Source of the DNA: a virus
Lineage: Duplodnaviria > Caudoviricetes
Direction: 5' to 3' (one strand)
DNA length: 64,000 nucleotides
IMG/VR virus record: IMGVR_UViG_3300031992_000077
Location: 13,329 to 77,328 of that record
Shown: piece after piece, positions 1 through 64,000 of the stretch
Layout: every line of letters begins with the position of its first letter
Position numbering within the stretch: the first letter of the stretch is position 1
Position numbers and translations under genes: made by a program
Notes under the pieces: model-generated
What the model saw: only the letters and a program-made list of their open reading frames with translations
The model's database searches: none
Told to the model about the DNA's origin: nothing

Positions 1-107
1 AAGGTATCTACAACGTCTCTAATTTCCCTATCTGCGATATAATAAGTATTACCAGAAGGCAAGGTTATTCTATCTATAACAGGTACATTTACATCGACAT
101 ATGGCAT
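1..107 (-). CDS. N-terminus of a virion/tail-fibre-associated protein (continues off the left edge)
   Basis: ATG at 107 with GGAG RBS at 116-119; reads MPYVDVNVPVIDRITLPSGNTYYIADREIRDVVDT; the ITLPSGxTYxIxDxxAR pattern resembles short phage tail-fibre modules. Confidence 0.5.
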   Translation of the reverse strand, partial: MPYVDVNVPVIDRITLPSGNTYYIADREIRDVVDT

Positions 108-121
108 ATTTTTTATCTCCT

Positions 122-484
122 TTAATTTCTATTAAAAATTAATGCTTCATTAACAACTTCGGAGTCGTCATTCACATTTAATTTATTATTCCAAAATAAT
201 TTTTCTGCTATAGTAACATGGATTTCAGGATTATTAATGTGATTTAAAATCTAATCCCTTAAATTGTCATTTACAAACGGCAAATCCTATACATACGCGC
301 GCCCATCACCAATTTTTATTGCGGGCACAGCGATAACTTTTTCAACTCCATCTATTATTTTTTTAGTAGTCGCATAGTCATTATAAACTATAAGTTCACC
401 TTCTAATGGAATAAAACCTCTTGCGCTATTCCAATTAGCAGTTGTATCTCGCTTAAGTTTAATTCTAGCCTCTTTAACTCCCAT
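122..484 (-). CDS. Mtd N-terminal/hyaluronidase-N-like tail-fibre domain protein, 120 aa (2 TAG=Gln)
   Basis: Track ORF 287..484 continues through TAG: ...KIGDGRAYV(Q)DLPFVNDNLRD(Q)ILNHINNPEIHVT...NRN-TAA; contains the LKRDTxANW...GE...KIGDG pattern. Confidence 0.7.
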
Positions 485-496
485 ATAAACACCACC

Positions 497-820
497 TTAA
501 TATATTGTAGTGGTACTTGTACCGCAATCTAATATTAAATTCTCAAATTCATCATCAACATATTCTTTTTTTGCATAATCTGTACCATCTAATAAATCTT
601 CTACTTTTACAGTAGATAAAAGTTCTAACATTTGCTCACTAGTAATACCAAAATATTCTAGTTCCAACCAATGCCTAACTCCATCGCCTATTTTCAAACC
701 ATATACATCATATGCAAATCCAGGTTCTCCTAAAGCTAAAACTGGATTAACTTCATTCCATTCTGCTTCAGTAGCGCGGCGCAGTTTAAATACTGTCTTT
801 AAGACTTTTTTCGTAACCAT
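497..820 (-). CDS. Mtd N-terminal-like domain protein
   Basis: LRRATEAEWNEVNPVLALGEPGFAYDVYGLKIGDG pattern; start moved to ATG 820 behind a GGCGGTG RBS. Confidence 0.7.
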   Translation of the reverse strand: MVTKKVLKTVFKLRRATEAEWNEVNPVLALGEPGFAYDVYGLKIGDGVRHWLELEYFGITSEQMLELLSTVKVEDLLDGTDYAKKEYVDDEFENLILDCGTSTTTIY

Positions 821-974
821 ATACATCACCGCCATCAAAAATAATTATTAAATCTAAATCAATATCAGCCTCACTATTTATCGCATGAAAATCGCCCTTA
901 AAATTTACTTCTTCACTACTAGATTTAAAACTAGTTTTGAAATAACTATCTATAGTTTTCATTCTGCTTTTCAT
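786..974 (-). CDS. Small hypothetical virion-associated protein
   Basis: GGTGAG RBS; start overlaps the upstream TAA; ends IIFDGGDVYG, like neighbouring small tail-module proteins. Confidence 0.5.
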   Translation of the reverse strand: MKSRMKTIDSYFKTSFKSSSEEVNFKGDFHAINSEADIDLDLIIIFDGGDVYGYEKSLKDSI

Positions 975-1306
975 TAAATCTCACCATCCAGTAAAACATC
1001 ACCGAGCCTATCTTTCATTACATCGCTTGCTAAACACTGTCCATTTGTTAATTTAACTCGAATCTAAACTAAAATAAGAGAATCGCGCTATCTATCAAGC
1101 CAGCTATATTTTTCAAAAGACAAAGTATCTTCTTGCGAAAGCTATAAAGTGATTGTTTCTTCATCGGGCTAAAAAGTTACATCTGATAATTCTTTAGTAA
1201 AACAAACTTTTCCTTTCTAAAAATAAGTAATTTTTAAAACGCTTACTTCATTTTGGTCAAAAGGAAAATAAAATATATGTTTCGGAGTTGTGCCTCTGTA
1301 AGTCAT
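974..1306 (-). CDS. Conserved phage protein, 110 aa (RGTTP...TYxQ...VQIR type; 5 TAG=Gln), absent from the ORF track
   Basis: AAGGAG RBS; MTYRGTTPKHIFYFPFDQNEVSVLKITYF(Q)KGK...LILV(Q)IRVKLTNGQCLASDVMKDRLGDVLLDGEI-TAA; open only if TAG is sense. Confidence 0.75.
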
Positions 1307-1328
1307 ATTCTTTACTCCTTATATCTTC

Positions 1329-1472
1329 TTAAATAATCTAATACTCACCATCATACACTGGTGGTATTATATCTTTTGGAATAGTAATAATTCCTTTAAG
1401 TATTTCATCATCCGCGGATAATTTTCCAATTAAACTCTCAACCGCAGATAACTTTCCAATTAATTTTTCCAT
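1329..1472 (-). CDS. Small protein with duplicated LIGKLSA motif, 47 aa (1 TAG)
   Basis: GAGG RBS; MEKLIGKLSAVESLIGKLSADDEILKG...PPVYDGEY(Q)II-TAA. Confidence 0.55.
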
Positions 1473-1473
1473 C

Positions 1474-1827
1474 TTATTCTACCTCTGGAGTTATTATAAA
1501 GTCAGCATTATTTATAAATGTATCTACTTCATTGTTTGCAAAAGTAATCTATAAATCATATTTATAATTTCCAAAAGGTAGATTTTTAGTATCTTCGGGG
1601 TCTAACTTTAACTACATACTATTATAAGGAATATCTTTTATTATTAACGGCTCTTTATCAACAAATTGCGTTTTATTCACATTCATTTTTGCACTTTTTA
1701 ATGCAAATCTTATTTTATCCGCAGCTACTGGAATATACGGATTTTTATCTTTAGTAGTTAATGTTATTAAAACTTTTAAAGTGTCCCCTCTGGTTAAAGA
1801 AATTGTAGTACCATTTATTTTATACAT
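1474..1827 (-). CDS. BppU-N-like/baseplate accessory beta-domain protein, 117 aa (2 TAG)
   Basis: TISLTRGDT at the N-terminus; reads through TAG to ...PEDTKNLPFGNYKYDL(Q)ITFANNEVDTFI...ITPEVE-TAA; GGAGG RBS. Confidence 0.65.
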
Positions 1828-1856
1828 TCACTACACCTCCAAAGGACTTAATAATA

Positions 1857-1872
1857 CTCTATAAATTAAGTA
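1857..1872 (-). promoter_or_regulatory. Putative late-promoter motif TACTTAATTTATAGAG
   Basis: Differs at one base from the motif at 50686-50701, upstream of the Dit-like gene. Confidence 0.4.
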
Positions 1873-1917
1873 AGTTATATCCGCGTAAGCTCTATTTTTC
1901 TCAGACCATTTTAAAAT

Positions 1918-1946
1918 TTGAAAAAGCTCGGAAATTATGATATAAT
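1918..1946 (+). promoter_or_regulatory. SigmaA-type promoter for the ligase
   Basis: TTGAAA-17 nt-TATAAT with extended -10 TG. Confidence 0.75.
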
Positions 1947-2035
1947 AAAAGAGTAGTAAGTAAGATAAATAATAAAATAAAATAGGAATAATATATAAAT
2001 ATAATATATATATTAAAGGAGATATATAAAAAAAT

Positions 2036-3163
2036 ATGAAAGGTTATGTTGATGGTTTTGACTGGTATAACGCAGAAGCCATGAAATACTGGAGTATCCC
2101 TTCGTCTTATAGCGCAGAAAAAGGAAAAACTGAAATTAAAAATGCTATCTTTAGCGGACGTTATTATGGGGCACTTAAAGTAGACGGATATTATCAACGT
2201 CTTATTAAGGATGAAGACGGTAACTGTTTTATGGTTGCGCGCTCAAAAAATGTAAAAGGTGAACCAACTGATAAATACGACTGGGTTCCGCAGCTTCATA
2301 AATTTATGGATAGTTTACCTAATGGAACCGTTTTACTTAGTGAATGTTATTTACGTGATAATGAAGGTTCACAAAAAATAACTAGTCTACTGGGATGTCT
2401 TAAAGATAAATGTATAGAGCGGCAAAAGAAAGACCAGTGGCTTAGCTTTTATATTTTTGATATTTGTGCTTATAACGGTAAAAATTTAATTAATACTCCT
2501 TTTAAAGAAAGAATAGATATTTTAATAGACCTCTCATTTAAATATAAAACCGCGCCACTTAATAGTGTATGTTCTTGTATTACTTGGGCTGAATATTTTT
2601 ATGGAGAATCTTTATGGAACGAATTACAGAATTACCTAGCTAGCGGGCGAGAAGGTGTAGTAATTACACGAGAAGATTGTCCTATTTATTTTAAGCGCAC
2701 CCCAGCGCACATAACAATTAAAGTCAAAAAAGAATTACGAGAAAGCCTAGACTGCTTCTTTACAGGGCGCGCGACGCCTCCGACCAGAATATACAGTGGT
2801 ATTAGCCTGCCCAGTTGGGAATATTGGGAAGACCCGATTACAAAAGAAAAACTTAAGGGTAATTATTATAGAGAATATATGAACGGCGCGCCGATTGAGC
2901 CAGTTACTAAGTCTTATTTTAATGGAATGGCCGGCAGCCTAGAAATAGGAGTTCTTCGAGATGGAAAAGTATATCCTATTGGTTATCTTAGCGGTCTTAG
3001 TGACGAAATTAAAAGTAACTATAAAGAATATACTGGAAAGTGTTTAGAAGTTGGGGCAATGCAATTTACAGAAGGGAATAATGCATTAAGACACGCGAAA
3101 ATGATTAGACTTCGTCCTGATCTTAATGTAGAAGATTGTACTTGGGAGAAACTTGGATTGTGA
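2036..3163 (+). CDS. lig: ATP-dependent DNA ligase (no TAG)
   Basis: Motif I ALKVDG, YIFDI, EGVV, C-terminal OB-fold ...LRHAKMIRLRPD. Confidence 0.9.
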   Translation: MKGYVDGFDWYNAEAMKYWSIPSSYSAEKGKTEIKNAIFSGRYYGALKVDGYYQRLIKDEDGNCFMVARSKNVKGEPTDKYDWVPQLHKFMDSLPNGTVLLSECYLRDNEGSQKITSLLGCLKDKCIERQKKDQWLSFYIFDICAYNGKNLINTPFKERIDILIDLSFKYKTAPLNSVCSCITWAEYFYGESLWNELQNYLASGREGVVITREDCPIYFKRTPAHITIKVKKELRESLDCFFTGRATPPTRIYSGISLPSWEYWEDPITKEKLKGNYYREYMNGAPIEPVTKSYFNGMAGSLEIGVLRDGKVYPIGYLSGLSDEIKSNYKEYTGKCLEVGAMQFTEGNNALRHAKMIRLRPDLNVEDCTWEKLGL

Positions 3164-3534
3164 GTAGTTACGAAGAACAAGTGGCGCTTATATTAAAAAA
3201 AGAACGTATAAAATTTCAAAGAGAAAAAACCTATTCAGATTTAAAACACGGTAGGTTTAGATATGATTTTTATTTACCTACTTTAAATTTTTTAATAGAA
3301 TTAGATGGGTAGTTTCATTGGAATCCCATACGTGGAGAATAGGAGTTAAAAAAATAGCGCGAGCATGATAGATAGAAAAATTCCTATGCACTTGCGCATA
3401 ATATACCTTTATTTAGAATCCCGTATTGGGATTTAGATAGCGGCGTTATAAAAACTTTTAATGACCTTATTCAAAAAAAATATCATGTAGTTAATAAATG
3501 GCATAATGATAGAATAAAAGTCCCAAAAAAATAA
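3160..3534 (+). CDS. DUF559/Vsr-like PD-(D/E)XK endonuclease, 124 aa (4 TAG)
   Basis: GTG overlaps the ligase stop; RFRYDFYLP...IELDG(Q)FH...HDR(Q)KNSYALAHNIPLFRIPYW-...TAA. Confidence 0.75.
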
Positions 3535-3576
3535 AGTAATATCAAACTAAACTCTACTTTATGTAGAGGTGATGGT

Positions 3577-4074
3577 ATGAATATTTTTAAAGATATAGTC
3601 GATTGGTCGCTCTCAGATTTTGCAAGTTTTTTCGGCGGCTTAATTATATTAATTTATATTTTTTCTGAGGTCTTTAAAAAAGTCACAGAATAGACTAAAT
3701 GGGCTTAGGAAAGAAAAAAAGAAAGAGAAAAAGTAAAACGAGAAGCTGCACATGATTAGTATAAAGAATTTACAGACGAATTTGTAAAAGAATTTGTGCC
3801 TCCACTTGTAGCTCATTTTGAACAATCTGATAAAGAAATAATTAAAAAATTAGATCAACTAAATAATTCCTCAAATGATATGTTAAGAAAATAGATGACT
3901 GATATTTATTATAAGTATCTACCTTATAAAAAAATATTATAGTATGATAAAAAATGTTTTATTAAATTATATCATGACTACGGCGCGCAAGGTGGTAATT
4001 CATATGTAGATGAATTAAAAAAAGAAATAGATACTTGGGAAGTAGTTTTAACTGAGGAAGATTTACATTGGTAA
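3577..4074 (+). CDS. Holin-like membrane protein, 165 aa (5 TAG)
   Basis: GAGGTG RBS; N-terminal hydrophobic helix (FASFFGGLIILIYIFS); C-terminal LYHDYGAQGGNSYVDELKKEIDTW, matching the YxxxGGN pattern of lysis-cassette membrane proteins in Bacillota phages. Confidence 0.6.
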
Positions 4075-4081
4075 ATTTTAG

Positions 4082-4117
4082 AAGAGAAAAGTTATAATTT
4101 GACTTTTCTCTTTTTTT
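4082..4117 (+). terminator. Intrinsic terminator overlapping the next -35 box
   Basis: Stem AGAGAAAAGT/ACTTTTCTCT followed by a T-tract. Confidence 0.7.
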
Positions 4118-4127
4118 ATGTTATAAT
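4099..4127 (+). promoter_or_regulatory. SigmaA-type promoter
   Basis: TTGACT-17 nt-TATAAT with extended -10 TG. Confidence 0.75.
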
Positions 4128-4159
4128 ATAATTAGAAAAAAATAGGAGTAGTAGAATTT

Positions 4160-5233
4160 ATGGAATATATTATTTATTGTATTCTTGGAGTTTTACTATT
4201 ATTTTTTATTGTTCTCTTTTTTAGACAGCAAAAATAGAATAAATATTTATTAGAAGAAAATAAAAAAATAGAAGAAAATAAATTAGAAGAATTAAATTAG
4301 AAATATAATAAAAGAAAGGAGTTCCTCGAAGAAGATTATAATAAAAAATAGGAGTATCTTCAAGATTAGTATAAAAAAAGAGAAAATCAATTATATCAAG
4401 ATTTCTATCAAGCGCAATAGAATTATAATGAAATAACTGAAAATTTAAATTAGAATTTTAAAAGATATAAAGAGTCCTAGTATAAATTAATACAAGAAGA
4501 TTTAGAAGAATATAGTAAAAATGAAAAATTTAAAAAATAGATTGAAATAGAAAAAAATACTTAGGAACTTTATGAACAATATATAAAAAAACAAAAGCTA
4601 CTTGAAGAAGAATTTCAATCTAAAAAAGCAGAAATAGAATTTGAAATAAAAGAAACTTATGATGATGCCGCAGAAGCTGCGTTAGAATACTGCGATATAC
4701 TTGAAACTTTAGATGATTTTCGCAGACGGCGCGAGGTCGTAAATTCATAGGTATTGCGTGAAAAACAAATACAAGAAGAAAAAGATTTTTATCGTATTTG
4801 TCTTAGTTAGAATGATATAGAAGACCTATAGATTATAAAAGATATAGAACATAAATTTAATAATAAAGAAGTTCTTCATAAAGCGGCTTTTGACTGTTAT
4901 GTACGACGGCCGCTATCTGAGATGGAAAAACGAGTCTTAGGTAATAAAAAACCAAGTGGAATTTATATTATAACCTATATTCCTACTGGAGAAATATATA
5001 TAGGTCGTTCAACTGATATAGCAAATCGTTGGACAGAGCATGTAAAAAGTGCGTTTAATCTTGGTACTATCGCGCATAGCTCTCTCCATACAAAGATGGA
5101 AGAAAAAGGAATTTGGAATTTTACTTTTTAGATTTTAGAAGAAGTTTCAAAAGAAAAATTAAATGAAAGAGAGAAATATTGGATTAATTTATATGGCGCG
5201 ACAACGCTAATGAATTAGAAATAGGGTGGATAA
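4160..5233 (+). CDS. Membrane-anchored coiled-coil protein with C-terminal GIY-YIG nuclease domain, 357 aa (many TAG)
   Basis: AGGAG RBS; N-terminal TM helix MEYIIYCILGVLLLFFIVLFF; long E/K/Q-rich coil; SGIYIIT...IYIGRS...RWTEH; ends LMN(Q)K(Q)GG-TAA. Confidence 0.75.
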
Positions 5234-6286
5234 ATGAATTTAAGTAAAAAATAGAAAGAAATAGTTGAATCACCATATCCAAAAATAGTTGTTAATGCTG
5301 CAGCAGCTAGCGGAAAAACAGCTCTTATAGTAGAGCGAGTTAAATTTATGCTCTCACGCGGTTATATGCCAGAACGTATAGTTGTTATTACTTTTACTAC
5401 AGCCGCGGCAGATGAGATGAGAAAGAGAATTGGTTATGTTGATGGCTTATTTATTGGAACTATTCATGCTTATGCACTTTATCTTTTAAGTGTATATGGT
5501 TTAAATGAAAAGGCATTATAGTATATAAATGAAGAAAAATTTGATAGTCTTTTTGCTATGGTAAAAAGACATAGAAAATGCATTAAACAAGTAGATTATC
5601 TTATGGTAGATGAAGCTCAAGACTGTTCAGAGAATGAATGGGAATTTTTTGCGTTAATAGACCCTGCTGGGTTTTTCTATTGCGGTGACACAAAACAATG
5701 CATTTATGAATGGCGAGATGCAAGACCAGCTGATTTTTTAGAAATAGCGTCTTATGAAGAAGTACATACATATTCTCTTGATGAAAATTATCGGAATGGA
5801 TACTCCATTCTTAACTTTGCAAAAGATATTATAACTCGTACTAAATCTCATATGTATGATGACTCAATACCAATGCGTCATACCTCTGGAAAGGTCTAGT
5901 GGGTTGAATTTAACTTAGGTAATATAGCTAAATTAATTAAAAATAGTAAGGAACCTTATGGTAGCTGGTTCGTACTAGCGCGCACCAATGATTAGATAGA
6001 AAGTATATAGTATATCCTAGATTCATATGGAGTCCCAAATATTACCTTTAAACGTGGCGGGAAAAGCTTTGATGAATTAGACGCACTCACTAAAGAAGAT
6101 AAAGTAAAAGTCTTAACTATTCACACAGCGAAGGGACTTGAAGCGGATAATGTGGTCGTTATTGGGGCTAGACTATGGGGTGATGAGGAAATAAGACTAG
6201 CTTACGTAGCGGCAACTCGTGCGAGAGAAAATTTATATTGGGTATATAACAAAAAGAAAAAAGCTAATATAGAAAGTTGGGAATAA
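5234..6286 (+). CDS. UvrD/Rep-like SF1 helicase, compact, 350 aa (5 TAG)
   Basis: LSKK(Q) Q-motif, AAAASGKT Walker A, TFT, VDEAQD, GDTKQCIY, ENYR, LARTND(Q), TIHTAKGLE, YVAATRA. Confidence 0.9.
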
Positions 6287-6291
6287 AATAA

Positions 6292-6516
6292 ATGGAAAAG
6301 ATTAAATTAAGAAAAGAGATAAAATTTCCTGGAATTCCAATACATATAGAAGAAAATTATATTAAAAACGAAATAATTATTACTCATGCATATCGTTTTG
6401 ATGATGATTCTGGAACCCGAATCATGCTTAGAGGTGTATTACGCGCGGAAGATGGAGATGAAATTCCATATATTCAACCATATGAACTTAAGAATACAGG
6501 TGAAACTAATGTTTAA
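6292..6516 (+). CDS. Hypothetical protein
   Basis: 74-aa ORF tightly packed in the operon. Confidence 0.6.
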   Translation: MEKIKLRKEIKFPGIPIHIEENYIKNEIIITHAYRFDDDSGTRIMLRGVLRAEDGDEIPYIQPYELKNTGETNV

Positions 6517-6673
6517 AGTTAAATATAAATATACTGGTGATATTTATACTGTTCTAGATGTTAAATATGATGAATATTATTAGATTACTCGTTTTCTTAT
6601 GTGGGTTGATGATGAATGGAAATGGGTAAGAGCTGATAATTTTGTACCGCCAAACTATGAAGGAAGTCAATAA
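6509..6673 (+). CDS. Small hypothetical protein, 54 aa (1 TAG)
   Basis: MFKVKYKYTGDIYTVLDVKYDEYY(Q)ITRFLMWVDDEWKWVRADNFVP...-TAA. Confidence 0.6.
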
Positions 6674-6675
6674 AT

Positions 6676-6704
6676 TTGACTTCTTTTTTAATTTATGGTA
6701 TAAT
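6676..6704 (+). promoter_or_regulatory. SigmaA-type promoter embedded in a terminator hairpin
   Basis: TTGACT-17 nt-TATAAT with TG; the -35 box is the 3' arm of the GAAGTCAA/TTGACTTC stem. Confidence 0.7.
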
Positions 6705-6811
6705 ATTTATAGAAAATGAAAATAGAAAATTTTACCTATTAAAAATATTATAACTGGACTAAAATTATATACCTCATTTAATCCAGTTTCACTTATATAT
6801 GAGGTGATAAT

Positions 6812-7558
6812 ATGAGTAAATTAAAAAATGAAATTGGAAATACATATGGGTATTTAACAGTTATAGGGCGCGCGCCGAATAATAAAGATGGTCGCGCAAT
6901 GTGGAAATGTAGATGTAAATGTGGGAATGAAATTATAGTTTCTGGGAAACATTTACGTTCTGGTAATACTAAATCTTGCGGCTGTTATTAGAAAGAACGT
7001 GCGATTGAATCAAATCTTATTAGGGGCGGAGATTTAACTGGAAAAAGATTTGGTAAATTAGTAGTTTTATGTGAAGATGGTTTTATAACTGGTTCAAATG
7101 GAAAAAGACGTAGATTATGGAAATGTCAATGTGATTGTGGGAATATTTGTTCTATTCAACACCAATATTTAAATTATGGCGATACTACTTCTTGTGGTTG
7201 TATTAATTCAGTAGGAAATATGACAATTACAAGATTATTAAATAAATCTAATCATAAATATAAAGCAGAATATTCTTTTAAAGATTTTATTTGTAATACC
7301 AAACCATATCAATTCGATTTTGCTCTTTTAGATAATGACGATAATTTGTTAGGACTAATAGAGTATCAAGGAGATATTCATTTTGTATATAAAGATATTG
7401 GTTGGAATACTAAAGAATCTTTTGAAGAAAGAGTAAAACGAGATAAAGAAAAATTTAATTATTGTAAAGAACATAATATAAAATTATTTTATATTACATA
7501 TAAAGATGATATAGAAGAAAAATTATAGGAGATATTAAATGAGTTATACAGCAGATGA
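6812..7558 (+). CDS. Free-standing homing-endonuclease-like protein: two CxCxCG...SCGC repeats plus C-terminal PD-(D/E)XK domain (2 TAG)
   Basis: WKCRCKCG...TKSCGC and WKCQCDCG...TTSCGC repeats; FDFALL...LIEYQGDIH...KRDKEK; reads through TAG 7526 to TGA 7556-7558, overlapping the gyrB start. Confidence 0.75.
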
Positions 7559-9389
7559 TATAAAATCATTATCTTTTAGAGAAGGTGTAAGAACTCGTAT
7601 TCAAATGTATCTTGGTAGCGCTGATAATGAAGGTGCCTATCAAGCTTTTAAAGAAATTATAAATAATAGTACTGACGAAGCGCTTTGCGGTTATGGTAAT
7701 CAAATTGATATTTCAGTAGATGAAGAAAACAATACTATTGAAGTTCAAGACTACGGGCGTGGTGTTCCTTTTTTAGTAAAAGAAGATGGTACTAATGTTC
7801 TAGTAGATGTATACACAAAAGCCCACACCGGCGGTAAATTTGATGACCACGCATATAAAAATGTTGGAGGTCTTAATGGTGTTGGTGGAAGTTGCGTATG
7901 TTTAAGTTCTCTTGACTTTATGGTAGAGAGCTGTCGTGATGGTAAGATGGCGCGCGCTATGTTCTTTAAAGGAGAGCTAGTTAGTTATAATGAGTTTGAT
8001 ACTAAACATGCTAATGGTACTCTTGTTAAATTTACACCAGACCCCGAAGTTTTTAAAGATGAAAAGATTCAATATGATTATGAGAGAATTTGTAATGATA
8101 TAAAGAATATTTGTTATCTTTATAGCGGAATTACATTTAATGTATATAATCTTAAAACAGGCAAGAAAAATACATATTCCGCGCGCAATGGTATTAAAGA
8201 CTTTATCAAAGATAATTTGAGTACACCGCTTCATAAAACAATTCAATATGCTACTGCCACTGATGGTGAAGATAAAATTGAAATTGCTTTTCAATGGGGT
8301 GCAAAGCGCGAGACTTCTTATGTATTTGTTAACGGCTTGCTATGTCCTGAAGGAGGCAGTCCCATAACGGGAGCAAAAACAGCTATTACGCGTACATTCA
8401 ACTCCCTATCAAAACAAGACTTTGATGGTGATGCAATTCGTGGAAATTTATTCTATGTAATTAATTGTTCTGTTGCACATCCGTCTTTTGCAAATCAAAC
8501 AAAATCAAAAATCAATAATGCTAATCTGCGTACACTTGCTTCTAATGCTTTTAGCGATGCGCTGAAGTCAATGAAGATTAAACTTCCACAAGAGTTTGAT
8601 ACAATCGTAGAATTATTGAAAAAAATTGCAAAGGCAGAAGCTGCCGCAGAGAAGGCGCGCCAGCAAGTTCTTAATGCTTCAAAAGAAATTGAAAAGAATC
8701 AAAAGAAAAAAGTTTTTGCTTCTGATAAATTGAAAGATGCGGAGTTTCTTGGGCAGAACTCGACCCTTCTTATTGTTGAAGGTAATAGTGCTATGGGTGG
8801 TATGGCTCAGGCGCGTGATTACAAGAAGTATGGTATCCTGGCAATTAGGGGTAAGATTATTAATTGCTTGTCAAATCCCGAAGAAAAGATTTTTGAGAAC
8901 GAAGAAATTAAACTTCTTTTGAGTGCGATGAATATCGTGCCGGGGAAATATAATAGTTCAAAACTTCGTTACGGCCGCCTTGCAATCTGTACCGATGCAG
9001 ATAGCGATGGATACCATATTGGACTTTTAATTATGGCTGCACTTACCTATCTTGCGCCGCAGTTTATTAAAGAAGGACGCTTGTGCTGGTTGCGCTCACC
9101 ACTTTATATTGTCAATAATGGTAAGCAAGAAAGCTACTATTTCGATGATACAGAATTTAATGCTGTGCGCGGCAAGATTAAAGGTGAAGTAACGCGCGCA
9201 AAAGGTCTTGGTGAATTGCCGGCTGAAACCGCGCGAGCATCTATGTTTACTGAACAGTATCAACGTATGGAAGCTATGGAATATAGTGATGAAGCGTTAG
9301 GTTTATTGTATGATTTAATGGGCGAAGACGTAAAACTAAGAAAAGAATTTATTTTTAATAATATTGATTTTTCGGAGATAACGGAGTAA
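7539..9389 (+). CDS. gyrB: DNA gyrase/type IIA topoisomerase subunit B (no TAG)
   Basis: EIINNSTDE, DYGRGVP, HTGGKF, GGLNGVG, TOPRIM VEGNSA, IRGKIIN, DADSDG, KGLGE. Confidence 0.95.
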   Translation: MSYTADDIKSLSFREGVRTRIQMYLGSADNEGAYQAFKEIINNSTDEALCGYGNQIDISVDEENNTIEVQDYGRGVPFLVKEDGTNVLVDVYTKAHTGGKFDDHAYKNVGGLNGVGGSCVCLSSLDFMVESCRDGKMARAMFFKGELVSYNEFDTKHANGTLVKFTPDPEVFKDEKIQYDYERICNDIKNICYLYSGITFNVYNLKTGKKNTYSARNGIKDFIKDNLSTPLHKTIQYATATDGEDKIEIAFQWGAKRETSYVFVNGLLCPEGGSPITGAKTAITRTFNSLSKQDFDGDAIRGNLFYVINCSVAHPSFANQTKSKINNANLRTLASNAFSDALKSMKIKLPQEFDTIVELLKKIAKAEAAAEKARQQVLNASKEIEKNQKKKVFASDKLKDAEFLGQNSTLLIVEGNSAMGGMAQARDYKKYGILAIRGKIINCLSNPEEKIFENEEIKLLLSAMNIVPGKYNSSKLRYGRLAICTDADSDGYHIGLLIMAALTYLAPQFIKEGRLCWLRSPLYIVNNGKQESYYFDDTEFNAVRGKIKGEVTRAKGLGELPAETARASMFTEQYQRMEAMEYSDEALGLLYDLMGEDVKLRKEFIFNNIDFSEITE

Positions 9390-9390
9390 T

Positions 9391-9636
9391 ATGGAATATC
9401 CTAAATGTGGTTCATATAATGATTATAATAGAATAAGCTGTAAAAAATGTGGGTATAAAAGAGAAAAGATAGTAAAACTTAATAAAGGAGATATTTTTAT
9501 AATAGATGTCCATACTTTTTTAAGAGAAGAAATGTATAAAAATCCTATATTTAAAGTTTTAACAAGAGAAGAAATAATAAAAGAAAATATGTATATTCCT
9601 AATGAATATGGCTGGTTAGTAATAAAAATGGAGTAA
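9391..9636 (+). CDS. Hypothetical protein (N-terminal Cys cluster)
   Basis: GGAG RBS; 81 aa; PKCGS...CKKCG. Confidence 0.55.
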   Translation: MEYPKCGSYNDYNRISCKKCGYKREKIVKLNKGDIFIIDVHTFLREEMYKNPIFKVLTREEIIKENMYIPNEYGWLVIKME

Positions 9637-9640
9637 AATT

Positions 9641-9847
9641 ATGTTTAAAGAAGATTATGAAGATTATAATATCCATGATATTGAAATGGAGATAGCTCGT
9701 GAACCTCTTAAAATAATAGAACCATCATATGAATATTTATTAGGTTTTTATGATGGTATTTTTTGTGAGCAAGGCCAATTTGAACTAAGTTATGATTATT
9801 TAAAAGGATTTTATGAAGGCGTGAAAGTGAGGAAAAGTAATAGATGA
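9641..9847 (+). CDS. Hypothetical protein with internal YEYLLGFYDG/YDYLKGFYEG repeat
   Basis: GGAG RBS; 68 aa. Confidence 0.6.
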   Translation: MFKEDYEDYNIHDIEMEIAREPLKIIEPSYEYLLGFYDGIFCEQGQFELSYDYLKGFYEGVKVRKSNR

Positions 9848-10320
9848 ATGAAGATATAGTTTATTTTTCTTTTAATAATTGGTTTAGCGGTAGAGATTAT
9901 CCTATTGGAGATAAATACGAAGAATTAATAAATTCTCATAAATTTAGTAACGAAAATTGGGTTAAAGAAAATAAACTTGTTGTAGTAACTGGCAATATTG
10001 ATATGTCTGTTAATTGGTGTATTGCTGCACCAAGGAAATGGGTAGAAGAAAATTTGCCAGAACTTTTAACTAATAAGGAATATAATTATGATATTATTAC
10101 TTATTATAAAGGTAAGGAAACAGTAACCACATATACCAAAAAATATAGTGATTTTGTATACCCTGGAACTCCTTGGGAATGTAAATATGGTATGCCTTTT
10201 AAAGAATATGATGAAGAAGCAGCAGGTGTGTATTATATAGAAGAGGACGAGTGGGAATGGAATGATGATGAAGAGGACGAAGAAGAATGGAATGATGATG
10301 AAGAGGACGAAGAAGAATGA
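9844..10320 (+). CDS. Hypothetical protein with acidic tail
   Basis: 158 aa; ATG overlaps the previous stop. Confidence 0.7.
   Translation: MNEDIVYFSFNNWFSGRDYPIGDKYEELINSHKFSNENWVKENKLVVVTGNIDMSVNWCIAAPRKWVEENLPELLTNKEYNYDIITYYKGKETVTTYTKKYSDFVYPGTPWECKYGMPFKEYDEEAAGVYYIEEDEWEWNDDEEDEEEWNDDEEDEEE
10256..10320 (+). repeat. 30-bp tandem duplication encoding WNDDEEDEEE twice
   Basis: AATGGAATGATGATGAAGAGGACGAAGAAG repeated. Confidence 0.85.
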
Positions 10321-10490
10321 TTAAATATATCTGTGATAAATGTGGTAAAGAAATAGATAAATTTTTATTAAGAGATTGTATGATTATGTCAGTTACTGGA
10401 CGTTATGCAAGATATGATAAAAGTGAAATCATATTATGCGAAAATTGTAAGGAAAATTTCAATAATTGGATAGGTGATACAGATGAGTGA
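10317..10490 (+). CDS. Small zinc-ribbon protein, 57 aa
   Basis: MIKYICDKCGK...ILCENCKENF; below the ORF-track size cutoff. Confidence 0.6.
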   Translation: MIKYICDKCGKEIDKFLLRDCMIMSVTGRYARYDKSEIILCENCKENFNNWIGDTDE

Positions 10491-12837
10491 ATTAAAACCA
10501 GTAATTGAACAATCTTTCGCGCAATATGCTGGCATGGTAATTCAATCCCGTGCGCTTGTTGACGCGCGCGATGGGCTCAAACCTTCTGCACGCCAAATCT
10601 TCTATTCAATGCTCCTTCATAAACTCACTCATAATAATCCCTATAAGAAAACTGCTAATGCTGTTGGTATGGCCATGGCAGATTTCTATATTCATGGCGA
10701 TTCGAGCTGTGAAGGAATTATTATGCGCGCCGGTCAGAACTTTGCTATGCGTTATCCGCTCGTAGATGTAAAAGGTAACTCTGGCTCTCTTATTGAAAGT
10801 GGTAACTGGGCCGCTATGCGTTATACGGAGAGCCGTTTGTCTGCGCTTTCTAATATTCTCTTTACAGATATTGATAAAGATACCGTAACGGAATGGCGCG
10901 ACAGCTACGATAATACAAAACAATACCCAGCGGTTCTTCCGTCAAAAGGTTTTTATAATCTTTGTAATGGTACAAGTGGTATCGCAGTAGGTCTTGCAAG
11001 TTCTATTCCGCAGTTTAATTTAAAGGAACTTAATAATGCGCTTATTAATCTTATTCAAAATCCAGATTGTGATTTTGATGATATTTACTGCGCGCCTGAC
11101 TTTGCTACTGGCGCGGTTCTACTTAATGCAGATGAAGTAAAAGAGAGTTTACGTGCTGGTAACGGGCCGGCTTGTAAATTGAGAAGTGTTGTTGAATTTG
11201 ATACGGCTGAAAGATGTTTTGTAGTAAAAGAAATTCCTTATTCTGTTTATACAAATACTATTTGTAAACAGCTTGAAGAACTCATAGAATCAGAAGAGAA
11301 CCCTGGAATTGAACGTTTTAATGACTTAACTGGCGCGACGCCTTTGATTAAGATTTACCTTGCAAAAAAAGCAAATCCAGATAAGGTATTAAAGTATTTG
11401 TATAAAAATACTTCACTCCAGTATTACTATGGCATTAATCTTACTATGCTTGATGGTGGTAAATATCCTAAAGTATTTACATGGCGCGAAGCTCTTCAAG
11501 CGCATATTGACCACGAAAAAGTTGTATATCGTCGTGGCTTTGAACATGATTTGAATAAGATGAAGTTTCGTGTTCATATTATTGAAGGGCTCTTGATTTG
11601 TATCGCGCGCATTGAAAAGGTCATTCAGACAATTAAATCTTCGAGTTCTACCGCAGAAGCAAGCGCGCGCCTTCAAAAAGAATATCTTCTTGATGCCGAC
11701 CAAGCAAAGGCAGTCCTAGACTTAAAACTTAGCCGATTAGCGCACCTTGAAGTAACTAAGCTGAACGGCGAAAAAAATGACCTACTCGAAAAAATTGGTG
11801 CAATCGAACAAATTTTAAATGATGAAATCCTATTTAATAATGAGCTTATTAAGGGTTGGAAGGAAGTTGCCGCAAAATATGGCGACGCGCGCCGTACACA
11901 CATATTAAATATCTCGAAAGAAGATGAAGAGGAACCGACTGAGGTTCGTAATCTAATTCTTAACTTTACAAATAAGGGCGGAATTTATGTAACTGAAAGC
12001 TCTTCTCTCTATACACAGCGTCGAGGCGGAGTTGGAAGTAAGTTTAAAATGGAGAAAGGAGAATATATTGTTGGTACTGAAACCGGTGATAATACCGATA
12101 TAGTTCTATTATTCTCCGATAAAGGAAATTTCTTCCAAATTAAAATGAGTGAATTTCCAGTAAATGAAAAAACTTACATAACTCAATTTATTACTATGAC
12201 GGCGACAGAATCTATTTGTAACGCCGCAGTTTATGCGAAGAATGAAAATAAGAATATTTATTTTATTACAAAGAATGGTTTACTTAAAAAATCTCTCTTA
12301 TCTGAATACTACCTTAAACGTGGTAATAGCGCCCGCGCCATAAATCTTGACAGTGATGATGAAATAGTAAGTGTATTCTTTGGAAATGATAACCTTGATT
12401 GTGGTATTCTTAGTAGCGATGGAAACTTTATCATGTTTAAAACTGATGATGTAAAGCCTATTGGTCGTATAGCACGCGGTGTAAAAGCTATTAAACTTAA
12501 TGACGGAGCTTTCGTACAAGATGCTCGAATGATACCAAAGGATACTAAAACTATTATCTCTGTAACAAAGAAAGGTCTAACGAAACAAACAAATATAGAT
12601 GAATTTTCTTATACAAATAAAAATACAAAAGGTTCTAAAATCCAAGGTTTAACAACAGATGATATGGTAGTTTCTTTTGATGCACTTAGCGCGGAGACTG
12701 AAATTATTGTTACATCTACTACATCACAGATACGAGTCGCAGCGGCGGAAATCCCAATGCTTTCTCGTTCAGCGCAAGGAGTTCATGTAATAAAACTTAA
12801 ACCGTTGGAACAAGTAATTCAGATAGAAAAAATTTAA
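10483..12837 (+). CDS. gyrA: DNA gyrase subunit A (no TAG)
   Basis: DGLKPSARQI, IHGDSS, AAMRYTE active site, C-terminal beta-pinwheel repeats with GyrA-box-like QRRGGVG. Confidence 0.93.
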   Translation: MSELKPVIEQSFAQYAGMVIQSRALVDARDGLKPSARQIFYSMLLHKLTHNNPYKKTANAVGMAMADFYIHGDSSCEGIIMRAGQNFAMRYPLVDVKGNSGSLIESGNWAAMRYTESRLSALSNILFTDIDKDTVTEWRDSYDNTKQYPAVLPSKGFYNLCNGTSGIAVGLASSIPQFNLKELNNALINLIQNPDCDFDDIYCAPDFATGAVLLNADEVKESLRAGNGPACKLRSVVEFDTAERCFVVKEIPYSVYTNTICKQLEELIESEENPGIERFNDLTGATPLIKIYLAKKANPDKVLKYLYKNTSLQYYYGINLTMLDGGKYPKVFTWREALQAHIDHEKVVYRRGFEHDLNKMKFRVHIIEGLLICIARIEKVIQTIKSSSSTAEASARLQKEYLLDADQAKAVLDLKLSRLAHLEVTKLNGEKNDLLEKIGAIEQILNDEILFNNELIKGWKEVAAKYGDARRTHILNISKEDEEEPTEVRNLILNFTNKGGIYVTESSSLYTQRRGGVGSKFKMEKGEYIVGTETGDNTDIVLLFSDKGNFFQIKMSEFPVNEKTYITQFITMTATESICNAAVYAKNENKNIYFITKNGLLKKSLLSEYYLKRGNSARAINLDSDDEIVSVFFGNDNLDCGILSSDGNFIMFKTDDVKPIGRIARGVKAIKLNDGAFVQDARMIPKDTKTIISVTKKGLTKQTNIDEFSYTNKNTKGSKIQGLTTDDMVVSFDALSAETEIIVTSTTSQIRVAAAEIPMLSRSAQGVHVIKLKPLEQVIQIEKI

Positions 12838-12854
12838 TGTATAATAATTAAAAT

Positions 12855-12883
12855 TTGAATTTTTATAAAAATTCTGATATAAT
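12855..12883 (+). promoter_or_regulatory. SigmaA-type promoter
   Basis: TTGAAT-17 nt-TATAAT with TG. Confidence 0.7.
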
Positions 12884-12952
12884 ATATATAGAAAGTTGAG
12901 AGAGGAAATCTCAATTTGATAGAAAAATAAAAATATAAGGAGAAAAAAAGTT

Positions 12953-13219
12953 ATGAAGTTGACAGAAAAGCAGGCAATGGTATTCAATTATGTTAAGGAG
13001 AACGGTGGTCGTGTTGCGATGGAGGAGCTTTGTGCTGCTCTGGGTAGTGATGCTAAGCACTTGAATCCCGTTGTTACTGGTCTCGGTGTTAAGGGCGAGC
13101 GCGCTAAGGGTCTGTTGGATTATGAGAAGATTCCTGTGGAAGGTTCTGATAAGCCGGCAAAGTACGTGTTCCTGACCGAAGCTGGTAAGACTTTCGTTCC
13201 TAGTGATGACGAAGAGTAA
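12953..13219 (+). CDS. Small winged-helix-like DNA-binding protein, probably highly expressed
   Basis: LTEKQAMVFNYVKENGG...helix-turn-helix...YVFLTEAGK wing pattern; AAG/GAG-rich codon usage; strong RBS. Confidence 0.6.
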   Translation: MKLTEKQAMVFNYVKENGGRVAMEELCAALGSDAKHLNPVVTGLGVKGERAKGLLDYEKIPVEGSDKPAKYVFLTEAGKTFVPSDDEE

Positions 13220-13331
13220 GTAATTAATTCCATAGATATATAATATGGAATAGGAGCTAATCCTATTCTATATTCATATATAAGGACCAGTAGAATAAAA
13301 ATAAAATAAGATAAAAAATGGAGAGAATTAA

Positions 13332-14267
13332 ATGAGACAAGCAGAAAATAATGTACATATTGAAGGTATTTTATCGCAGATTGAATTGGAGAATGGTTCT
13401 TATATAAAAGACGGCAGAACTATTGAAACAGTTCGTGGCCGTATTTATGTTCGAGTTGATCAGACTATTAATGGTAAGCCCGTAACTAGTGAGATTCCTA
13501 TTGAGCTGTTTTCACCTAAGCTTACAAAAGGCGGTTCACCTAATCCTTCTTATGAATCTATTATGAAGATTAAGAATGATATGAAATCTATCGCTTCCGC
13601 TGGTAGTATCGATGGCGCGGATTGTGTAAGAATTAATGGGGCACGTATTCAGATGAATGAATATTTCGACCAAGCACAGCGGTTCGTTTCATTCCCTCGT
13701 ATCTCTGCGTCTTTTGTTAGTAAAATCGGTAAAGAAGCTATGGAGCCAAAGGCTACTTTTAATGTAGAAATGGTAATTGGCAGCCAGGGTTATGTTGAAA
13801 ATGCGGAAGGCGAACAGGTAGTAGATGCAGACGGTAATCCTCAGTATGAGATTATTGGCCTTGTTCCTATGTATGGGGATAAGATTGATAAAATTCGTTT
13901 TGTTTGCGCTAATGAAAACGTAATTAATTCTGTTAAGGATTATTGGGAAGATGGCGCGACTGTGAAAGCTAGTGGTCGTCTTAACTTTACTTCTATTACT
14001 GAAACAGTTACTACTGAACAGGGATTTGGAGAAAATATTGAATCTCATAGAACAAAGAGCATTAGAGACATTGTTATTACTGGTGGTCTTCCTACTCCTC
14101 TTGAAGGAGAAATGGCTTATACGGCAGGAGAAATTCAAAATGCACTGGCCGAGCGTCAGGCTCGTCTTGAACAATTAAAAGCTAAAAGCGCGACTGCTAC
14201 TCCGAAGACTCGTCCAGCTCCAGCACCTATTAGCGGTGGAAGAAAGGCACTTGATCTCGGATTTTAA
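13332..14267 (+). CDS. Single-stranded DNA-binding protein-like (tandem OB folds; no TAG)
   Basis: beta-rich; G(A/D)TVKASGRLNF motif; flexible C-tail ending DLGF; lies upstream of a Sak4-like ATPase. Confidence 0.6.
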   Translation: MRQAENNVHIEGILSQIELENGSYIKDGRTIETVRGRIYVRVDQTINGKPVTSEIPIELFSPKLTKGGSPNPSYESIMKIKNDMKSIASAGSIDGADCVRINGARIQMNEYFDQAQRFVSFPRISASFVSKIGKEAMEPKATFNVEMVIGSQGYVENAEGEQVVDADGNPQYEIIGLVPMYGDKIDKIRFVCANENVINSVKDYWEDGATVKASGRLNFTSITETVTTEQGFGENIESHRTKSIRDIVITGGLPTPLEGEMAYTAGEIQNALAERQARLEQLKAKSATATPKTRPAPAPISGGRKALDLGF

Positions 14268-14280
14268 GAGGTAATGCAGT

Positions 14281-15249
14281 ATGGCCATTGATATTTTAAA
14301 TATTGAGCCAACTGTAATTAGTAGAGATTTAAAAGGGAAGTATGTGTTACTTTATGGTAAGCCAAAGAGTGGGAAGACTACAGCTGCCTGCTCTTTCCCT
14401 AATTCTCTTTTAATTGCTTTTGAGAAAGGCTATAATGCCATTGGTGGTATTAGGGCGGCAGATGTAACCCGTTGGAGTGATTTTAAGACAATTTTGCGCC
14501 AGCTTGAAAAACCCGAAGCGCGCCAAATGTATGAAACTATTATTATTGATACTATCTCTATTGCTTGGGATTATTGTGAATAGTTTATTTGCGCGCAAAA
14601 TGGCGTATAGAAAATTGCTGATATCGCCTGGGGTGGCGGATATAGCGCTTGTAAGAAAGAGTTTGAATCTAGTTTGCGTAAGATTACATTACTAGGTTAT
14701 GGACTTGTTCTGATTTGCCATAGTGGTTCACGCATTGAGAAAACTGCGGAAGGTAATGAGATGGAGATTATATTCCCCGATATGCCAAAGCGCGCGGCCG
14801 AAATTTGTAATGGTCTTGTTGACGTTATTGGTTATATTGGCGGAGAGTATAATACTGAAGGGGATTTTGAGAGGTATTTATATACTAGAGAAACCCCTAG
14901 TCTATTCGCCGGCAGTCGATTTAAATATCTCGCGCCAAAGATTAAGTTTGGATATACCGAGTTAGTTAATGCTATTGCAGATGCTATTGAAATGGCAGAA
15001 AAGATTGACGGTGTAAAAGTAGTAGATAAAGCAGAAGTTAAAGTCGAAGAGAAACTTGATTTTACAACAGTAAGAGCTGAAGCCGCAGATTTGTGGGCGA
15101 AATTAGTAGAACAAAATGAGGAAAATGCTAATATTATCTTAAAGAAAATTGAGATAATTATGGGTCATAAGATGAGACTTTCAGAATTTACAGAAGATTA
15201 GGTAGATCTGTTGAACCTTGCCGTGAACGAAATGCGAGATATGCTTTAA
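14281..15249 (+). CDS. AAA_24/Sak4-like ATPase, 322 aa (3 TAG)
   Basis: YGKPKSGKTT Walker A, IIIDTI Walker B, DVIGY; joins track ORFs via CE(Q)FICAQNGV(Q)KIAD and ED(Q)VDLL. Confidence 0.8.
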
Positions 15250-15261
15250 AATTTAATATAA

Positions 15262-15292
15262 ATATAGTATAGAGCAGGCTAGAAATGGTCTG
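15262..15292 (+). terminator. Hairpin downstream of the ATPase gene
   Basis: TAGAGCAG...CTGCTCTA stem. Confidence 0.5.
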
Positions 15293-15304
15293 CTCTATTA
15301 AATT

Positions 15305-15332
15305 TGACTTTTTTTTAATTCTATGGTATAAT
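15305..15332 (+). promoter_or_regulatory. SigmaA-type promoter for the helicase/primase operon
   Basis: TTGACT-16 nt-TATAAT with TG. Confidence 0.7.
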
Positions 15333-15361
15333 ATATATAGGAAGAGAATAGGAGAAAAATT

Positions 15362-15898
15362 ATGCCAATTTGTAGAGTCTGTAAGCAAGAAATAGATAAA
15401 GAATTAGATGATTGGGTAATGCCGTCGCGCAATTGGTATTATCATAAAATATGTTATGAAAATTTTAAAAAAGAAAAAGAAGTTAAATCTGATGAAGATT
15501 ATATTGATTTAATATTTGATTACATCGCGCGCGACCTAAAAGTTTCTTATGATTACCATAAAATAAAAGCATAGATAAAAAATTTTGTAAAAAATGGAAT
15601 GACGTGTAAAGGAATATTGTTTACTTTAAAATATTATTATGATAAGTACAGTAAAGAAAATTGGGATAAAGGATATGGCGGAATTGGTATAGTACCATAT
15701 TTTTATAAAGAAGCAACAGAATACTGGACAAATATCGAGCTTAGAAAACGCGGTAGTTGTGAACTTATAGTACAACAAATTAAAAGTTTAAAAGAAATAG
15801 AAGAAAAAGAAATTAAATATAATCCTATTCAAAAGAAAAAGAAAAAAGAAGAAATAGATTTTTCTGAAATATTAAAGGAGGACGAACTTGATAGTTGA
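15362..15898 (+). CDS. Zn-finger protein preceding DnaB (possible helicase loader), 178 aa (1 TAG)
   Basis: CRVC...HKIC; track ORFs 15362 and 15599 are in frame across KA(Q)IKNF. Confidence 0.7.
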
Positions 15899-17450
15899 TA
15901 AAAACTGTATCCAACAAGTGTTGGGTGGAATAATTAAAAAACCAAGTATTTTAGTCGAAACAGAAAAATATAGCTTATCAATTCAAGATTTTAGTTCTAC
16001 TTTTGAAAAAGTCATCTTTCAAGCAATTAAAGGATTATACGAGAACGGCGCGAAATCAATAAATATAATAGATATAGAAAATGCTCTTGACAATAACGCC
16101 GGTGCGAAAAAAATATATGAAACTAATAATGGAATTGAATATCTTCAGGATATAGATAGCTTTGTAGATATAGATAACTTTGATTATTATTATAATAAAT
16201 TAAAAAAGATTAATTTACTTCGAGATTTTCAAAGGCAAGGAATTAATATTTCTCAATTCTATATTGAAGATTTAACAAATGAAAAAGCGTATGAAGTAAA
16301 TAGTAAATTTGAAAGTTTATCTATTCAAGATATCATAGATGGTATTAAAAAGAAAATACTGGGTCTTGAAAATAGTTATATTAAAAATGATGTAACAGAA
16401 ACAAGGAATGTTTTTGAAGGACTAGAAGATTTACTTAGTAATATAAAAGAAGGTAACTCTGGTATTGGTATGCCGCTACAAGGCGCGATATATAATACGG
16501 TTGTAAGCGGCGCACGTCGTGGCGCGCTGTATATTCGAAGCGGCGGAAGTGGTGTATCTAAAACTCGACAGGCAGTAGGTGATGCATGTTATCTTGCTTT
16601 TCCATTTAGATATAACTTTACAGAATGTGAGTGGGAACAAGCAGGTAATAGTGAGAAAGTATTATTTATTGCAACTGAGCAAGATTTTAGTGAAATTCAG
16701 AAAATGATTTTAGCCTATGTTAGTGGAATTAATGAAGATAGATTTAAATATGGAAATTTTACAACCTTAGAAAAGCAAGTAATAGAAAAAGCAGTAACAA
16801 TCATTGAGAAATATAAAGATAATTTTCATATTGTACGAATGCCGAATCCAACGATTGGACTAGTTAAAAATATTATAAGAGAAAATTGTTTAATTTATGA
16901 TATTGGATATGTATTTTATGATTATATTTTTATTGGTCCTTCATTACTTGGAGAATTTAAAGGTTTTAATTTAAGAAATGATGAAGTATTGTTGATGTTT
17001 GCAACGGCGCTGAAAGATTTGGCGGTTGAGCAGAACGTATGCGTAATGACATCAACGCAGTTAAATGCAAAAGGTGACGATAATCAAAATATAAGAAATG
17101 AAGGTAGTTTGGCCGGCGGTCGTGCGACAATAAATAAAGCAGATATTGGCGCGATTATGGCGCGGCCAACAAAAGAAGAATTAGAAGTATTAGCGGATGT
17201 AATTAGTAATTTTAGTAATAGTCCAAATATAGTAACTGATATTTATAAAGTTAGAAGTGGTGTGTATACTCAAACTCGAATTTGGTCTTATGTAGATTTG
17301 GGTACGTTACGCAAACAGGATTTATTTATAACTAATAATCGTCTAGAACCTATTGAATTTAATTTTACTGGAATAGAGAGAATGAAAAATTGGGAAGACG
17401 ATGATTGGGAAGAAATAAGAAAGTTAAATAGGGAATTAAATGGATTATAA
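15888..17450 (+). CDS. dnaB: DnaB-like replicative helicase (no TAG)
   Basis: SGGSGVSKT Walker A variant, FIATEQ, FYDYI, TSTQLN, ADIG. Confidence 0.85.
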   Translation: MIVDKNCIQQVLGGIIKKPSILVETEKYSLSIQDFSSTFEKVIFQAIKGLYENGAKSINIIDIENALDNNAGAKKIYETNNGIEYLQDIDSFVDIDNFDYYYNKLKKINLLRDFQRQGINISQFYIEDLTNEKAYEVNSKFESLSIQDIIDGIKKKILGLENSYIKNDVTETRNVFEGLEDLLSNIKEGNSGIGMPLQGAIYNTVVSGARRGALYIRSGGSGVSKTRQAVGDACYLAFPFRYNFTECEWEQAGNSEKVLFIATEQDFSEIQKMILAYVSGINEDRFKYGNFTTLEKQVIEKAVTIIEKYKDNFHIVRMPNPTIGLVKNIIRENCLIYDIGYVFYDYIFIGPSLLGEFKGFNLRNDEVLLMFATALKDLAVEQNVCVMTSTQLNAKGDDNQNIRNEGSLAGGRATINKADIGAIMARPTKEELEVLADVISNFSNSPNIVTDIYKVRSGVYTQTRIWSYVDLGTLRKQDLFITNNRLEPIEFNFTGIERMKNWEDDDWEEIRKLNRELNGL

Positions 17451-18492
17451 AGAAATAATTAATAATTTAAAACCTGAAGCTATAATAAGTTTAATGGAAA
17501 AACTTGGGGTAAATAGGTATTTAGATAGAGGAGATTATATTATTTTTCCAACTATATGCCATAATATAGATGTAGAAGAAGCTTCTATGAAATTATATTA
17601 TTATAAAAATACTCATCTTTTTGTTTGTTATACTAATTGCGAAAGTATGAGTATTTTTAAATTTTTAAAAGAATATTATGACACTAGAAATATTACATAT
17701 AATTGGTATGATGATATTTATAAAGTTGTATTAAATTGCTCTTCTTTTAAACCAATAGAAGGTTTTGAAACAGCTAAATATAATAAATTAAGTGATAAAT
17801 ATAGGAAACGCAAACAAGAACAAGTATTAGAAGTATATCCAAATGGGTTAATAGATATTTTCGTAAAGAAATATCCTATAGAATGGATAGAAGATGGAAT
17901 TAGCAAAGAAGCGATGGATAAATATAATATTCGTTTCTCTATTCCACAAAACAAAATAATAATTCCACATTATAATATTTATAATGAATTAATTGGAATT
18001 AGAGGGCGCGCGCTCGATCCAGAAGAAGTAGAAACTGTAGGTAAATACATGCCAGTACAAATAGAAGGCAAATGGTATGCGCATCCTTTAAGTATGAATT
18101 TATATGGATTAAATCATAATAAAAATAACATAAAAAAATATGGAATTTGCTATATTGGAGAAGCAGAGAAATTTGTATTACAAATGGAAAGCTTTAATTT
18201 TCCTAATTGTAGTGTGGCAGTATGCGGAAGCCAATTTAATAAATATCAATTAAGTTTATTATTAAAAACTTGCACTCCAAGAGAAATTGTAATCTGCTTT
18301 GATAAAGAAGAAAAGCCAGGAGAAGACAAATATTTTAATAAATTATATAATATGTGTAGCAAATATAAAAATTATTGTAATATGAGCTTTATATATGATA
18401 CAAGAAATTTATTAAAATTAAAAGAAAGTCCAACTGATTGTGGGCAAAAAGTATTTGAAGAATTATTGAGAAGGAGAGTTTTTGTGAAGTGA
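17440..18492 (+). CDS. DNA primase (Zn-binding plus TOPRIM; no TAG)
   Basis: TICHN...CYTNC zinc site; IIIPHYN...IGIRGR; GEAEK; ICFDKE. Confidence 0.85.
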   Translation: MDYKEIINNLKPEAIISLMEKLGVNRYLDRGDYIIFPTICHNIDVEEASMKLYYYKNTHLFVCYTNCESMSIFKFLKEYYDTRNITYNWYDDIYKVVLNCSSFKPIEGFETAKYNKLSDKYRKRKQEQVLEVYPNGLIDIFVKKYPIEWIEDGISKEAMDKYNIRFSIPQNKIIIPHYNIYNELIGIRGRALDPEEVETVGKYMPVQIEGKWYAHPLSMNLYGLNHNKNNIKKYGICYIGEAEKFVLQMESFNFPNCSVAVCGSQFNKYQLSLLLKTCTPREIVICFDKEEKPGEDKYFNKLYNMCSKYKNYCNMSFIYDTRNLLKLKESPTDCGQKVFEELLRRRVFVK

Positions 18493-20231
18493 AGTATAGA
18501 GTAAAAGAGACAACAAATATTAAAAATAATTATGGAATAGGAGTACTTAGCGCGCGAGGCGTAGAAGATATACAACACTTTTTAAATCCAACGGCAGAGC
18601 ATTCATTACAAGATTTTAAAGATTTAGATGATATGTTCGATGCCGTAGAAATATTCGTAGCTGCATTAGATTGTGATACTCCTAAATTTGCGTTGGTAGT
18701 AGACTGTGATGTTGATGGGTTCACATCTGCTGCGATTCTATATCAATATATAAAAGATATAAAGCCAGAAGCTGAAATAGACTACTACTTACATAGCGGC
18801 AAACAGCATGGATTATCAGATTTGTGTGATATTATTATTGACAAAGATGACCATTATACGCTCTGTCTTGTACCCGATGCCGGCAGTAATGATTATGAAT
18901 TTATTGAAAGATTAGGAGAACTATCTTCTCCTACGCTCATTCTCGACCATCATATTATAGAAGATACTACAAAAATTAGTGATTGGTGCGTAATTGTAAA
19001 TAATCAAAACTCTCCGAAATATAAAAATAAAGATTTATCAGGCGCGGGAGTTACATATCAATTTTGTCGCGCGCTTGATTGGAGGCTTGGAAAGAATTTT
19101 GCAGATAAATATATCGACCTCGCTGCACTTGGTATTTGCGCGGATATGATGAGCGCGCTATCTGAAGAAAACCAATATTTTTGGAAAGAAGGATTTTCTC
19201 ATATTAATAATTTCTTTTTCCAAACTCTCTGCACAAAGCAAGAGTATTCAATGGGCGGGGTTATTAATCCTACTACAGTAGCTTTCTATATTGTACCTAT
19301 GATTAATGCTATGATTCGCGTCGGTTCAATGGATGAAAAAGATAGGTTGTTTCGTGCATTTATAAACGGGAAAGAGAAAGTACCTAGTAATAAGCGTGGC
19401 GCGAAAGGTACAATGGAATATGTTGCTGTAGAAAGCGCGCGAGAATGCACTAATGCGAAAGCACATCAAGATAAAGAAAAACAAGCTATTGTAGATAGAT
19501 TAAAAATTAAGATTAGTAATAATGATTTGTTAGATAATAAGGTTTTATTTATTCGGCTTGAAGACGATGATGATTTTCCTGCGGAACTTAATGGGCTGGT
19601 TGCGATGCAACTTTCTACCCTTTATAATCGTCCTACTATTGTAGCCAGATTAAATAGCGAAGGATTTGTACGTGGTAGTGCGCGCGGTCTTAACCAAAGC
19701 GAACTTACATCATTTAAAGATTTCTTAAATAACACTAAACTTTTTGAATATACAATGGGCCATGATAATGCGTTCGGTATTTCAATTAAGAATTCTGATT
19801 TAGCTAAATTTCATAAGATAGCTAATGAAGAACTCGCGCAGTATGATTTTGGAGAGAACGTATATGATGTAGATTTTGAGCGTGAAGCTTATGCGACAGA
19901 TATAAAAACTATTATTTTTGATTTAGCGCAATATACAGATGTATGGGGTTAGATGTGTCCCGAACCAGTCATCGCAGTAAAAGATTTGGTAGTGCGCGCG
20001 AGCGATGTACAGATTATAGGTAAAAATAAAGATACATTAAAAATTAGTAAGAACGGAATTACTTATATTAAATTTTTTGCGAAAGATTTAATTAGTGAAA
20101 TTTCTAAATATAACGAAATGCAGCTTGTTATTGTTGGTACTGCGAATGTAAATGAGTGGATGGGCAATGTAACGCCGCAGATTCTTATTAAAGATATAGA
20201 TATAAAGGAAATTACAAATTTAAGCTTTTGA
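18489..20231 (+). CDS. recJ: RecJ-like ssDNA exonuclease, 580 aa (1 TAG at 19950)
   Basis: DCDVDG, DHH, DLAALG, NAMIR, GSARG, GHDNAFG; W-G-(TAG)-M-C-P-E-P matches the RecJ WGQxFPEP motif. Confidence 0.9.
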
Positions 20232-20233
20232 AC

Positions 20234-20262
20234 TTGAAAAAGTTTTAAAATTATGATATAAT
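20234..20262 (+). promoter_or_regulatory. SigmaA-type promoter for dnaE
   Basis: TTGAAA-17 nt-TATAAT with TG. Confidence 0.75.
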
Positions 20263-20293
20263 ATAATTAGAAATAAAATGAAAGGAGAGATAG

Positions 20294-23200
20294 ATGGAAT
20301 ATACAGGCAGTATTCATACGCATACGGATTATAGCAATATTCGTCTTAGGGACTGTATCATCAAGCTAGAAGACGGAATTGCGTATGCAGAAAAGCTTGG
20401 ACATAAAGTAATTGGTATAACTGACCATGAGTTTACTGGTTCTTGGGTCAAAGCAAAAAGAATAGCAAAAAAACATCCAGATATTAAAGTTATACTTGGT
20501 AATGAAATCTATCTTTGTCGTAATGGTTTAAACGCGCAAAATTATAATAGAGAGTATGATAGATATTATCATTTTATACTTTTGGCAAAAGATCGAATCG
20601 GCGCGCGGCAAATAATGGAAATATCTACACGAGCTTGGAAGCGTTCTTATATGGCGCGAGGTATGCGTAGAGTTACGACATATTACCAAGATTTGTTTGA
20701 TATAATTGGTACTAATCCTGGTCACGTGATTGGTAGTACTGCTTGTTTAGGCGGCGCGCTGCCAACACAATTACTACGTTATAGGGATAGTAATAACGAA
20801 ATATTGAAGGAAAAGATCGCTATTTGGATAGAACAAATGAACGGTCTTTTTGGTGATGGTAATTTTTATTTAGAACTTCAACCAAGTAAAAATAAAGACC
20901 AAATTTATGTAAATCAAAGATTATTAGATATATCTAACGCAACAGGCATACCGTATATCATTACGACTGACTCTCATTATCTTAAAAAAGAAGACCGTAT
21001 TATTCATAAATCTTATCTTAATGCGCAAAATGGTGATAGAGAAGTTGATGAGTTCTATGCAACAACTTATATGATGGGAACAGAAGAATTAGAAAGTTTT
21101 TTTAAATATTTATCGCGCGAACAGCTCGATAAAGCATATCAAAACATCCAAGATATAGCTGATAAATGTGAAGAATATTCTCTTGAGAAGCCGTTGCGTA
21201 TTCCTAACTTAAAGTGGAAATCAATTGAAAAAGAACCAGATGCTTGGGGATATGAAGAAATGTGTATGAAAATCCCAATGCTTTGGACTTTTGCAGAATC
21301 TCCATATGAATCTGATAGATATTTGGTAAAAGCAGTAGTGCATGGTATTGATATACATCCAGACCTTCAAAGCCAAGAAGCATATGATGAAATTAATGCA
21401 TGTCTTGAAGATACGTGGGTTTCATCAAATGTCAATAATGCAAGATGGAGCGCATATTATCTTAATCTTCAGCGTATTATTGATGTATGTTGGGAAGCTG
21501 ATAGTATCGTAGGTCCAGGGCGTGGGTCCGGCGTAGGATTCATATTATTGTATGTATTGGGTATAACACAGATTAATCCTATGCGTGAAAAGACTAAAAC
21601 GTATAGATGGAGATTTTTGAATCCCGCGCGAGTATCAGTACTTGATGTCGATTTTGATATTGAAGGTTCAAAACGCGCGCAAGTATTATCTAAATTTAGA
21701 GAAGTCTATGGCGAAGATTATGTAGCAAATGTAGCAACTTTTAGAACTGAGAAGTCTAAATCTGCTATATTAACTGCGGCACGTGGTTTAGGTATTGATG
21801 TAGACATCGCGCAGTATATTGCAAGTCTTATCCCCGCAGACAGAGGATTATTGCGGAGTCTTGACCAGTGTATGTATGGCGATGTGGAAAATAATTTTAG
21901 TCCAATAAAACAATTCGTTTATGAAATGACTGAGAATTATCCAGAACTTTGGCAAGTTGCGCATGGAATTGAAGGTTTAATTTGCGGTAGTGGCATTCAT
22001 GCAGGTGGAGTTATTTTTGTAGATGAGCCATTCACGGAATCTACTGCATTGATGCGCGCGCCCGATGGTACGATTTGCACACAATTTGAATTGCATGATA
22101 GCGAAGCAGTTTCTCTGATTAAATATGACGCTTTATCGGTTGAAGCGATGGATAAAATTCATAATTGTATTAATCTTTTGTGCGATTATGGATATGCAGA
22201 ACGAAAAAATAGTTTAAAAGAAACTTACGAAAATATAATAGGTATATATAATATAGAGCGGGACGCGCCAGATATGTGGAAAATGGTTTGGAATCATGAG
22301 ATTCAATCTCTATTTCAAATGGAAAAACAATCTGGTATAGCAGGTATCGCGCTCTTAAAGCCCACATCTGTAGACGACTTGGCGACTTTGAACTCTGTTA
22401 TTCGTTTGATGGCGCAAGAAAAAGGTGGCGAAATGCCAACGAATAAACTCGCGCGATTTAAAGCGAATCCAGAACTGTGGGATAAAGAGATGGAGAATTG
22501 GGGTTTAAATAGTGATGAACGCGCGATCCTTCATAAAGAACTTGATACATCTTATGGTATTTGTGAATCACAAGAAGGATTTATGCAGCTAGTACAAACT
22601 CCGGAATGCGGTGGATTCGATTTGACATGGGCAGACAGATTACGTAAAAGTATTGCTAAAAAGAATCCAAAAGAGTTTGACCAACTTACGGAAGAATACT
22701 ATCAAAATATAAAAGATAAGAATTTAAGTCGAAATCTTTGTGATTATGTATGGAAAGTTCTTGTTGCATATAGTCGCGGCTATGGATTCAATAAATCTCA
22801 TACTCTCGCATATAGCCTTATTGCTTTACAAGAAATGAATCTTGCATATAAATATCCTATTATTTTTTGGAACTGTGCGTGTCTAATTAACGACGCGGGC
22901 GGAGACGAAACAACAGATGATGAAGAAAGTAACTTTGAGGAACCGGTGGAAGTTTCTTGGAACAATGAAATAGAAGATTTTATATTAGATTCAGAAGACG
23001 AAGATGATGATGATGACGACGAAGAAGAAGTAAAGGATAAAAAGAAAAAGAAAGCTAAGAAAATTAACTATGGTAAGATAAGTAGCGCGATTGGAAAGAT
23101 GAAAATGGAAGGGATTAATATTTCTCCTCCCGATATTAATAAATCTATCTTTACTTTCTCACCCGACCCAGAAAGGAATATTATTCGTTATGGCCTTAGC

Positions 23201-24265
23201 GGAATTACTGGTTTAGGTGATGACGCAATTAAAGAAATAATTAGTAATCGCCCATATACTTCTTTGCAAGATTTGCTTGCTAAAGTAAAACTTAAAAAAC
23301 CGCAAGTAATTAATCTTATTAAAGCTGGCGCGTTTGATGAGTTTGGTGACAGATATAATTTAATGGAATCTTATATTGAAACTATTTGTGATGCAAAGAA
23401 ACGAATAACTTTACAAAATATGCAAATGATGATTAATTTTAATATGATTCCAGACGCGTATGCTTTTCAAGTTAAAGTATTTAATTTTAATAAATATCTA
23501 AAGAAGTGCAAGTTTGATAATAAATTTTATTTCTTAGATGAATTTAGTTTCCCTTTTTATGAAGAAAATTTTGATATAGATTTATTAGAAAATAGAGATA
23601 ATATATTCTTTCTTCCGATATTAAAATGGGATAATATTTATCAAAAGCAAATGGATATTATTCGTCCATGGATAAAGAAAAATGCAGACGAATTATTAAA
23701 AACTTTAAATGGATATTTAATGGGCGAAACTTGGAATAAATATTGTTTAGGTTCTATCTCTAAATGGGAAATGGATAGTACATCTTGTTACTTCCACGCG
23801 CATGAACTTAGTAAAATAGATTATGATTGGTATGGATTTAGCGACTTTTTTGAATTGCCACTTACTCCAGAAATAGAAAGTCAAATAAGAATTAAGAATA
23901 AACTTATTCCTATTTTTAGATTAAGTAGAATCTGCGGAACTGTATTAGATAGAGATAAAAATAAAAAAACTGTAACAGTTCTCACACCTAGTGGTGTAGT
24001 TACAGTAAAAATTTATGGTGATGCATTCACACACTATGATAGACAGATAAGTGAACGAGGGGCTGATGGCAAGAAGCATGTAATTGAAAAGTCTTGGTTT
24101 AGTAGAGGCCGAAAAATAATTGTAACTGGTATTCGTCAAGAAGATGGATTCTTAGCTAAAAAATATAGCCGAACCCCATTTCATTTGGTTGAACTTATAA
24201 CTAATATTAATGAAGATGGAACTATTGATTCTTGCGGTGAACGTATGGAGGTTACAGAACATTGA
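20294..24265 (+). CDS. dnaE: DNA polymerase III alpha subunit (family C, PHP domain; no TAG)
   Basis: HTHTDYS PHP motif, GPGRGSG, DVDFD, GIHAGG, YGFNKSH, HhH motif. Confidence 0.95.
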   Translation: MEYTGSIHTHTDYSNIRLRDCIIKLEDGIAYAEKLGHKVIGITDHEFTGSWVKAKRIAKKHPDIKVILGNEIYLCRNGLNAQNYNREYDRYYHFILLAKDRIGARQIMEISTRAWKRSYMARGMRRVTTYYQDLFDIIGTNPGHVIGSTACLGGALPTQLLRYRDSNNEILKEKIAIWIEQMNGLFGDGNFYLELQPSKNKDQIYVNQRLLDISNATGIPYIITTDSHYLKKEDRIIHKSYLNAQNGDREVDEFYATTYMMGTEELESFFKYLSREQLDKAYQNIQDIADKCEEYSLEKPLRIPNLKWKSIEKEPDAWGYEEMCMKIPMLWTFAESPYESDRYLVKAVVHGIDIHPDLQSQEAYDEINACLEDTWVSSNVNNARWSAYYLNLQRIIDVCWEADSIVGPGRGSGVGFILLYVLGITQINPMREKTKTYRWRFLNPARVSVLDVDFDIEGSKRAQVLSKFREVYGEDYVANVATFRTEKSKSAILTAARGLGIDVDIAQYIASLIPADRGLLRSLDQCMYGDVENNFSPIKQFVYEMTENYPELWQVAHGIEGLICGSGIHAGGVIFVDEPFTESTALMRAPDGTICTQFELHDSEAVSLIKYDALSVEAMDKIHNCINLLCDYGYAERKNSLKETYENIIGIYNIERDAPDMWKMVWNHEIQSLFQMEKQSGIAGIALLKPTSVDDLATLNSVIRLMAQEKGGEMPTNKLARFKANPELWDKEMENWGLNSDERAILHKELDTSYGICESQEGFMQLVQTPECGGFDLTWADRLRKSIAKKNPKEFDQLTEEYYQNIKDKNLSRNLCDYVWKVLVAYSRGYGFNKSHTLAYSLIALQEMNLAYKYPIIFWNCACLINDAGGDETTDDEESNFEEPVEVSWNNEIEDFILDSEDEDDDDDDEEEVKDKKKKKAKKINYGKISSAIGKMKMEGINISPPDINKSIFTFSPDPERNIIRYGLSGITGLGDDAIKEIISNRPYTSLQDLLAKVKLKKPQVINLIKAGAFDEFGDRYNLMESYIETICDAKKRITLQNMQMMINFNMIPDAYAFQVKVFNFNKYLKKCKFDNKFYFLDEFSFPFYEENFDIDLLENRDNIFFLPILKWDNIYQKQMDIIRPWIKKNADELLKTLNGYLMGETWNKYCLGSISKWEMDSTSCYFHAHELSKIDYDWYGFSDFFELPLTPEIESQIRIKNKLIPIFRLSRICGTVLDRDKNKKTVTVLTPSGVVTVKIYGDAFTHYDRQISERGADGKKHVIEKSWFSRGRKIIVTGIRQEDGFLAKKYSRTPFHLVELITNINEDGTIDSCGERMEVTEH

Positions 24266-25335
24266 TAATTGGTTTATGGGATGCAGATTTTATGAAATAT
24301 AAGTAGCCAGTTTTCAATTTAGAGCTTATGAAACTGGCTACTTATTATAAATAGAAAAAAGATATAGTTAAATTAGCCCCAGTATTAGACCCATATAAAT
24401 ATACAAAATTTATTTATCGTAAAGATTGGGATGATGGAGATTATCCTAAAGAAATTTTTTTAGATAATGTGACCTACGGCGGGCGCGCCTTTGGAGAAAA
24501 ATATAAATCATTAGGTATAAATATAGAATCTGTAACACCAGATACATATTTATATTAGAGTTTTATTAATGAATTTCATGGTGCGCAATTAAATCATTTT
24601 AAAATGATGTAGAATTCAGCCCATATTAGACTTTCATTAGATGGGGAAACTATTTGGAAAGATTATAATAAAAGTTTTAATTTTACTAATACAACACGTA
24701 GTTTTTTCTTTCATGATTATGATTTGAATAAAATATAGAATAGTGCAGAAGAAATAAAAAAAATAATTGAAAGTGACGGCAGTAAAGTTAGTCGAGTTGT
24801 TGGTATGAAATTTCCAGTATAGGTTAATAATGAGATAGATTTGGCTCGGTGGCTAGCATTACCAGGCGCGCAAGTATACTATTCAATTTAGTATAATGGG
24901 ATTATGAATGATAAAGCTTTTTAGGTCTTTTTGTCAGGAAGTAAATTATAGAGCCGTAACTTAGACTATATTGTAACTTCTTCACTATCGGGAGAGGATG
25001 ATTTTGTCAAGAACGGACTACCAATAATTTATAAATAGCTCTTAATTTCATAGATGCATAAAAAAAGAATTTTACTTAAATATGAAGATGATTTTTTCTA
25101 GGATAAAAGATGGGAAGATTTAATTACTTATTTCAATGAATATAATTCAGCAGATGTTACGCGTAAATTTTCAAAAACATTATTTTACTATACTAGCCAT
25201 ATTTTAGATAAATAGTCTATATATAAACCTAAATTTTCACGAGACTACATAGCTGAACTCTTTGAGATGGTAAGAGAGAAAAATTATGATGTTTTTAAAA
25301 TGTTTTATGAAAATATAGGAGGAGATTTTATATGA
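24262..25335 (+). CDS. Hypothetical protein, 357 aa, N-terminus resembling phage radical-SAM-associated proteins (13 TAG); absent from the ORF track
   Basis: TTG with GGAGG RBS; MIIGLWDADFMKYK(Q)PVFNLELMKLATYYK(Q)...YGGRAF...TPDTYLY; no TAA/TGA in frame until 25333. Confidence 0.75.
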
Positions 25336-25535
25336 CAAATTTAGAAATCAAACAAAGGATTGATAGCAATAATAAAATAATACAAGATGCTTTTAGTCCT
25401 AATCAATTTGTTCTTAATAATGTAATAAAAAATTTATTGAAGGAGAATGAAGACCTTCAAAAACAATGCACGCATAGCTTTGTTGATGGCTATTGTGAAT
25501 ATTGTTATATGGAGGAACCAAAAGAAGATGATTAA
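25332..25535 (+). CDS. Small coiled-coil/zinc-finger protein
   Basis: LQKQCTHSFVDGYCEYC; GGAGG RBS. Confidence 0.65.
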   Translation: MTNLEIKQRIDSNNKIIQDAFSPNQFVLNNVIKNLLKENEDLQKQCTHSFVDGYCEYCYMEEPKEDD

Positions 25536-25725
25536 AATGTATAGCACTCATTGTCCGAAATGTAAAGTTCTTTCAATGAAACTTGCACAAAAAGGAATTG
25601 ATTTTACTGAAATTGATGATATGGAAGAAATGCAAAATCTTGGTTTGAAAAGCGCCCCAGCACTTAATATAGATGGCAAGATTTTAGATTTTAACGCGGC
25701 GATTGCGTGGGTAAGGGAGCAGTAA
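25528..25725 (+). CDS. nrdH: NrdH/glutaredoxin-like redoxin
   Basis: MYSTHCPKCKVL...SAPALNIDG. Confidence 0.8.
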   Translation: MIKMYSTHCPKCKVLSMKLAQKGIDFTEIDDMEEMQNLGLKSAPALNIDGKILDFNAAIAWVREQ

Positions 25726-25726
25726 T

Positions 25727-27649
25727 ATGAATATTAATATTAGACTTGATAAAAATTTTACTACACAATTTAATAAACTTCAAGAAAAATACGGAGAAGA
25801 ATTCGCTAAACTTAATGGCTTAAGTGATGAATAGCTTTCCTATACAGACTTTATTTCTAATTTTATTGAATCTGAGACTGTAGCCGATGCATCTGTGGAT
25901 AGTAATGCTAATGTAGGTCATAAAGATATTGTGACACTACTTAATGAAATGCCTAAACCGCATAGAAAACTTTTGGCTCTTCGTAAGATTTATTATGAAA
26001 TGAATAAGACTTATGGTTTTAAAGTGGCCAATGATTGGCTTGAAAAAGAATGGTCGCGCGCGCTTTATATGCATGATGCTGATACTTCTACTTTTAAACC
26101 ATATTGTTATGCTTACGACCTTAAAGATTTGGCAGAACGTGGTTTATTCTTTCTTGAAGGTTTTAATGCAGAACCTCCAAAGCATTTGGGTACTTTTATT
26201 GACTTTGTAAAAGAATTCATTAGCTATAATGCCAATAGAACATCTGGTGCTTGTGGTTTACCTAATCTTATTCCTTATATGTACTATTTTTGGAGCCGTG
26301 ATGTAAAAAATAATTATTATACTCGCGACCCAGAAAGCTATGCAAGACAACATATTCAGCGCTTTATCTATGCAGTAAATCAGCCATGCGTGCGTGATGG
26401 TATGCAGAGCGCGTTTACTAATACCTCTATTTTTGACCATGAATATTTAATGGCGCTTTTCGGCGGTTCAATTTTCCCTGACGGTTCATTTATGGTTGAT
26501 GAAATTGAAGGAATTATGGATTTCCAAAAACTTTTTATGGAAGTTATGAGCGAGATTCGTGAACATAATATGTTTACTTTCCCAGTGAATACTATTTCAC
26601 TTCTTAAAGTAAATGGTGAGTTTAAAGATGAAGAATTCGCACGTTGGGCCTGTAAACATAATATGAAATGGAGTGATAGCAATATTTTTGCAGACAGTAG
26701 TGTTAATTCTCTTTCTAATTGTTGTCGTTTAAAGAGCAATATTGAAGATTTGGGTTATTTTAATTCGATTGGCTCTACTGCGCTTCGTGTTGGTAGCGTA
26801 AAGGTATCTACTATTAATCTCGCGCGCCTTGCTTATGAAAATAAGACAGAAAAAGAATATCTTAAAGCTCTTCAAGAAATTACGGAACTTAATCTTAAAG
26901 CGCTCGATTGCGTCCGCCATATTATTCAGCGCAATATTGAGAAAGGACTTCTTCCTAATTACTGCGATGGCTTAATTGATATTAATACACAATATAATAC
27001 TATTGGTGTACTTGGCATTTATGAAACTATGCGCGCGTTTGGATATACAAAACAAGACGAATTTGGCAACACTTATTATACCGAAGATGCTTATAAATTT
27101 GGAGAAAAAATCTTTAAAGTCATTCATAATACTAAAGACCTTTTTAATATTGATAAAGATTATAGGATTAATCTAGAGGCGGTTCCCGCGGAGCAGGCTG
27201 CGGTAAAAATGCAAAAAGCAGATGAAATGTTATATCCTGAAGTAGTAATAAAAGATTTGCCTTTATATGGTAATCAATTCCTCCCACTTGGTATTAAAGC
27301 AACTCTTCAAGAACGAGTCCGTATTGCTAGCACTTTTGATAATTATTGTAATGGCGGTTCTATTTTACACGTAAATATTGAAGCACCATTTACTAATTTC
27401 AATCAAGCCTGGAAGATGTTAAATTATATCACAGATGCAGGCGTTACTTATTTTGCTTTCACAACAAAAATACAAGCTTGTAAAAATAACCATGCTTTCT
27501 TTGGAAAAGTTTGCCCAGTATGCGGTGAACCAGTAGCTACAGAATATAGTCGTATAGTAGGATTTTATACTCCAGTTCGTACCTATTCAAAAGAGCGCAA
27601 AGCTGAATGGCAGATGCGTGAGTGGGAGAATGTAAATAATGAAAATTAA
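25727..27649 (+). CDS. nrdD: Anaerobic (class III) ribonucleotide reductase, 640 aa (1 TAG at codon 36)
   Basis: FTFPVNT, SNCCRL, TIGVLG, EAVPAE, GGSILH, CPVCG, glycyl-radical motif RIVGF; true start is ATG 25727. Confidence 0.92.
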
Positions 27650-28145
27650 ATATTTAGTTGAAGAAGATTTTGTCAATTATAAAAAACCTTCACTATTTAT
27701 TGGTTTTCCTGCTTGTACATTTAAATGCGGCGAAATGAATTGTTAGAATAGTTCATTGGCACATGCCGAAGATATTGAGATTTCTAAAGAGGACATTTGT
27801 GAAAGATATATTAAAAATGAGATTACTGAAGCTTTTGTATTTGGTGGGCTAGAACCTTTTGATAGTTTTATGGATTTAATAAGTCTTATAGATTGTATTA
27901 GGAATAAATATAATATAGAAGATGATATTGTAATTTATACTGGATATACAAAAGAAGAATTAAAAAAAGGTCAGTTCGGAAAAGATAATGAAATATCAAG
28001 AATTAATTATAAATATTTAACAGATACATATAAAAATATTATAATTAAATTTGGTCGCTATTATCCAAATCAAAGCGCGCATTTTGACAAAGTTCTTGGT
28101 GTAAATCTTATAAGTGATAATCAATATGCGGAGAAAGTATCATAA
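27639..28145 (+). CDS. nrdG: NrdD activase (radical SAM), 168 aa (1 TAG)
   Basis: [10 protein letters not shown](Q)N; FGGLEPF; IYTGY; KFGRY. Confidence 0.85.
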
Positions 28146-29377
28146 TGGAAAATATTAGAGAATTAGATAATTTTATTAATTCAACTCTTGAATTTGAACA
28201 TGGATATCTTGCGAAGATATTAGAATTAGAAGAAGAGCGCCAAAATAGAAACATTGAGTTAATTGCAAGTGAAAATTATACTTCAGATGCCGTTCGTGCG
28301 GCAATGGCTTCTTGCCTTACTAATAAATACGCAGAAGGATATAGCGGCAATAGATTTTATGGCGGTTGTGAATATATTGATAAAATAGAAGATTGCTGTA
28401 AATAGACTTGGTAGAAAGTATTTAATACAAACTATAGTGTAAATGTATAGCCACATAGCGGAACACAAGCCAATCTCGCGGTTTACAATGCATTACTAAA
28501 TCCAGGGGATACAATATTGTCTCTAAATTTAAACAGCGGCGGGCATCTGTCTCATGGCTCTTTGGCCAATTTAAGCGGAAAAATTTATGATGTATATTAT
28601 TATAATTTAGATAAAAATGGCTATATTGATACTGTAAATATGGTAGAATGCCTTAAAAAATATCATCCAAAATTGGTTATTGCTGGCGCATCAGCATACC
28701 CGAGACAAATTTATTTTTCTAATATTAAAAAAATATTAGAAATTTTTGCTGATAATGAATCAATAGAATAGCCATATTTTATGGTTGATATGGCGCATAT
28801 CGCTGGTTTAGTCGCAACTGGCTTTCACCCTTCTCCCTTTGGGTACGCAGATGTAATTACAACCACAACGCATAAAACCTTGCGCGGACCACGTGGAGGA
28901 TTAATTTTTTGTAAACCAGAATTAGAAAAGAAAATTAATAGCGCAGTATTCCCAGGTATGCAAGGTGGACCGCTAGAACATGTTATTCTTGCTAAAGCAG
29001 TCTGCGCGGAAGAGTGTTTATAGCCAAATTATAAGGAATATATAAATTAGGTTATATTAAACGCGGCGGCTATGGCAAACGAATTTAAAAATAATGGATA
29101 TGATTTAGTTAGTAATGGCACAGATACGCATTTATTTTTAATTGATTTTTCTAAAACACACCCGAATCTTACAGGGCGCGCCGTGTAGGAAGAATTAGAT
29201 AAATATAATATTACATTAAATAAAAATTGTGTACCTAATGAAAAGCGAAGTCCTTATTTAACTAGTGGTATTCGTATTGGAACACCGGCTATGACGACAC
29301 GCGGCTGGAAAGAAGAAGACTTTATTAAATGCGCCAATTATATAGATAACATAATAAAAAATTTGACTAATAAATAA
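28145..29377 (+). CDS. glyA: Serine hydroxymethyltransferase, 410 aa (7 TAG)
   Basis: ELIASEN, NKYAEGY, NV(Q)[51 protein letters not shown]. Confidence 0.93.
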
Positions 29378-29391
29378 AAATATGATATAAT
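29363..29391 (+). promoter_or_regulatory. SigmaA-type promoter for the peptidase
   Basis: TTGACT-17 nt-TATAAT with TG. Confidence 0.75.
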
Positions 29392-29413
29392 ATAAATAGT
29401 GAGGAGGAATACT

Positions 29414-30247
29414 ATGAAAGAATTTAAAATTGGAGTCGTCCCCGCTAAATTTGATTTTCGAGATTATAAAATAAAATATAAAGGTATAGCAACCGCAGCA
29501 AACTTTCCAAAATAGTTTGAACTATCTATGCCAAAAGTAAAGTATTAGGACCAAGTAGGCAGTTGCGTAGCTTTCTCCTTATCCTTACTTTTTGAATATT
29601 TTAATAAACGAGAAACAAAAACAGATGTCACCATGAGTACATCTTATATTTATGGAAACCGTAGAAATAGTACTTGGAAAAAGCCTGGTATGCGAGTTAG
29701 GGATGCTTTAAAAAACGGGTGTGAATATGGAGACGTTAGTAAAGACCTAATGCCTAAAAATATTGAAGTCCCGGAAGCTATTACTTATTTTGAAAAAGAA
29801 GGTCTAAAATTAAAAGAAATAGGCCAAATAAATCGTATTAAGAAATTTTTCAAAATTACCTCTGCCAACGCGATGAAAGAGTGTTTAATGAATTACGGCC
29901 CTATTCTTGTTATAATAAAATGGTATAGTAATAACGTAGTAGATGGACAAGCTATATTAAAATCTGGCAATAATAAAAAATACTATGATGGATAGCATTG
30001 TATGGTATGCTACGGTTGGAATGAAAAAGGTTGGAAAATTTAGAACTCTTGGGGTATCGGCTGGGGAAAAATGGGTAAAGCTATTTTACCTTTTGACACT
30101 AATTTTGTAGAAGTTTGGGGAGTAATTGATTAGGAAAATTTAAATAATAGTAATTTAGAAATTATTACTCCATGTAAAAACAATACTTCTGCATTAATAG
30201 CGAAAGGAATGAATAATATTGTAAATTTAATACTAGGAAGAAGATAA
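29414..30247 (+). CDS. Papain-like cysteine peptidase (family C1A), 277 aa (5 TAG)
   Basis: VKY(Q)DQVGSCVAF (compare papain VKNQGSCGSCWAF), G(Q)HCMVCYGW, I(Q)NSWGIGWG. Confidence 0.85.
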
Positions 30248-30936
30248 TGATTAAAGTAGAAAATATAGAAATTTTTAATTTCATTGGAGCTATGAGAGGA
30301 TTACGAAATCCAATGAATAGTTGGGCAAAAAATGATACAATAGAAATTATGGGACATTTAGAGCAACCTTTGTATAGCTCTAATACTAATGAGCCTATAA
30401 TTGGCCCCAATGATTTACAACTCGCGCAACGTATGTTAGGTGGCGGCGCCGAAGAGTCTAAGTTTATGCGGCAGATAATGATATGTATGGATATAGACGC
30501 TCCGTTATTCTGGTGGAAGGAAATGGATACTTATAAAGTTGGTACAGTTGCTAATTCTTGTAGTACGATGCATAAGCTTACGAGTAACGAAATTGGCGCG
30601 CAGAACTTTTCTTTTGATATGGAAATTACAGATTTTCCTGAAGAATATCAAGAATTAATAAGCATGATAAGAGTAAATTCAATTCATTACTGTGAACAAC
30701 TTCGTGAAGCATATAATAAAACAAAAGATAAACGCATATGGCGCGCGCTCATAGAAATCTTGCCTGAAGGATGGAATCAGCGCCGTACTTGGACCGCCAA
30801 TTACCAAGTATTAAGAAATATCTATTTCTAGCGCAGAAATCATAAATTAGATGAATGGAGAGAGTTCTGTAAGATAATTGAAGAATTGCCTTACGGAAAA
30901 GAACTAATTTGTTACGAAAAAGAGAAAAAGGAGTAA
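30247..30936 (+). CDS. thyX: FAD-dependent thymidylate synthase (ThyX-like), 229 aa (1 TAG)
   Basis: AMRGLRNP, KFMRQI, APLFWWKEMDTYK, NSCSTMH, ILPEGWNQRRT, NIYF(Q)RRNHKLDEW. Confidence 0.8.
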
Positions 30937-30942
30937 ATTATT

Positions 30943-31311
30943 ATGACAATTAATTACAAAGATAAATTTTATATTTATCATCCAGACGGGAAATTTACAG
31001 AAGAACAACTAAAAAAGATACTCGATGCAGCGTATGAAATGGGAAAAAAAGAAGGATATAATGATGGATATGAGCAAGGAAAAAAGAATCATTTTACTAT
31101 AACTTACCCATCTTATCCATGGAGTACCCCATGCTATACTAATCCTAGTATTACATGTACAGACCCTACTAAAATTCCTTCTTCTATCACAACTGCCACT
31201 TCAATCATTAAAACTAATAAAGATTATTCAATAACTACGAAAAATGATGTCCCATTTACGTTAACTAATAATACTTGTAGGGAGTTTAAATATAATGGAA
31301 CAGAAGAATAA
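30943..31311 (+). CDS. Hypothetical protein (Pro/Thr-rich C-terminus)
   Basis: AAGGAG RBS; 122 aa. Confidence 0.6.
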   Translation: MTINYKDKFYIYHPDGKFTEEQLKKILDAAYEMGKKEGYNDGYEQGKKNHFTITYPSYPWSTPCYTNPSITCTDPTKIPSSITTATSIIKTNKDYSITTKNDVPFTLTNNTCREFKYNGTEE

Positions 31312-32227
31312 TACTATTGAAGAAACCAAAGAAGTAAATCCAATAATCGATAGTTTCGAAGCAATTTCTAAAATTATGGTAGGGGAAGAAGGAACAGAAG
31401 ATATAACTACTATGTTCGGCGCACTTCTTTCTATGCCAGATGAAGAATTTAAAGAAGTGTCGTCTATTCTTCTCGATGAAATCATTCGTTCTTTAAATAC
31501 TCCCGCAGATAGAATTGCTCTTGTTGCGGCAATGACTTCTAATGGCTATACTGGTGATGATTTAACCGATACATTTCAAGAGCTTTGTAAAGAAATTGAT
31601 ACACAACTCACAGAACTTTCACAAATTAAACGTGATTGGCTAAAACAGTTAATGGGTGCGGTTACTAATGCAATTAATGAAACAGAAGGAATTTCTAAGA
31701 AATATGTAAGAGTTGCGTATGAAAAATGCCATGAAGACGCGAAAACCCCTGCATATGCACACGAAACTGACTCTGGAATGGATGTGTACGCTCTTGAAGA
31801 GATTACTCTCGCGCCCGGTGAACAGAAAACTATTCCTATTGGTATAAAAGTCGCATTGCCCGCTGGATACGAGCTATAGGTGCGTCCAAAAAGTGGCCTT
31901 AGTGCGGGAACTAAGTTGCGCGTAGCTAACGCTCCAGGAACAGTTGATGCTGGTTATAGAGATGAAATTAAAGTTATAATAGAAAACGTAGAACCCCCTA
32001 TTAAAGATATAACTTACGAACCAGTAATGAATACAGAAAATGGACAAATAGACCATTTGCAGATAACTTCTATTCTTTATGGAAGTTCTTATACTATCGG
32101 TAAAGGTCAAAAGTTCGCACAGTTAGTATTATCCGAAGTTCCTAAAGCAGTATTATACGAAGTAGAGAAAGTAGGTGAAATTGGCGAAGACCGCGGAGGC
32201 GGATTCGGCAGCACCGGGAAGTTCTAA
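31295..32227 (+). CDS. dut: Trimeric dUTPase with about 145-aa N-terminal helical extension, 310 aa (1 TAG)
   Basis: DSGMD, GYEL(Q)VRPKSG, GTVDAGYRDE, KFAQLV, RGGGFGSTG. Confidence 0.9.
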
Positions 32228-32228
32228 T

Positions 32229-32954
32229 ATGGCTTCCATAAATCTTACTACTATCTAGGAGTAGCTTCCAGAAGGTTGGAAGGTAATATCTACACAATAT
32301 AAAAACCTAGATACTGAAATGGAATTTGAGTGTGCAGCCGGCCATAAAGTTTTTTCTACTTGGAAGAAGATGCGAACACGTGCCGAATGCCCTATATGTA
32401 AAGAGAAAGCGCCGCTCGTAGATACTACTATAATTCCTAAAAAGAAAGGAATTTATCGTACCATTGGAATAGACCAGGCAACTCATATAAGCGGTTATTC
32501 AGTATATGATGGGAAAGAGCTCATTAAATTTGGAACTTTTACAGTAAATGAAACCAATGAAATAGAGCGCGATAATATAATAAAAATGTGGTTATGCTCT
32601 ATTATAAATAACTGGCAACCAGATGTAATCGGTCTCGAAGGAATTCAACTTCAGCAAAACGCCGCTCGTGGTATTGGGGTCACTACCTTTGAAACTTTAG
32701 CGCGATTACAAGGTATACTTATGGAAGCTTGTTATGAACAAAAAACATAGTTTGTGATATGCCCAACGAATACATGGCGCGCGCATTGTAAAGTTAAAGG
32801 TTAGACCCGTGAAGCTAAAAAGAATTCAATGAGATAGTTAGCGCGAGAATGGCATAATATTAATGTAAGCGAAGATGAAGCAGATGCCATCGGAATTGGA
32901 AAGTACGTTGCAGAAACATATGCTCTTACACATCAAGTCCAAAATTGGGAATAA
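32229..32954 (+). CDS. RuvC-like Holliday junction resolvase with N-terminal zinc ribbon, 241 aa (5 TAG)
   Basis: CAAGH...CPIC; IGIDQAT, IGLEG, DEADAIGIG. Confidence 0.8.
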
Positions 32955-32987
32955 AAAAGAAGAGGCGTTTAACCTCTTCTTTTTTTT
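32953..32987. terminator. Bidirectional intrinsic terminator between the convergent arms
   Basis: A-tract AGAAGAGG...CCTCTTCT T-tract. Confidence 0.85.
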
Positions 32988-32990
32988 CGA

Positions 32991-33266
32991 TTAAAAACTT
33001 TTAATCTTTTCTTTCATTTCCATACACCAACCATCTATATGCTCTTTAACCAATTCTTTCAACATACTTTTATCATCTTTTATACTATCCATAAACATTT
33101 TTTTAGATTCTACATAAGTCTTCTCTAATCTTTCATTAGCTGAAGCCATTAGAAATTTCGCGGCCTCTGGGTCACTATCCCTCAGTTCATAAGCCCATTC
33201 AATCCACATACCGCTATCTTTTAAATCATCCATCATCTTGTTGTATAAAGCTTTTAATTTTAACAT
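32991..33266 (-). CDS. Small helical protein (possibly ferritin-like), last gene of the accessory cassette
   Basis: 91 aa, all-helical, DD...EWA...ERLE pattern. Confidence 0.65.
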   Translation of the reverse strand: MLKLKALYNKMMDDLKDSGMWIEWAYELRDSDPEAAKFLMASANERLEKTYVESKKMFMDSIKDDKSMLKELVKEHIDGWCMEMKEKIKSF

Positions 33267-33268
33267 AA

Positions 33269-33688
33269 TTAGTCAATATAAAATACTACAACATTAGGTG
33301 TAGTAAAGGTAGCATCCGCACCAGTGGTTCTAAAAGTTAAAATTCCAGTATTATCAATTGCACAACAAGATGGACGAACTCTCACAATAGTAGAAAAAGA
33401 TAAATTAACATCATCAGTATTTGCAGTAGATAATTCGCTAGCAACCGCGCCAGGAATCTCTATATCTTCATTAAATAGCTAAACTGTTATTGGTGCAGTT
33501 TCTGTTGCAGCGCTCGCGGCCGCAATACTATTAAAAGAAACAAAGTAGTAGCCGGGTCTATTCAATACTATAGAGGGCGAACCAGCCATATGCTATGAAC
33601 TACAGCTGGTTGCCACTCTATTAGTATCAAAAGTTATGTTAGACCCGGAAGTTAACGTCTAAGACGCCAAACTAACAATATCTAACAT
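33269..33688 (-). CDS. BclA-C/C1q-like beta-sandwich protein, 139 aa (4 TAG)
   Basis: GGAGG RBS; S(Q)TLTSGSNITFD...NRPGYYFVSFNS...V(Q)LFNEDIEIPGA...FSTIVRVRPSCC. Confidence 0.6.
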
Positions 33689-33720
33689 ATTTTAGTTCCT
33701 CCTCTAATTAGTGAAATTGA

Positions 33721-34425
33721 TTATGCACCAAAGCCACCGCAATTACATCCCATACCATACCCACCACAATATGGGTTGATAGAGGCATAAGGAGAAGTAG
33801 TAAGATAAGCAGGGCGAGAGACGGGACGTAAAACATCAATAAGCCCAGCGGTCTATTGCTGCTGACTAATTTCGAAATTAGCCGCTTGAAGCGCGCGGTC
33901 GCGTTCCTCTAACCTATCACGTAAATCCTGGATAGTATTCTGAGTAATAAGTGCGCGAGTAGCTTCACCTTCGCTATGAATAGCAGTAGTAATCTCGCAA
34001 GTATTCTTATAAGCCTCAGCCTTCACACTATCAATATTGCGCTCAATGCCGCAATTAGCAAGCTGCTGCGCAAAGCGATTTTCAGCAATTTGCTGACCTA
34101 CGCCGCAGAAACCATCAAGCATGTCGTAGCGAACATTGCCCCAAGCAGAAGTGGCTTCACGTTCAAACTGGCTAATTTCTTGCTGAAGTTCGCCAAAATT
34201 CCGGAAAGTATCCTGCGCATTGTTTGCCTCATAGAGAGCGGAACGGGTTAAAGAACCCTCAACAGAAGGGCTGTTGCCGCCATAGGCGTTACCACCCCAA
34301 CCAAACATGCCGCCACCGCCGAGCAGAGCCAACCAGACTAAGTAAATAAAGGGGTTATTTGTCCAAGTGTCATTATCTTTCGTAAGAGCCATTACATCGG
34401 CCGCAGAAAGTCCATTAGTATCCAT
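33721..34425 (-). CDS. Gly-rich membrane-hairpin/coiled-coil protein with Cys/Gly/Tyr-rich tail, 234 aa (1 TAG)
   Basis: WLALLGGGGMFGWGG; ATRALITQNTIQDLRDRL; SQQQ(Q)TAGLIDVLRPVSRPAY...YCGGYGMGCNCGGFGA-TAA. Confidence 0.75.
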
Positions 34426-34455
34426 ATTAATTTTTGTCCTCCCAGTTTTTTATAT

Positions 34456-34482
34456 ATAAAACTTCGGCGCCAGAAGTTTTAT
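34456..34482. promoter_or_regulatory. Intergenic hairpin inside the cassette
   Basis: ATAAAACTTC-GGCGCCA-GAAGTTTTAT perfect 10-bp stem. Confidence 0.55.
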
Positions 34483-34488
34483 TTTACA

Positions 34489-34689
34489 TTATAATGAATG
34501 AATTATTTCCATTCCTTTCTATATATCTTCTTCAGAAATTCCTTGGAGTCGCGCCCTCTACGCTAACTAACTAAGTAAATTATCATTTAAATTATGCGCG
34601 AGCGCCTTAAATTTTTGTGGGTCTAATTTAGGTTGCTACTACTACATAATAGGAGAGCGCATCATTGGTTTATTATTGTAATAATTCAT
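34489..34689 (-). CDS. Small Met/Gln/Asn-rich protein, 66 aa (5 TAG)
   Basis: MNYYNNKPMMRSPIM(Q)(Q)QPKLDPQKF...A(Q)RARLQGISEEDI(Q)KGMEIIHSL-TAA. Confidence 0.65.
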
Positions 34690-35035
34690 TTATTTTCCCT
34701 CCAAGTTCTTCAATTTTCTTTTCCATCGCTCCAATTTTAGATAACAAAAAGTCCTCAGAAGACTTTTCATCAACTGAGGACTGAATATTGTTATCTTTCT
34801 TTTCATATGGAGCGATGCTATAAACCATAAAATTCGGTGTGCCGTTCTACATAGATTTAACATACATTAAACCTTCATTTAGACATAAAGCTACCGAAAG
34901 TCCACTATTCATTGGAACATTAGCGACTTCCAATGAACTACCAATCAAATACACATTCCCGTGGGGTTGAAGGAAAAAAGCATTTGGTTGGTACGACGCG
35001 GGAATTCCCGTGTTATAGCCATAATTGCTTGCCAT
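34673..35035 (-). CDS. First gene of the accessory cassette, 120 aa (1 TAG)
   Basis: GGAG RBS; MASNYGYNTGIPASYQP...MYVKSM(Q)NGTPNF...coiled-coil C-terminus. Confidence 0.65.
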
Positions 35036-35124
35036 ATTTAATTGTCCTCCCATTTGTCTTACACTTATAAGTAGGATTAGTAAGTCGTTAGTACAAAAAT
35101 TTCGGACAATTTTTAAATTTTAAT

Positions 35125-35397
35125 TTAATTTACAGTTTCCTATTCCTATGGATGGTCAAATACCGCGTGGCATTCTTCCCAAACATTGCCATATTTATCA
35201 AGAACCTAGACAGTTTGTACGTCACAGGCTGAAATAGCAGCAAGACTACATTGAGTATGAAAACGAGCTTTTAATGCCATTCTATCCGCTGTTTCGTCTT
35301 TACCATCACGAACAGTCATCGAAATTATTGGAGTCACAACTGCAATATTATTGTTTTTATTCCAATACTAAATTTCATTAATTACATAACTTTCCAT
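35125..35397 (-). CDS. Small tail-fibre-associated protein, 90 aa (4 TAG)
   Basis: AGGAGG RBS; NEI(Q)YW...ARFHTQCSLAAIS...VLDKYG. Confidence 0.6.
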
Positions 35398-35407
35398 AAA
35401 ATCCTCC

Positions 35408-36265
35408 TTAAGTATAAGTATCCAATCCAGTGCCAGCGCTATTTACTACCATCGCGCGATAAGCATCCAAACCAGTACCAGCACTATTTACTACATAAAC
35501 TCTATAAGTATCTAACCCACTAGAACTATTTACAATTCTTACTGTTGCTAAAAGTTTCCATACGGCATATAAAGTAGTAGTACCGCTCTAAGTAACTGTA
35601 ATAGACCCTCCGGAAGAATAAGAAGCTGTCGTCGCACTGGAAGAAGTACTCCATCCTAAAAACTCATAACCCGAACGAGTTGGTTTAGTAGACGAAATAG
35701 TAAAAGTATAGGAAGGAGATACCGCTACATTACTCCCTGTTTGGTCACCCGGTGCTCCAGTACCATTATTTGCATTATATTTCAAAGTATAACTATAATC
35801 ATTTGCATTGGTATTAATAGTTAAAACCGCAGAGGTAATAATCATTCTATTACCAGAATAAGTATTATAATCAGATTGCCATAAAAAATATCCGTATGGA
35901 CAAATTCCCTTAGAAGTTAGATTAACCGTAAAAGTTGTATCATTTCGAACTACTTCTGGACTATCTATAGATAAATCAGTATAAGTATAACTACTAGTAC
36001 CGCTGGCGTTCTTTTTGCCAATACGAACTTTTTTCTTGGTTGCATCTAGAGCATTAAAATTAACTTTTAACGAAATAGAAGAAGCCGTACCAACAACTGA
36101 AACACTACCAGATAACCCCACTCCGTACATAACATACTGTGAGCCACTAATATCAAAACCAATTTGTTTAGCGCTGTTCGCCGTGTCGAAAGCGGGAGTA
36201 GCAGAAAGAGTACCAGTTTTTTTCGCACCATAGGGGGTTAAATTAAAAGTATAAGTTTTTGCCAT
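35408..36265 (-). CDS. Virion/tail accessory protein with a Listeria-Bacteroides (InlB B-repeat-like) domain, 285 aa (1 TAG)
   Basis: YTLKYNANNGTGAP...PTRSGYEFLGWST...YAVWK; C-terminal VVNSAGTGLD repeats. Confidence 0.7.
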
Positions 36266-36277
36266 TTAATTATCTCC

Positions 36278-37510
36278 TTATACCTTTACTAAAACTATAT
36301 CTCCAGCTTTTGCGCCAGATGGAACTGAAGCTGATGTAGTAAGAAAAATAGAGCGTGATGTTGTATCGCTACTAGTTACTAAAGCTCTCCAAGCTCCCCA
36401 TCCATTAGAAGTTCTTCCAACACGTATATATAAATTCTAAGTACGCTAATCAGAATTATGACTCGGTCCAGCTAATTCCCAAGCATTATAATCTCCTGTC
36501 CAACCAGCTACATGTAATCCTGACCACCAATTAGAATTAGGCATTCCTTTATTGGAAAAGAAAAAATTAGCAGAATAAGCTAAAGAAGTAACACCAATTG
36601 TGTCATAACGAGTATCACTTACTGTAATGCCAGCGCCCCATAAAGCATGACTAGAAGCAGAAGTTGCGTGAGCGTTCCCTACTTTCAGATTACCATAAGG
36701 AACTGTCAAACCGCCACTCCCTGCAGCAGATACAGTTCCTGTACTATCTTGTAAATATAATACAGAAGGTGTAGTATCATTTGATTTAGCTAAAATTTCA
36801 TTATTATCTATTTCAATATGCGCAGCAGTTGCTGCACCGCCAATAATTAAAGCAGGAGAATTATTAGCTGTACCAGAAGCATCTGTAGTCTTTGATAAAA
36901 CTAAAGTACCTGTTACTGTACCGCCGCCCAACGGTAAATAATATCCTAAATCTGCTGGATTTTTTGTAGTAATAATATTATAAGTTGGACTGCTTGTTCT
37001 ACCGGCGTCACAAGCAGGCAATCGATATTGTTCATAATAATTTGTTCTTCCTGAAGAGGAGCCAGACCATTCTCTCCAATAAAAACGACCACTTGTATTC
37101 TCATAACTAATCCAATTTTGTCCATACATCCCATTAGCTGTAGCGGCATTAGAAAATTTAAAATTAAATGCCGCACCATTGCCAGTTGTATTAATAGTTT
37201 CTGGATTAGTAAATGTTTTAATGCCAGCAAAGGTCTAAGCGCCAGTAGTTACGACACCACTTGCAGTTGCACTCGCTATAGGAATTGCGACTGCAGTACC
37301 AGATACTCCATTAACAGTAGTTTTAATAGTAGGCCCGGAGGTAGTACCAGCAGCCCAAGTATTTGAAACACTATTTATTATATTTGTTATACTATTATTA
37401 TTATTTATATATAAAATTTTATTAGTATAATCCCACCCCAATTCATACGGCAACAGCTAACTGGTGCTTGGAGTCCCGCTTCCATGTCTTATTTTTATCC
37501 TATTAGCCAT
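36278..37510 (-). CDS. Tail fibre/receptor-binding-type protein, 410 aa (TAG=Gln)
   Basis: MANRIKIRHGSGTPSTS(Q)LLPYELGWD...GA(Q)TFAGIKTF...YLPLGGGTVTG...LYIRVG; joins two track ORFs. Confidence 0.65.
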
Positions 37511-37536
37511 AAGCTAACCTCCAAAATAAAAAAAGT

Positions 37537-37590
37537 GCGTGGGATATTGGTGAGGAGAGTGTCGGTTAACTACTTATTTATATCCCACGC
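37537..37590 (-). promoter_or_regulatory. 11-bp stem with large loop followed by U-tract, just upstream of the fibre-gene RBS
   Basis: GCGTGGGATAT...ATATCCCACGC; on the minus strand followed by ACTTTTTTTATTTT. Confidence 0.6.
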
Positions 37591-37625
37591 GATTTATTAA
37601 GCCAAAGCCTCCCTGCTTAATAAAT

Positions 37626-38009
37626 TTAATTTTCTTTAATATAGGGCATTAAAAATTGAATATATTTCATTTCTAAATTTAATGGTTCTAACTCATCTAA
37701 TGTAAACTCTGGAATATAAGTTAATTGAATTTCTATATTATTTAATTCATCAATCTTTTCCATACATTCATTAAACTTATCTTCTTTAATTTTTACACCC
37801 TATTTATCGTCTGTTAAAATAAATTCTCCATTTTCATCTCGTTGACCATATTCTTCTACTACTTTTTGAAGAGTTTCATTAAAAAACTTTGCTTCTTTTT
37901 CAAGCTATTCAAAAAAGCGAGTAAATTTATAACTAGTCTTTATCGGAAGTTTTTGTTCTATAATTTGGTTACGAATTTCAAGTATTTGAAAAGTTTCAGA
38001 AAGTTTCAT
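37626..38009 (-). CDS. Small acidic helical phage protein (DUF1617-like), 127 aa (TAG=Gln)
   Basis: AGGAG RBS; MKLSETFQILEIR...KLPIKTSYKF...EEYGQRDENGE... Confidence 0.6.
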
Positions 38010-38052
38010 TTATCTTTAAATTCTCCTATAATATATTTTCTATCCTATAAAT

Positions 38053-38081
38053 ATTATATCATAAAATAATTATAAAAGCAA
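38053..38081 (-). promoter_or_regulatory. SigmaA-type promoter inside the late arm
   Basis: TTGCTT-17 nt-TATAAT with TG on the minus strand. Confidence 0.7.
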
Positions 38082-38104
38082 ATTTTCTTATTTCTTTTTA
38101 AATT

Positions 38105-41100
38105 TTACCAAGTACCGCAGTCTATCTCTAACCCATTGGCTGTTATTTCAAAAGTTCCTTCTTCACCATCTGTACCAATATAAATTACTTTTCTATTCAC
38201 AGTTGGCCGAATTACTAATAACTAATTAGCAACTTCACTATTTCCGCTCATTTTTGGCGCATTAGCATTCATAACAAAGAAATTTTTTCCATATAATAAA
38301 TTAGGGGTTACTCGATATAAAGTAAATAAATTATTATAAGTAAAAGAATATGTAGAAGTCCCATAAGGAGTTTTACTATTTATCTACTAGAAACCTAAAG
38401 TAACTGTCATTACAGCGCCAAAATAAATAATATCGTTTATTATAGAACTTAAACTTCTAGAAAATATATCTCCTCCACTAGACATCTAAGTAGACGTTAA
38501 TGTTTCCTATGCGCCAAGATTTGCGTACCCATCACTCGGTCGAATAGAATATTTAGGTTGTATTTTCACAGAAGAATAACCAGTGCTATATTTTGTAGTA
38601 GAGTCTAAAGCTCCAAAATCAGAACAAGACCAATTCATCTAAGTTTCTGTAACATTAGTAAAATCAAAATTAATACTAGCTGAATCAAATCTAAAATGAA
38701 AACAAGATTTTAAATTACCACCATCAGTTTCAGAAGAATTACCATTATTCAATACTACTTTTACTTTAAAATCTCGCGCATTACCAGTAGTATTTTTAGG
38801 AACAGAATAATTTATTTTTTTCTCTGTTTTTAAAGTATAAATTCTTCCATCTGGACCATTCCAATCAGAATCTGCAACATCTACAGTACCTAATACAGTA
38901 GTTCCTAACATCAAAGAAATAGTAGCATTTTGATTAGCATAACATTTAAGTTCTTTTAATCCTACTTGCAAAGTTTGACCTTCAAATATATGATAACGAG
39001 AGGTTGTATCTTTATTATTATAGCTACTTGGTATATCTTCAAAACTCCCATCTGTCATTTTAATTCGTAAAGTTGGAGTTCCTATACTAGAAATCCCTTC
39101 AACAAAATTAACCGTGAAAGTTTTAGTACCAGCAAAATTAGTCCCAAAACCATTTTTTGCTACTACTTTCAATGTAACAGTATAACTACTATTAGGAGCA
39201 TTTGTAGTTCCTATTAATGTTTTCCACTACGCAGTTGTAATATTAGGAAAATTTAATGATACATTAACTGTACCAGAACTATTAGTGGGTGTGCCAGTAG
39301 GAGAAATTGCCTAAGCTCGACCGCCGTATTCTAAAGTAGTAGTATAAATATCATTATAACTTGTAGAAACATCCTACCCACTAGCCCAACTAGTAGGCTA
39401 ATTAGTAAAAGTTATATTTACAGCATTTGTGGTATATGGTTTAATAGTAGATATAGTAGATATATTTGGAGTTATATCATTCGCGCGCATATAACCAGTA
39501 GTAACACTTGTAGTAGTAGTCTTTGTATTACAAGTATATTTAATACGAAAATAATAAGTGGTTCCTCTTGTTAAACTAGTTAAAGTTGCATCACTATATT
39601 CTGTACCACTAAGAGAAATAGTTGAAAAAGAACTAAAATTACTTGTAGTTGAATACTATAATTCTCTAGTAAGACCGGTATTATTTTCATTATAATAAAA
39701 TCTCATTCCGCCATCAAAATGCGCGGCAGCGGTATTAGAAGCATTACTCGCAGCTTTCTAATTTTTTATTGAATATATTGATGGCGCGGCGGGAATTGCA
39801 AAAACTGTAGTAGTATCCTTTTCCACCCACTCTCCTAAATCATCTGTAACCCTTAATCGTAATTTATAAGCAGTATTAAAGGTAGCACCGTAAGATGTTA
39901 CATCAATATTAGATAATGAAGTCGCGTTAGAAATATTAGTCGATGTCCCAAAAGAAGTAGTATCTACCCCGCTTCCAACTAATAATTTCCACTAATAAGT
40001 TAAACTAGTTCCCGTTACACCACTTGCACTACCGTTAATATTTTTTACGTATCCATCTCTTTTACTAGGGCTATATGATGCCACAGCACTCATTGTAATG
40101 GAAGATATAGTAGGAGGTGTGTTTTTTGTTATACTTGCAGAAGTATAAGAACTACTATATTCTAAACCATCATATGTCCAAAAATAATAAGTTGCAGCAT
40201 CACTTAAAGATGACTATAAGGGAGAAGTAAACTTCTATTTAGTTCCAGCCGCAGAAGTTGCATACCATAATGTTCTTGTTTGACTAGTATTACTATCTGC
40301 ACCTGCTGTTACTGTAAAAGTTACAGTTGTACTACCAGTGGATTTTATACGAACTGGTGTTGCACTGACAGAAGGCGCTGCTGGTAAACTATTTACTGCG
40401 CCACCACTTCCGCTCTTCCAACCAGAATAATATGAAGAACCTGCTGCACCTTTTGTGCGAACAATTGCATAAAAAGCAGAGCCTCTAGTCGCTGAAGAAG
40501 ATATTGTGAAATTTTTAGAACCAGAAGTTTGAGTAGAAGACACACTCGCAACTCCATCATAAGAAGAAGTAGTTGGCGCGCTGCCTATTTTATAATAAAC
40601 ATCATATCCAGTTACGCTTCCTTCAAGATTATCTGGATTATCTCCTTTTGCTCCACTCCAAGAAACAGTTAAAGTCCCACCTGGTTTTATAATGCCAGAA
40701 TCAATAGTTACAGAAGTTGGCGCGGTACAAGCGACATAACTTAATGTGTAATTTAATGTTACACCAGTTATCTCCGCAAGTCCTCCCTCTCTATTCTTAT
40801 TGGGAGGAGTAATAACAAGCCACCCCTATCCAGCGGTTACACACTACTTTAATTGATTAGTGATATTAATCGCATTCGCTGCATTGGCTCCAGTAAAAGT
40901 TGCTTTTGTGCTATGGAATTTATCACTAGAATGACTAGTAAACTCAGTTACGCTAGAACTACTACTTGCAGGCGCGCATACATAATATGTACTTCCAGAT
41001 AAAGAAGAATTTTTCAAAGTAAGAGTCAGAGTTGCGCTCCCAATCGCCGCACTTGTTACTCCGCTCGGTAATGAAAAATTAATTTTAAATTGATAATTCT

Positions 41101-41386
41101 CAAAAGCTTGCGTCGCAGACCAACTACAATAATAGGTAGTAATTCCAGTCCCAGAACCTAGATATGGAGTTCCGACTGTTTTTTGTCTGACACCTCTAAT
41201 AGCTCCTAAATAAATTGTAGAGGCTGTGCCATTCGTCCAGTTTCCCTCAGTTAAAGCCCCTGATGCCGCGGCGCTTGTAGCGGCATCTTTAGCACCAGCA
41301 GAAGTACCACCAGAAGCAGTCCCGCTCCCACTATAAGTTACAGTCTAGTAATATTTATTATAGCTAGAAATACTAATTGTTGCCAT
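38105..41386 (-). CDS. Large Ser/Thr-rich tail/baseplate protein with FN3/Ig-like repeats, about 1093 aa (TAG=Gln)
   Basis: AAGGAG RBS; CTAPTSVTI...LTVSWSG...GYDVYY; ends IEIDCGTW-TAA; track fragments 38639 and 40235 share the frame. Confidence 0.7.
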
Positions 41387-41398
41387 AATTTATCTCCT

Positions 41399-44300
41399 TT
41401 AACTCACATAAAGACAATAATAACCATTTTTAATCTTATAGTCTAACTAGGTATTATTGCTATAAAATATTATTTCTCCATCATTCTATACTTTTCCGCC
41501 GAAGTTCCAAACTCCAGTATTTGAAACCTAAATACCATTAGTTCCATATTTTAATTCTATTTCACCATTAGTATTATTGTCATAACCAGATATTGTTATT
41601 TCAGCCGCAGTACTACTTCCATTCTAATCTTTTATAGATCGACTAGAAAAAATAGTGGTACCTGTAGTTAAACTAGTTCCATTAAAATAAATATTATTAT
41701 TATTCTCATTAAACTAAATAAAATTAGTTCCTGTAGAATTAGCATAATGAGTAAAACCTAAATTATTAATATTTAAAGTTAATATATCATCATTTTCTTC
41801 ACCATTTGTTTCTAAATCTATATTTCCTGCTAATTTATAAAATCCAATTCCGACTTTATTATTATCAGTATCATAAATTCTTAAACTTGGATTATTACCA
41901 CTTCCATAAATAACTGGTGTTTTAATTATAGCATCTGTAATAATAGAATCTGCAATAACTGTGCCTTTAAATTCCCCACGGCTCGCAAAAATAGAACCTT
42001 TATCAGTCACTATAAATGGAGATTTCTAGATATCATTATCAGCGAGACTATTGGCGCCACCCCAAAAAATAATCTTTTCATTATTATAATTATTTATTCT
42101 AGTGCCGCCCCAGCTTTCATAACTGAATTCTAAATCTTTAGAAGTGTGAATACCTGCATAACTTCCAGCATTATCTTTTGTCATTAAACTACCATGAAGA
42201 AATACATTATCTGCATAAAGTCCATAGCCATCTAAATAATTAAATTCATTATTTATTTTCTATTTTAAAATATCTAAATCACCAAGTAAAAGATTTAAAC
42301 TATAATCTATATCTCCAGTCCCATTAACATCTTTTAAACTTGTAAAAGTTTCCATTGATAATGCGCGGGGTGGAAGTATATCTCCCGCGGAAATATCATC
42401 AGAATTAATACCTATTAAAGTGTCATAATATGAAGAGCCAAATAAAGTTAAGGTTTTATAATTTTCCAAAGCATTTTCAGCTTTTAAAATATTATAATCT
42501 GTATTTTTTAATTCTACCTAAATTTTATTTTCATTAACTTCTATAATTTTCCCGAATCTAGTATCAAATCCAGAAATTGCAACTATCTTATCACTAATAC
42601 GTTTTAATACAAAATTAGTTAAATTTGAAGGTGAAACTGTTCCTCCTTCTTCATCATTAGCAATCACAATTTTCACATAACTTACCCCATCTGGAACAGT
42701 TATATTAATAGCCTAATTGCTATAAACTAAACGAGAAACATAAGTTTTATTCTAGTTGAAAAATAAAAAACAAACCCAACTAATAGAAGTTTCAGCAGAA
42801 GGATAATCTCCATTAAAAATTTCTTTTGAATTTACTTTAATAAAATCTTTAGTTCTAATTCTTGCATCACTATCAAAAGGTTCTCCTTCATGACCAGTAG
42901 ATAATGATATACCGCCCTATTCAAAAACTTCCGGAGTTAAATTAATAATATCCTCTACACTAAAATAACCATTACTATTTTCTGATAAAGTAAATTCTAT
43001 ATTATTATTACCTTTATCCTATATATCTTGAATTTGGAAAGTAGGTTTAAATACAAAACTCCCGCCCATTGAACGAGTTTTTTCTGTAACAAAATTTGCA
43101 GTATTAATAGTTGATGCAGTAATTATACTTGATAATACTTCTCCAGTAAAAACACCATCACGCGCGCGGATAATTCCATTAAATTCACCATCTTCGGCTA
43201 TTAATTTTCCAAATCGCGCGGTCACATAATCATTACCAGATTCTTTCTTAATACTCCAATTGTTACCATTTATGTAGCCTTCATTCGTAATCTAGAAATA
43301 AAGACCATCTTCATAATAAACTGTACCACTTTCAAAACTATCACCAGTAAATAATACATACTAATCTTCTAATAAAGTATAATAATTTTTACCTGCAATA
43401 GGACTAGAATCATTTGTAATTTTTTCATGCGGCTATATTAATTTCAAAACGCTATTATCATAATTAATATAGTCTTTATTACTCTAAGGATTTAATAAAC
43501 TTAAATTTCCAATTTTTAAATATTTTTCTATTAATGCTCCAATACCTAAAGTTATATTTTTTACATAGATTGAAGACTCTTCACTTCCATTCGCAGATTT
43601 TAAAATTAAATCATCAGAATAAATAGTATTACTTTCAATATTGAAACCGCCTATTGTACCAGAATTTGAGTTAATTTCACCAGTAAAAATACCGCTAGTT
43701 GCATGAATTTCACCAGTAAAAGTGCCACTAGTTGCATGAACTTCACCAGTAATAGATAAATTGCCGCTTTCTTTATCAAATCTTAAAACAGAATCTTTAT
43801 TACTATTAGTAATACTAAAATTACCATTTTTAATAGCCAATCCATCAGAAGTAAACTCTAATCCAGCATTCTACATAGAGGCAAAAATACCACGCGCGGC
43901 ATCTATAGAAAATTTAGCGATATCTAAATTAGTACCTATCTATAAAGGTATAAATTTATAAAGTGGCGCGCCGTAAATTACAATAAAATTAATACTAACA
44001 GGATTTATAGTTTCAAAAAAATCAAAAAGATAATTTAAAATTTCTTCTTTAGTTAAACCTATAGTTGTTTCTGTATCTAATTTTATTTCACCCTCTAAAG
44101 TTCCAGAATATAAAGCATTATAAAATTCTTGAATATGAAAATAATAATTATAAATATCTGAAGATGAATCATTATCTTCGGGATGTTTATTTATATATTT
44201 TAAAAGAGCAACGGGCTTAAGAACTTCTTCTAAACTAATTTCTTTTAAAGAAACTAGACAAGTAAAATTTTCATTAGTTATAGAACCACTAGCCCCACCA

Positions 44301-44497
44301 TTCGTATCAATAATTCCTATTGATAGAATACTAGGAGATAAAGTATATGAAATTATTCCGTCTTCCTGCCCTTCAACCTATGTATACTTCTAAGCAAACT
44401 TATAAGTTGTCTCTACATTAGTACTTATACGAGCAGAATTGGCGTCTACGCCATCCCGCACTTTTGTTATATTAATAATATTACTTTGTAATGCCAT
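41399..44497 (-). CDS. Tail-tip/central-fibre-type protein, about 1032 aa (TAG=Gln)
   Basis: GAGGAGG RBS; GE(V/I)HATSG beta-helix-like repeats; SGTIGGFNI; four track fragments in one frame. Confidence 0.7.
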
Positions 44498-47400
44498 TAC
44501 GTAGACGCCTCCTCAACAGTAAAATAAATCTAAATTGAATTAAGATTTAAATAATCTAAATTAACTATATAATCTATTCCAGAAGTAACTCTAGTAAAAA
44601 TTGAATCCTAAGCATCTAAAGACACTTTAACAAAGTTCTACATAGAATCAGTTTTATAATACCAAGTTATATTTCTTAAATTCTCCCAAGAAATATATTC
44701 TCCATTTTTATACACACTAGCTGTTAACTAAGTTACATGACCAGTAGTAGTATTGGTATTAATTATATATCCCGCAGAACTTTCAATATCATAACTATAT
44801 GCTTCTGCACTTTTCCCGTCTTTCATTAATTTTAATGTTATCTACGAAGAATAGGCGCCATTAACTGTACATTTAAGATACATTAATCCGCCAGTAAAAA
44901 CCTATGCGACATCTGCATATAATATTGTAACTTTCCCATTTTCATCTATCCAACTCGCTGGAACAGTACGCATACTTTCTGTCGTGGCCCCATATGTCCA
45001 AACTGCAACAGTCGTACCTTCTAAAGAACTTTCGTAATTAAAACTTAACCTATCTGGAGTAACAGTCCCCTCTTCATCTAATCTAAAGGTATCTCCTTCA
45101 TTTTGTTTAATTCTAATCCCTAAAGTCTTCGGTATTTCACTAATACTTAATGGCCCAATAGTACCACTAGAAGCATTAATCGCGCCCTCAATCTCAACTC
45201 CGCGTGCCTTTAATGTGCCATCTTCATAAACTATAAATCTATCGGTATTCTCTTCTCCCTCTTCTCCTGGAGTAATAGTTCGATTTCCATAGACTTTAAA
45301 AACTTTATAGCCGTGTTCAGTCTGTTCAGTACCGACACCTAAATAAATCTAATTGCCATCATTAGTACCTATATCCATCTAAGATTTAAGCCATAAAGTA
45401 CCTGTAGATTTTGTTTCTACAGTTGGACTACCGTTTCCGTCATAAAGCGCGAGGCCGTAGATTTCATTCTCTGTCCCTTCTCCGCTAATAACTCCAAACT
45501 TTCCTCGAAGTATATCCGCGCCAGAACCTTCGCTATTATACTATTTTAAGACTATATCTTCAGAAGGACTAATTCTTACATAACCATTTCTATGCGTTGA
45601 ACGCATAAATAAGCCGTTCCAAGTAAGCGCAAAGACAGAATTATTTTCAACATCTGCTAAATTAGTAAAATTAGGCTCTGTTAATCCATTAATTCCATAA
45701 ATACCAAATCTATCGTAAACTACAAATCTACTTGGGTCATAAGAAGTAACCGCACCAGTTCCTTCGTCTACTACAAAACCATAGGCTCGTAAGCCTTTAC
45801 TATCCCACCTAAAAGTAGGAAAAGCTCCAGACATAATATTAATATTATCCGCATCAATAATACCCGCAGATAAATAATTAGTATTAATTCCATACCCGCT
45901 AATTGCAACGCCCCAAGTCTAACCGCCATCGGCAGAAACTAAAAGACCAGAACTTGCTAGACGGGTTACTTGTAATGGGTCACCTAAATTTGTAGCCTAG
46001 ATACCGGTTTCATCCCATACAACAGACTAATCATGTGAATTCTGAATAATATAATTAGAAGTAGCTAAAGACCTCTAAAATACGCTTTGAGAAACAGTTC
46101 CTTCGGGCGTTATTGCACTGGCCGCACGAGCGTATTCACCACTATGATATTCTAAACTTTGCGTCGCCGCGGTAATGCGTTGGAATAAATCTTCAAAATG
46201 AGATTTGTAATTTTGAACTTTTAGCTAATTTTTATCTGACTCATCTAAATATATATTAGCCTCTGTAACTACAACAGCCTCGCGCGCGGGAGTGCGTAAA
46301 CCATTAATTATTTTATAACCAAAAAATTCAGTATCTTCTACATAAGTTTTATGACCAATATCAAATTTATAAGGTTCATACCCCTCTAATTGACTTAACT
46401 CTAGAACAGAAAAATTATAACTTACTTTTGGATAAGCAGACTAATATAATACAGATAAAGCATCAAGATAGTATAAATCATCATCTAAATAATTGTCATC
46501 TGTCCAAGAACCCTCTTGTACATAACGCGCATATTTAGTATTAAATTCTTTTTCAATTTCTTCTGTTGCCTTTGCTATTTCTTCTAACTATGATTTAATA
46601 CTATCATACCGTTCCTAAGTAGCATCAAGATCATCTTTATATTTTTTCATGTCTGCTTCTGCTTTATCTTTATTTACCATCTAAGTGGTTATTTTTTCTA
46701 AAGTAGAAACAGTAAAATTATCATCTATATAAACCTCAGCACCTAATTCAGTTCTACGGCGCGCGGCATTGTATATATAAACTTCAGGATTATTAGAACC
46801 TACGAATTTTAAAGCAGTAACATTCGCGCCAGTCTAAAAATATGTATCAGCCTAATCCGCCGCACCACTCCTAACGTAATATACACAACCTTCTCTAAAT
46901 TTAGTGGTATATAATTGCGTAAAAACTCCACCTGAAATATAATAATAAGGCTTATGAGCATCCACATATTCTGTATCACTTGTTACTTTATAATAGGTAA
47001 TGCTCCCTCCAGTAGGAGTTATTGAAGTTAATCCCGCGGTCTTTATATAATAAATTTCGTTCCCATAAGCATCAATATTAATATTATTTACAAACTAATT
47101 AAAAAAGTCTGAATATTTATAATGAGTATAAAGAACAATTGTCCCGCTTTTTGGGTCCATCATTCTTTCCAAATCTTTCTTTGCCTCATTATAAGCTAAA
47201 CTAGCGACCTAATATTTAGAACTTAAATCATTCAAAGAATTAGCAATCGGCGCCTATTCATCAATTAAATTATTTCTTTCTTTATTTAATCGAGAAAGAC
47301 GAGGATATAAACCAATACTTCCGGAAGGTAGCTCTAAATATAAATCATTGTTTAATGTAGACTAATTAATAATTCCCTAAGAAGTATAATAATCAAAATT

Positions 47401-49668
47401 ATATGCAAAATTCTCTTTTATGGGATTATCTTGCGCGCGAGCAATAGAACAAAAACCATTTTCTGCATATTCACAATTATTATCTTTAACAATTATTTTT
47501 GTAACTATTTGCTCACTATCTAGAGTTCGATTATTATCTTTTAAGTTAATACCATATTTAAATCCTGCGTAATTATCCTATAAGATTTCTTTATAGAATA
47601 TGACTTTCTTAATTTGACGTATACGTTTTGTAGATTCATAATATTTTTTATTCTTTTCAACTTTTCCAGTAGCCTCTATGTATTTTTTCTAAGTCCAATC
47701 ATATAAATAATAACCAGAAGCGGAAGCCCCAATAGTTAATTCTACTGGATTATAATAAGTATATTCTTCCGTACTAATTCGTCCATTTAATTCATGCGTG
47801 ACCTCGAATTTAACCCAACATTCAAAGGTTTCGCTTAATTGCTATAGAAGATTAAACCGATTAGTTTCTTTTGCTGTAATACTACGTATCTTCTCAAACT
47901 CTTTATCTCCTTCTCTATAAAGCGCAACATACTTATTTGGGTCAGAATCAGAAAAAACGTAATCTTCTGCATATATCTTCCCAAGGTTATCTGCTGGCGC
48001 GTAAAAATGATACCGTGTTTCTATGCGTACTTCTGGTATGTCTCCAGGCTCTAAAACACTACCATCTTTTTCAATATAACGATAAAACTATACGTCTTTA
48101 ATATAATAATCCTAATTACTAGAAGTTTTTAATAAAAAGAAAATCCCAGTATTTGTCTTTAACTAATTCCAAGTAGCAGAATTAAGACAAACCATATCAA
48201 CATATATATATCCACCAGACGCAGATTTAATAGTAGTATTATCCTCAGAATTAAAATAAATAACGTCTTCTGCATCATCCTAGTCTATCTTTAAATATTT
48301 TTTAATAATGCACCTAAAAGGTAAATCTGACAGCGTGTTAAAATTGTTGCCCGAAACTCTTCCAACGCAAATTTTTAACCTATATTTGTCACCTTTATCA
48401 AATTTATTTATCCGAGAATAATTCTGTATTATTCCTTCATTAACCAATCTACTAGTAATAGTATTGCCAAAATTAACAACCAGATAGCCTGCCCGCTCTA
48501 GACTAGTATTAGTAACCTATACACTTGGGAATACTTTCGCCTAAATAAATTTATTTGTATTTAAATCATTATTATCCTGAATACTCCAATAAGATGTACC
48601 GGAAAAATTAGTAGAATTATAAATATAATTCTGTATAGAAGTAGAATCTAAATATTCTGTAGTAGTATAGCCATAATACTCTTTATTATCACCTACTTCC
48701 GTACTTTTATATTTTAAGACCGTTTGCTCTAATACTGGGTCATAAGCACTTAGCTATTTTTTTACATAACGTTGCCCGCGATACTGTGAAATACTCACTT
48801 CTGAATTTATAAAAGTTGGCCGTTCATTAGCCCACTATACATTCTAAATATAAAGATCGTATGTACGAGTGTTATTACAATTAATTGTAATTCCATCATC
48901 TAATAAGTCTGGAATTAAAGTGCCAGTATCATTCTATACGTAAATAAATTGAAAATAATTTTGTTCCTATATTGCAAAAGGAGTATAATAAATATAAATT
49001 CTTTTTCCACTTTCTATTACTTTATTAGTTGAAGTCCCACGAATCTTTGCTGTGATATTCTAATTTAAAACAGCAGAATATAATGCTTCCTCATTTGTCT
49101 ATTCAATTATTTCCTAATCTTCTCGCGCGAGCTGCCAATCAGAGCCCTCTAATACTATACTGCCTAATTCCTATACAGTACCCATATTATTTTCTAGTTC
49201 TGTATCTAATTCAATATTAAAGCCTGTTTTTCCTAACTCATTCGCCGCAAGACCAGTACAAGTATAAGAATATTTATATTCTCTTCCTTTTTCGTCATCT
49301 TTTTTTACGATAAAATCATACCATTTATCTTCATATTTGAGTTTAACTTTTCTTTCATCAATTACTAAATTAATAAGAGGATTACGTATTATTTCACCGT
49401 TTTCCTCATACTAATAATACATATCAAAAGTAAGAGTTTCAGTACCATTAATATTCTTTTTAAATATCGGATTTATGGCTCGCGCTGGAGATGTCATGAC
49501 ATCAGAACCGATTGTCGCGAGTCGTTCTTCATCATAATATTGATAATCTACACTAGATAAATCATCTAAATTGGAAGTAGGCGAATTCTTTCCAGATTTC
49601 GGAGTACCTACATACATTAATAAGTCTTTCCAAATACTTATTTCATATGGTTTTTTAATTATATTCAT
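44497..49668 (-). CDS. Tail-tip/baseplate hub (Tal-like) protein, about 1723 aa (many TAG)
   Basis: KPYEISIW...FKKNINGTETLTFDMY; FEDLFQRITAATQSL; FRWDSKG; follows the Dit-like gene; frame spot-checked. Confidence 0.7.
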
Positions 49669-49684
49669 AACTATTTACCTCGTA

Positions 49685-50641
49685 TTAGAAGTAAAGATAA
49701 TCATATTCTAAAACAGGCTCTGCACCAGAATAATTAATAGGAATAAAATACCAATCTTTTCCTTGCTCATTTACCGGTATTTTAAACCAATGTCCGGCAC
49801 TAATATATTCATTATATAAATTTGTGGTGCGCGCGCCCTATGCATTTAATCCTTCAATTAAATTTGTGCGAGAATTAAAGAGTAAAAACTAGTCATTCCC
49901 TTTCTACGTAATGGTTCCATTTAATTGTAAAGTATGACTAGCTAAATCATTGGTACCATCAGAAATTTTTATTCCGCTAATAGCCGCATTAATTGGTATC
50001 TTAAATTTAAAATCCGCCTCTACATCTCCTGGATTATAAAGTTTAAACCCAGTAGCAGAAACATAAGTATCATAATTCCCTTTTTCATTTAATAAATTAG
50101 CACTATATTTCCACTCATCTTTATTATCATATTTATACCAAGGGGTGTTAAAACCCTCTATTACATACTAATTTAAATATTTACATTCATTTGGTGTATG
50201 AGCGAATGGGTCATAACAAGTAAATGTAAAAGTCCCTTCACCCTTATAAATGCGCGGTCTTATATTTTTATCCTCTTCCTAATTATTAAATGGAATATAA
50301 TTATATTGCGGCGTACCTGTCACTTTTGCGTAATAAACCTTATAAGGCTCTTCATCAAAAACTAAAGGATGAGACTATCTATCTCCAAATACTTTTCGCG
50401 CGAGTCTTATCTAATCTTCACTTACATTATCGAAAGCCACATTTAATATAAATTGTCTTTGAGTATAATAGCTTCCAAAAAAATAAGTGCCATCACTACC
50501 AGAAACCTAAACGGTTTTATCTTGGATTACAGGAAGTAACGCATCTGCATATCTATCAGATGAAGTTACATGTACAATCCCCAACTCGGTAGAATGGACA
50601 CCATTATATGAAAAAGATATAAAATCACCTTTAATAGGCAT
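49685..50641 (-). CDS. Distal tail (Dit)-like protein, 318 aa (TAG=Gln)
   Basis: FSYNGVHSTELGI...VSGSDGTYFFG...PLVFDEEPYKVYYAK...KGEGTFTFTCYDPFA; directly downstream of the tape measure gene. Confidence 0.8.
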
Positions 50642-50685
50642 ATGTCATTCCTCCTTTAAACGCTTATATCTATTTGTCGCTTTAA

Positions 50686-50720
50686 CTCTATAAATAAAGT
50701 AGGGTTTTAAAAACCCTACT
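50686..50720 (-). promoter_or_regulatory. Hairpin plus putative late-promoter motif TACTTTATTTATAGAG
   Basis: AGTAGGGTTTT/AAAACCCTACT stem; the motif matches 1857-1872. Confidence 0.45.
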
Positions 50721-50742
50721 CTATTTATTTCGTTACTTAAAT

Positions 50743-53700
50743 TTATCGTAGACGGCTTAAAGTATTCACATTTCGATACGCGCCATCTTGCGCAATACGA
50801 GCTTTAATGCGGTCAATCGCCTTATCTACATCGTAATCGCTACTCATTTGGTCTACTTTAACTTCAATATTATAATAATTATTTCCACCATTAAGCGCAA
50901 AATTCCCGTTCTTTCGCACGTCTGCAAGAATATCTTTTAACTCAATGAAATTCTAAGTATCTCGTGCATTAAGAATAAGTTCAGGATTAGAACGAGTTCC
51001 ATCTAACCAAGCAGGACCAGTAAAATCGGCAAGGCCACCAGTTCCATAGACTTTATAACGCTTTAATATATCTAATGGCCCACTTTCATTTAAAACAATA
51101 TTGTTTTTAGAACCACCCGCGCTAACAAAAGAAGAAGAACTTTTCGGAGTCACCTTGGTTTTATTATTAATAGGTGCAGAACCTTCATAATTCTATAGGC
51201 GAGAATCTGGAGCAAAAATCTTTACATTCGTATCAAATTTATTACGTATATATCCACAACGACTACATTTTTCTTGTAACTAATCTTTATTAATTGGATT
51301 AGTTATATCTTTAAATCTATGCCTTTGTTTTCCATTTTTCCCCTGAGATATAGGATAACAATATTCATCATCTAATGTTACCCATCTTTCTTCAGTCTTA
51401 CCTTCTTCAGTTACTATACTAGTCCCCTAGTCCACCTAAGTCTTGGAAGGAGTCATTGGCTTCTAAGTGCTGGTCGCTGGCTTTACCGCGGCCTTTGTTT
51501 CACCCTTATCTTCAAAGGTTCTATAAGCTCCATGATAGTCCTAAAAAACATCTTTATATGTTGTAGTACTACCATCTGGATTTTTAACTATTACATTACC
51601 TTCTTTATCTACTGTACCGCTTAAAGTTTGACCGCTTGCAGTTGTAAAACTAATTTTACTACCTTCTTTAGTCCCAATATCTTCAAGCTACCTCTACATT
51701 TCAAGATAAGCAACGCCCTAAGCTACTTGGTCTTCTAATTCTGAAAGCCAATTCATTTGCCCCTCTTGAGACAAACTGGTCCAAGCTTCGCCGCCCTTCA
51801 ATAATGCTTCTAATTCAGAGAACTTAACAAGCGCTCCAACCGCATCAGTACCTTCACTAATATACCTATAGACTTCATTCCAAAATTCTCCAGACTTTTC
51901 TTGCCAATCAAGTGAGCGCTGCATAAGTTCAATCTACTGCTAACGCTATTCTTGTGCTTCATCATTTTGACGCTGAAGTTCACTAATCTTTTGATCAATT
52001 AAAGTATCAGTATAATTTTGGCGTGCATCAGCTAGCTCTTCCTAAAGCTTCGCAATTTCTAACTAATTTGCATTAGAAGAATCCTACTAAAGATAAGCTA
52101 ATCGTTTTTCTTTATCAGTTAATTCTTCTTCTGTCTTCGCATTATCTCTCTACTAGCGTTGCATAGATAAAGTTTCTGACATTGAATCAAATAATTTCTA
52201 ATTCGTATCATTTATAGCTTTATCTACGTCCTAAAGTTCATCTATCTTATCTTGAATTTGTTTAATTAATGCGTCACGAACTCGTTCTTCTAAAGTATTA
52301 TACTAATCTTTTCCTCGTTCTAATATGTCTTGAACAGCACTTTCTATATCTTCAAGCTGTTCAATCATATCATCATATTTAGATTGAAAATCTTCGAGCT
52401 TAGAAAGATAATCTTTTACCTCTGAACCCTCATCCTTATCCGTTATTCCATTAACTAAATCCCAATCAATTTCAATGGTTAAATCTTCATTATTCCACCA
52501 GGCATATTTCTAAAGTTCTTGATTTTCTTCTACTAAATCTATAATTTGTTGCTTACGTTTTTCTGCAAGGTCGGCAGTTATCTCTTGACGCTCGCGCAAA
52601 AGAGTAAGTTGACGGGTAAGATTATCATAGATTTCTTTACCAGTTTTACCTTCGGTTTTAAGAAGCTAGTTATAATCTGTTTCTAAGAGATTACGAAGAC
52701 GAAGAAGTTCATTAATATCCTCGACCATATTATAATATTTATCGAGGTCCATTTTAAATTCATCATCTTTTTTCTTATCTCCGCTTCCAGAACCTTTTCC
52801 CTTATCTTTATCATTAGCATCAGTCCAAATAGTACCATCATAATAAGAAGGAATTATTTTTCCTCCTTTCGCAAGCGAAGGAGTAACCCCACGTTTAATT
52901 ATATCTTCTGTCTCATCTGCAGGAAAAACCTAATCACCTTGAACTAAATTAGCAAATTCTGGTCCATGCTTACCCACAAGATAAGCATAACCACCATTTT
53001 TATTCCATACAAGCTCAGGCCCTTCTTCTCCAGTAAGTGCAACGCCAGGCTTTATACGACGCGCGCCGGATGCATAAGATACAATACCACCTAATGCGCC
53101 GTTAGGTCTACTCCAATCATTATTTGGATATTCTCTACCAGCTTTATTACTTCCTGAAGTGTTACCTCCAGTTTTATAGACTTCAGTAATTGTAACTGTT
53201 TTACTAGCATCTGTAGATAAACTAGCTTGTAACTGACCCGCATATTTAATTGCGTCGTTTATGGCACTATAATCAAGAGTAACTTTATTTTCAGTCTTTA
53301 TAGTTTCTATTAATTCATTAGCAGCTTTTTTCGCATCTTCTAAATCTCCAACTAAAGCTGCTGCATTTAAATTATCGGCATCACTCTATAATTTCTAAGA
53401 GAACTGTTCATATTCATCTAAATTTTTTACTGTTACATATACAGTTTCTTCTGCAAAACTTGCTACACCATTTTCTTCTTTAAGAACTTTATATTTTACT
53501 GGTAAAGTTATTCCTTCTGTGCCACCATTTTCTTGTATAAACTAATTAATCCATTCGTCTGCGGTGACTGCACCAGCCCTAACCTCTGGTATTACTTCTT
53601 TAACCTTAACTTTTAAAGAATCAATACTAAATTCTTCTCCGCCACCCCATTCTTTTAAAATAGTTTCCGCGGTTTTGCCATCATTCTATTTAAATACATT

Positions 53701-56700
53701 TTCGAAAGATTCTGATAAATTTCTTTTAACAGTTTCAGCTAGTTCATCAAAAGTATAAGTAGTTTTATATTTTTCATTATAATACTATAAAACCTACTCA
53801 GGAGTAATACCCAATCCATCTGCTATAGTCTATATATCTGCCTAAGTTGGTTTTTCTTCACCAAAAGCATCTCTATAAATCTCAACTATAGAACGTACAT
53901 CATTTACAGCTAGTTCTTTGACTACACCATAATCATGGTTTGCCATATTCTAGAACTGCATATTAAGAAAATCTTCAGTAAATTCTGGCAACCCCTAACT
54001 TTTAGCATAGGCGTTTGCCCTTTGTCGCATTAGTTCTCTATACTATACACTAGTAAGTCCTTCTGCACCCATATTAGTCATGACACCAGTTTTTTCATCT
54101 AAACTGGCTCCCATGACATCAGCCCAAAATCTACCGCCACCCCATTCTTGTAAAGTTTTTAATATCTCAATACCTTTTTCCCAATCTTGTAAATCAGTTG
54201 GAGTGGTTGTAAATATAGCTTTCCAATAATTTTGAAGTTGTGGATTACCTAATTCTCTTGAACTTATTAAAGCCTCCATTGATTGAATGGCTGAATCAAT
54301 AAAATCAAAAGATTCTCCCCAATCTTCACCAGCGTCAAAATTCTTAATAAAATTCTATGCTTTACTGACTATATCAGTCAAACTTTCAAAATTATTAAAT
54401 ACTTCAAGAACATTATCATTTAAATCAGTAATTGCTATATTTCCTTTACTAAAAGCTTGAATAGCTTTAGCTAAGCCATTAGCAGACATTGTCCCTGTAT
54501 CTAATAATGCCGCGAGAGACTTACTCTCTTTAGCTAATTCTTGAATATTATATGGAGTAATTTTTCCGTTCTCTTCGATAAATTTGTCAACCTATTCATT
54601 TAAATCGCTAAATTCACCAGAAGCTAAATAGAACTATACTAAATTCTATTTAGAAAAAATACCTTCTTTTTCACCAGCGTCCTTTAACGTCTTAGCTAAC
54701 TCTGCAACTTCTTTTTTAGTATTCTAAGTTCCTTCCTAAATAGCCTAAAAAGTTAATATAATATTATCTGATAAAGAACCAATAAAATCATCTAAATCCG
54801 CACTAATACCTCCATCTTGACTCATCGCATCTATCATTGCAGATTCAACTTGATTTCTAAAATTAGCTCCATAATCGCCTAAAGTTTCACCAATTTTAAT
54901 GACTTTTTTCTACTAAACAATTTCTAATTTACTAAATTTTTGTAATGCAGCGGTATCTCTCATGCCAGAAGACATTAAAGATTTAAGAGCATTTTTAGTA
55001 TAATCTTTTCTAGTTTTTTCAATCTATTCGATATATCCATTTAATATTTTAGCTAAGCCCTCTCCATCAGTATCAAACATTTGCATAAGAGCTTTCGCAA
55101 TATCTTCATTTTTTAAAAATTCACTTATCTCTGTTCCAATATTTTCTAAACTATCTTCATATGTGCCAGAAATAATCTATAATAATTTTAAACCCTATTT
55201 TTCTTTACTTATATCTGATACTTTATCAATTAATTCAGAATATGTTTCCTTTATAATTTCTGCCGAGGCAATAGCAGAAGCTAATTCATCTTTATCCTCA
55301 GTTTCAGCCTCAACGCCATATAAATCGCTATATTTTCTTTTAAGCTCTTCCCTTGTCGCTTCACCGCTCCACCAATTAGCTCTTCGTTGCCGACGAGTAC
55401 TTTTAAAGAAAGCGTCAGAATTAAAGGTTTCGGCCATTGCTGAAGCTATAGCGTCAGACATTTCATCAGAAAGGTTACTTGTATCAAGCATTCGCGCGAA
55501 ACCGGCTTTTGCATGTGCTTTTTCTGCAGCCCGTTCCTGATTTGCTAAATTCTAATATCTGGTATATCTAGCAACCTCTTCTGGAGTCATATCCCTTACA
55601 TTGGCCGCTTGTGTACCGTCATTTTCATAAATGAGCTTGTTCTCTAAATCTATATAAGGCGACTAATATTTACTTTCATAAATTTTTGCTTGCTTTCCCG
55701 CGGCCATAGCTTTTGCTAATTCTGCGCTCTAAGCAGTTTTATTAGCAGCATCCGTAGTACTTTTAACTAAAGCATCTATTGAAGCTTCGTCTAGTGTTAA
55801 AACCAATTGCCCATTTTCAAATGTAGAAGATAAATATTGTGCATATTTAGTATTCTATTGTACTAAATCAGTAAGGTAGTCATTTCTTTCCTAAATAGCC
55901 TTATTACGTTCTTGGACAGTTTCTGCCTACTGCACCGCAGCAGTTTTTTCACCATATTGCTCTGATACCTATTTAGTCTACTGTTTTGCCTATTCCGCTG
56001 CGGTAGCAACTTTATCTAGCTATTCAGAATATTTTTTAGCCTATTTTAACTAACCTTCTAAAGAAAATTCAGACCAAGCGGCATATGCAGCAACTACAAG
56101 TCCAGCCGCCGCAGCAACTCCGCCAAGAGCAGTAGCTAAAGCTGCAGCTCCTTCAGCCATACCTTTTCCAACAAGACCTTTTACTAACCCAGTTTTAGCT
56201 ATTTTACTACCAAGCCCAGTTTTTACGAATTTATTACCAAACGCACCGAATAAAGTCTTGGGCACACCACCAATTTGCTGCTAAGCTAAAGACTTCCAAT
56301 CTTCACCTCTAGCCCAAGCTTCTTTCACACCAGGTAAATTCCAAGCAACTGTATCTTCTGGTAAAGGCGCGGCATTAGCCTCTTTAAAAGCCTGTATTTT
56401 CTTTTTTAAATTCCCATTAAAAATATCAGATAAAAGACTAGTTCTAGGCATAATAGTAGTCTTATTTTCTTTTCTAGCTATATCTTCAGCAGAACCCGCG
56501 ACTACATCTCCATTTAAATCAATACCACTAGTTAATCCACCTTTAATAATAGATTGCCCAATTCTTGAACCTTTTAGAATAGTAGTAACCGCTTTATCAA
56601 TAAAACCGCCATTACCAAAACTTCTCTTTAAAGCACCAAAAGTTTTAATAGCAACTGCCCATTTTAAGAAAGAACCTGCGCCGCTACCGAGCGCACCAGT

Positions 56701-58653
56701 AAGTTTATTAACTATCTATAATAATTTTGTAAGTGCATCAACAGCACCCTTTAAGACCGCGTTATTCGCAAGACCCATCGCAAATTCATCCCACGCATTC
56801 TTTAAACGCGCGAGTTTTGATTGCATAGAATCCTAAGTCTTTTCAAATTGCTTCTCTGCAGCACCATTACTATTATACGCCGCACTAACTAATTCTTGTG
56901 TACGCGCATAATCTGCCATCAATGCAATAAAACGAGACTGTTGACGAGAGCCCGCAGCCTATGTTGCGATATATCTCTATTGAATATTAGTAAGTGAATC
57001 CCACTTAGAGGCTAATTCAATAAATATATCATCTAATCCAACTTCACCAAGGAAATATTTGTTTAAATCAATTCCAGCAGTACGAAGCGCGGCAGATACT
57101 TTATTAACATCAATTACTTGCCCTTCTTCATCCTAACCTTTTAATTCTTCTTTATCATAAAGTTTCTTAACTTCAGAAAATCTAGCTACAACTGTCTTTA
57201 ACGCAGTACCGGCAGTTTCAGCAGATTCTCTTGTGCTTTCAATAATCTATGCCAAGAACGCCGCAGTAGTTTCAAACTCCATATTAGCGTTATGCGCCAA
57301 TGAAGCTACCTTGGTCATAGCAGTAGAAATTTCGTCTACATTAGAAGCAGACATAGCCGCTAACTGAGAATACACATCATCTACTCGTTGCGCCTATGCT
57401 GTATTTAATTCCATATTAAAACCACGCAAAGCGTTAGTCATACGGTCAGTAGCATCTGCCGCGTCAAGACCCGCAATACGCGCCATCTTCAATGTCTCAG
57501 TTGAAAGCGCCGCTGCCTATTCTGTATTTAAGCCCTACTGATAATACAGTGTCGCGCTCTCATAAGCTTCTTTGGTTGTTACACCTAATTGATTCGCGCG
57601 TTTTGTGTATTCTGGTAGCTACTTCCACATATCTTTAATAGTATAATTAGTAACTACCGCAGTTTCAGTCATAGCTTTATCAAGTTCTTTTATTGTACTA
57701 AAAGAACTACGAATTGCACGTTTAACTAAATTAATAGCATTTGCAAGACCAAGAAAATATTGAATACGACTTTTTACTTGGTCTAATTCAGAACCAAATT
57801 GACCAGCACTTATGGTTAAATCTTTAAGAGGTTTTTCAGTATTTCTAGTTTCTTGAGCCAATTGACTCATAGTATTAGTACAATTACTTAATTGATTATT
57901 AAGTTCTTGCGCTGCCTATGTAGAAATCTAAAGCCCTTCACTCTATTTAAAATCTATTTTTCCCTATATATTCTAAGCTTCTTTTTCGGCTTCTTTCATT
58001 ATATTAATAATAGCCTAATACTAATTGATAATTTCTTTGGCAGTTTGATTTCCTTTTCCTTCGCCAGAAGCCAATCCAGTATAACTTTTTTTAGCTTTTT
58101 CTATTAAATCTATAGCTCTCTAAATATCTTTTACATCTGTAGCACCCTTAAAAATATCTAAAGCATCAGTAATTTTCCCTTTAGACTTTTCAGTCTTAAG
58201 TTTACTCATTACCTATTCTATCTTTTTCAGCCCGTCCGGTGTAATATTATTTAACTATTTCTATAAATCTTCTATTTCTTTTTTAATGCCTTCTAATTTC
58301 TATTTTACACTATCATCTATTTTTATCCAATTATTTAAATCTATCTAATCACCAAACTAGCTTCTGATTTTCTATACAATCTAATCATACTTTTCCATCC
58401 CAGCAATTACTTTATCAAAAGATTTATTAATTGCTGTGGCATCAGCTTTATTTTTTATACCCTAACGACTTTTTGCCTAAAAATCATTTAAAGCTTTATC
58501 TAATTCATTAAAAGCATTATTAAAACTACTACGTAAATTATCTGGTAATTTCAAATTATTTAAAGTAGTTTGGATATTTTTAATTTTTGCCTAGGCATCC
58601 CCAGCATCAAATAAAGCTTTAATATTAACGGTATAACTCGTACTGTTTCCCAT
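50743..58653 (-). CDS. Tape measure protein, about 2636 aa (very many TAG)
   Basis: TP901-type core ETAVVT...ATLYYQ(Q)GL...TLKMARIAGLDAADATDRMTNALRGF...TAGTALKTVVARF; GEEGPEL motif; six track fragments share one frame. Confidence 0.9.
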
Positions 58654-58670
58654 TTGCTTTACCTCACAAA

Positions 58671-58705
58671 ATAAAAATCGACATTAACCCTAAAGTTAAT
58701 GCCGA
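58671..58705 (-). terminator. Hairpin with U-tract upstream of the tape measure gene
   Basis: TCGGCATTAAC/GTTAATGTCGA stem followed by TTTTTAT. Confidence 0.6.
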
Positions 58706-58712
58706 CTTAATT

Positions 58713-59501
58713 TTACATATCGCTATCTATATCATCGTTAAGGAAGTACATCTCTATAACTCTAGAATTCATTCGACTATCCTCAGGGATAATCTTTCCT
58801 TGAATTCTTCCCACCATGGGATTCGCTTTCTCTCCTAAACTCATAGATAAGTCAGACATTAACTTTAACTTTGGAATAATTATTATTCCCGTATGTGTTT
58901 GACCTGTTACGTCATCCTTAATCTTTGTTCTTCCTTCAAGTCGTAAATATCCTTTTATAAGACGCTAACCGATATTTACAACGCTTCCGCCATTTTCATA
59001 TTCATAATTATAATCTACTATTATATTTGTATATGGATAAATTACCTAATATTTGCCTTCTTCAATTTCTTCATAAGATAATTTTTCACCGTTATCCAAT
59101 TTATAAGCAAAAAATTTACCATAAGGCTTTTCTTTTAATTCAAAAATACCATTATCATTTGTTTCTAACTCTTCTCTTATTGGGACTATTATTTTTTCTT
59201 CAGGTGTAATATTAACTAATTTAGAATTACTCAAAAGTGCAAACTATGCTTTAGAAAAGATTCCTCTTTCCATTATAAAGTTTATTTCTTTTGTAGTTTC
59301 CCACCATACATGCGCGCGGTCATCAAAACCGCCGTGCGCGGTTACATAACTTTTAATTTCTTGAAAGTTTGAAATTTGTATATTATCAAAGAAACAAATA
59401 GTTTCTCCTTCTTCTATTTGTCTACCACCAATCTCTATAGGATAAGTAGCTTTTAGGCTTACATCGTATAATTCTTTAATCCCAAATTCATTTAAAGCCA
59501 T
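58713..59501 (-). CDS. Second tail-tube-like protein (paralogue of the major tail protein), 262 aa (TAG=Gln)
   Basis: GIKELYDV, TAHGG, GYLRLEG...IIIPKVKVMS mirror motifs of 59574-60446. Confidence 0.7.
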
Positions 59502-59523
59502 AACTCTATAACTCCTTAAAAAT

Positions 59524-59555
59524 AAAAGGTGGAAGAATTCCTTCCTCCACCTTTT
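59524..59555 (-). terminator. Intrinsic terminator after the major tail gene
   Basis: AAAAGGTGGA...TCCACCTTTT. Confidence 0.75.
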
Positions 59556-59573
59556 AAAATTAACCATTTACTA

Positions 59574-60446
59574 TTACTTTAAGTCATACTGTACGAGCTT
59601 CATCATATCGCCATCTTCAGGACGGAGAACGGTGAGATTCATGTTAAATACAGCGGGATCGCCCTCAGCTTCCAAAGTAATCGTATTCTCAGAGGTCATC
59701 TTGGCCTTCGGAATAATGAACTGGAAGAACTGATCGGAACCATCAACATCAGAACGAGCATAAGTATCGCCCTGAACGTAATAGGTACCTGGGAACGTAT
59801 CGCCAGAAATGATGATTTCGGACTTATCAGCAGGAACAGTATAGTCAATCAGAACTTTCTAACCACCCTTGCTAGCAATAGCAGTATTAATTGCCTCTAA
59901 TCCCATAGTGGCTGTATCAGAAGCACTTCCTAATACCGTACCATCTTCACCAGTAACTTTTCTTACATTTAAGCCCCTGGTAACTGCTGCGGAGAAGAGA
60001 ATCATATTCGCTCTCGCTGTAGTGGTTTCCTTCATATCAACCTTAACGCGCTCAGAACTACCAGTAGCAGAGTTATAAAGGTCAACCATAATATAATCAA
60101 TATAATCAGTAGCCGAGTCAATAACACGAGCCATAATTGTACGAGAAACCGTACCAGTAGATTTGGGAGTGGCAACGCCATTACCAAACATGATAGCCAT
60201 AGACTTGGCAGAGAACAAAGCGTCTTCAATAGAAACTGTGATTTCCTTGCCATAATCCCAGGTTACAAGCTTAGGATTACCCTTACCACCACGAGCATCT
60301 ACAGATTCAGCCGTCTGCTCAATGGTAGAAACTTTTAATGTATCAAGGTATAATACGGGGTCGCCCTAAGTACCATCAGGCTTAATTTTATAGAAAGTAA
60401 CATCTGCAACCTCTTTAATACCATAACGGTCTAAAATACTTGCCAT
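59574..60446 (-). CDS. Major tail tube protein, 290 aa (2 TAG)
   Basis: GGAGG RBS; GIKEVADV...DARGGKGNPKLVTWDYGKEI...FPGTYYVQG...FIIPKAK; biased codon usage; strong terminator downstream. Confidence 0.8.
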
Positions 60447-60463
60447 GTATAATAGCCTCCTAA

Positions 60464-61222
60464 TTATTTGTCGTTATTTTTATTCATCCAATACTATACT
60501 TTAATTTTTTTGCTATCCGCACCAGCGAGTAAACTTCGAATATCAATATCATATTTTTCTTTCTATTGATATTTCTCAACTAACTTTTTAGATGCCGCAT
60601 AGCTTATCTCTCCGATATTAAGTGGATTTAAACCAATACCCATACAACAAATTGAGATTAAAGTTTCTTCAAAAGTAATTCCAATTCCTTTTTTAGCTTT
60701 AACTCTATCTCTATAACGTGCCTTTGCCTTCATTTCTTTAATACGCGGATTCTCATTTGGATTAGGGGCATCTAGTTCTTTATCACCTAACGAACGCCGT
60801 ATCGCATTTTGAAATTCAAAAAAATTATCTTGATTAATAATTCTCAATTCATTCATCATATTTTCAATACTAGAAATCTTTAAAAATTCTGTTTCTAAAT
60901 TTCCAATAACAATACTGCCTGCCGCGTACTATAAACTAACTGGTTCGCGCAGATATAACTCAAAACTATCTAAAACTTTCTTCTCAAATTCTTTATTATA
61001 TTGTGAATTACCCATTATATATGTAAATGGGTCTGGTGGTTTAATAGATTTTCCTTCATCATTCACTTTATCAATAAAATAATCTTCTAATTCTTCCTAT
61101 GAAATAGTAAGAATATTAATTAATTGTTTTGTTTCTTCTCTTAAAACCTAATTGACTGTAGGCGGATAAATAGTACATAATTCTTTAAATTTTTGCGGTA
61201 TACATAAAAATGGCTCAATCAT
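60464..61222 (-). CDS. Tail assembly/chaperone-like protein, 252 aa (TAG=Gln)
   Basis: Single frame through TAGs; located between the neck and tail-tube genes. Confidence 0.55.
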
Positions 61223-61706
61223 AAGAAGTTAAGTAGAAATACTACTCATATGCACTAATTTCTTCTGTTAAGAAGTTCAATTCAAAATCTCCGCCCTATA
61301 ACTTACCTAATCCATTTATAGTCTTTCCATTCAAAGATTCCTATATTTCTCCTAAAATAGCAAACGGGCGCAACTACACATCTTTAATTATCCACTATGT
61401 AAGCGGTACAAACACTTCAATATTAATACTTACATCTTTAAATTCACTATTTTCATCATTCTCACGCCCGCGTGTAATACGCATAGTAACTATAGAATGA
61501 GAGGTTTCTTTTGGACCAACACGAGGCACTATTTTAACTAACTTTTCAAAAACTTCATTCTATATCTATTCATCTGTTAAATCCGGCTAACTTAATGGGT
61601 CTTTATCAGTATAATATAATAATTTAAGTAATTTCTAGTTCGCTAAAAGCCGTTTCATAATCTTTTGCGCGTTCTCACCTAAATCTCTACAATTCCTAAC
61701 TCCCAT
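61215..61706 (-). CDS. Neck/tail-terminator-like protein, 163 aa (TAG=Gln)
   Basis: LLAN(Q)KLLKLLYY...INIEVFVP...RPFAILGEI; GGTGAG RBS; position in the neck module. Confidence 0.6.
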
Positions 61707-62431
61707 TAACTCTCACCACCTTTATTCAACCAATAAAAGTCGTCCGGGTTATCTCCCTATTCTTGTTCTGGTTTGGGAGAATGGTCATATACATAAATTG
61801 GGTCAATACTTACAAATTCAACCCCAGGTGTAGACTATCTATCATAACCTGTAACTCTATACGCCTCTATTAATTCTCCCTCTCCAATCTCAAAATAGTC
61901 ATCTTTATGTAAATCTTTATTGAGTGGAATAACCATAAAACTAAGTTTTAAGTTTTCAGAATATATAGTATCCATACGACTACGAGAACGAATTTCATCT
62001 TTCAACATATTATCTTCTTGGCCATAAAAATAAGCCAAAGTTGAAAAAGTCTATTCTTCTCTCTACCACGTAATCGTATGAGTCATCTTTAACATAACAT
62101 AACGATTATACCCACTGGCTTTAATATTTTCAAGCCAGTAAACCATCCAAGGGATTAATTCTAAATCCTTATTCGGAAGATAAAGAATCGTTCCAGCAGG
62201 AATATTTAAACTAACTCTAGTTAATAGATAAGCACGAGTTTCAGTTTCATCCTATTTATATCTCTCTAAAAGTCCAGGACATTCTTCATCATCATACTCA
62301 AAGTCTATCCTATAAACGCTTTTCATTAATAAATGTTCAAACTATTTCTCACGCTGAGTCTAAATTCGGGACTAATAATTTAAACCATATCTATTTAACC
62401 TTTTCAAATATATATCTTCAAAATAACTCAT
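61706..62431 (-). CDS. Head-closure/neck-like protein, 241 aa (TAG=Gln)
   Basis: MSYFEDIYLKRLNRYG...AYRVTGYDR(Q)STPGV; position in the neck module. Confidence 0.6.
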
Positions 62432-62695
62432 TTACTTTGAAAGTAATCCCATACATTCAAATATGGTCTTACGAAAATACTCATAATCTAAATAACGCAG
62501 AGAATTAGTTTTATTTACTAGTTCTACCCAGTTAATACTGCGCTCTTCTTCTGGAAAACCATAAAGTTCAATAATAATAGAGTCAAGAAATTTTTCCCAA
62601 TCTCTACCTTTCTCTTTTTCACAAAGCAAACCAAAATACTTATTCTTCAACTTATTGAAATAAGCTTCTGTTAAAATTTCACTACTACTGCTCAT
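62432..62695 (-). CDS. Hypothetical neck-region protein
   Basis: 87 aa; abuts its neighbours. Confidence 0.65.
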   Translation of the reverse strand: MSSSSEILTEAYFNKLKNKYFGLLCEKEKGRDWEKFLDSIIIELYGFPEEERSINWVELVNKTNSLRYLDYEYFRKTIFECMGLLSK

Positions 62696-62697
62696 AT

Positions 62698-63123
62698 TTA
62701 CTCTCCCGCAAGAGAAGTAAAATCAAACGGTTTACCGTCATAAGACCTATAATACACTCTTTCTAGTTTAAGTGCATTATATTTCTCCGCTTCCAACATA
62801 GACTGAAATTTTGCTAATAAGTTTGCTTGTGAAAAATCTCGCTCTTCATAAAGCGGCTTTACGTTTTCCCAAGTAAGAATAGTCCTATTTAACCACTCAC
62901 ATTTCATATAAGTAGCTAATATCTGAATCTCTATGTTACTTAAATCTTCCTCAAAACCGTAGTCCCCACGGCTAAGAGAAGTGCGAGGGAATTTAAACCA
63001 AGGAATAGCGCCTTCTAAAAGCGCGCGCAAATCCTAATTCACTTCATCCTCGGTCCAAAAACCCCATTCATCATCCAATATCTTTGCCAAAAAGGCATCA
63101 TATACAGTTTGATAAGAGGTCAT
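62698..63123 (-). CDS. Head-tail adaptor-like protein, 141 aa (1 TAG)
   Basis: MTSYQTVYDAFLAKILDDEW...N(Q)DLRALLEGAIPWF...EIQILATYMKCEW...DFSQANLL; GGAGG RBS. Confidence 0.65.
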
Positions 63124-63137
63124 ATATTAAACCTCCA

Positions 63138-63635
63138 TTATTTCTTTTCGGCCTTTGCAGCCTCTTCATCCTTCTGGTTTTCTTCAAGAACCTTATAAAT
63201 ATTAATCATCGCGCGATCTTGAATATAGTTTTTCTTGTCAACACTAGGTGTCAATTTATTCTCAATCGCATACTGCGCCAACAGCACAATCTAATCATTA
63301 GATACCTTATCTAAGCCTTCCTTGAAATCATGGAACGGCATTACAGTAAGATACCTCTTCATCTGTGCCTCATTAAGAATAATAATATTTACCGGCTCTT
63401 CCGCATCTTCTGGCTCAAGACCATATTCTTTCTTAATTTCCATGTCTTCAGTATAAAGAATACCCTTCTCAAACATATTGCGCGAACCAGTATCATACAT
63501 CATCGTATCAAAAATATCATGCGATACACTAAATTTATCTCCCTTCTTCAACCATGTATGCGTAAAGTGAATATCAGGCAACGTAATACCGACACGAGCA
63601 TTAATAGTATTAACAATAACAACTTTTCCTTCCAT
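63138..63635 (-). CDS. Protein immediately downstream of the capsid gene, 165 aa (1 TAG)
   Basis: AAGGAG RBS; reads through ND(Q)IVLLAQYAIE to TAA. Confidence 0.65.
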
Positions 63636-63668
63636 AATAGAATTCTCCTTTTAACTCCTTAGAATTTT

Positions 63669-63703
63669 AAAATAGGGGAGGGGAATTGCCCCTCCCCAAT
63701 AGA
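63669..63703 (-). terminator. Intrinsic terminator after the capsid gene
   Basis: GGGGAGGGG/CCCCTCCCC stem. Confidence 0.75.
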
Positions 63704-63720
63704 TATTAAATTAAATTAAA

Positions 63721-64000
63721 TTATATACCATAGGGATTGTCCATAACAGGAGTCTGAATGGCCTGGTTCTGATAAATACCCCAGTTGTTATAACTGAGAA
63801 TACCGCAGCCCATCTTCTTCCAAACATGGATTTCCATAGAGTTATCATAATTGTCGTGGTCCTTAATCTGGGTTTCGCCCTCAAGAACAACCTTTACGAC
63901 CTTCTCACCACCGGTAGGAAGGACATAAGCAATAGAGGGGTCAATCCAAACCTTATCATTATTCTCGTCAACAAAGGACTGAGGAATCTGAACAATAGGA
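63721..64000 (-). CDS. Probable major capsid protein, C-terminal 93 codons (continues off the right edge)
   Basis: PIVQIPQSFVDENN...VKVVLEGETQI...MEIHVWKKMGCGI...; strongly biased codons; terminator then neck genes follow. Confidence 0.7.
   Translation of the reverse strand, partial: PIVQIPQSFVDENNDKVWIDPSIAYVLPTGGEKVVKVVLEGETQIKDHDNYDNSMEIHVWKKMGCGILSYNNWGIYQNQAIQTPVMDNPYGI

Follow-up and report, generated by a model that had tools for sequence, protein, structure and literature searches.

Probable glutamine decoding of in-frame TAG codons in a large siphovirus-like phage from the ruminant gut

The 77,328-bp contig IMGVR_UViG_3300031992_000077 represents ~60% of a roughly 120-kb phage genome, of which ~45 kb are missing; collinear relatives of the phage are about 120 kb long when near-complete. 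The window analysed here is a 64,000-nucleotide part of this contig (positions 13,329 to 77,328), to which all coordinates refer, and the region in which TAG behaves as a sense codon extends over 122–63635 on both strands according to coding density and ORF lists. Genes assigned by Pfam on the plus strand include an ATP-dependent DNA ligase (2036–3163, no TAG) and a GIY-YIG nuclease and short UvrD-like helicase (4160–6286, with 15 and 5 in-frame TAGs, respectively). GyrB (7539–9389, no TAG) and GyrA (10405–12837) are accompanied in 7539–12837 by three small TAG-free ORFs, and the single TAG of GyrA, at 10471, directly precedes a GTG at 10474 and possibly falls before the actual start codon. 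Pfam and PHROGs both assign a DnaB helicase and a primase (15888–18492, no TAG in either), after which Pfam assigns a RecJ-like exonuclease (18489–20231) with one TAG at 19950 and a 1,323-aa DnaE-type DNA polymerase III alpha subunit (20294–24265) that contains 42 CAA/CAG codons and no TAG and reads alike under the standard code. These are followed by NrdD and its activase NrdG (25727–28145, Pfam; one TAG each, at 25832 and 27744), serine hydroxymethyltransferase (SHMT; 28145–29377, Pfam 2e-143; 7 TAGs), a papain-family (C1) cysteine peptidase (29399–30247, Pfam; 5 TAGs), a dUTPase-domain protein (31295–32227; one TAG at 31877), and a RuvC-like Holliday-junction resolvase ORF assigned through PHROG (32079–32954; 8 TAGs), whose true start probably lies after 32227.

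The minus strand carries mostly virion genes: four tail/baseplate genes of 1,093, 1,032, 1,723, and 318 aa (38105–50641), the last encoding Dit, with 18, 20, 44, and 8 TAGs, a 2,636-aa tape measure protein (50743–58653) with 90 in-frame TAGs, and tail tube paralogues (phrog_2729) together with head-proximal virion genes (58713–63635) that have 0–9 TAGs each. The gene identities named in the initial annotation, which was made from the letters of the window, were upheld by Pfam and PHROGs searches, and the siphovirus-type lineage that it proposed fits the 2,636-aa tape measure, Dit, and a tail-tube protein akin to those of the Lactococcus 949-group and large Bacillus siphoviruses. The phage is a large tailed, siphovirus-like representative from the gut of ruminants (sheep and cattle).

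Re-calling the genes with TAG as sense raised the coverage of the window, taken as greedy non-overlapping ORFs of at least 60 aa, from 0.537 under code 11 to 0.951, and the median ORF length from 99 to 238 aa, so that the initial claim of code 15 holds on this count. Coverage with TGA as sense (0.551) was barely above that of code 11, and the inflated value with TAA as sense (0.81) arose via many short overlapping ORFs and is an artefact of AT-richness. Across the 77-kb contig, 68 TAG-sense genes contain 390 in-frame TAG, 387 CAA, and 126 CAG codons and all terminate with TAA (55) or TGA (13), as counted on tightly packed ORFs that were called with TAG as sense, so that an occasional TAG may still act as a terminator. 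Their frames are broken by TAG only and never by TAA or TGA, the in-frame TAGs are evenly distributed along the genes, and the base 3′ of these codons resembles the base after CAA, unlike the base after real stops. Reading TAG as sense joins fragments into full-length SHMT, RecJ, NrdD/G, dUTPase, UvrD, C1 peptidase, Dit, tail tube, and tape measure genes; in standard-code relatives the tape measure is an intact ORF of 2,600–2,700 aa. The in-frame TAGs are not an artefact, as 118 of them lie within DNA contigs with zero differences that Logan assembled from a sheep-gut run (possibly the source sample), and 73 occur, again with zero differences, in contigs from two metatranscriptome libraries of a separate study. 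In this phage TAG functions as a sense codon.

Glutamine is by far the best-fitting residue for TAG in sequence alignments, and every test run supported the proposed assignment (TAG to Gln, code 15). When TAG columns were compared with 65 related IMG/VR loci, Gln occupied 38% of the cells, was the majority residue in 32 of 87 columns and in six of the eight strongly conserved ones, and exceeded the runner-up by 67 nats with equal column weights. In a comparison with the whole genomes of three standard-code relatives, Gln filled 29% of the cells of 198 TAG columns and 40.5% of those of the phage's own CAA/CAG codons, and it was the best residue by 260 nats in the likelihood per cell. The TAG columns of the tape measure gene were likewise best fitted by Gln, and so was TAG in the relative G005. 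Gln thus forms a plurality (29–38% of cells) and no majority at TAG columns, and the phage's own CAA/CAG codons are similarly spread (40–48% Gln). The initial annotation had named TAG columns aligning mostly to non-Gln residues as evidence against glutamine, a criterion that needs rewording because Gln is just a plurality there while the genuine Gln codons behave alike. Two conserved TAG columns depart from the pattern, one aligning to Arg (39 of 42) and the other to Thr (8 of 8). The sum of TAG, CAA, and CAG per 100 codons is constant at 3.5–3.9 across six recoded genomes, in which the TAG share varies.

Individual functional sites, all of them singled out already in the initial annotation, point to the same residue. 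In alignments with PDB homologues, the TAG at 28448 takes the place of the invariant Gln in the NVQPHSG motif of SHMT, the one at 29546 that of the oxyanion-hole Gln six residues N-terminal of the catalytic Cys of the C1 peptidase, and the one at 5252 that of the Gln in the UvrD helicase Q-motif; the helicase alignment leaves out the RTND(TAG) site at 5993, which the initial annotation had also named. Gln is also found opposite the dUTPase TAG at 31877 in the two best PDB dUTPases and opposite the NrdG TAG at 27744 in 41 of 42 relatives. The proposed RecJ consensus around 19950, where code 11 would remove 92 aa of the OB domain, was borne out only in part: 53 of the 59 phage relatives have Gln, but the single aligned solved RecJ (PDB 8y30) has Thr.

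The use of TAG differs strongly between gene classes. More than half of all Gln codons of minus-strand genes are TAG, as against almost none in replisome genes; the shares are 0.543 for the minus-strand (mostly virion) genes and 0.042 for the replisome genes taken together with NrdDG (Fisher p = 2.6e-40). Ligase, GyrB, DnaB, and DnaE, at 46–98% identity, have 0–1 TAG in every recoded relative that has the gene (five relatives), and GyrA and primase show the same scarcity in recoded relatives.

No tRNA was found in the 77-kb contig (ARAGORN; Infernal at E ≤ 1), and the statement that the window lacks a tRNA-CUA and a release factor extends to the whole contig. Each of five collinear or related whole contigs (G001–G005) is TAG-recoded and carries an array of 9–37 tRNAs, and a tRNA-CUA occurs in three of them: G002 (95% complete, DnaE 80% identical to that of the phage, same starred clade), G003, and G005 (100% complete, with direct terminal repeats). 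A tRNA-CUA is also present on the contig of L026 and is absent from the whole genomes of the three standard-code relatives. In G001, the closest large relative, the array is truncated and contains no CUA tRNA, and the recovered part of the G004 genome has none either; the arrays of both end at contig ends. The CUA tRNAs of G002, G003, and G005 have U1, an unpaired 1:72, and G73, matching the phages' own tRNA-Gln, and that of G005 has a long, class II-like variable arm. ARAGORN by default labels such CUA tRNAs ‘Pyl’. Release factors were not found in the contig or in G001–G005, and Glu/GlnRS were not found in the contig or in G001, G002, G003, and G005. The absence of such enzymes would weigh most against this decoding if the host is a member of the Bacillota that forms Gln-tRNA via GluRS and GatCAB.

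We assign a probability of roughly 0.88 to the reading that this siphovirus-like ruminant-gut phage (genome ~120 kb) translates TAG as Gln (code 15) via a suppressor tRNA with late-gene timing. The codon would be decoded by a phage-encoded amber-suppressor tRNA with anticodon CUA and a tRNA-Gln-like acceptor end (U1, unpaired 1:72, G73 discriminator), which would be located in a large tRNA array within the missing part of the genome, as in the relatives, and would be charged by host enzymes. Judging from the codon distribution, the replisome genes could be translated under the standard code of the host directly after infection, and the TAG-rich virion genes would become translatable once the suppressor tRNA has accumulated, such that recoding may act as a timer for late genes, as modelled by Borges et al. 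(10.1101/2021.08.26.457843).

Several other explanations were weighed against this reading. That TAG is a true stop in a decayed or mis-assembled genome, or in one whose RNA is edited before translation, has nothing in its favour but the fragmented code-11 ORF track and can practically be dismissed: protein similarity continues across TAG in 87–198 columns, the frames are interrupted by no other stop, identical sequence occurs in DNA-library contigs and in RNA-library contigs of another study, the latter with no base change at the 73 TAGs they cover, and the pattern is common to the whole clade. The possibility that TAG is sense but stands for Glu, Lys, Thr, pyrrolysine, or, via a long-arm suppressor, Ser, Leu, or Tyr could appeal to the mere plurality of Gln at TAG columns, where Glu, Lys, and Thr come next, to the ‘Pyl’ labels, and to the variable arm of the G005 tRNA. 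We regard it as very improbable, since Gln leads in both likelihood comparisons and is best in G005 too, the phage's own CAA/CAG codons show an equal spread of residues, TAG occupies functionally invariant Gln positions in SHMT, UvrD, the papain-family peptidase, and dUTPase, and the joint content of the three codons is constant across genomes.

Equally improbable is a host that itself reads TAG as Gln, with the phage matching its host rather than driving a code switch. The contig does lack a suppressor tRNA, release factor, and synthetase, yet the avoidance of TAG in replisome genes, kept over deep divergence, would be pointless in such a host; moreover, related standard-code phages occur in like sample types, with TAG ending ~7–11% of their genes, and recoded relatives have their own tRNA-CUA. 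TAG is not known to encode Gln in any bacterium. Standard-code hosts are also what Borges et al. predict for recoded phages (10.1101/2021.08.26.457843). The strongest competitor, though still unlikely, is translation of TAG as Gln without a phage suppressor tRNA, through a modified host tRNA, near-cognate readthrough, or an undetectable non-canonical RNA. The 77 kb without a single tRNA, the recovered parts of G001 and G004 without a CUA tRNA, and the fact that Borges et al. (10.1101/2021.08.26.457843) detected a TAG suppressor in no more than 40% of their TAG-recoded genomes would agree with it. On the other hand, the ~60% complete contig begins ~7.3 kb into G001 and thus past the G001 array (150–2010), the arrays of G001 and G004 are cut off where their contigs end, a CUA tRNA occurs in both of the recoded relatives with a completeness of 95% or more, and the ~390 TAGs, of which a single gene holds 90, would need efficient decoding.

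The phage shares many features with the TAG-recoded gut clades of Borges et al. (10.1101/2021.08.26.457843): Gln is the residue that TAG fits best, structural genes hold most of the recoding, which in replication genes is variable or lacking, some of the genomes encode a suppressor tRNA-CUA, and genomes of about 100–145 kb come from animal guts including cattle. Their large Firmicutes-infecting clades, e.g., Agate, mix codes 11, 15, and 4, and the present family likewise has close standard-code relatives; two TAG-recoded Agate phages have an RF2, whereas none was found in G001–G005. Assignment to Agate or another of these clades goes by position in a TerL tree, with bootstrap support of at least 95%, and the contig has no TerL. 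The human-gut phAss-1 (OQ749652; PMC10607447; proposed genus Phassvirus; NCBI ‘Caudoviricetes code 15 clade’) is also a large siphovirus with DnaE, gyrase, RecJ, NrdD/NrdG, and dUTPase that reads TAG as Gln without a dedicated synthetase, and has a tape measure of about 3,000 aa (2,636 aa here) and dozens of tRNAs. Its 72-nt tRNA-Sup-CTA, assigned to Gln by its authors (PMC10607447), has an acceptor stem and G73 identical to those of the CUA tRNA of G002, and its 88-nt Sup-CTA has the anticodon arm and long variable arm in common with that of G005. Only 17 of the ~70 phage genes match the first 100 kb of phAss-1, at 25–41% amino-acid identity (DnaE 33%), and membership of our ruminant-gut phage in Phassvirus, which would demand shared synteny and nucleotide similarity at genus level across the genome, was rejected on these grounds. 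The crAss-like phages, for which Gln at TAG has been proven by peptides (PMC9523058), and the Lak phages show the same reassignment and late-gene bias, but are unrelated lineages with Bacteroidota hosts and podovirus-like or megaphage genomes; Lak phages encode an RF2, and none was found in this contig. Among the large standard-code siphoviruses of Bacillota, which are of similar genome size class, the Lactococcus 949 group and Bacillus PJN02/FADO/Thrax5 have a tail tube about 35–37% identical, and SPbeta has a DnaE about 37% identical; all of these show no recoding and low identity to this phage.

The Bacillota host suggested by the initial annotation is plausible on indirect grounds, as the nearest cultured homologues all belong to Bacillota phages. 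Binning carries little weight as host evidence: the closest DnaE (96%) lies on a contig binned with an Erysipelotrichaceae MAG, whereas MAGs of Methanobrevibacter and Bacteroidales received other relatives.

The family includes standard-code, TAG-recoded, and probably TGA-recoded members at 53–96% DnaE identity. It mixes codes 11 and 15 and probably code 4, with L024 as a probable TGA-to-Trp member, a pattern also seen by Borges et al. and in phAss-1. More tentatively, and with considerable doubt, this one DnaE-defined family (~100–145 kb, ruminant gut) may have undergone at least five switches between the standard code and TAG = Gln and one to TGA = Trp, riding on two portable suppressor-tRNA types in common with the distant phAss-1 (a Gln-like class I type and an 88-nt type with a long variable arm) as mobile code-switch cassettes in tRNA arrays.

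TAG recoding and its late-gene bias have already been published, and the phage is a clear new example rather than a new phenomenon. Annotation under code 11 wrongly presents the contig and its relatives as fragmented sequence of low coding density, and half of what they can encode, the tape measure and every tail gene among it, is thereby missing from protein databases and from analyses of host range; for this reason, genes of rumen viromes should be called again with table 15. As a compact natural series, the family lends itself to studies of the origin of codon reassignment and of its use in the timing of late expression.

The contig that holds the window (at 13,329-77,328) is a linear virus record of 77,328 bp with a CheckV completeness estimate of ~60%, and the G+C content of the window is 33%. 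Coding coverage was measured as the fraction of the window occupied by greedily selected, non-overlapping open reading frames (ORFs) of at least 60 aa. Under the standard genetic code (code 11), the ORF track is broken up, with a coverage of 0.537 and a median ORF of 99 aa, whereas the reading of TAG as sense (code 15) raises these values to 0.951 and 238 aa. Coverage with TGA as sense was 0.551, which is no gain over code 11, and the many short, overlapping ORFs that appear with TAA as sense are merely an AT-rich artefact. Among the 68 genes called on the contig with TAG as sense, 55 terminate in TAA and 13 in TGA, none contains an in-frame TAA or TGA, and TAG occurs in frame 390 times, next to 387 CAA and 126 CAG codons. 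In-frame TAGs are uniformly distributed along the length of the genes, and the base directly downstream is similar to that behind CAA, unlike the A/T-rich context behind real stops; a special +4 context for TAG was rejected, as late genes show no difference between TAG and CAA/CAG (p = 0.19). The initial annotation had proposed that TAG as sense fuses fragments into full-length genes, and that no traced gene ends in TAG. Re-calling with translation table 15 bears out the former, and the latter holds for all 68 genes, called as they were with TAG as sense. The observation that TAG is a sense codon is confirmed.

The fused ORFs correspond to real genes. Those for metabolism and repair encode SHMT (2e-143), RecJ, NrdD, NrdG, dUTPase, a ThyX-like protein, a C1 peptidase, GIY-YIG and HNH nucleases, a short UvrD-like helicase, and a RuvC-like resolvase, and the virion genes encode Dit, two tail-tube paralogues, minor tail proteins, and a tape measure of 2,636 aa. 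The replication genes (ligase, GyrB/GyrA, DnaB, primase, and DnaE-type polymerase) are nearly without TAG. The resolvase ORF (32079-32954, plus strand; PHROG 6.6e-19) contains eight TAGs, and a 78-aa ORF picked by the greedy caller that overlaps it on the minus strand (32245-32481) is spurious.

The tape-measure sequence was present in sheep-gut sequencing runs and, at small shares, in bovine and goat gut runs. Contigs with zero differences to the window were found in a DNA run from sheep gut, possibly the source sample, spanning 118 in-frame TAGs, and in two metatranscriptome libraries of another study, spanning 73; as RNA libraries may carry DNA, the latter represent a sequence match, not transcription as such. 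Together, these contigs exclude assembly error and, at those sites, RNA editing. In contigs of two sheep metatranscriptome libraries, word depth was ~30–120 across the tail-tube and head-proximal genes (59171-63635) and ~0–10 across the tape measure and tail genes, a contrast that is suggestive of transcription but was set aside, as contig depth cannot rank expression.

For the identity of the amino acid, TAG-masked proteins were compared by BLAST with 65 related loci obtained from a DnaE search of IMG/VR. Opposite the TAGs of the contig, CAA/CAG filled 38% of cells, ahead of Lys (8%), Arg (7%), and TAG (5.5%); opposite the contig's own CAA/CAG codons, Gln filled 48%. Gln formed the majority in 32 of 87 TAG columns and accounted for six of the eight strongly conserved ones. 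In a likelihood comparison based on an empirical substitution profile per amino acid, Gln led the next residue by 67 nats when columns were weighted equally. To guard against circularity, a second comparison was made with three relatives that were fetched whole (G006, G008, and G009) and are shown to use the standard code: their coverage under codes 11 and 15 is about equal, their tape-measure ORFs of 2,600–2,700 aa are intact, ~7–11% of their genes stop at TAG, and no tRNA-CUA was found in them. Across 198 TAG columns of the contig, these genomes had Gln in 29% (40.5% for the contig's own CAA/CAG codons), and Gln was the best fit by 260 nats. The combined frequency of TAG, CAA, and CAG is 3.5–3.9 per 100 codons across six recoded genomes, despite their differing TAG share.

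Several single positions had also been put forward as conserved Gln, and solved structures agree for the invariant Gln of SHMT NVQPHSG (28448), the Gln of the UvrD Q-motif (5252), the oxyanion Gln of the papain family (29546), and the dUTPase position (31877), which is Gln in the two best matches. The RecJ position (19950) stands in part: 53 of 59 phage relatives have Gln there, but PDB 8y30 has Thr. A PDB search with NrdG returned no match. On the fit of the TAG columns in both comparisons, the proposed reading of TAG as Gln is supported. At one TAG column (25051-25053, codon 264 of the gene at 24262-25335), 39 of 42 relatives have Arg, which reflects either a true Arg-to-Gln substitution or a local anomaly; five codons upstream, another TAG column has Gln in all 40 cases.

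The use of TAG is uneven, with a share among Gln codons of 54% in the minus-strand blocks, which encode mostly virion and tail proteins, versus 4% for the replisome together with NrdDG (Fisher p = 2.6e-40). Ligase, GyrB, DnaB, and DnaE have zero or one TAG in every recoded relative that carries the gene, at 46–98% identity, and GyrA and primase show the same near-absence, which argues that TAG avoidance in replication genes is under selection. The TAG-rich genes of the plus-strand block are those for mobile nucleases, the resolvase, SHMT, the peptidase, and an unknown 357-aa protein. Homing-type nucleases lie inside the otherwise TAG-poor early block, namely two HNH genes (3136-3534, TAG-rich with four TAGs, and 6812-7558, with two) and a likewise TAG-rich GIY-YIG gene (4160-5233) with 15 TAGs and the highest TAG density of the block. 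The sole TAG of GyrA (codon 23 of the long ORF) directly precedes a GTG (10471-10476), and the gyrA orthologues of recoded relatives are without TAG; it may lie upstream of the true start, in which case the gene would be wholly readable in the standard code.

The lack of a CUA tRNA and a release factor, noted previously for the window, extends to the whole contig: no tRNA was detected, also not by a search for cryptic tRNAs with Infernal at E ≤ 1, and no Rfam family reached its gathering score. The RF-1/RF-2 domain (PF00472) was absent from the contig and from five TAG-recoded relatives fetched whole (G001–G005; coverage 0.58–0.67 under code 11 versus 0.88–0.94 under code 15), and the scan for the Glu/GlnRS catalytic domain (PF00749) was likewise empty in the contig and in G001, G002, G003, and G005. 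These five relatives carry arrays of 9–37 tRNAs. G002, G003, and G005 each encode a tRNA-CUA, as does the contig of a further locus (L026). G002 is 95% complete, has a DnaE 80% identical to that of the window, and falls in the same 100%-supported clade; G005 is 100% complete with direct terminal repeats. Collinearity with G001 and G002 puts the start of the contig ~7.3 kb into G001, beyond the tRNA array of that relative (150-2010), and its end ~39 kb short of the end of G002, which would place the tRNA array and the head module in the missing part of ~45 kb. An exact-pattern scan of IMG/VR for the anticodon arm of the G002 suppressor found only three contigs, none of which could be tied to this genome, and a search for the missing array region in the Erysipelotrichaceae metagenome-assembled genome (MAG) that includes a contig with 96%-identical DnaE gave only 30–83-base matches, none covering that region.

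The CUA tRNAs share three features with the phages' own tRNA-Gln: U1, an unpaired 1:72 position, and G73. The acceptor stem of the 77-nt G002 CUA tRNA is identical to that of the 72-nt tRNA-Sup-CTA of phAss-1, a code-15 siphovirus from the human gut, which its authors assigned to Gln (PMC10607447). Since neither RF2 nor a synthetase was found in complete relatives, we infer that host enzymes would charge the suppressor tRNA, which would compete with RF1. The amber suppressor of G005 (L107:19240-19327, i.e., G005:119240-119327; Infernal 52.5 bits) measures 88 nt, of which 18 form a long variable arm, and is similar to an 88-nt Sup-CTA of phAss-1 (L162:12445-12532) with the same anticodon arm. 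Such a long arm could mean that TAG is read as Ser, Leu, or Tyr, but this was rejected, as Gln is the best fit at the TAG columns of G005; judged from these alignments, a tRNA of class-II shape appears to decode a Gln codon there. A full-length ROOL RNA (RF03087, 257.6 bits) adjoins the G005 tRNA array (L107:4593-5187, i.e., G005:104593-105187), and none was found in the window.

A Bacillota host, as suggested in the initial annotation, is weakly indicated by the nearest cultured homologues, which are standard-code phages of Bacillota, and by the closest DnaE (96%), which lies on a contig binned to an Erysipelotrichaceae MAG. However, family contigs (L143–L149) were binned to MAGs not only of Erysipelotrichaceae (96% DnaE identity), Bacilli, Acutalibacteraceae, and Oscillospiraceae but also of Bacteroidales and Methanobrevibacter; much of this assignment is probably binning noise, and the labels serve as leads to the host.

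Recoded and TAG-free members are interleaved in the DnaE tree, with seven code changes by parsimony and at least five forced by well-supported branches, where the code status of most leaves refers to the replication region only. One member (L024, IMGVR_UViG_3300031992_000100; DnaE ~68% identical) increases in coverage from 0.88 to 0.96 with TGA as sense, and 139 of the 250 cells opposite its in-frame TGAs are Trp. This member is probably a phage with code 4 (TGA as Trp) in a family that also holds code-11 and code-15 members. Clades that mix codes 11, 15, and 4, a late-gene bias, and suppressor tRNAs detected in part have been described for recoded gut phages by Borges et al. (10.1101/2021.08.26.457843), which is exactly the pattern of this family. 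phAss-1 is likewise a large siphovirus with TAG as Gln and a similar gene set, but is merely 25–41% identical, in 17 genes. The phage is a new case of the already published TAG-to-Gln recoding.

Follow-up and report, generated by a model that had tools for sequence, protein, structure and literature searches.

Dcm/Vsr very-short-patch repair shapes CCWGG in E. coli, a case in which repair bias can enrich a methylation site and deplete its deamination products. Cyanobacterial genomes carry HIP1 (GCGATCGC) and the alternate HIPs GCsGC, GGCGCC and GCCGGC, GC-rich palindromic words that are hugely over-represented genome-wide, in and out of genes, that are swapped between sub-lineages, and whose cause is debated as function or as by-product of repair (Elhai 2015, PMC4390886). 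In phages, restriction-site avoidance also has short palindromes as its units, and the T5 nick consensus, as quoted in PMC3517423, is R/GCGCRGG.

We found that an uncultured rumen phage shares all of these HIP traits, and GCsGC is both an alternate described by Elhai and the second word of the clade to which this phage belongs (PMC4390886). HIPs differ in being cellular, 8 bp long and present at ~1 per kb, whereas the words here are viral, 4-5 bp long and present at ~5 per kb; this phage also encodes no cognate methyltransferase, and stacking energy here grades an entire family of G/C-only words. In comparison with Dcm/Vsr, the effect is far larger, all four positions of the word are maintained rather than the methylated C alone, there is no vsr gene, and GTGC/GCAC is not depleted (observed/expected, O/E, 0.91).

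The stretch of DNA that we analyzed (the window) comprises 64,000 nt with a GC content of 33.2%. In this phage TAG is a sense codon and the replication module is SPbeta-like; the genome encodes its own gyrase, HNH and GIY-YIG nucleases, a ligase and a DnaG-type primase. Motif counts in the window delimit a field of short G/C-only islands at 295..63030 (no strand assigned). The islands are 5-13 nt long, consist mostly of overlapping GCGC words, lie about every 250 bp (~300 in total), and are found in all three codon frames, in both arms, and in early and late genes. On the 77-kb contig there are 294 G/C runs of at least 6 nt with a mean gap of 254 nt; gaps are distributed in a Poisson-like way, and near neighbors are not in excess. 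The longest G/C-only run of the contig is CGGCGGGCGCGCC (13 nt; 24477..24489, + strand), and a 12-nt island, GGGCGCGCGCCG (6866..6877, + strand), lies at the start of the HNH endonuclease gene. Few islands lie outside called genes; one is CGGCGCC at 34465..34471 (no strand assigned), in a probable intergenic spacer. GATC stands at 0.07 in this phage genome, which is classic avoidance.

The islands had first been noticed as GCGCGC hexamers in both arms, and we found 67 overlapping copies in the window relative to 1.3 expected from composition and 4.0 ± 2.0 after dinucleotide-preserving shuffling (100 shuffles, largest count 11). Hence, the over-representation claimed by the first-pass annotation is borne out, in both arms, and its count of about 40 was too low; 16 of the 17 coordinates it quoted fall within 1-2 nt of a GCGCGC, the exception being 2176 (nearest copy at 2237). 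Genome-wide, the 73 GCGCGC compare with 11.4 ± 3.5 after synonymous codons were shuffled within genes (z 17.7) and with 37.7 when the dinucleotide at the position 3-1 junction was kept as well (z 7.3). The codon-preserving check thus upholds the excess, and this excess over the synonymous null is equal in TAG-poor (2.48-fold) and TAG-rich genes (2.41-fold). Under the dicodon null that the annotation had also named, which preserves codon pairs, the hexamer excess is gone (73 vs 69.5 ± 4.2, z 0.8). This shuffle retains every tetramer by construction (GCGC 372 vs 372.0), so all that the result shows is that GCGCGC carries no excess of its own over GCGC; a Markov expectation of maximal order for the window agrees (73.7 vs 67 observed). 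Hence, the hexamer is not the unit, and GCGCGC is the appearance of overlapping GCGC words.

The tetramer itself has an O/E of 6.3, and counts in the window are 307 GCGC and 252 CGCG and, with overlaps, 67 GCGCGC and 56 CGCGCG. Among words flanked by A or T (W), GCGC is enriched (2.26) and CGCG is depleted (O/E 0.55). Placement at GCG-C and CGC-G codon junctions, as first proposed, is partly right, and GCGC falls in all three frames genome-wide: GCG-C (152), xGC-GCx (144) and xxG-CGC (76; hyphens mark codon boundaries). GCG makes up 28% of Ala codons, while ACG, TCG, CCG, GTG and CTG make up only 3-13% of their own families. A fourfold third base is G or C with a probability of 0.14, which rises to 0.49 with G/C pairs on both flanks; relatives show the same rise (0.26-0.56), and a bacterial control contig does not (0.08). 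By the gene list, 11 GCGC are non-coding, at least 5 of them actually inside ORFs 18489-20231 and 32079-32954; the remaining ~6 relative to ~1.3 expected (p ~0.002, hand calculation) are thin evidence. Overall, a GC-rich palindromic word is many-fold over-represented genome-wide, with weak evidence for the non-coding part.

Silent sites were compared in 47 orthologous genes, at fourfold-degenerate sites with a conserved amino acid, against two relatives. We found that G or C inside GCGC is conserved at 71-82% of sites in one relative and at 46-73% in the other, relative to 46% and 25% in G/C runs of at least 5 nt without GCGC, 35% and 13% for isolated G or C, and 65% and 54% for A or T. Outer and inner positions of GCGC do not differ significantly, so that all four are alike, and GCGC came top in an unbiased scan of GC-rich 4-mers. 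The codon GCG is 66% conserved within GCGC and 20-21% elsewhere; sites in CGCG only are at background level. In most other lineage trios, too, conservation is higher at GCGC sites than at other G/C sites, and wherever a trio has GCGC sites this holds against one relative or more; GCSGC is likewise conserved where it is abundant. Single islands give examples of both conservation and turnover. In the DnaE-type DNA polymerase gene (20294-24265), the GCGCGCGC core of island GCGCGCGCCCG (22054..22064, + strand) is identical in two relatives, whose overall nucleotide identity is 84% and 74%, and its flanks differ (row ATTGATGCGCGCGCCCGA of a three-way alignment). Island GGCGCGCGC (32776..32784, + strand), inside the RuvC-like resolvase ORF 32079-32954, is kept in 3 of 3 aligned genomes. 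Island GCGCGCGCC (11663..11671, + strand), in the GyrA-like gene, survives in the closer relative except for its last base, and in the farther one synonymous AT-rich sequence stands in its place (AAGCAAGCGCGCGCCTTC vs AAGCAAGTATCAAACTGC).

At competent sites, the base completing GCGC has a frequency of 0.54-0.77 at the four positions, relative to a baseline of 0.11-0.13 (WIN vs G002). In that pair, gain of the completing base is ~5-fold faster (0.48-0.51 vs 0.08-0.10), loss is ~2-fold slower (0.29-0.39 vs 0.75), and divergence D at competent sites is 0.25-0.29; the rates, which have wide confidence intervals, were estimated on the assumption of stationarity and site homogeneity. Five further lineage pairs have N of at least 26; gain is raised 2.5- to 6-fold in four of them, L010-L039 being the exception, and loss is lowered in all pairs examined. 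These results show that a directional DNA-level force keeps the words independently of codon usage, frame, gene class and strand, that it acts at every one of the four GCGC positions, and that it both speeds gain and slows loss of the completing base. Hence, the maintenance by a sequence-specific process that the first-pass annotation had proposed is supported, but the unit is GCGC (GCSGC in sister lineages) and not GCGCGC or alternating CG.

We found that the O/E of G/C-only words follows SantaLucia stacking energy, with Spearman rho of -0.93, -0.96 and -0.94 for k = 4, 5 and 6, relative to +0.54 to -0.54 in controls, and that, as pentamer stacking strengthens, silent-site conservation climbs steadily (0.12 to 0.65). 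The force therefore favors words in the order of their nearest-neighbor stacking energy. Stability alone leaves two results unexplained: W-flanked GCGC is enriched and the almost equally stable CGCG is depleted, and membership in GCGC adds conservation beyond the nearest-neighbor triplet (0.58 vs 0.35, p = 0.001). The slope of ln(O/E) on stacking energy also steepens with word length (-2.0, -2.8 and -3.5 per kcal/mol), so there is no simple Boltzmann relation. Since GCGC tops the stability ranking and is at the same time a classic methyltransferase site, effects of stability are confounded with those of specific recognition.

The island trait is common to most of the clade. Where a lineage has little or no GCGC, alternate words, chiefly GCSGC, take the place of the main one: in the L023 record there are 0 GCGC in 60 kb, GCSGC is at 5.8- to 6.4-fold and islands number 10 per 10 kb, and islands in the L019 group are of the GGCC and GCSGC type. 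These genomes also show restriction-site avoidance, as with GATC here, GCGC in L023 and CGCG in Enterocloster phage CB473P1 (0.11). However, GCGC in this phage has the opposite sign, being enriched about 6-fold and conserved, and avoidance seems to act only as a filter on which stable words are allowed. Control phages lack GCGC enrichment (SPbeta 0.48, T4 1.0, Staphylococcus phage K 0.5). In a candidate host bin, the bacterial contigs show GCGC values of 0-0.8 and carry 0-0.5 islands per 10 kb, and 40 of the 48 GCGCGC in this 1.8-Mb bin lie on its 47-kb phage contig. Hence, the same bias in host genes, which the annotation had held would speak against its idea, was absent from this one candidate host bin, which may not be the host.

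The explanation that we favor, at a probability of roughly 0.4, is that duplex words of very high stability are promoted by selection or by biased gene conversion, with host restriction as a filter. Selection would act weakly over a large number of interchangeable sites (gene conversion with a bias would leave the same footprint), and the outcome would be short, hyper-stable clamps of duplex in a genome that otherwise melts easily; host restriction enzymes would decide the stable words permitted to each lineage. We count the GCSGC islands of L023, which has no GCGC, and the words of the L019 group in support of this restriction filter. Speculatively, the clamps may confine strand opening in DNA kept negatively supercoiled by the phage gyrase, a two-subunit enzyme (7539..12837) consisting of a GyrB-like protein (7539-9389, + strand) and a GyrA-like protein (10405-12837, + strand) with the GyrA-box-like motif QRRGGVG and C-terminal beta-propeller repeats. 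Gyrase is present in every searched clade member whose record covers that region, and the link between gyrase and islands is hypothesized. Counting against the explanation as a whole are the lack of any known role for such clamps, the depletion of W-flanked CGCG, the GCGC-specific conservation, the non-Boltzmann slope, the confounding with specific recognition, the assumptions and wide intervals of the rates, the L010-L039 pair without raised gain, and the thin non-coding evidence. Counting against clamps tied to gyrase are the basal lineages, which have gyrase and weak islands, and a cultured relative without gyrase, in which GCSGC is still at 5.9-fold.

Next in standing, though unlikely, is a ratchet of the kind proposed for HIP1 and its alternates (PMC4390886), in which a host C5-methyltransferase (specific for GCGC, or for GCSGC or GGCC elsewhere) and methyl-cytosine-guided mismatch repair turn near-cognate words cognate and protect them, so that the enrichment would be a functionless by-product. 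The favored words are canonical C5-methyltransferase sites, sub-lineages swap GCGC for alternates as cyanobacterial HIPs do, including GCsGC (PMC4390886), and the ratchet predicts gain up and loss down, as estimated; a lineage that purged all GCGC also means that GCGC-specific restriction-modification probably exists among the hosts. However, C5-methyltransferase (PF00145) and Vsr (PF03852) each occur in 0 of the 29 related phage records searched (12 of them at least 90% complete), and N6/N4 methyltransferases (PF01555) occur in only 4 of the 29 and are absent from this phage. Hence, the phage methylation or repair system first suggested finds no candidate enzyme of these two families, and these phage records lack the cognate DNA methyltransferase that marks HIPs in the same genome. 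A ratchet in the host should mark the host genome, and the candidate bin, which may not be the host, has almost no islands; Vsr-type repair would guard the methylated C only, and a ratchet does not predict that all G/C-only words rank by stacking energy. With outer and inner positions equal and PF03852 absent from these records, we reject a site shaped by very-short-patch repair.

Somewhat less probable still is that GCGC is the recognition word of a phage DNA protein, for example a T5-type nicking endonuclease, a primase (as its start site) or a condensing or replication factor, with selection holding site density. GCGC is a 4-bp palindrome constrained at all four positions, its conservation exceeds local stability, and suitable nucleases, a ligase and a primase are encoded. 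The T5 nick consensus, as quoted in PMC3517423, contains GCGC, and T5 is a virulent phage with nucleases. In contrast, T5 nick sites are few, longer and strand-specific, whereas the sites here number hundreds and have symmetric flanks; we saw no RGG extension of GCGC and no strand bias beyond coding skew, that is, no extended or strand-specific consensus. A sister lineage has zero GCGC and others have few, spacing is Poisson-like, SPbeta has the same replication module without the enrichment, and ~5 sites per kb far exceeds known needs of priming or nicking. A polar packaging or recombination signal, raised by the first-pass annotation, is not supported, given the same symmetric flanks and spacing and asymmetric words that track the sense strand. 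We likewise reject a Chi-like polar motif: a palindromic core stands between symmetric flanks, the orientation of asymmetric G/C words changes with that of the gene, and the known Chi words of Firmicutes are scarce (GCGCGTG 1-2 and GAAGCGG 1-5 per strand and arm).

Passive survival is improbable. Mutation from G/C to A/T, for example cytosine deamination, which needs strand opening, would be slower in stably stacked words, with no selection. Stacking energy does grade both abundance and conservation, placement is random and frame-independent, loss is lower in every pair, and L010-L039 fits lowered loss alone. However, with gain at baseline, D would be ~0.06 (hand estimate) rather than the value observed for WIN vs G002; D exceeds expectation by more than 2 standard errors in L007-L064, L040-L057 and L050-L045 and by ~1.6 in L003-L002; and gain is raised in 5 of 6 pairs. 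T4 and Staphylococcus phage K, which are AT-rich virulent phages, and AT-rich bacteria show no similar pattern, and the equally stable W-flanked CGCG is depleted.

The flip from B- to Z-DNA in vivo needs longer alternating tracts, roughly 10-12 bp or more. Alternating C/G runs in the window number 72, all of 6-9 nt (58 of 72 are 6-7 nt; the longest is 9 nt), GCGC is conserved and CGCG is not, and the GCSGC and GGCC words of sister lineages are non-alternating. Hence, it is highly improbable that Z-DNA-prone tracts, another early candidate, absorb negative supercoiling from the gyrase, even though purines and pyrimidines alternate in the words, the preferred flanks (C before, G after) extend this alternation, and a true gyrase-type enzyme is encoded clade-wide. 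The known motif of gyrase binding and cleavage sites is degenerate and ~130 bp long, with 10.75-bp periodic GC content and a 4-bp staggered cut (PMC6379681), and is not a 4-bp word; the islands are Poisson-spaced. Codon or amino-acid usage, through adjacent Ala, Arg and Gly codons, has next to no chance of sufficing and is rejected by the shuffles, by GCG conservation and by the spread over three frames, although the synonymous null already yields 11.4 GCGCGC relative to ~1.7 from composition, the Ala-Arg dipeptide is 1.6-fold above expectation, and the dicodon null, which keeps GCGC by construction, removes the hexamer excess.

Selection or conversion for hyper-stable words therefore remains the explanation that we prefer. 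More broadly, we tentatively raise the possibility that an undescribed, methyltransferase-independent mechanism, either gyrase-tied clamps or a repair or conversion ratchet run by the phage, writes and maintains short hyper-stable G/C words all along the AT-rich genomes of this clade, and that host restriction sets the vocabulary. If true, these words would be a viral counterpart of the cyanobacterial HIP sequences, with a physical rationale.

A clade-specific, DNA-level, selection-like force keeps GCGC and related stable G/C words in this phage, across hundreds of sites that are interchangeable and placed at random. The window has a GC content of 33.2%, and overlapping counts there are 67 for GCGCGC, 56 for CGCGCG, 307 for GCGC and 252 for CGCG, with GGCC (46) and CCGG (42) as expected. 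Against these 67 GCGCGC, base composition predicts 1.3, a first-order Markov chain predicts 3.8, and 100 dinucleotide-preserving shuffles give 4.0 ± 2.0 (largest 11). Coordinates quoted for 17 of these hexamers in the first-pass annotation were correct to 1–2 nt in 16 cases; '2176' was wrong, the nearest site being 2237. The trinucleotide outliers are GCG and CGC (observed/expected, O/E, 2.41; next highest 1.36), and ACG, TCG, CGA and CGT are at 0.66. Conditioning on pentamers gives an expectation of 73.7 GCGCGC against 67 observed, so there is no excess at the hexamer level; alternating runs extend with a probability of ~0.45 per base. Depletion of one-step neighbours, as a very-short-patch-type process predicts, was not seen, GTGC/GCAC being at O/E 0.91.

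Codon usage does not explain the motif excess. Synonymous shuffling within each gene of the whole contig gave 11.4 ± 3.5 GCGCGC against 73 observed (z 17.7) and 153 GCGC against 372 (z 19.6); with the between-codon junction dinucleotide also preserved, GCGCGC was still 73 vs 37.7 (z 7.3). The first-pass annotation had staked the enrichment on a dicodon-preserving null: the hexamer excess is gone under it (69.5 ± 4.2 vs 73), and GCGC is kept by construction (372 vs 372.0). Because this null retains every tetramer, the signal sits at the 4–5-nt scale and is not absent. GCGC is found in all three codon frames. TAG recoding or expression class as the driver was rejected: TAG-poor and TAG-rich genes exceed the synonymous null equally (2.48- and 2.41-fold), and recoded relatives comprise high-GCGC as well as low-GCGC lineages.

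Non-coding GCGC was first counted at 11 vs 1.5 expected, a number inflated by two mis-called regions: the start of the RecJ-like gene was truncated (window 18489–18632), and the RuvC-like ORF at 32079–32954 was displaced by a short antisense ORF. At least 5 of the 11 fall within ORFs 18489–20231 and 32079–32954, absent from the gene list used, and the corrected count is ~6 vs ~1.3 expected (p ~0.002, hand calculation). In the contig proteome, the dipeptides Ala-Arg (1.6-fold) and Ala-His (2.1-fold) are over-represented; with this excess, the DNA-level force may act through to protein sequence.

Silent sites were compared among this phage and two relatives, G002 and G003 (mean amino-acid identity 82% and 67%), over 47 orthologous genes, scoring fourfold-degenerate third positions with the amino acid conserved in all three. 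We found that third-position G/C inside GCGC is the same in G002 at 71–82% and in G003 at 46–73% of sites, compared with 46% and 25% in G/C runs of 5 or more without GCGC, 35% and 21% in runs of 3–4, and 35% and 13% for isolated G/C; third-position A/T is at 65% and 54%. Inner and outer GCGC positions are conserved alike (p = 0.3–0.7), and both differ from controls (p down to 4e-12). Across a 23-kb three-way alignment, GCG codons are conserved at 66% within GCGC vs 20–21% in CGCG-only or other contexts. Non-extended, isolated GCGC is already conserved at 51%, with CGCG at 29%, and an unbiased ranking of 4-mers by conservation places GCGC first among the GC-rich words. In most other lineage trios, of only 8–15 genes each, GCGC sites out-conserve other G/C sites relative to at least one of two relatives (for example, 0.64–0.67 vs 0.27–0.29 and 0.88 vs 0.16), and GCSGC (S, G or C) is also conserved where abundant (0.66 vs 0.27 and 0.65–0.67 vs 0.15).

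Gain and loss were evaluated at fourfold sites whose flanks are identical in this phage and G002 and where exactly one base completes GCGC. The completing base has a frequency of 0.54–0.77 at each of the four motif positions vs 0.11–0.13 overall; GGCC-competent sites are at baseline (0.05–0.12) and GCSGC-competent sites at 0.20–0.32. Parsimony polarisation with a third genome was too saturated and was replaced by a stationary two-state pairwise estimate, which assumes stationarity and site homogeneity. By this estimate, gain is 0.48–0.51 (95% CI 0.24–0.97) vs a baseline of 0.08–0.10, and loss is 0.29–0.39 vs 0.75. GCGC-competent sites differ between the two genomes at 25–29%, compared with ~6% expected under reduced loss alone (hand estimate). 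Among further pairs with at least 26 sites (pairs with fewer are uninformative for gain), four have gain at 2.5–6 times baseline and one, L010–L039, is without raised gain. Passive mutational survival, a slow decay of GCGC once formed, is therefore insufficient, given the raised gain and the excess divergence, and the rate footprint is that of selection or biased conversion towards GCGC. The sequence-specific maintenance proposed in the first-pass annotation is supported by silent-site conservation together with gain and loss rates.

The favoured words follow duplex stability. Across G/C-only words, O/E and SantaLucia nearest-neighbour stacking energy are correlated at rho −0.93, −0.96 and −0.94 for 4-, 5- and 6-mers; the correlation is similar in three high-island relatives (islands being short G/C-only runs), and rho in controls (SPbeta, Staphylococcus phage K, T4, Enterocloster phage CB473P1 and a Clostridia contig) ranges from +0.54 to −0.54. 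The stronger the pentamer stacking, the higher the silent-site conservation, in a steady climb from 0.12 to 0.65. RNA nearest-neighbour parameters would place GG/CC stacks about level with GC and above CG, so the word order seen here would match duplex DNA and not RNA. Stability alone explains only part of the pattern. At equal triplet context, conservation is 0.58 with GCGC membership vs 0.35 without (p = 0.001), and isolated CGCG is depleted despite being nearly iso-energetic with GCGC.

The contig holds 168 G/C-only runs of 7–13 nt with AT-rich flanks, and run-length O/E increases with length, from 0.86–0.94 at 2–3 nt to 1.7 at 5 nt, 2.6 at 6 nt and 6.8 at 7 nt or more. Bounded by A or T (W), WGCGW and WCGCW are at 0.92–0.96, WCGW at 0.52, WCGCGW at 0.55 and WGCGCW at 2.26. 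The flank preference of GCGC is symmetric (5' C, 3' G), and asymmetric G/C words track the sense strand in both arms. Hairpin or terminator pairing and regular phasing of islands were rejected, since inter-island gaps are near-exponential (CV 1.15) and close neighbours within 20, 40 or 80 nt show no excess. Palindromy per se was also rejected: the palindrome excess among G/C-only words comes wholly from alternating GC, and it is absent in low-GCGC lineages. Z-DNA-prone tracts had been another candidate of the first-pass annotation; the longest alternating C/G run in the window is 9 nt.

The virus record is 77 kb and estimated at 60% complete, the window being its bases 13329–77328. TAG is read as a sense codon across the whole contig (ORF coverage 26% with the standard code vs 83% with TAG read through); it makes up 43% of Gln-like codons, concentrated in late genes, and a 2636-aa ORF at 50743–58653 has 90. 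The plus arm encodes a ligase, homing endonucleases, a two-subunit gyrase (7539–9389 and 10405–12837), a Sak4-like annealase, DnaB helicase, DnaG primase, a RecJ-like nuclease, a DnaE-type polymerase, NrdD, NrdG, serine hydroxymethyltransferase, dUTPase and a RuvC-like resolvase. A crAss-like phage, suggested by TAG recoding and the giant ORF, was excluded by the DnaE-type polymerase and the SPbeta gene order. With this polymerase 37% identical to SPbeta YorL and the modules ordered as in SPbeta (Sak4, helicase, primase, RecJ, polymerase), the phage carries an SPbeta-like replication module of the Firmicute-phage kind. A GyrA-box-like QRRGGVG and gyrase C-terminal propeller repeats mark the GyrA-like protein, and the enzyme also shows HGDSSCEG near its N terminus; the GyrA subunit is in all clade records covering the region, low-island lineages included, and was not found in SPbeta or CB473P1. 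Three free-standing homing-endonuclease-type genes cluster immediately upstream of and beside the gyrase genes (HNH, 3136–3534; GIY-YIG with a long N-terminal extension, 4160–5233; HNH, 6812–7558). An 88-aa ORF at 12953–13219 has the highest GC of all genes here (48%; 47% at third positions) and no family match. No tRNA genes were found in the window, and a late gene used as nucleotide query against the GenBank phage collection gave no match.

Sixty-five related loci were obtained from IMG/VR viral contigs; many of their sample numbers are presumably those of rumen metagenomes, and two genome-collection matches are named rumen and sheep-reticulum MAGs. From a scan of the genome collection came only a distant Clostridia serine hydroxymethyltransferase gene and one phage contig that is either misbinned or linked to a host. 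Complete relatives are 110–145 kb with direct terminal repeats. Among the 55 sequences with a near-full-length polymerase, this phage included, O/E is mostly 3–9 for GCGC and 2–11 for GCSGC, and runs of 7 or more number 10–34 per 10 kb, a weaker basal group excepted. One lineage, L023 (G010; L094–L096), lacks GCGC entirely across 60 kb, with CGCG at 0.38; even so, GCSGC stands at 5.8 and islands number 10 per 10 kb. Its sister lineage has GCGC at 6.1, and the zero in L023 looks like complete purging of one 4-bp palindrome. In the L019 group, GCGC is at ~2 and the islands are built of GGCC- and GCSGC-type words. In the window, GATC is at O/E 0.07–0.08; this phage has 16 sites (z −15.6 vs synonymous shuffle) and the close relatives G002 and G003 have 67 and 209, which looks like lineage-specific restriction avoidance. 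The simplest interpretation is that host restriction sets the choice among stable words. Outside the clade, GCGC is at 0.48 in SPbeta, which carries 2 islands per 10 kb, and the cultured, distantly related CB473P1 (OP172755.1) has GCGC at 0.9, CGCG at 0.11, GATC at 0 and GCSGC at 5.9.

The candidate host bin is the rumen Erysipelotrichaceae MAG RUG12586 (1.8 Mb), which includes two phage contigs (C5 and C53; loci L067 and L093) with the G/C-island signature; their presence reflects either misbinning or a link to the host. Of the 48 GCGCGC in the bin, 40 are on a 47-kb contig of the same type of phage as this one and 4 on a second phage-like contig. The same bias in host genes, raised in the first-pass annotation, was not seen in four bacterial contigs of this bin (GCGC 0–0.8, CGCG 0–0.45, islands 0–0.5 per 10 kb). 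Nor was its suggestion of a phage methylation or repair system upheld: C5-methyltransferase (PF00145) and Vsr (PF03852) were both absent from all 29 related phage records, 12 of them at least 90% complete, and the N6/N4 methyltransferase family PF01555 is in 4 of 29, unrelated to GCGC level. The phrog_9968 'methyltransferase' at window 28145–29377 is a full-length serine hydroxymethyltransferase (Pfam E 2e-143), not a DNA methylase; its gene is grouped with NrdD, NrdG and dUTPase.

We infer that local duplex stability is what the force favours, through weak selection or biased gene conversion, and that restriction acts as a filter. Speculatively, stable G/C clamps would keep strand opening in check in an AT-rich genome supercoiled by gyrase. 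Chief among the rivals is a methylation-guided repair ratchet like that of the highly iterated palindromes (HIP) of cyanobacteria, whose vocabulary (GCGC, GCsGC) is a remarkably good fit (PMC4390886); however, the methyltransferase is missing, candidate host DNA is unmarked and all four motif positions behave equally. A dedicated GCGC-binding phage protein ranks after this ratchet, followed by passive survival, then Z-DNA and, last, a codon artefact. The motif known for gyrase spans 130 bp and is read out indirectly, unlike the 4-bp word here, and the T5 nick consensus contains GCGC, yet is longer and strand-specific. We found no description of GCGC enrichment in phages in the literature.

The usual view is that silent sites in phage genes are neutral or reflect translation; here, a force at the level of the double helix holds hundreds of them in each genome, and it is strong enough to be visible in gain and loss rates and to change target under host restriction of the favoured word. 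The signal skews k-mer-based host prediction and binning, as with the two phage contigs in the Erysipelotrichaceae bin, and forbidden and favoured palindromes are a readable record of the restriction systems met by each lineage. Half of the signal, the GCSGC part, is seen in CB473P1 and its kin, making CB473P1 a possible experimental model for that half. If the force is a repair ratchet, the clade would be a second, independent system for the long-debated HIP question; if it is selection for local duplex stability, it would be an unrecognised physical constraint on AT-rich, perhaps supercoiled, phage genomes.

Follow-up and report, generated by a model that had tools for sequence, protein, structure and literature searches.

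The closest described systems are the recoded phages of Borges et al. (bioRxiv 10.1101/2021.08.26.457843), in which replication genes are kept in standard code and late genes are recoded, a pattern explained by an early/late code-switch model that traces to the crAss-like and Lak phage work cited in the same paper. Their statistics were given at the level of gene families, and homing endonucleases in early regions were found to be recoded. One clade described there, 'Agate' (about 127 kb; cattle, pig and tortoise gut), combines codes 11, 15 and 4. Dual-coded crAss-like phages have been described with Mgcod (bioRxiv 10.1101/2022.06.29.495998), and code 15 has been validated by proteomics (PMC9523058).

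The window analysed here is a stretch of 64,000 nt (positions 13,329-77,328 of IMGVR_UViG_3300031992_000077) that covers ~83% of a 77-kb contig, itself an incomplete piece of the genome of a siphovirus found in the gut of sheep and cattle. The material consists of contigs from metagenome and metatranscriptome runs; complete or near-complete relatives measure 121-127 kb, have direct terminal repeats and come from sheep, bovine and rumen gut. There is no difference in kind from the phages of Borges et al., with which the window phage has in common TAG as glutamine, standard-code replication genes beside recoded structural genes, strongly recoded homing endonucleases inside early regions, two codes in one clade whose standard-code members rarely stop with the recoded codon (here TAG at 30 of 480 stops), and probably a phage suppressor tRNA (here seen in two relatives, G002 and G005). 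Judged by the published description, its family appears to resemble the Agate phages, with an agreement on size, ruminant-gut habitat and coexisting codes only; replication genes lack the recoded codon in both, but the published gene-level analysis concerns TGA-recoded phages, whereas the window phage is TAG-recoded. Like the dual-coded crAss-like phages it combines standard-code-readable blocks with blocks that need TAG as glutamine, although it belongs to another lineage (it is a siphovirus that encodes DnaE, gyrase and a tape measure of 2636 aa) and mixes the two gene by gene instead of in large blocks. The phenomenon is not new and the concept has already been published. The initial annotation therefore overstated the novelty of its gene-by-gene resolution, as pattern, model and gene-family statistics are all found in Borges et al.; what the present analysis adds is a three-tier gradient over 14 lineages, and conserved, predicted host-type promoters that head tier-mixed units.

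As read from the sequence, TAG is decoded as glutamine (genetic code 15) in the window phage, by which reading 386 of the 904 Gln-type codons on the 77-kb contig are TAG. Under the standard code the tail genes are fragmented, while reading TAG as Q gives back the 2636-aa tape measure, Dit and others. In-frame TAGs also occur within conserved domains, where profile matches span them (RecJ_OB, NrdD, dUTPase, SHMT, Flg_new and the tape measure). In alignments with standard-code relatives, TAG columns carry Q at 182 of 549 positions (the next residue at 44), with higher fractions in conserved genes (Sak4 42/48, NrdG 18/19, dUTPase 16/19) and more than 80% Q in the homologues of Sak4, RecJ, NrdG and dUTPase. 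Moreover, CAA plus CAG per codon in TAG-free genes equals TAG plus CAA plus CAG per codon in TAG-rich genes.

The contrast first noticed, of a TAG-free replisome against TAG-rich late genes, is confirmed: every named replisome gene has zero TAG. These genes all lie on the plus strand, and comprise an ATP-dependent DNA ligase (2036-3163, 0/7 Gln codons TAG; PHROG 114, Pfam DNA_ligase_A_M), GyrB (7539-9389, 0/19; PHROG 543), GyrA (10474-12837, 0/26; PHROG 551), a single-stranded DNA-binding protein with two OB folds and a disordered C-terminal tail (SSB; 13332-14267, 0/13), a DnaB-like helicase (15888-17450, 0/20; PHROG 19), a primase (17440-18492, 0/8, giving 0/28 with DnaB; PHROG 47) and a DnaE-type polymerase of 1323 aa (20294-24265, 0/42), whose closest counterpart among GenBank phages is YorL of SPbeta (37%). 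The stretch from GyrB to GyrA (7539-12837), including three small ORFs in between, is entirely TAG-free (0/47). The product of 13332-14267 is a two-OB SSB as judged by its AlphaFold model (pLDDT 86), for which Foldseek gave matches to the SSBs of Thermus and Deinococcus (E 1e-7 to 3e-8, prob 1.00). All core stops are TAA or TGA. TAG is thus absent from these genes in either role, coding or terminating, and their translation is identical in code 15 and in the standard code of the host.

Between and beyond these genes the plus arm carries TAG in very different amounts. TAG-rich insertions span 3136-7558, with an HNH gene (3136-3534, 4 TAG), a protein with one TM helix (3577-4074, 5 TAG; probably the gene initially called 'holin-like', a putative function), a GIY-YIG endonuclease (4160-5233, 15 TAG), a UvrD-like helicase (5234-6286, 5 TAG) and a further HNH gene (6812-7558, 2 TAG). 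A Sak4-like AAA_24 annealing protein (14281-15249) has 3 TAG in columns that are Gln in relatives, and a RecJ-like exonuclease (18489-20231) has one, at codon 487 in the RecJ_OB domain, a column with Gln in 49 of 52 homologues. In the block of nucleotide metabolism and late DNA functions (25447-32954) are found thioredoxin (0 TAG), NrdD, NrdG, dUTPase and the ORF at 30247-30936 (1 TAG each), serine hydroxymethyltransferase (SHMT; 28145-29377, 7 TAG), a C1 peptidase (5 TAG) and a RuvC-like gene (about 32229-32954, 5 TAG). Two labels in this block were not kept: the PHROG label 'methyltransferase' for 28145-29377 was replaced by SHMT, and 'ThyX' for 30247-30936 is without Pfam support. The single TAG must be read in the RecJ-like protein, NrdD, NrdG, dUTPase and 30247-30936, as profile matches span it. 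In other words, the partition is graded and not absolute.

A sharp step lies directly behind dnaE, where the conserved 357-aa gene (24262-25335, plus strand; 13 TAG, 2 CAA, 0 CAG) starts with a TTG that overlaps the dnaE stop; the earlier count of TAG at 13 of its 15 Gln was exact. The possibility that its protein is a beta (sliding) clamp, by which the TAG-rich class would have included a component of the replisome, was ruled out by an alpha/beta model with radical-SAM-like matches (the conserved Cys being absent); a Foldseek search of this model against the PDB gave nothing clear. High values also occur in the tail and structural module on the minus strand (32991-63890), where, in line with the initial annotation of TAG-rich minor tail genes, TAG fractions of the tail genes reach 0.53-0.80. 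The tape measure (50743-58653) has TAG at 90 of 171 Gln codons, the Tal-like gene (44497-49668) at 44 of 69 and the gene of a 1032-aa tail protein (41399-44497) at 20 of 25, while Dit (49685-50641) has 8 TAG and a further gene (38105-41386) has 18. TAG-poor genes are present on this strand as well, i.e. 33721-34425 (1/15) and a glycosyltransferase (0/10); a likely tail tube gene has 2/7. In the recoded relative G002, the MCP-like gene has 0/15, versus 14/21 in portal and 14/28 in TerL. A lysis gene could not be securely assigned.

Seven extended -10 promoters of the sigma70/sigmaA type (TTGAnn-N14-TGnTATAAT) are predicted on the plus strand within 1918-29391, at 1918, 4099, 6676, 12855, 15304, 20234 and 29363, from consensus and from conservation in relatives only. 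They are placed between genes or over the final codons of one, and every one of them heads a unit containing both TAG-free and TAG-rich genes; the gene-by-gene contrast within one arm does hold, between genes interleaved behind the same promoter type. RNA-library contigs that match the arm show presence only, and can neither rank genes nor show timing.

The partition is kept in 14 dereplicated TAG-recoded lineages, with TAG at 5 of 1312 Gln-type codons (0.4%) in the core, 55 of 812 (6.8%) in a middle tier (RecJ, NrdD/G, dUTPase and Sak4) and 139 of 323 (43%) in the high-TAG genes. Across recoded relatives, TAG occurs at 1/639 in DnaE, 1/307 in DnaB and 0/103 in GyrA, with DnaE identity going down to 52%, at which distance continued avoidance suggests that selection keeps the core readable in standard code. 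The TAGs of the middle tier are at lineage-specific positions in conserved Gln columns, which implies that CAR-to-TAG changes arise in the arm and are removed from core genes. Taken together, these sequence comparisons indicate that purifying selection holds TAG out of ligase, gyrase, SSB, DnaB, primase and DnaE. The family itself mixes standard-code and TAG-recoded members, plus one possibly TGA-recoded member, and at least 18 members have 0 TAG in two diagnostic genes, from which the hosts, probably rumen Bacillota, would be expected to follow the standard code. On the DnaE tree the code states are scattered, and well-supported branches force at least 7-8 changes, a number that is approximate because classification by coding density mislabels some loci with mostly TAG-free genes as standard code.

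Could the contrast simply be a chance product of mutational drift or of local composition? The TAG fraction tends to fall weakly as GC3 rises (Spearman -0.24, P=0.09), which points that way, but GC3 accounts for only 12% of the deviance, and is nearly equal in DnaE (0.243) and its downstream neighbour (0.213), which nevertheless differ in TAG use with a Fisher P of 4e-11. Out-of-frame TAG is normal in TAG-free genes generally, in DnaE at 25 and 28 per 1000 codons. When per-gene TAG fractions were compared with a constant rate, they were strongly uneven (G=317, df 49, P=7e-41), and the core value of 0/135 has P=2e-33 against the genome rate of 0.427 and P=2e-15 against the plus-arm rate of 0.222. 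A mixture of two gene classes, with TAG fractions of 0.036 and 0.576, is strongly preferred to a single class (BIC 243 vs 434); three classes are not favoured by BIC on the window genome alone, the middle tier being visible at family level only. With the pattern kept in 14 lineages besides, drift and composition are refuted, as had been argued from the neighbouring genes, and retain next to no probability. A different origin would be module exchange, in which recombination repeatedly transfers the replication module between members of the family with and without TAG recoding, without a role for timing, as a copy with TAG would not work in a phage that uses the standard code. The mixture of codes in the family, the forced code changes and the position of a standard-code member (L047) adjoining the window's clade on the DnaE tree fit such exchange, which is nonetheless unlikely given a pattern that is conserved and gene-precise: in 13 recoded loci the gene for the 357-aa protein, which lies between dnaE and nrdD, is rich in TAG and its flanks are not. 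Furthermore, the DnaE proteins of the TAG-only clade have diverged to 80% identity and their genes have not acquired a single TAG, whereas lineage-specific TAGs have appeared in RecJ and NrdD.

It could also be that suppression is constitutive but imperfect, and that TAG is purged only where truncation or low yield is costly, i.e. from long replisome enzymes and very abundant proteins. The graded three-tier pattern, the TAG-free MCP-like late gene of G002 and the 2/7 of the likely tail tube gene agree with this. However, TAG richness is greatest in the longest genes (tape measure, Tal-like, portal and TerL of G002), and these would under leaky suppression essentially never be completed. With 90 in-frame TAGs in the tape measure suppression must become nearly complete, and general leakiness cannot explain the avoidance in DnaE, which leaves this explanation improbable.

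The account that we favour, at a probability of roughly 0.68, is that of a code-15 phage with a selected TAG-free core that is made before conversion by a CUA suppressor, where the reason in timing is what we infer. The core replisome proteins would be expressed from host-type promoters at a stage when TAG is still a stop for the RF1 of the host, and conversion would follow later through a phage tRNA-Gln-like CUA suppressor, presumably encoded in a tRNA array just beyond the left end of the contig. Genes with TAG at 43-58% of Gln would give full-length protein only after conversion; these include homing endonucleases, recombination and resolution enzymes, SHMT, and tail and structural proteins, which may not be needed earlier, while the middle tier, at about 7%, would tolerate an occasional TAG. 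Scans of the whole 77-kb contig for tRNAs and Rfam families gave 0 tRNA and no suppressor, which is probably due to truncation of the fragment and not to absence of the suppressor: the contig runs collinear with G001 and G002 up to a break beside their tRNA arrays, and G002 (95% complete, from the window's own TAG-only clade) has a tRNA(CUA) at 7136-7212. Among the relatives a tRNA(CUA) is seen only there and in G005; near these no theta or HDV-like ribozyme reaches Rfam thresholds.

Some observations do not sit easily with this code-switch account. Timing alone does not explain the TAG-poor late-strand genes (33721-34425, the glycosyltransferase, the MCP-like gene of G002), the scattered code state would still allow module exchange, a PF00472 search of five relatives yielded no release-factor gene, and G003 and G004 showed no CUA tRNA. 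The early/late interpretation is partly supported. The statement that everything except the replisome waits for a suppressor went too far: it does not agree with the single-TAG tier or with other TAG-free genes, and the TAG-rich set also includes genes of DNA metabolism (UvrD-like helicase, Sak4-like, SHMT, RuvC, dNMP kinase) besides the homing endonucleases.

A bolder and rather doubtful extension is that the density of TAG would serve, within early polycistronic transcripts, as a translational timer with three steps. One host-type promoter class would drive every unit of the arm, and the order of the proteins would be set by amber count, from zero (replisome) through about one (nucleotide supply and RecJ) to many (endonucleases, recombination and resolution, SHMT). 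If this were true, a rising level of suppressor would bring DNA metabolism into play one gene at a time, with no transcriptional cascade. In any case, the window phage offers a clean, statistically strong and evolutionarily replicated case of a recoded ruminant-gut phage that selectively avoids amber codons. As its TAG-free and TAG-rich genes lie intermingled behind identical promoters, translational timing can be tested directly, and its family, with standard-code and TAG-recoded members side by side, is well suited to tests of code change.

The window (bases 13329-77328) belongs to a single virus contig of 77,328 bp with a GC content of ~0.33, for which the matching runs come from sheep, bovine and rumen gut. 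Under the standard code its minus-strand half breaks up into short ORFs; once TAG is read as sense, long genes appear, including the tape measure (2636 aa), Dit, a Tal-like protein (1723 aa) and further tail proteins. The DNA-metabolism genes occupy the plus-strand arm (2036-32954), which starts with ligase, HNH and GIY-YIG endonucleases, a UvrD-like helicase, GyrB and GyrA, continues with a two-OB SSB, a Sak4-like protein, DnaB, primase, a RecJ-like exonuclease and DnaE (closest among GenBank phages to SPbeta YorL, 37%), and ends with thioredoxin, NrdD, NrdG, SHMT, a C1 peptidase, dUTPase and a RuvC-like resolvase. The clustering of SHMT, anaerobic RNR, thioredoxin, dUTPase, a PHROG 6721 protein and dNMP kinase (25447-32227, plus 1556-2080 of related locus L001) points tentatively to a nucleotide pathway that is dedicated or modified; a ThyX label for 30247-30936 was unsupported.

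TAG codes for glutamine in this phage. Aligned standard-code relatives have Q opposite its TAG at 182 of 549 positions (next residue: 44), and in conserved genes alone at more than 80%. The share of CAA+CAG in TAG-free genes (3.1-3.8%) equals that of TAG+CAA+CAG in TAG-rich genes, no gene requires TAG as a stop, and a profile match runs past every TAG that ends a standard-code ORF.

Genome-wide, TAG accounts for 386 of 904 Gln-type codons. The seven genes that the initial annotation had described as TAG-free (ligase, GyrB, GyrA, SSB-like, DnaB, primase and DnaE) indeed have none among 135 such codons, 42 of them in DnaE alone, whereas the adjoining downstream gene is as TAG-rich as was claimed (13 TAG, 2 CAA, 0 CAG; Fisher test against DnaE, P=4e-11). 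Across the 50 genes with at least five Gln, the TAG fraction is strongly heterogeneous (G=317, P=7e-41), and a two-class binomial mixture (0.036, 0.576) is strongly preferred over one class. The proposed division into a TAG-free replisome and TAG-rich late genes is nevertheless too simple: the classes are graded and exceptions run both ways. A single essential TAG is present in each of the RecJ-like gene, NrdD, NrdG, dUTPase and 30247-30936, while TAG-rich genes of DNA and nucleotide metabolism include the UvrD-like helicase (5/8), Sak4-like protein (3/7), SHMT (7/11), RuvC-like resolvase (5-8), dNMP kinase (8/11) and all three homing endonucleases; on the late strand, 33721-34425 (1/15) and a glycosyltransferase (0/10) are TAG-poor. 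The TAG-rich "holin-like" gene is probably 3577-4074 (5 TAG), encoding the only small protein for which a TM helix is predicted (residues 10-30, then a charged region); it sits in the ligase unit, outside any lysis cassette.

With DnaE, 65 IMG/VR loci were retrieved at 53-93% identity, a family that mixes TAG-recoded and standard-code members. One locus (L024, IMGVR_UViG_3300031992_000100), which gains coding density (0.96 instead of 0.86) once TGA is taken as sense, may be TGA-recoded, in which case one DnaE family would hold three codes. In 15 clearly recoded loci, TAG makes up 1/639 Gln-type codons in DnaE, 1/307 in DnaB, 2/152 in primase, 0/103 in GyrA and 2/134 in SSB, versus 76/182 in the gene after dnaE and 72/132 in RuvC. 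Over 14 dereplicated lineages, which are not fully independent, the three tiers stand at 0.4%, 6.8% and 43% (every pair P<1e-17). Middle-tier TAGs lie within conserved Gln columns at positions that differ by lineage, so TAG arises readily in the arm and is purged from core genes; neither count nor position of the single TAG per enzyme is conserved, and these codons are not regulatory sites with a conserved position.

Judged from these comparisons, selection keeps up the partition. Drift, against which the initial annotation had already argued, and base composition are refuted by both the within-genome statistics and the conservation in 14 lineages: GC3 accounts for only 12% of the deviance, and TAG trinucleotides that lie out of frame occur equally often in TAG-free genes and elsewhere. 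Module exchange with standard-code relatives could also keep replication genes TAG-free, and code state is in fact scattered on the DnaE tree, but neither the conserved pattern, precise to single genes, nor what is seen within the TAG-only clade agrees well with it, and it is unlikely. It is equally improbable that dosage or fidelity acts without any switch: the 350-aa MCP-like gene of the relative G002 (L101:2307-3359), which is TAG-free (0/15 Gln), speaks for this explanation, but the extreme TAG load of the longest genes contradicts it.

The selected partition fits a translational rather than a transcriptional separation, because tiers are mixed within each promoter unit. The plus strand has seven strong predicted promoters of the extended -10 type (TTGAnn-N14-TGnTATAAT), placed at gene gaps or final codons and never in the late modules; the motif is kept in relatives, where the DnaE strand carries 127 of 132 hits. 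The gene-by-gene contrast noted earlier inside this operon-rich arm is found in every unit, e.g. in that of the sixth promoter (20234), where DnaE (0 TAG) is followed by the 13-TAG gene, whose TTG start overlaps the dnaE stop, thioredoxin (0), NrdD (1), NrdG (1) and SHMT (7). In two metatranscriptome libraries from one sheep sample, RNA contigs over the SSB/Sak4 unit (13000-15240) have a word depth of 60-200 versus 3-30 over the remaining arm, with a flat DNA run, although contig depths cannot rank genes; both contigs stop at 15239, followed by adapter sequence. The 357-aa product of the gene after dnaE (24262-25335), found directly 3' of dnaE in 48 relatives, has a predicted model (pLDDT 90) matching the radical-SAM enzymes MiaB, RimO and AprD4 (Z 10-11), but has no conserved Cys and hence cannot bind the usual Fe-S cluster.

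A scan of the whole 77,328-bp contig gave no tRNA; the contig is a fragment, collinear with relatives G001 (7335-83932) and G002 (~7000 to 82583), and misses the tRNA array, the genes for head and packaging, and some 30 kb occupied by small genes. The relatives with complete genomes measure 121-127 kb and carry 12-23 tRNAs. A tRNA(CUA) is encoded by G002 (7136-7212), a member of the TAG-only clade to which the window belongs, and by G005; in its 5' half, the G002 tRNA may resemble bacterial tRNA-Gln. Since the tape measure contains 90 TAGs, read-through must approach completeness, for which RF1 must in some way be outcompeted or disabled; a release-factor gene was not found in five relatives. 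The 23-tRNA array of the complete G005 adjoins a ROOL RNA (RF03087, 268 bits; L109:13152-13759), ARAGORN fits tRNA genes G001:1419-1510 and G002:1187-1348 only with 14- and 87-nt anticodon-region insertions, and G002 has TAG-free RtcB-like and RNA ligase genes beside its tRNAs. Upstream of its terminase, G002 encodes a protein of 451 aa whose C-terminus resembles a sigma factor (L101:9830-11185, 7 TAG). The contig (at 64000 of the window) and its closest relative (G001:83932) both end within the MCP-like gene, at homologous positions, which suggests an assembly-breaking feature there; ORF 63711-63890 probably encodes the C-terminal part of the MCP-like protein.

Clades of recoded phages in animal guts were described by Borges et al. 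(bioRxiv 10.1101/2021.08.26.457843), who give codon statistics at the gene-family level, report that the replication machinery keeps the standard code whereas structural genes, lysis genes and, among early genes, homing endonucleases are recoded, and proposed that decoding switches in the course of infection from the standard code to an alternative one. Their ~127-kb "Agate" clade resembles the family of the window in size, habitat and code mix, and dual coding is described in crAss-like phages by Mgcod (bioRxiv 10.1101/2022.06.29.495998) and metaproteomic work (PMC9523058). By the same logic, TAG-free and TAG-rich genes of the present phage would be decoded early and late, respectively. The phage is a solid fresh example of an already described phenomenon, to which the TAG tiers and the promoter layering are modest additions.
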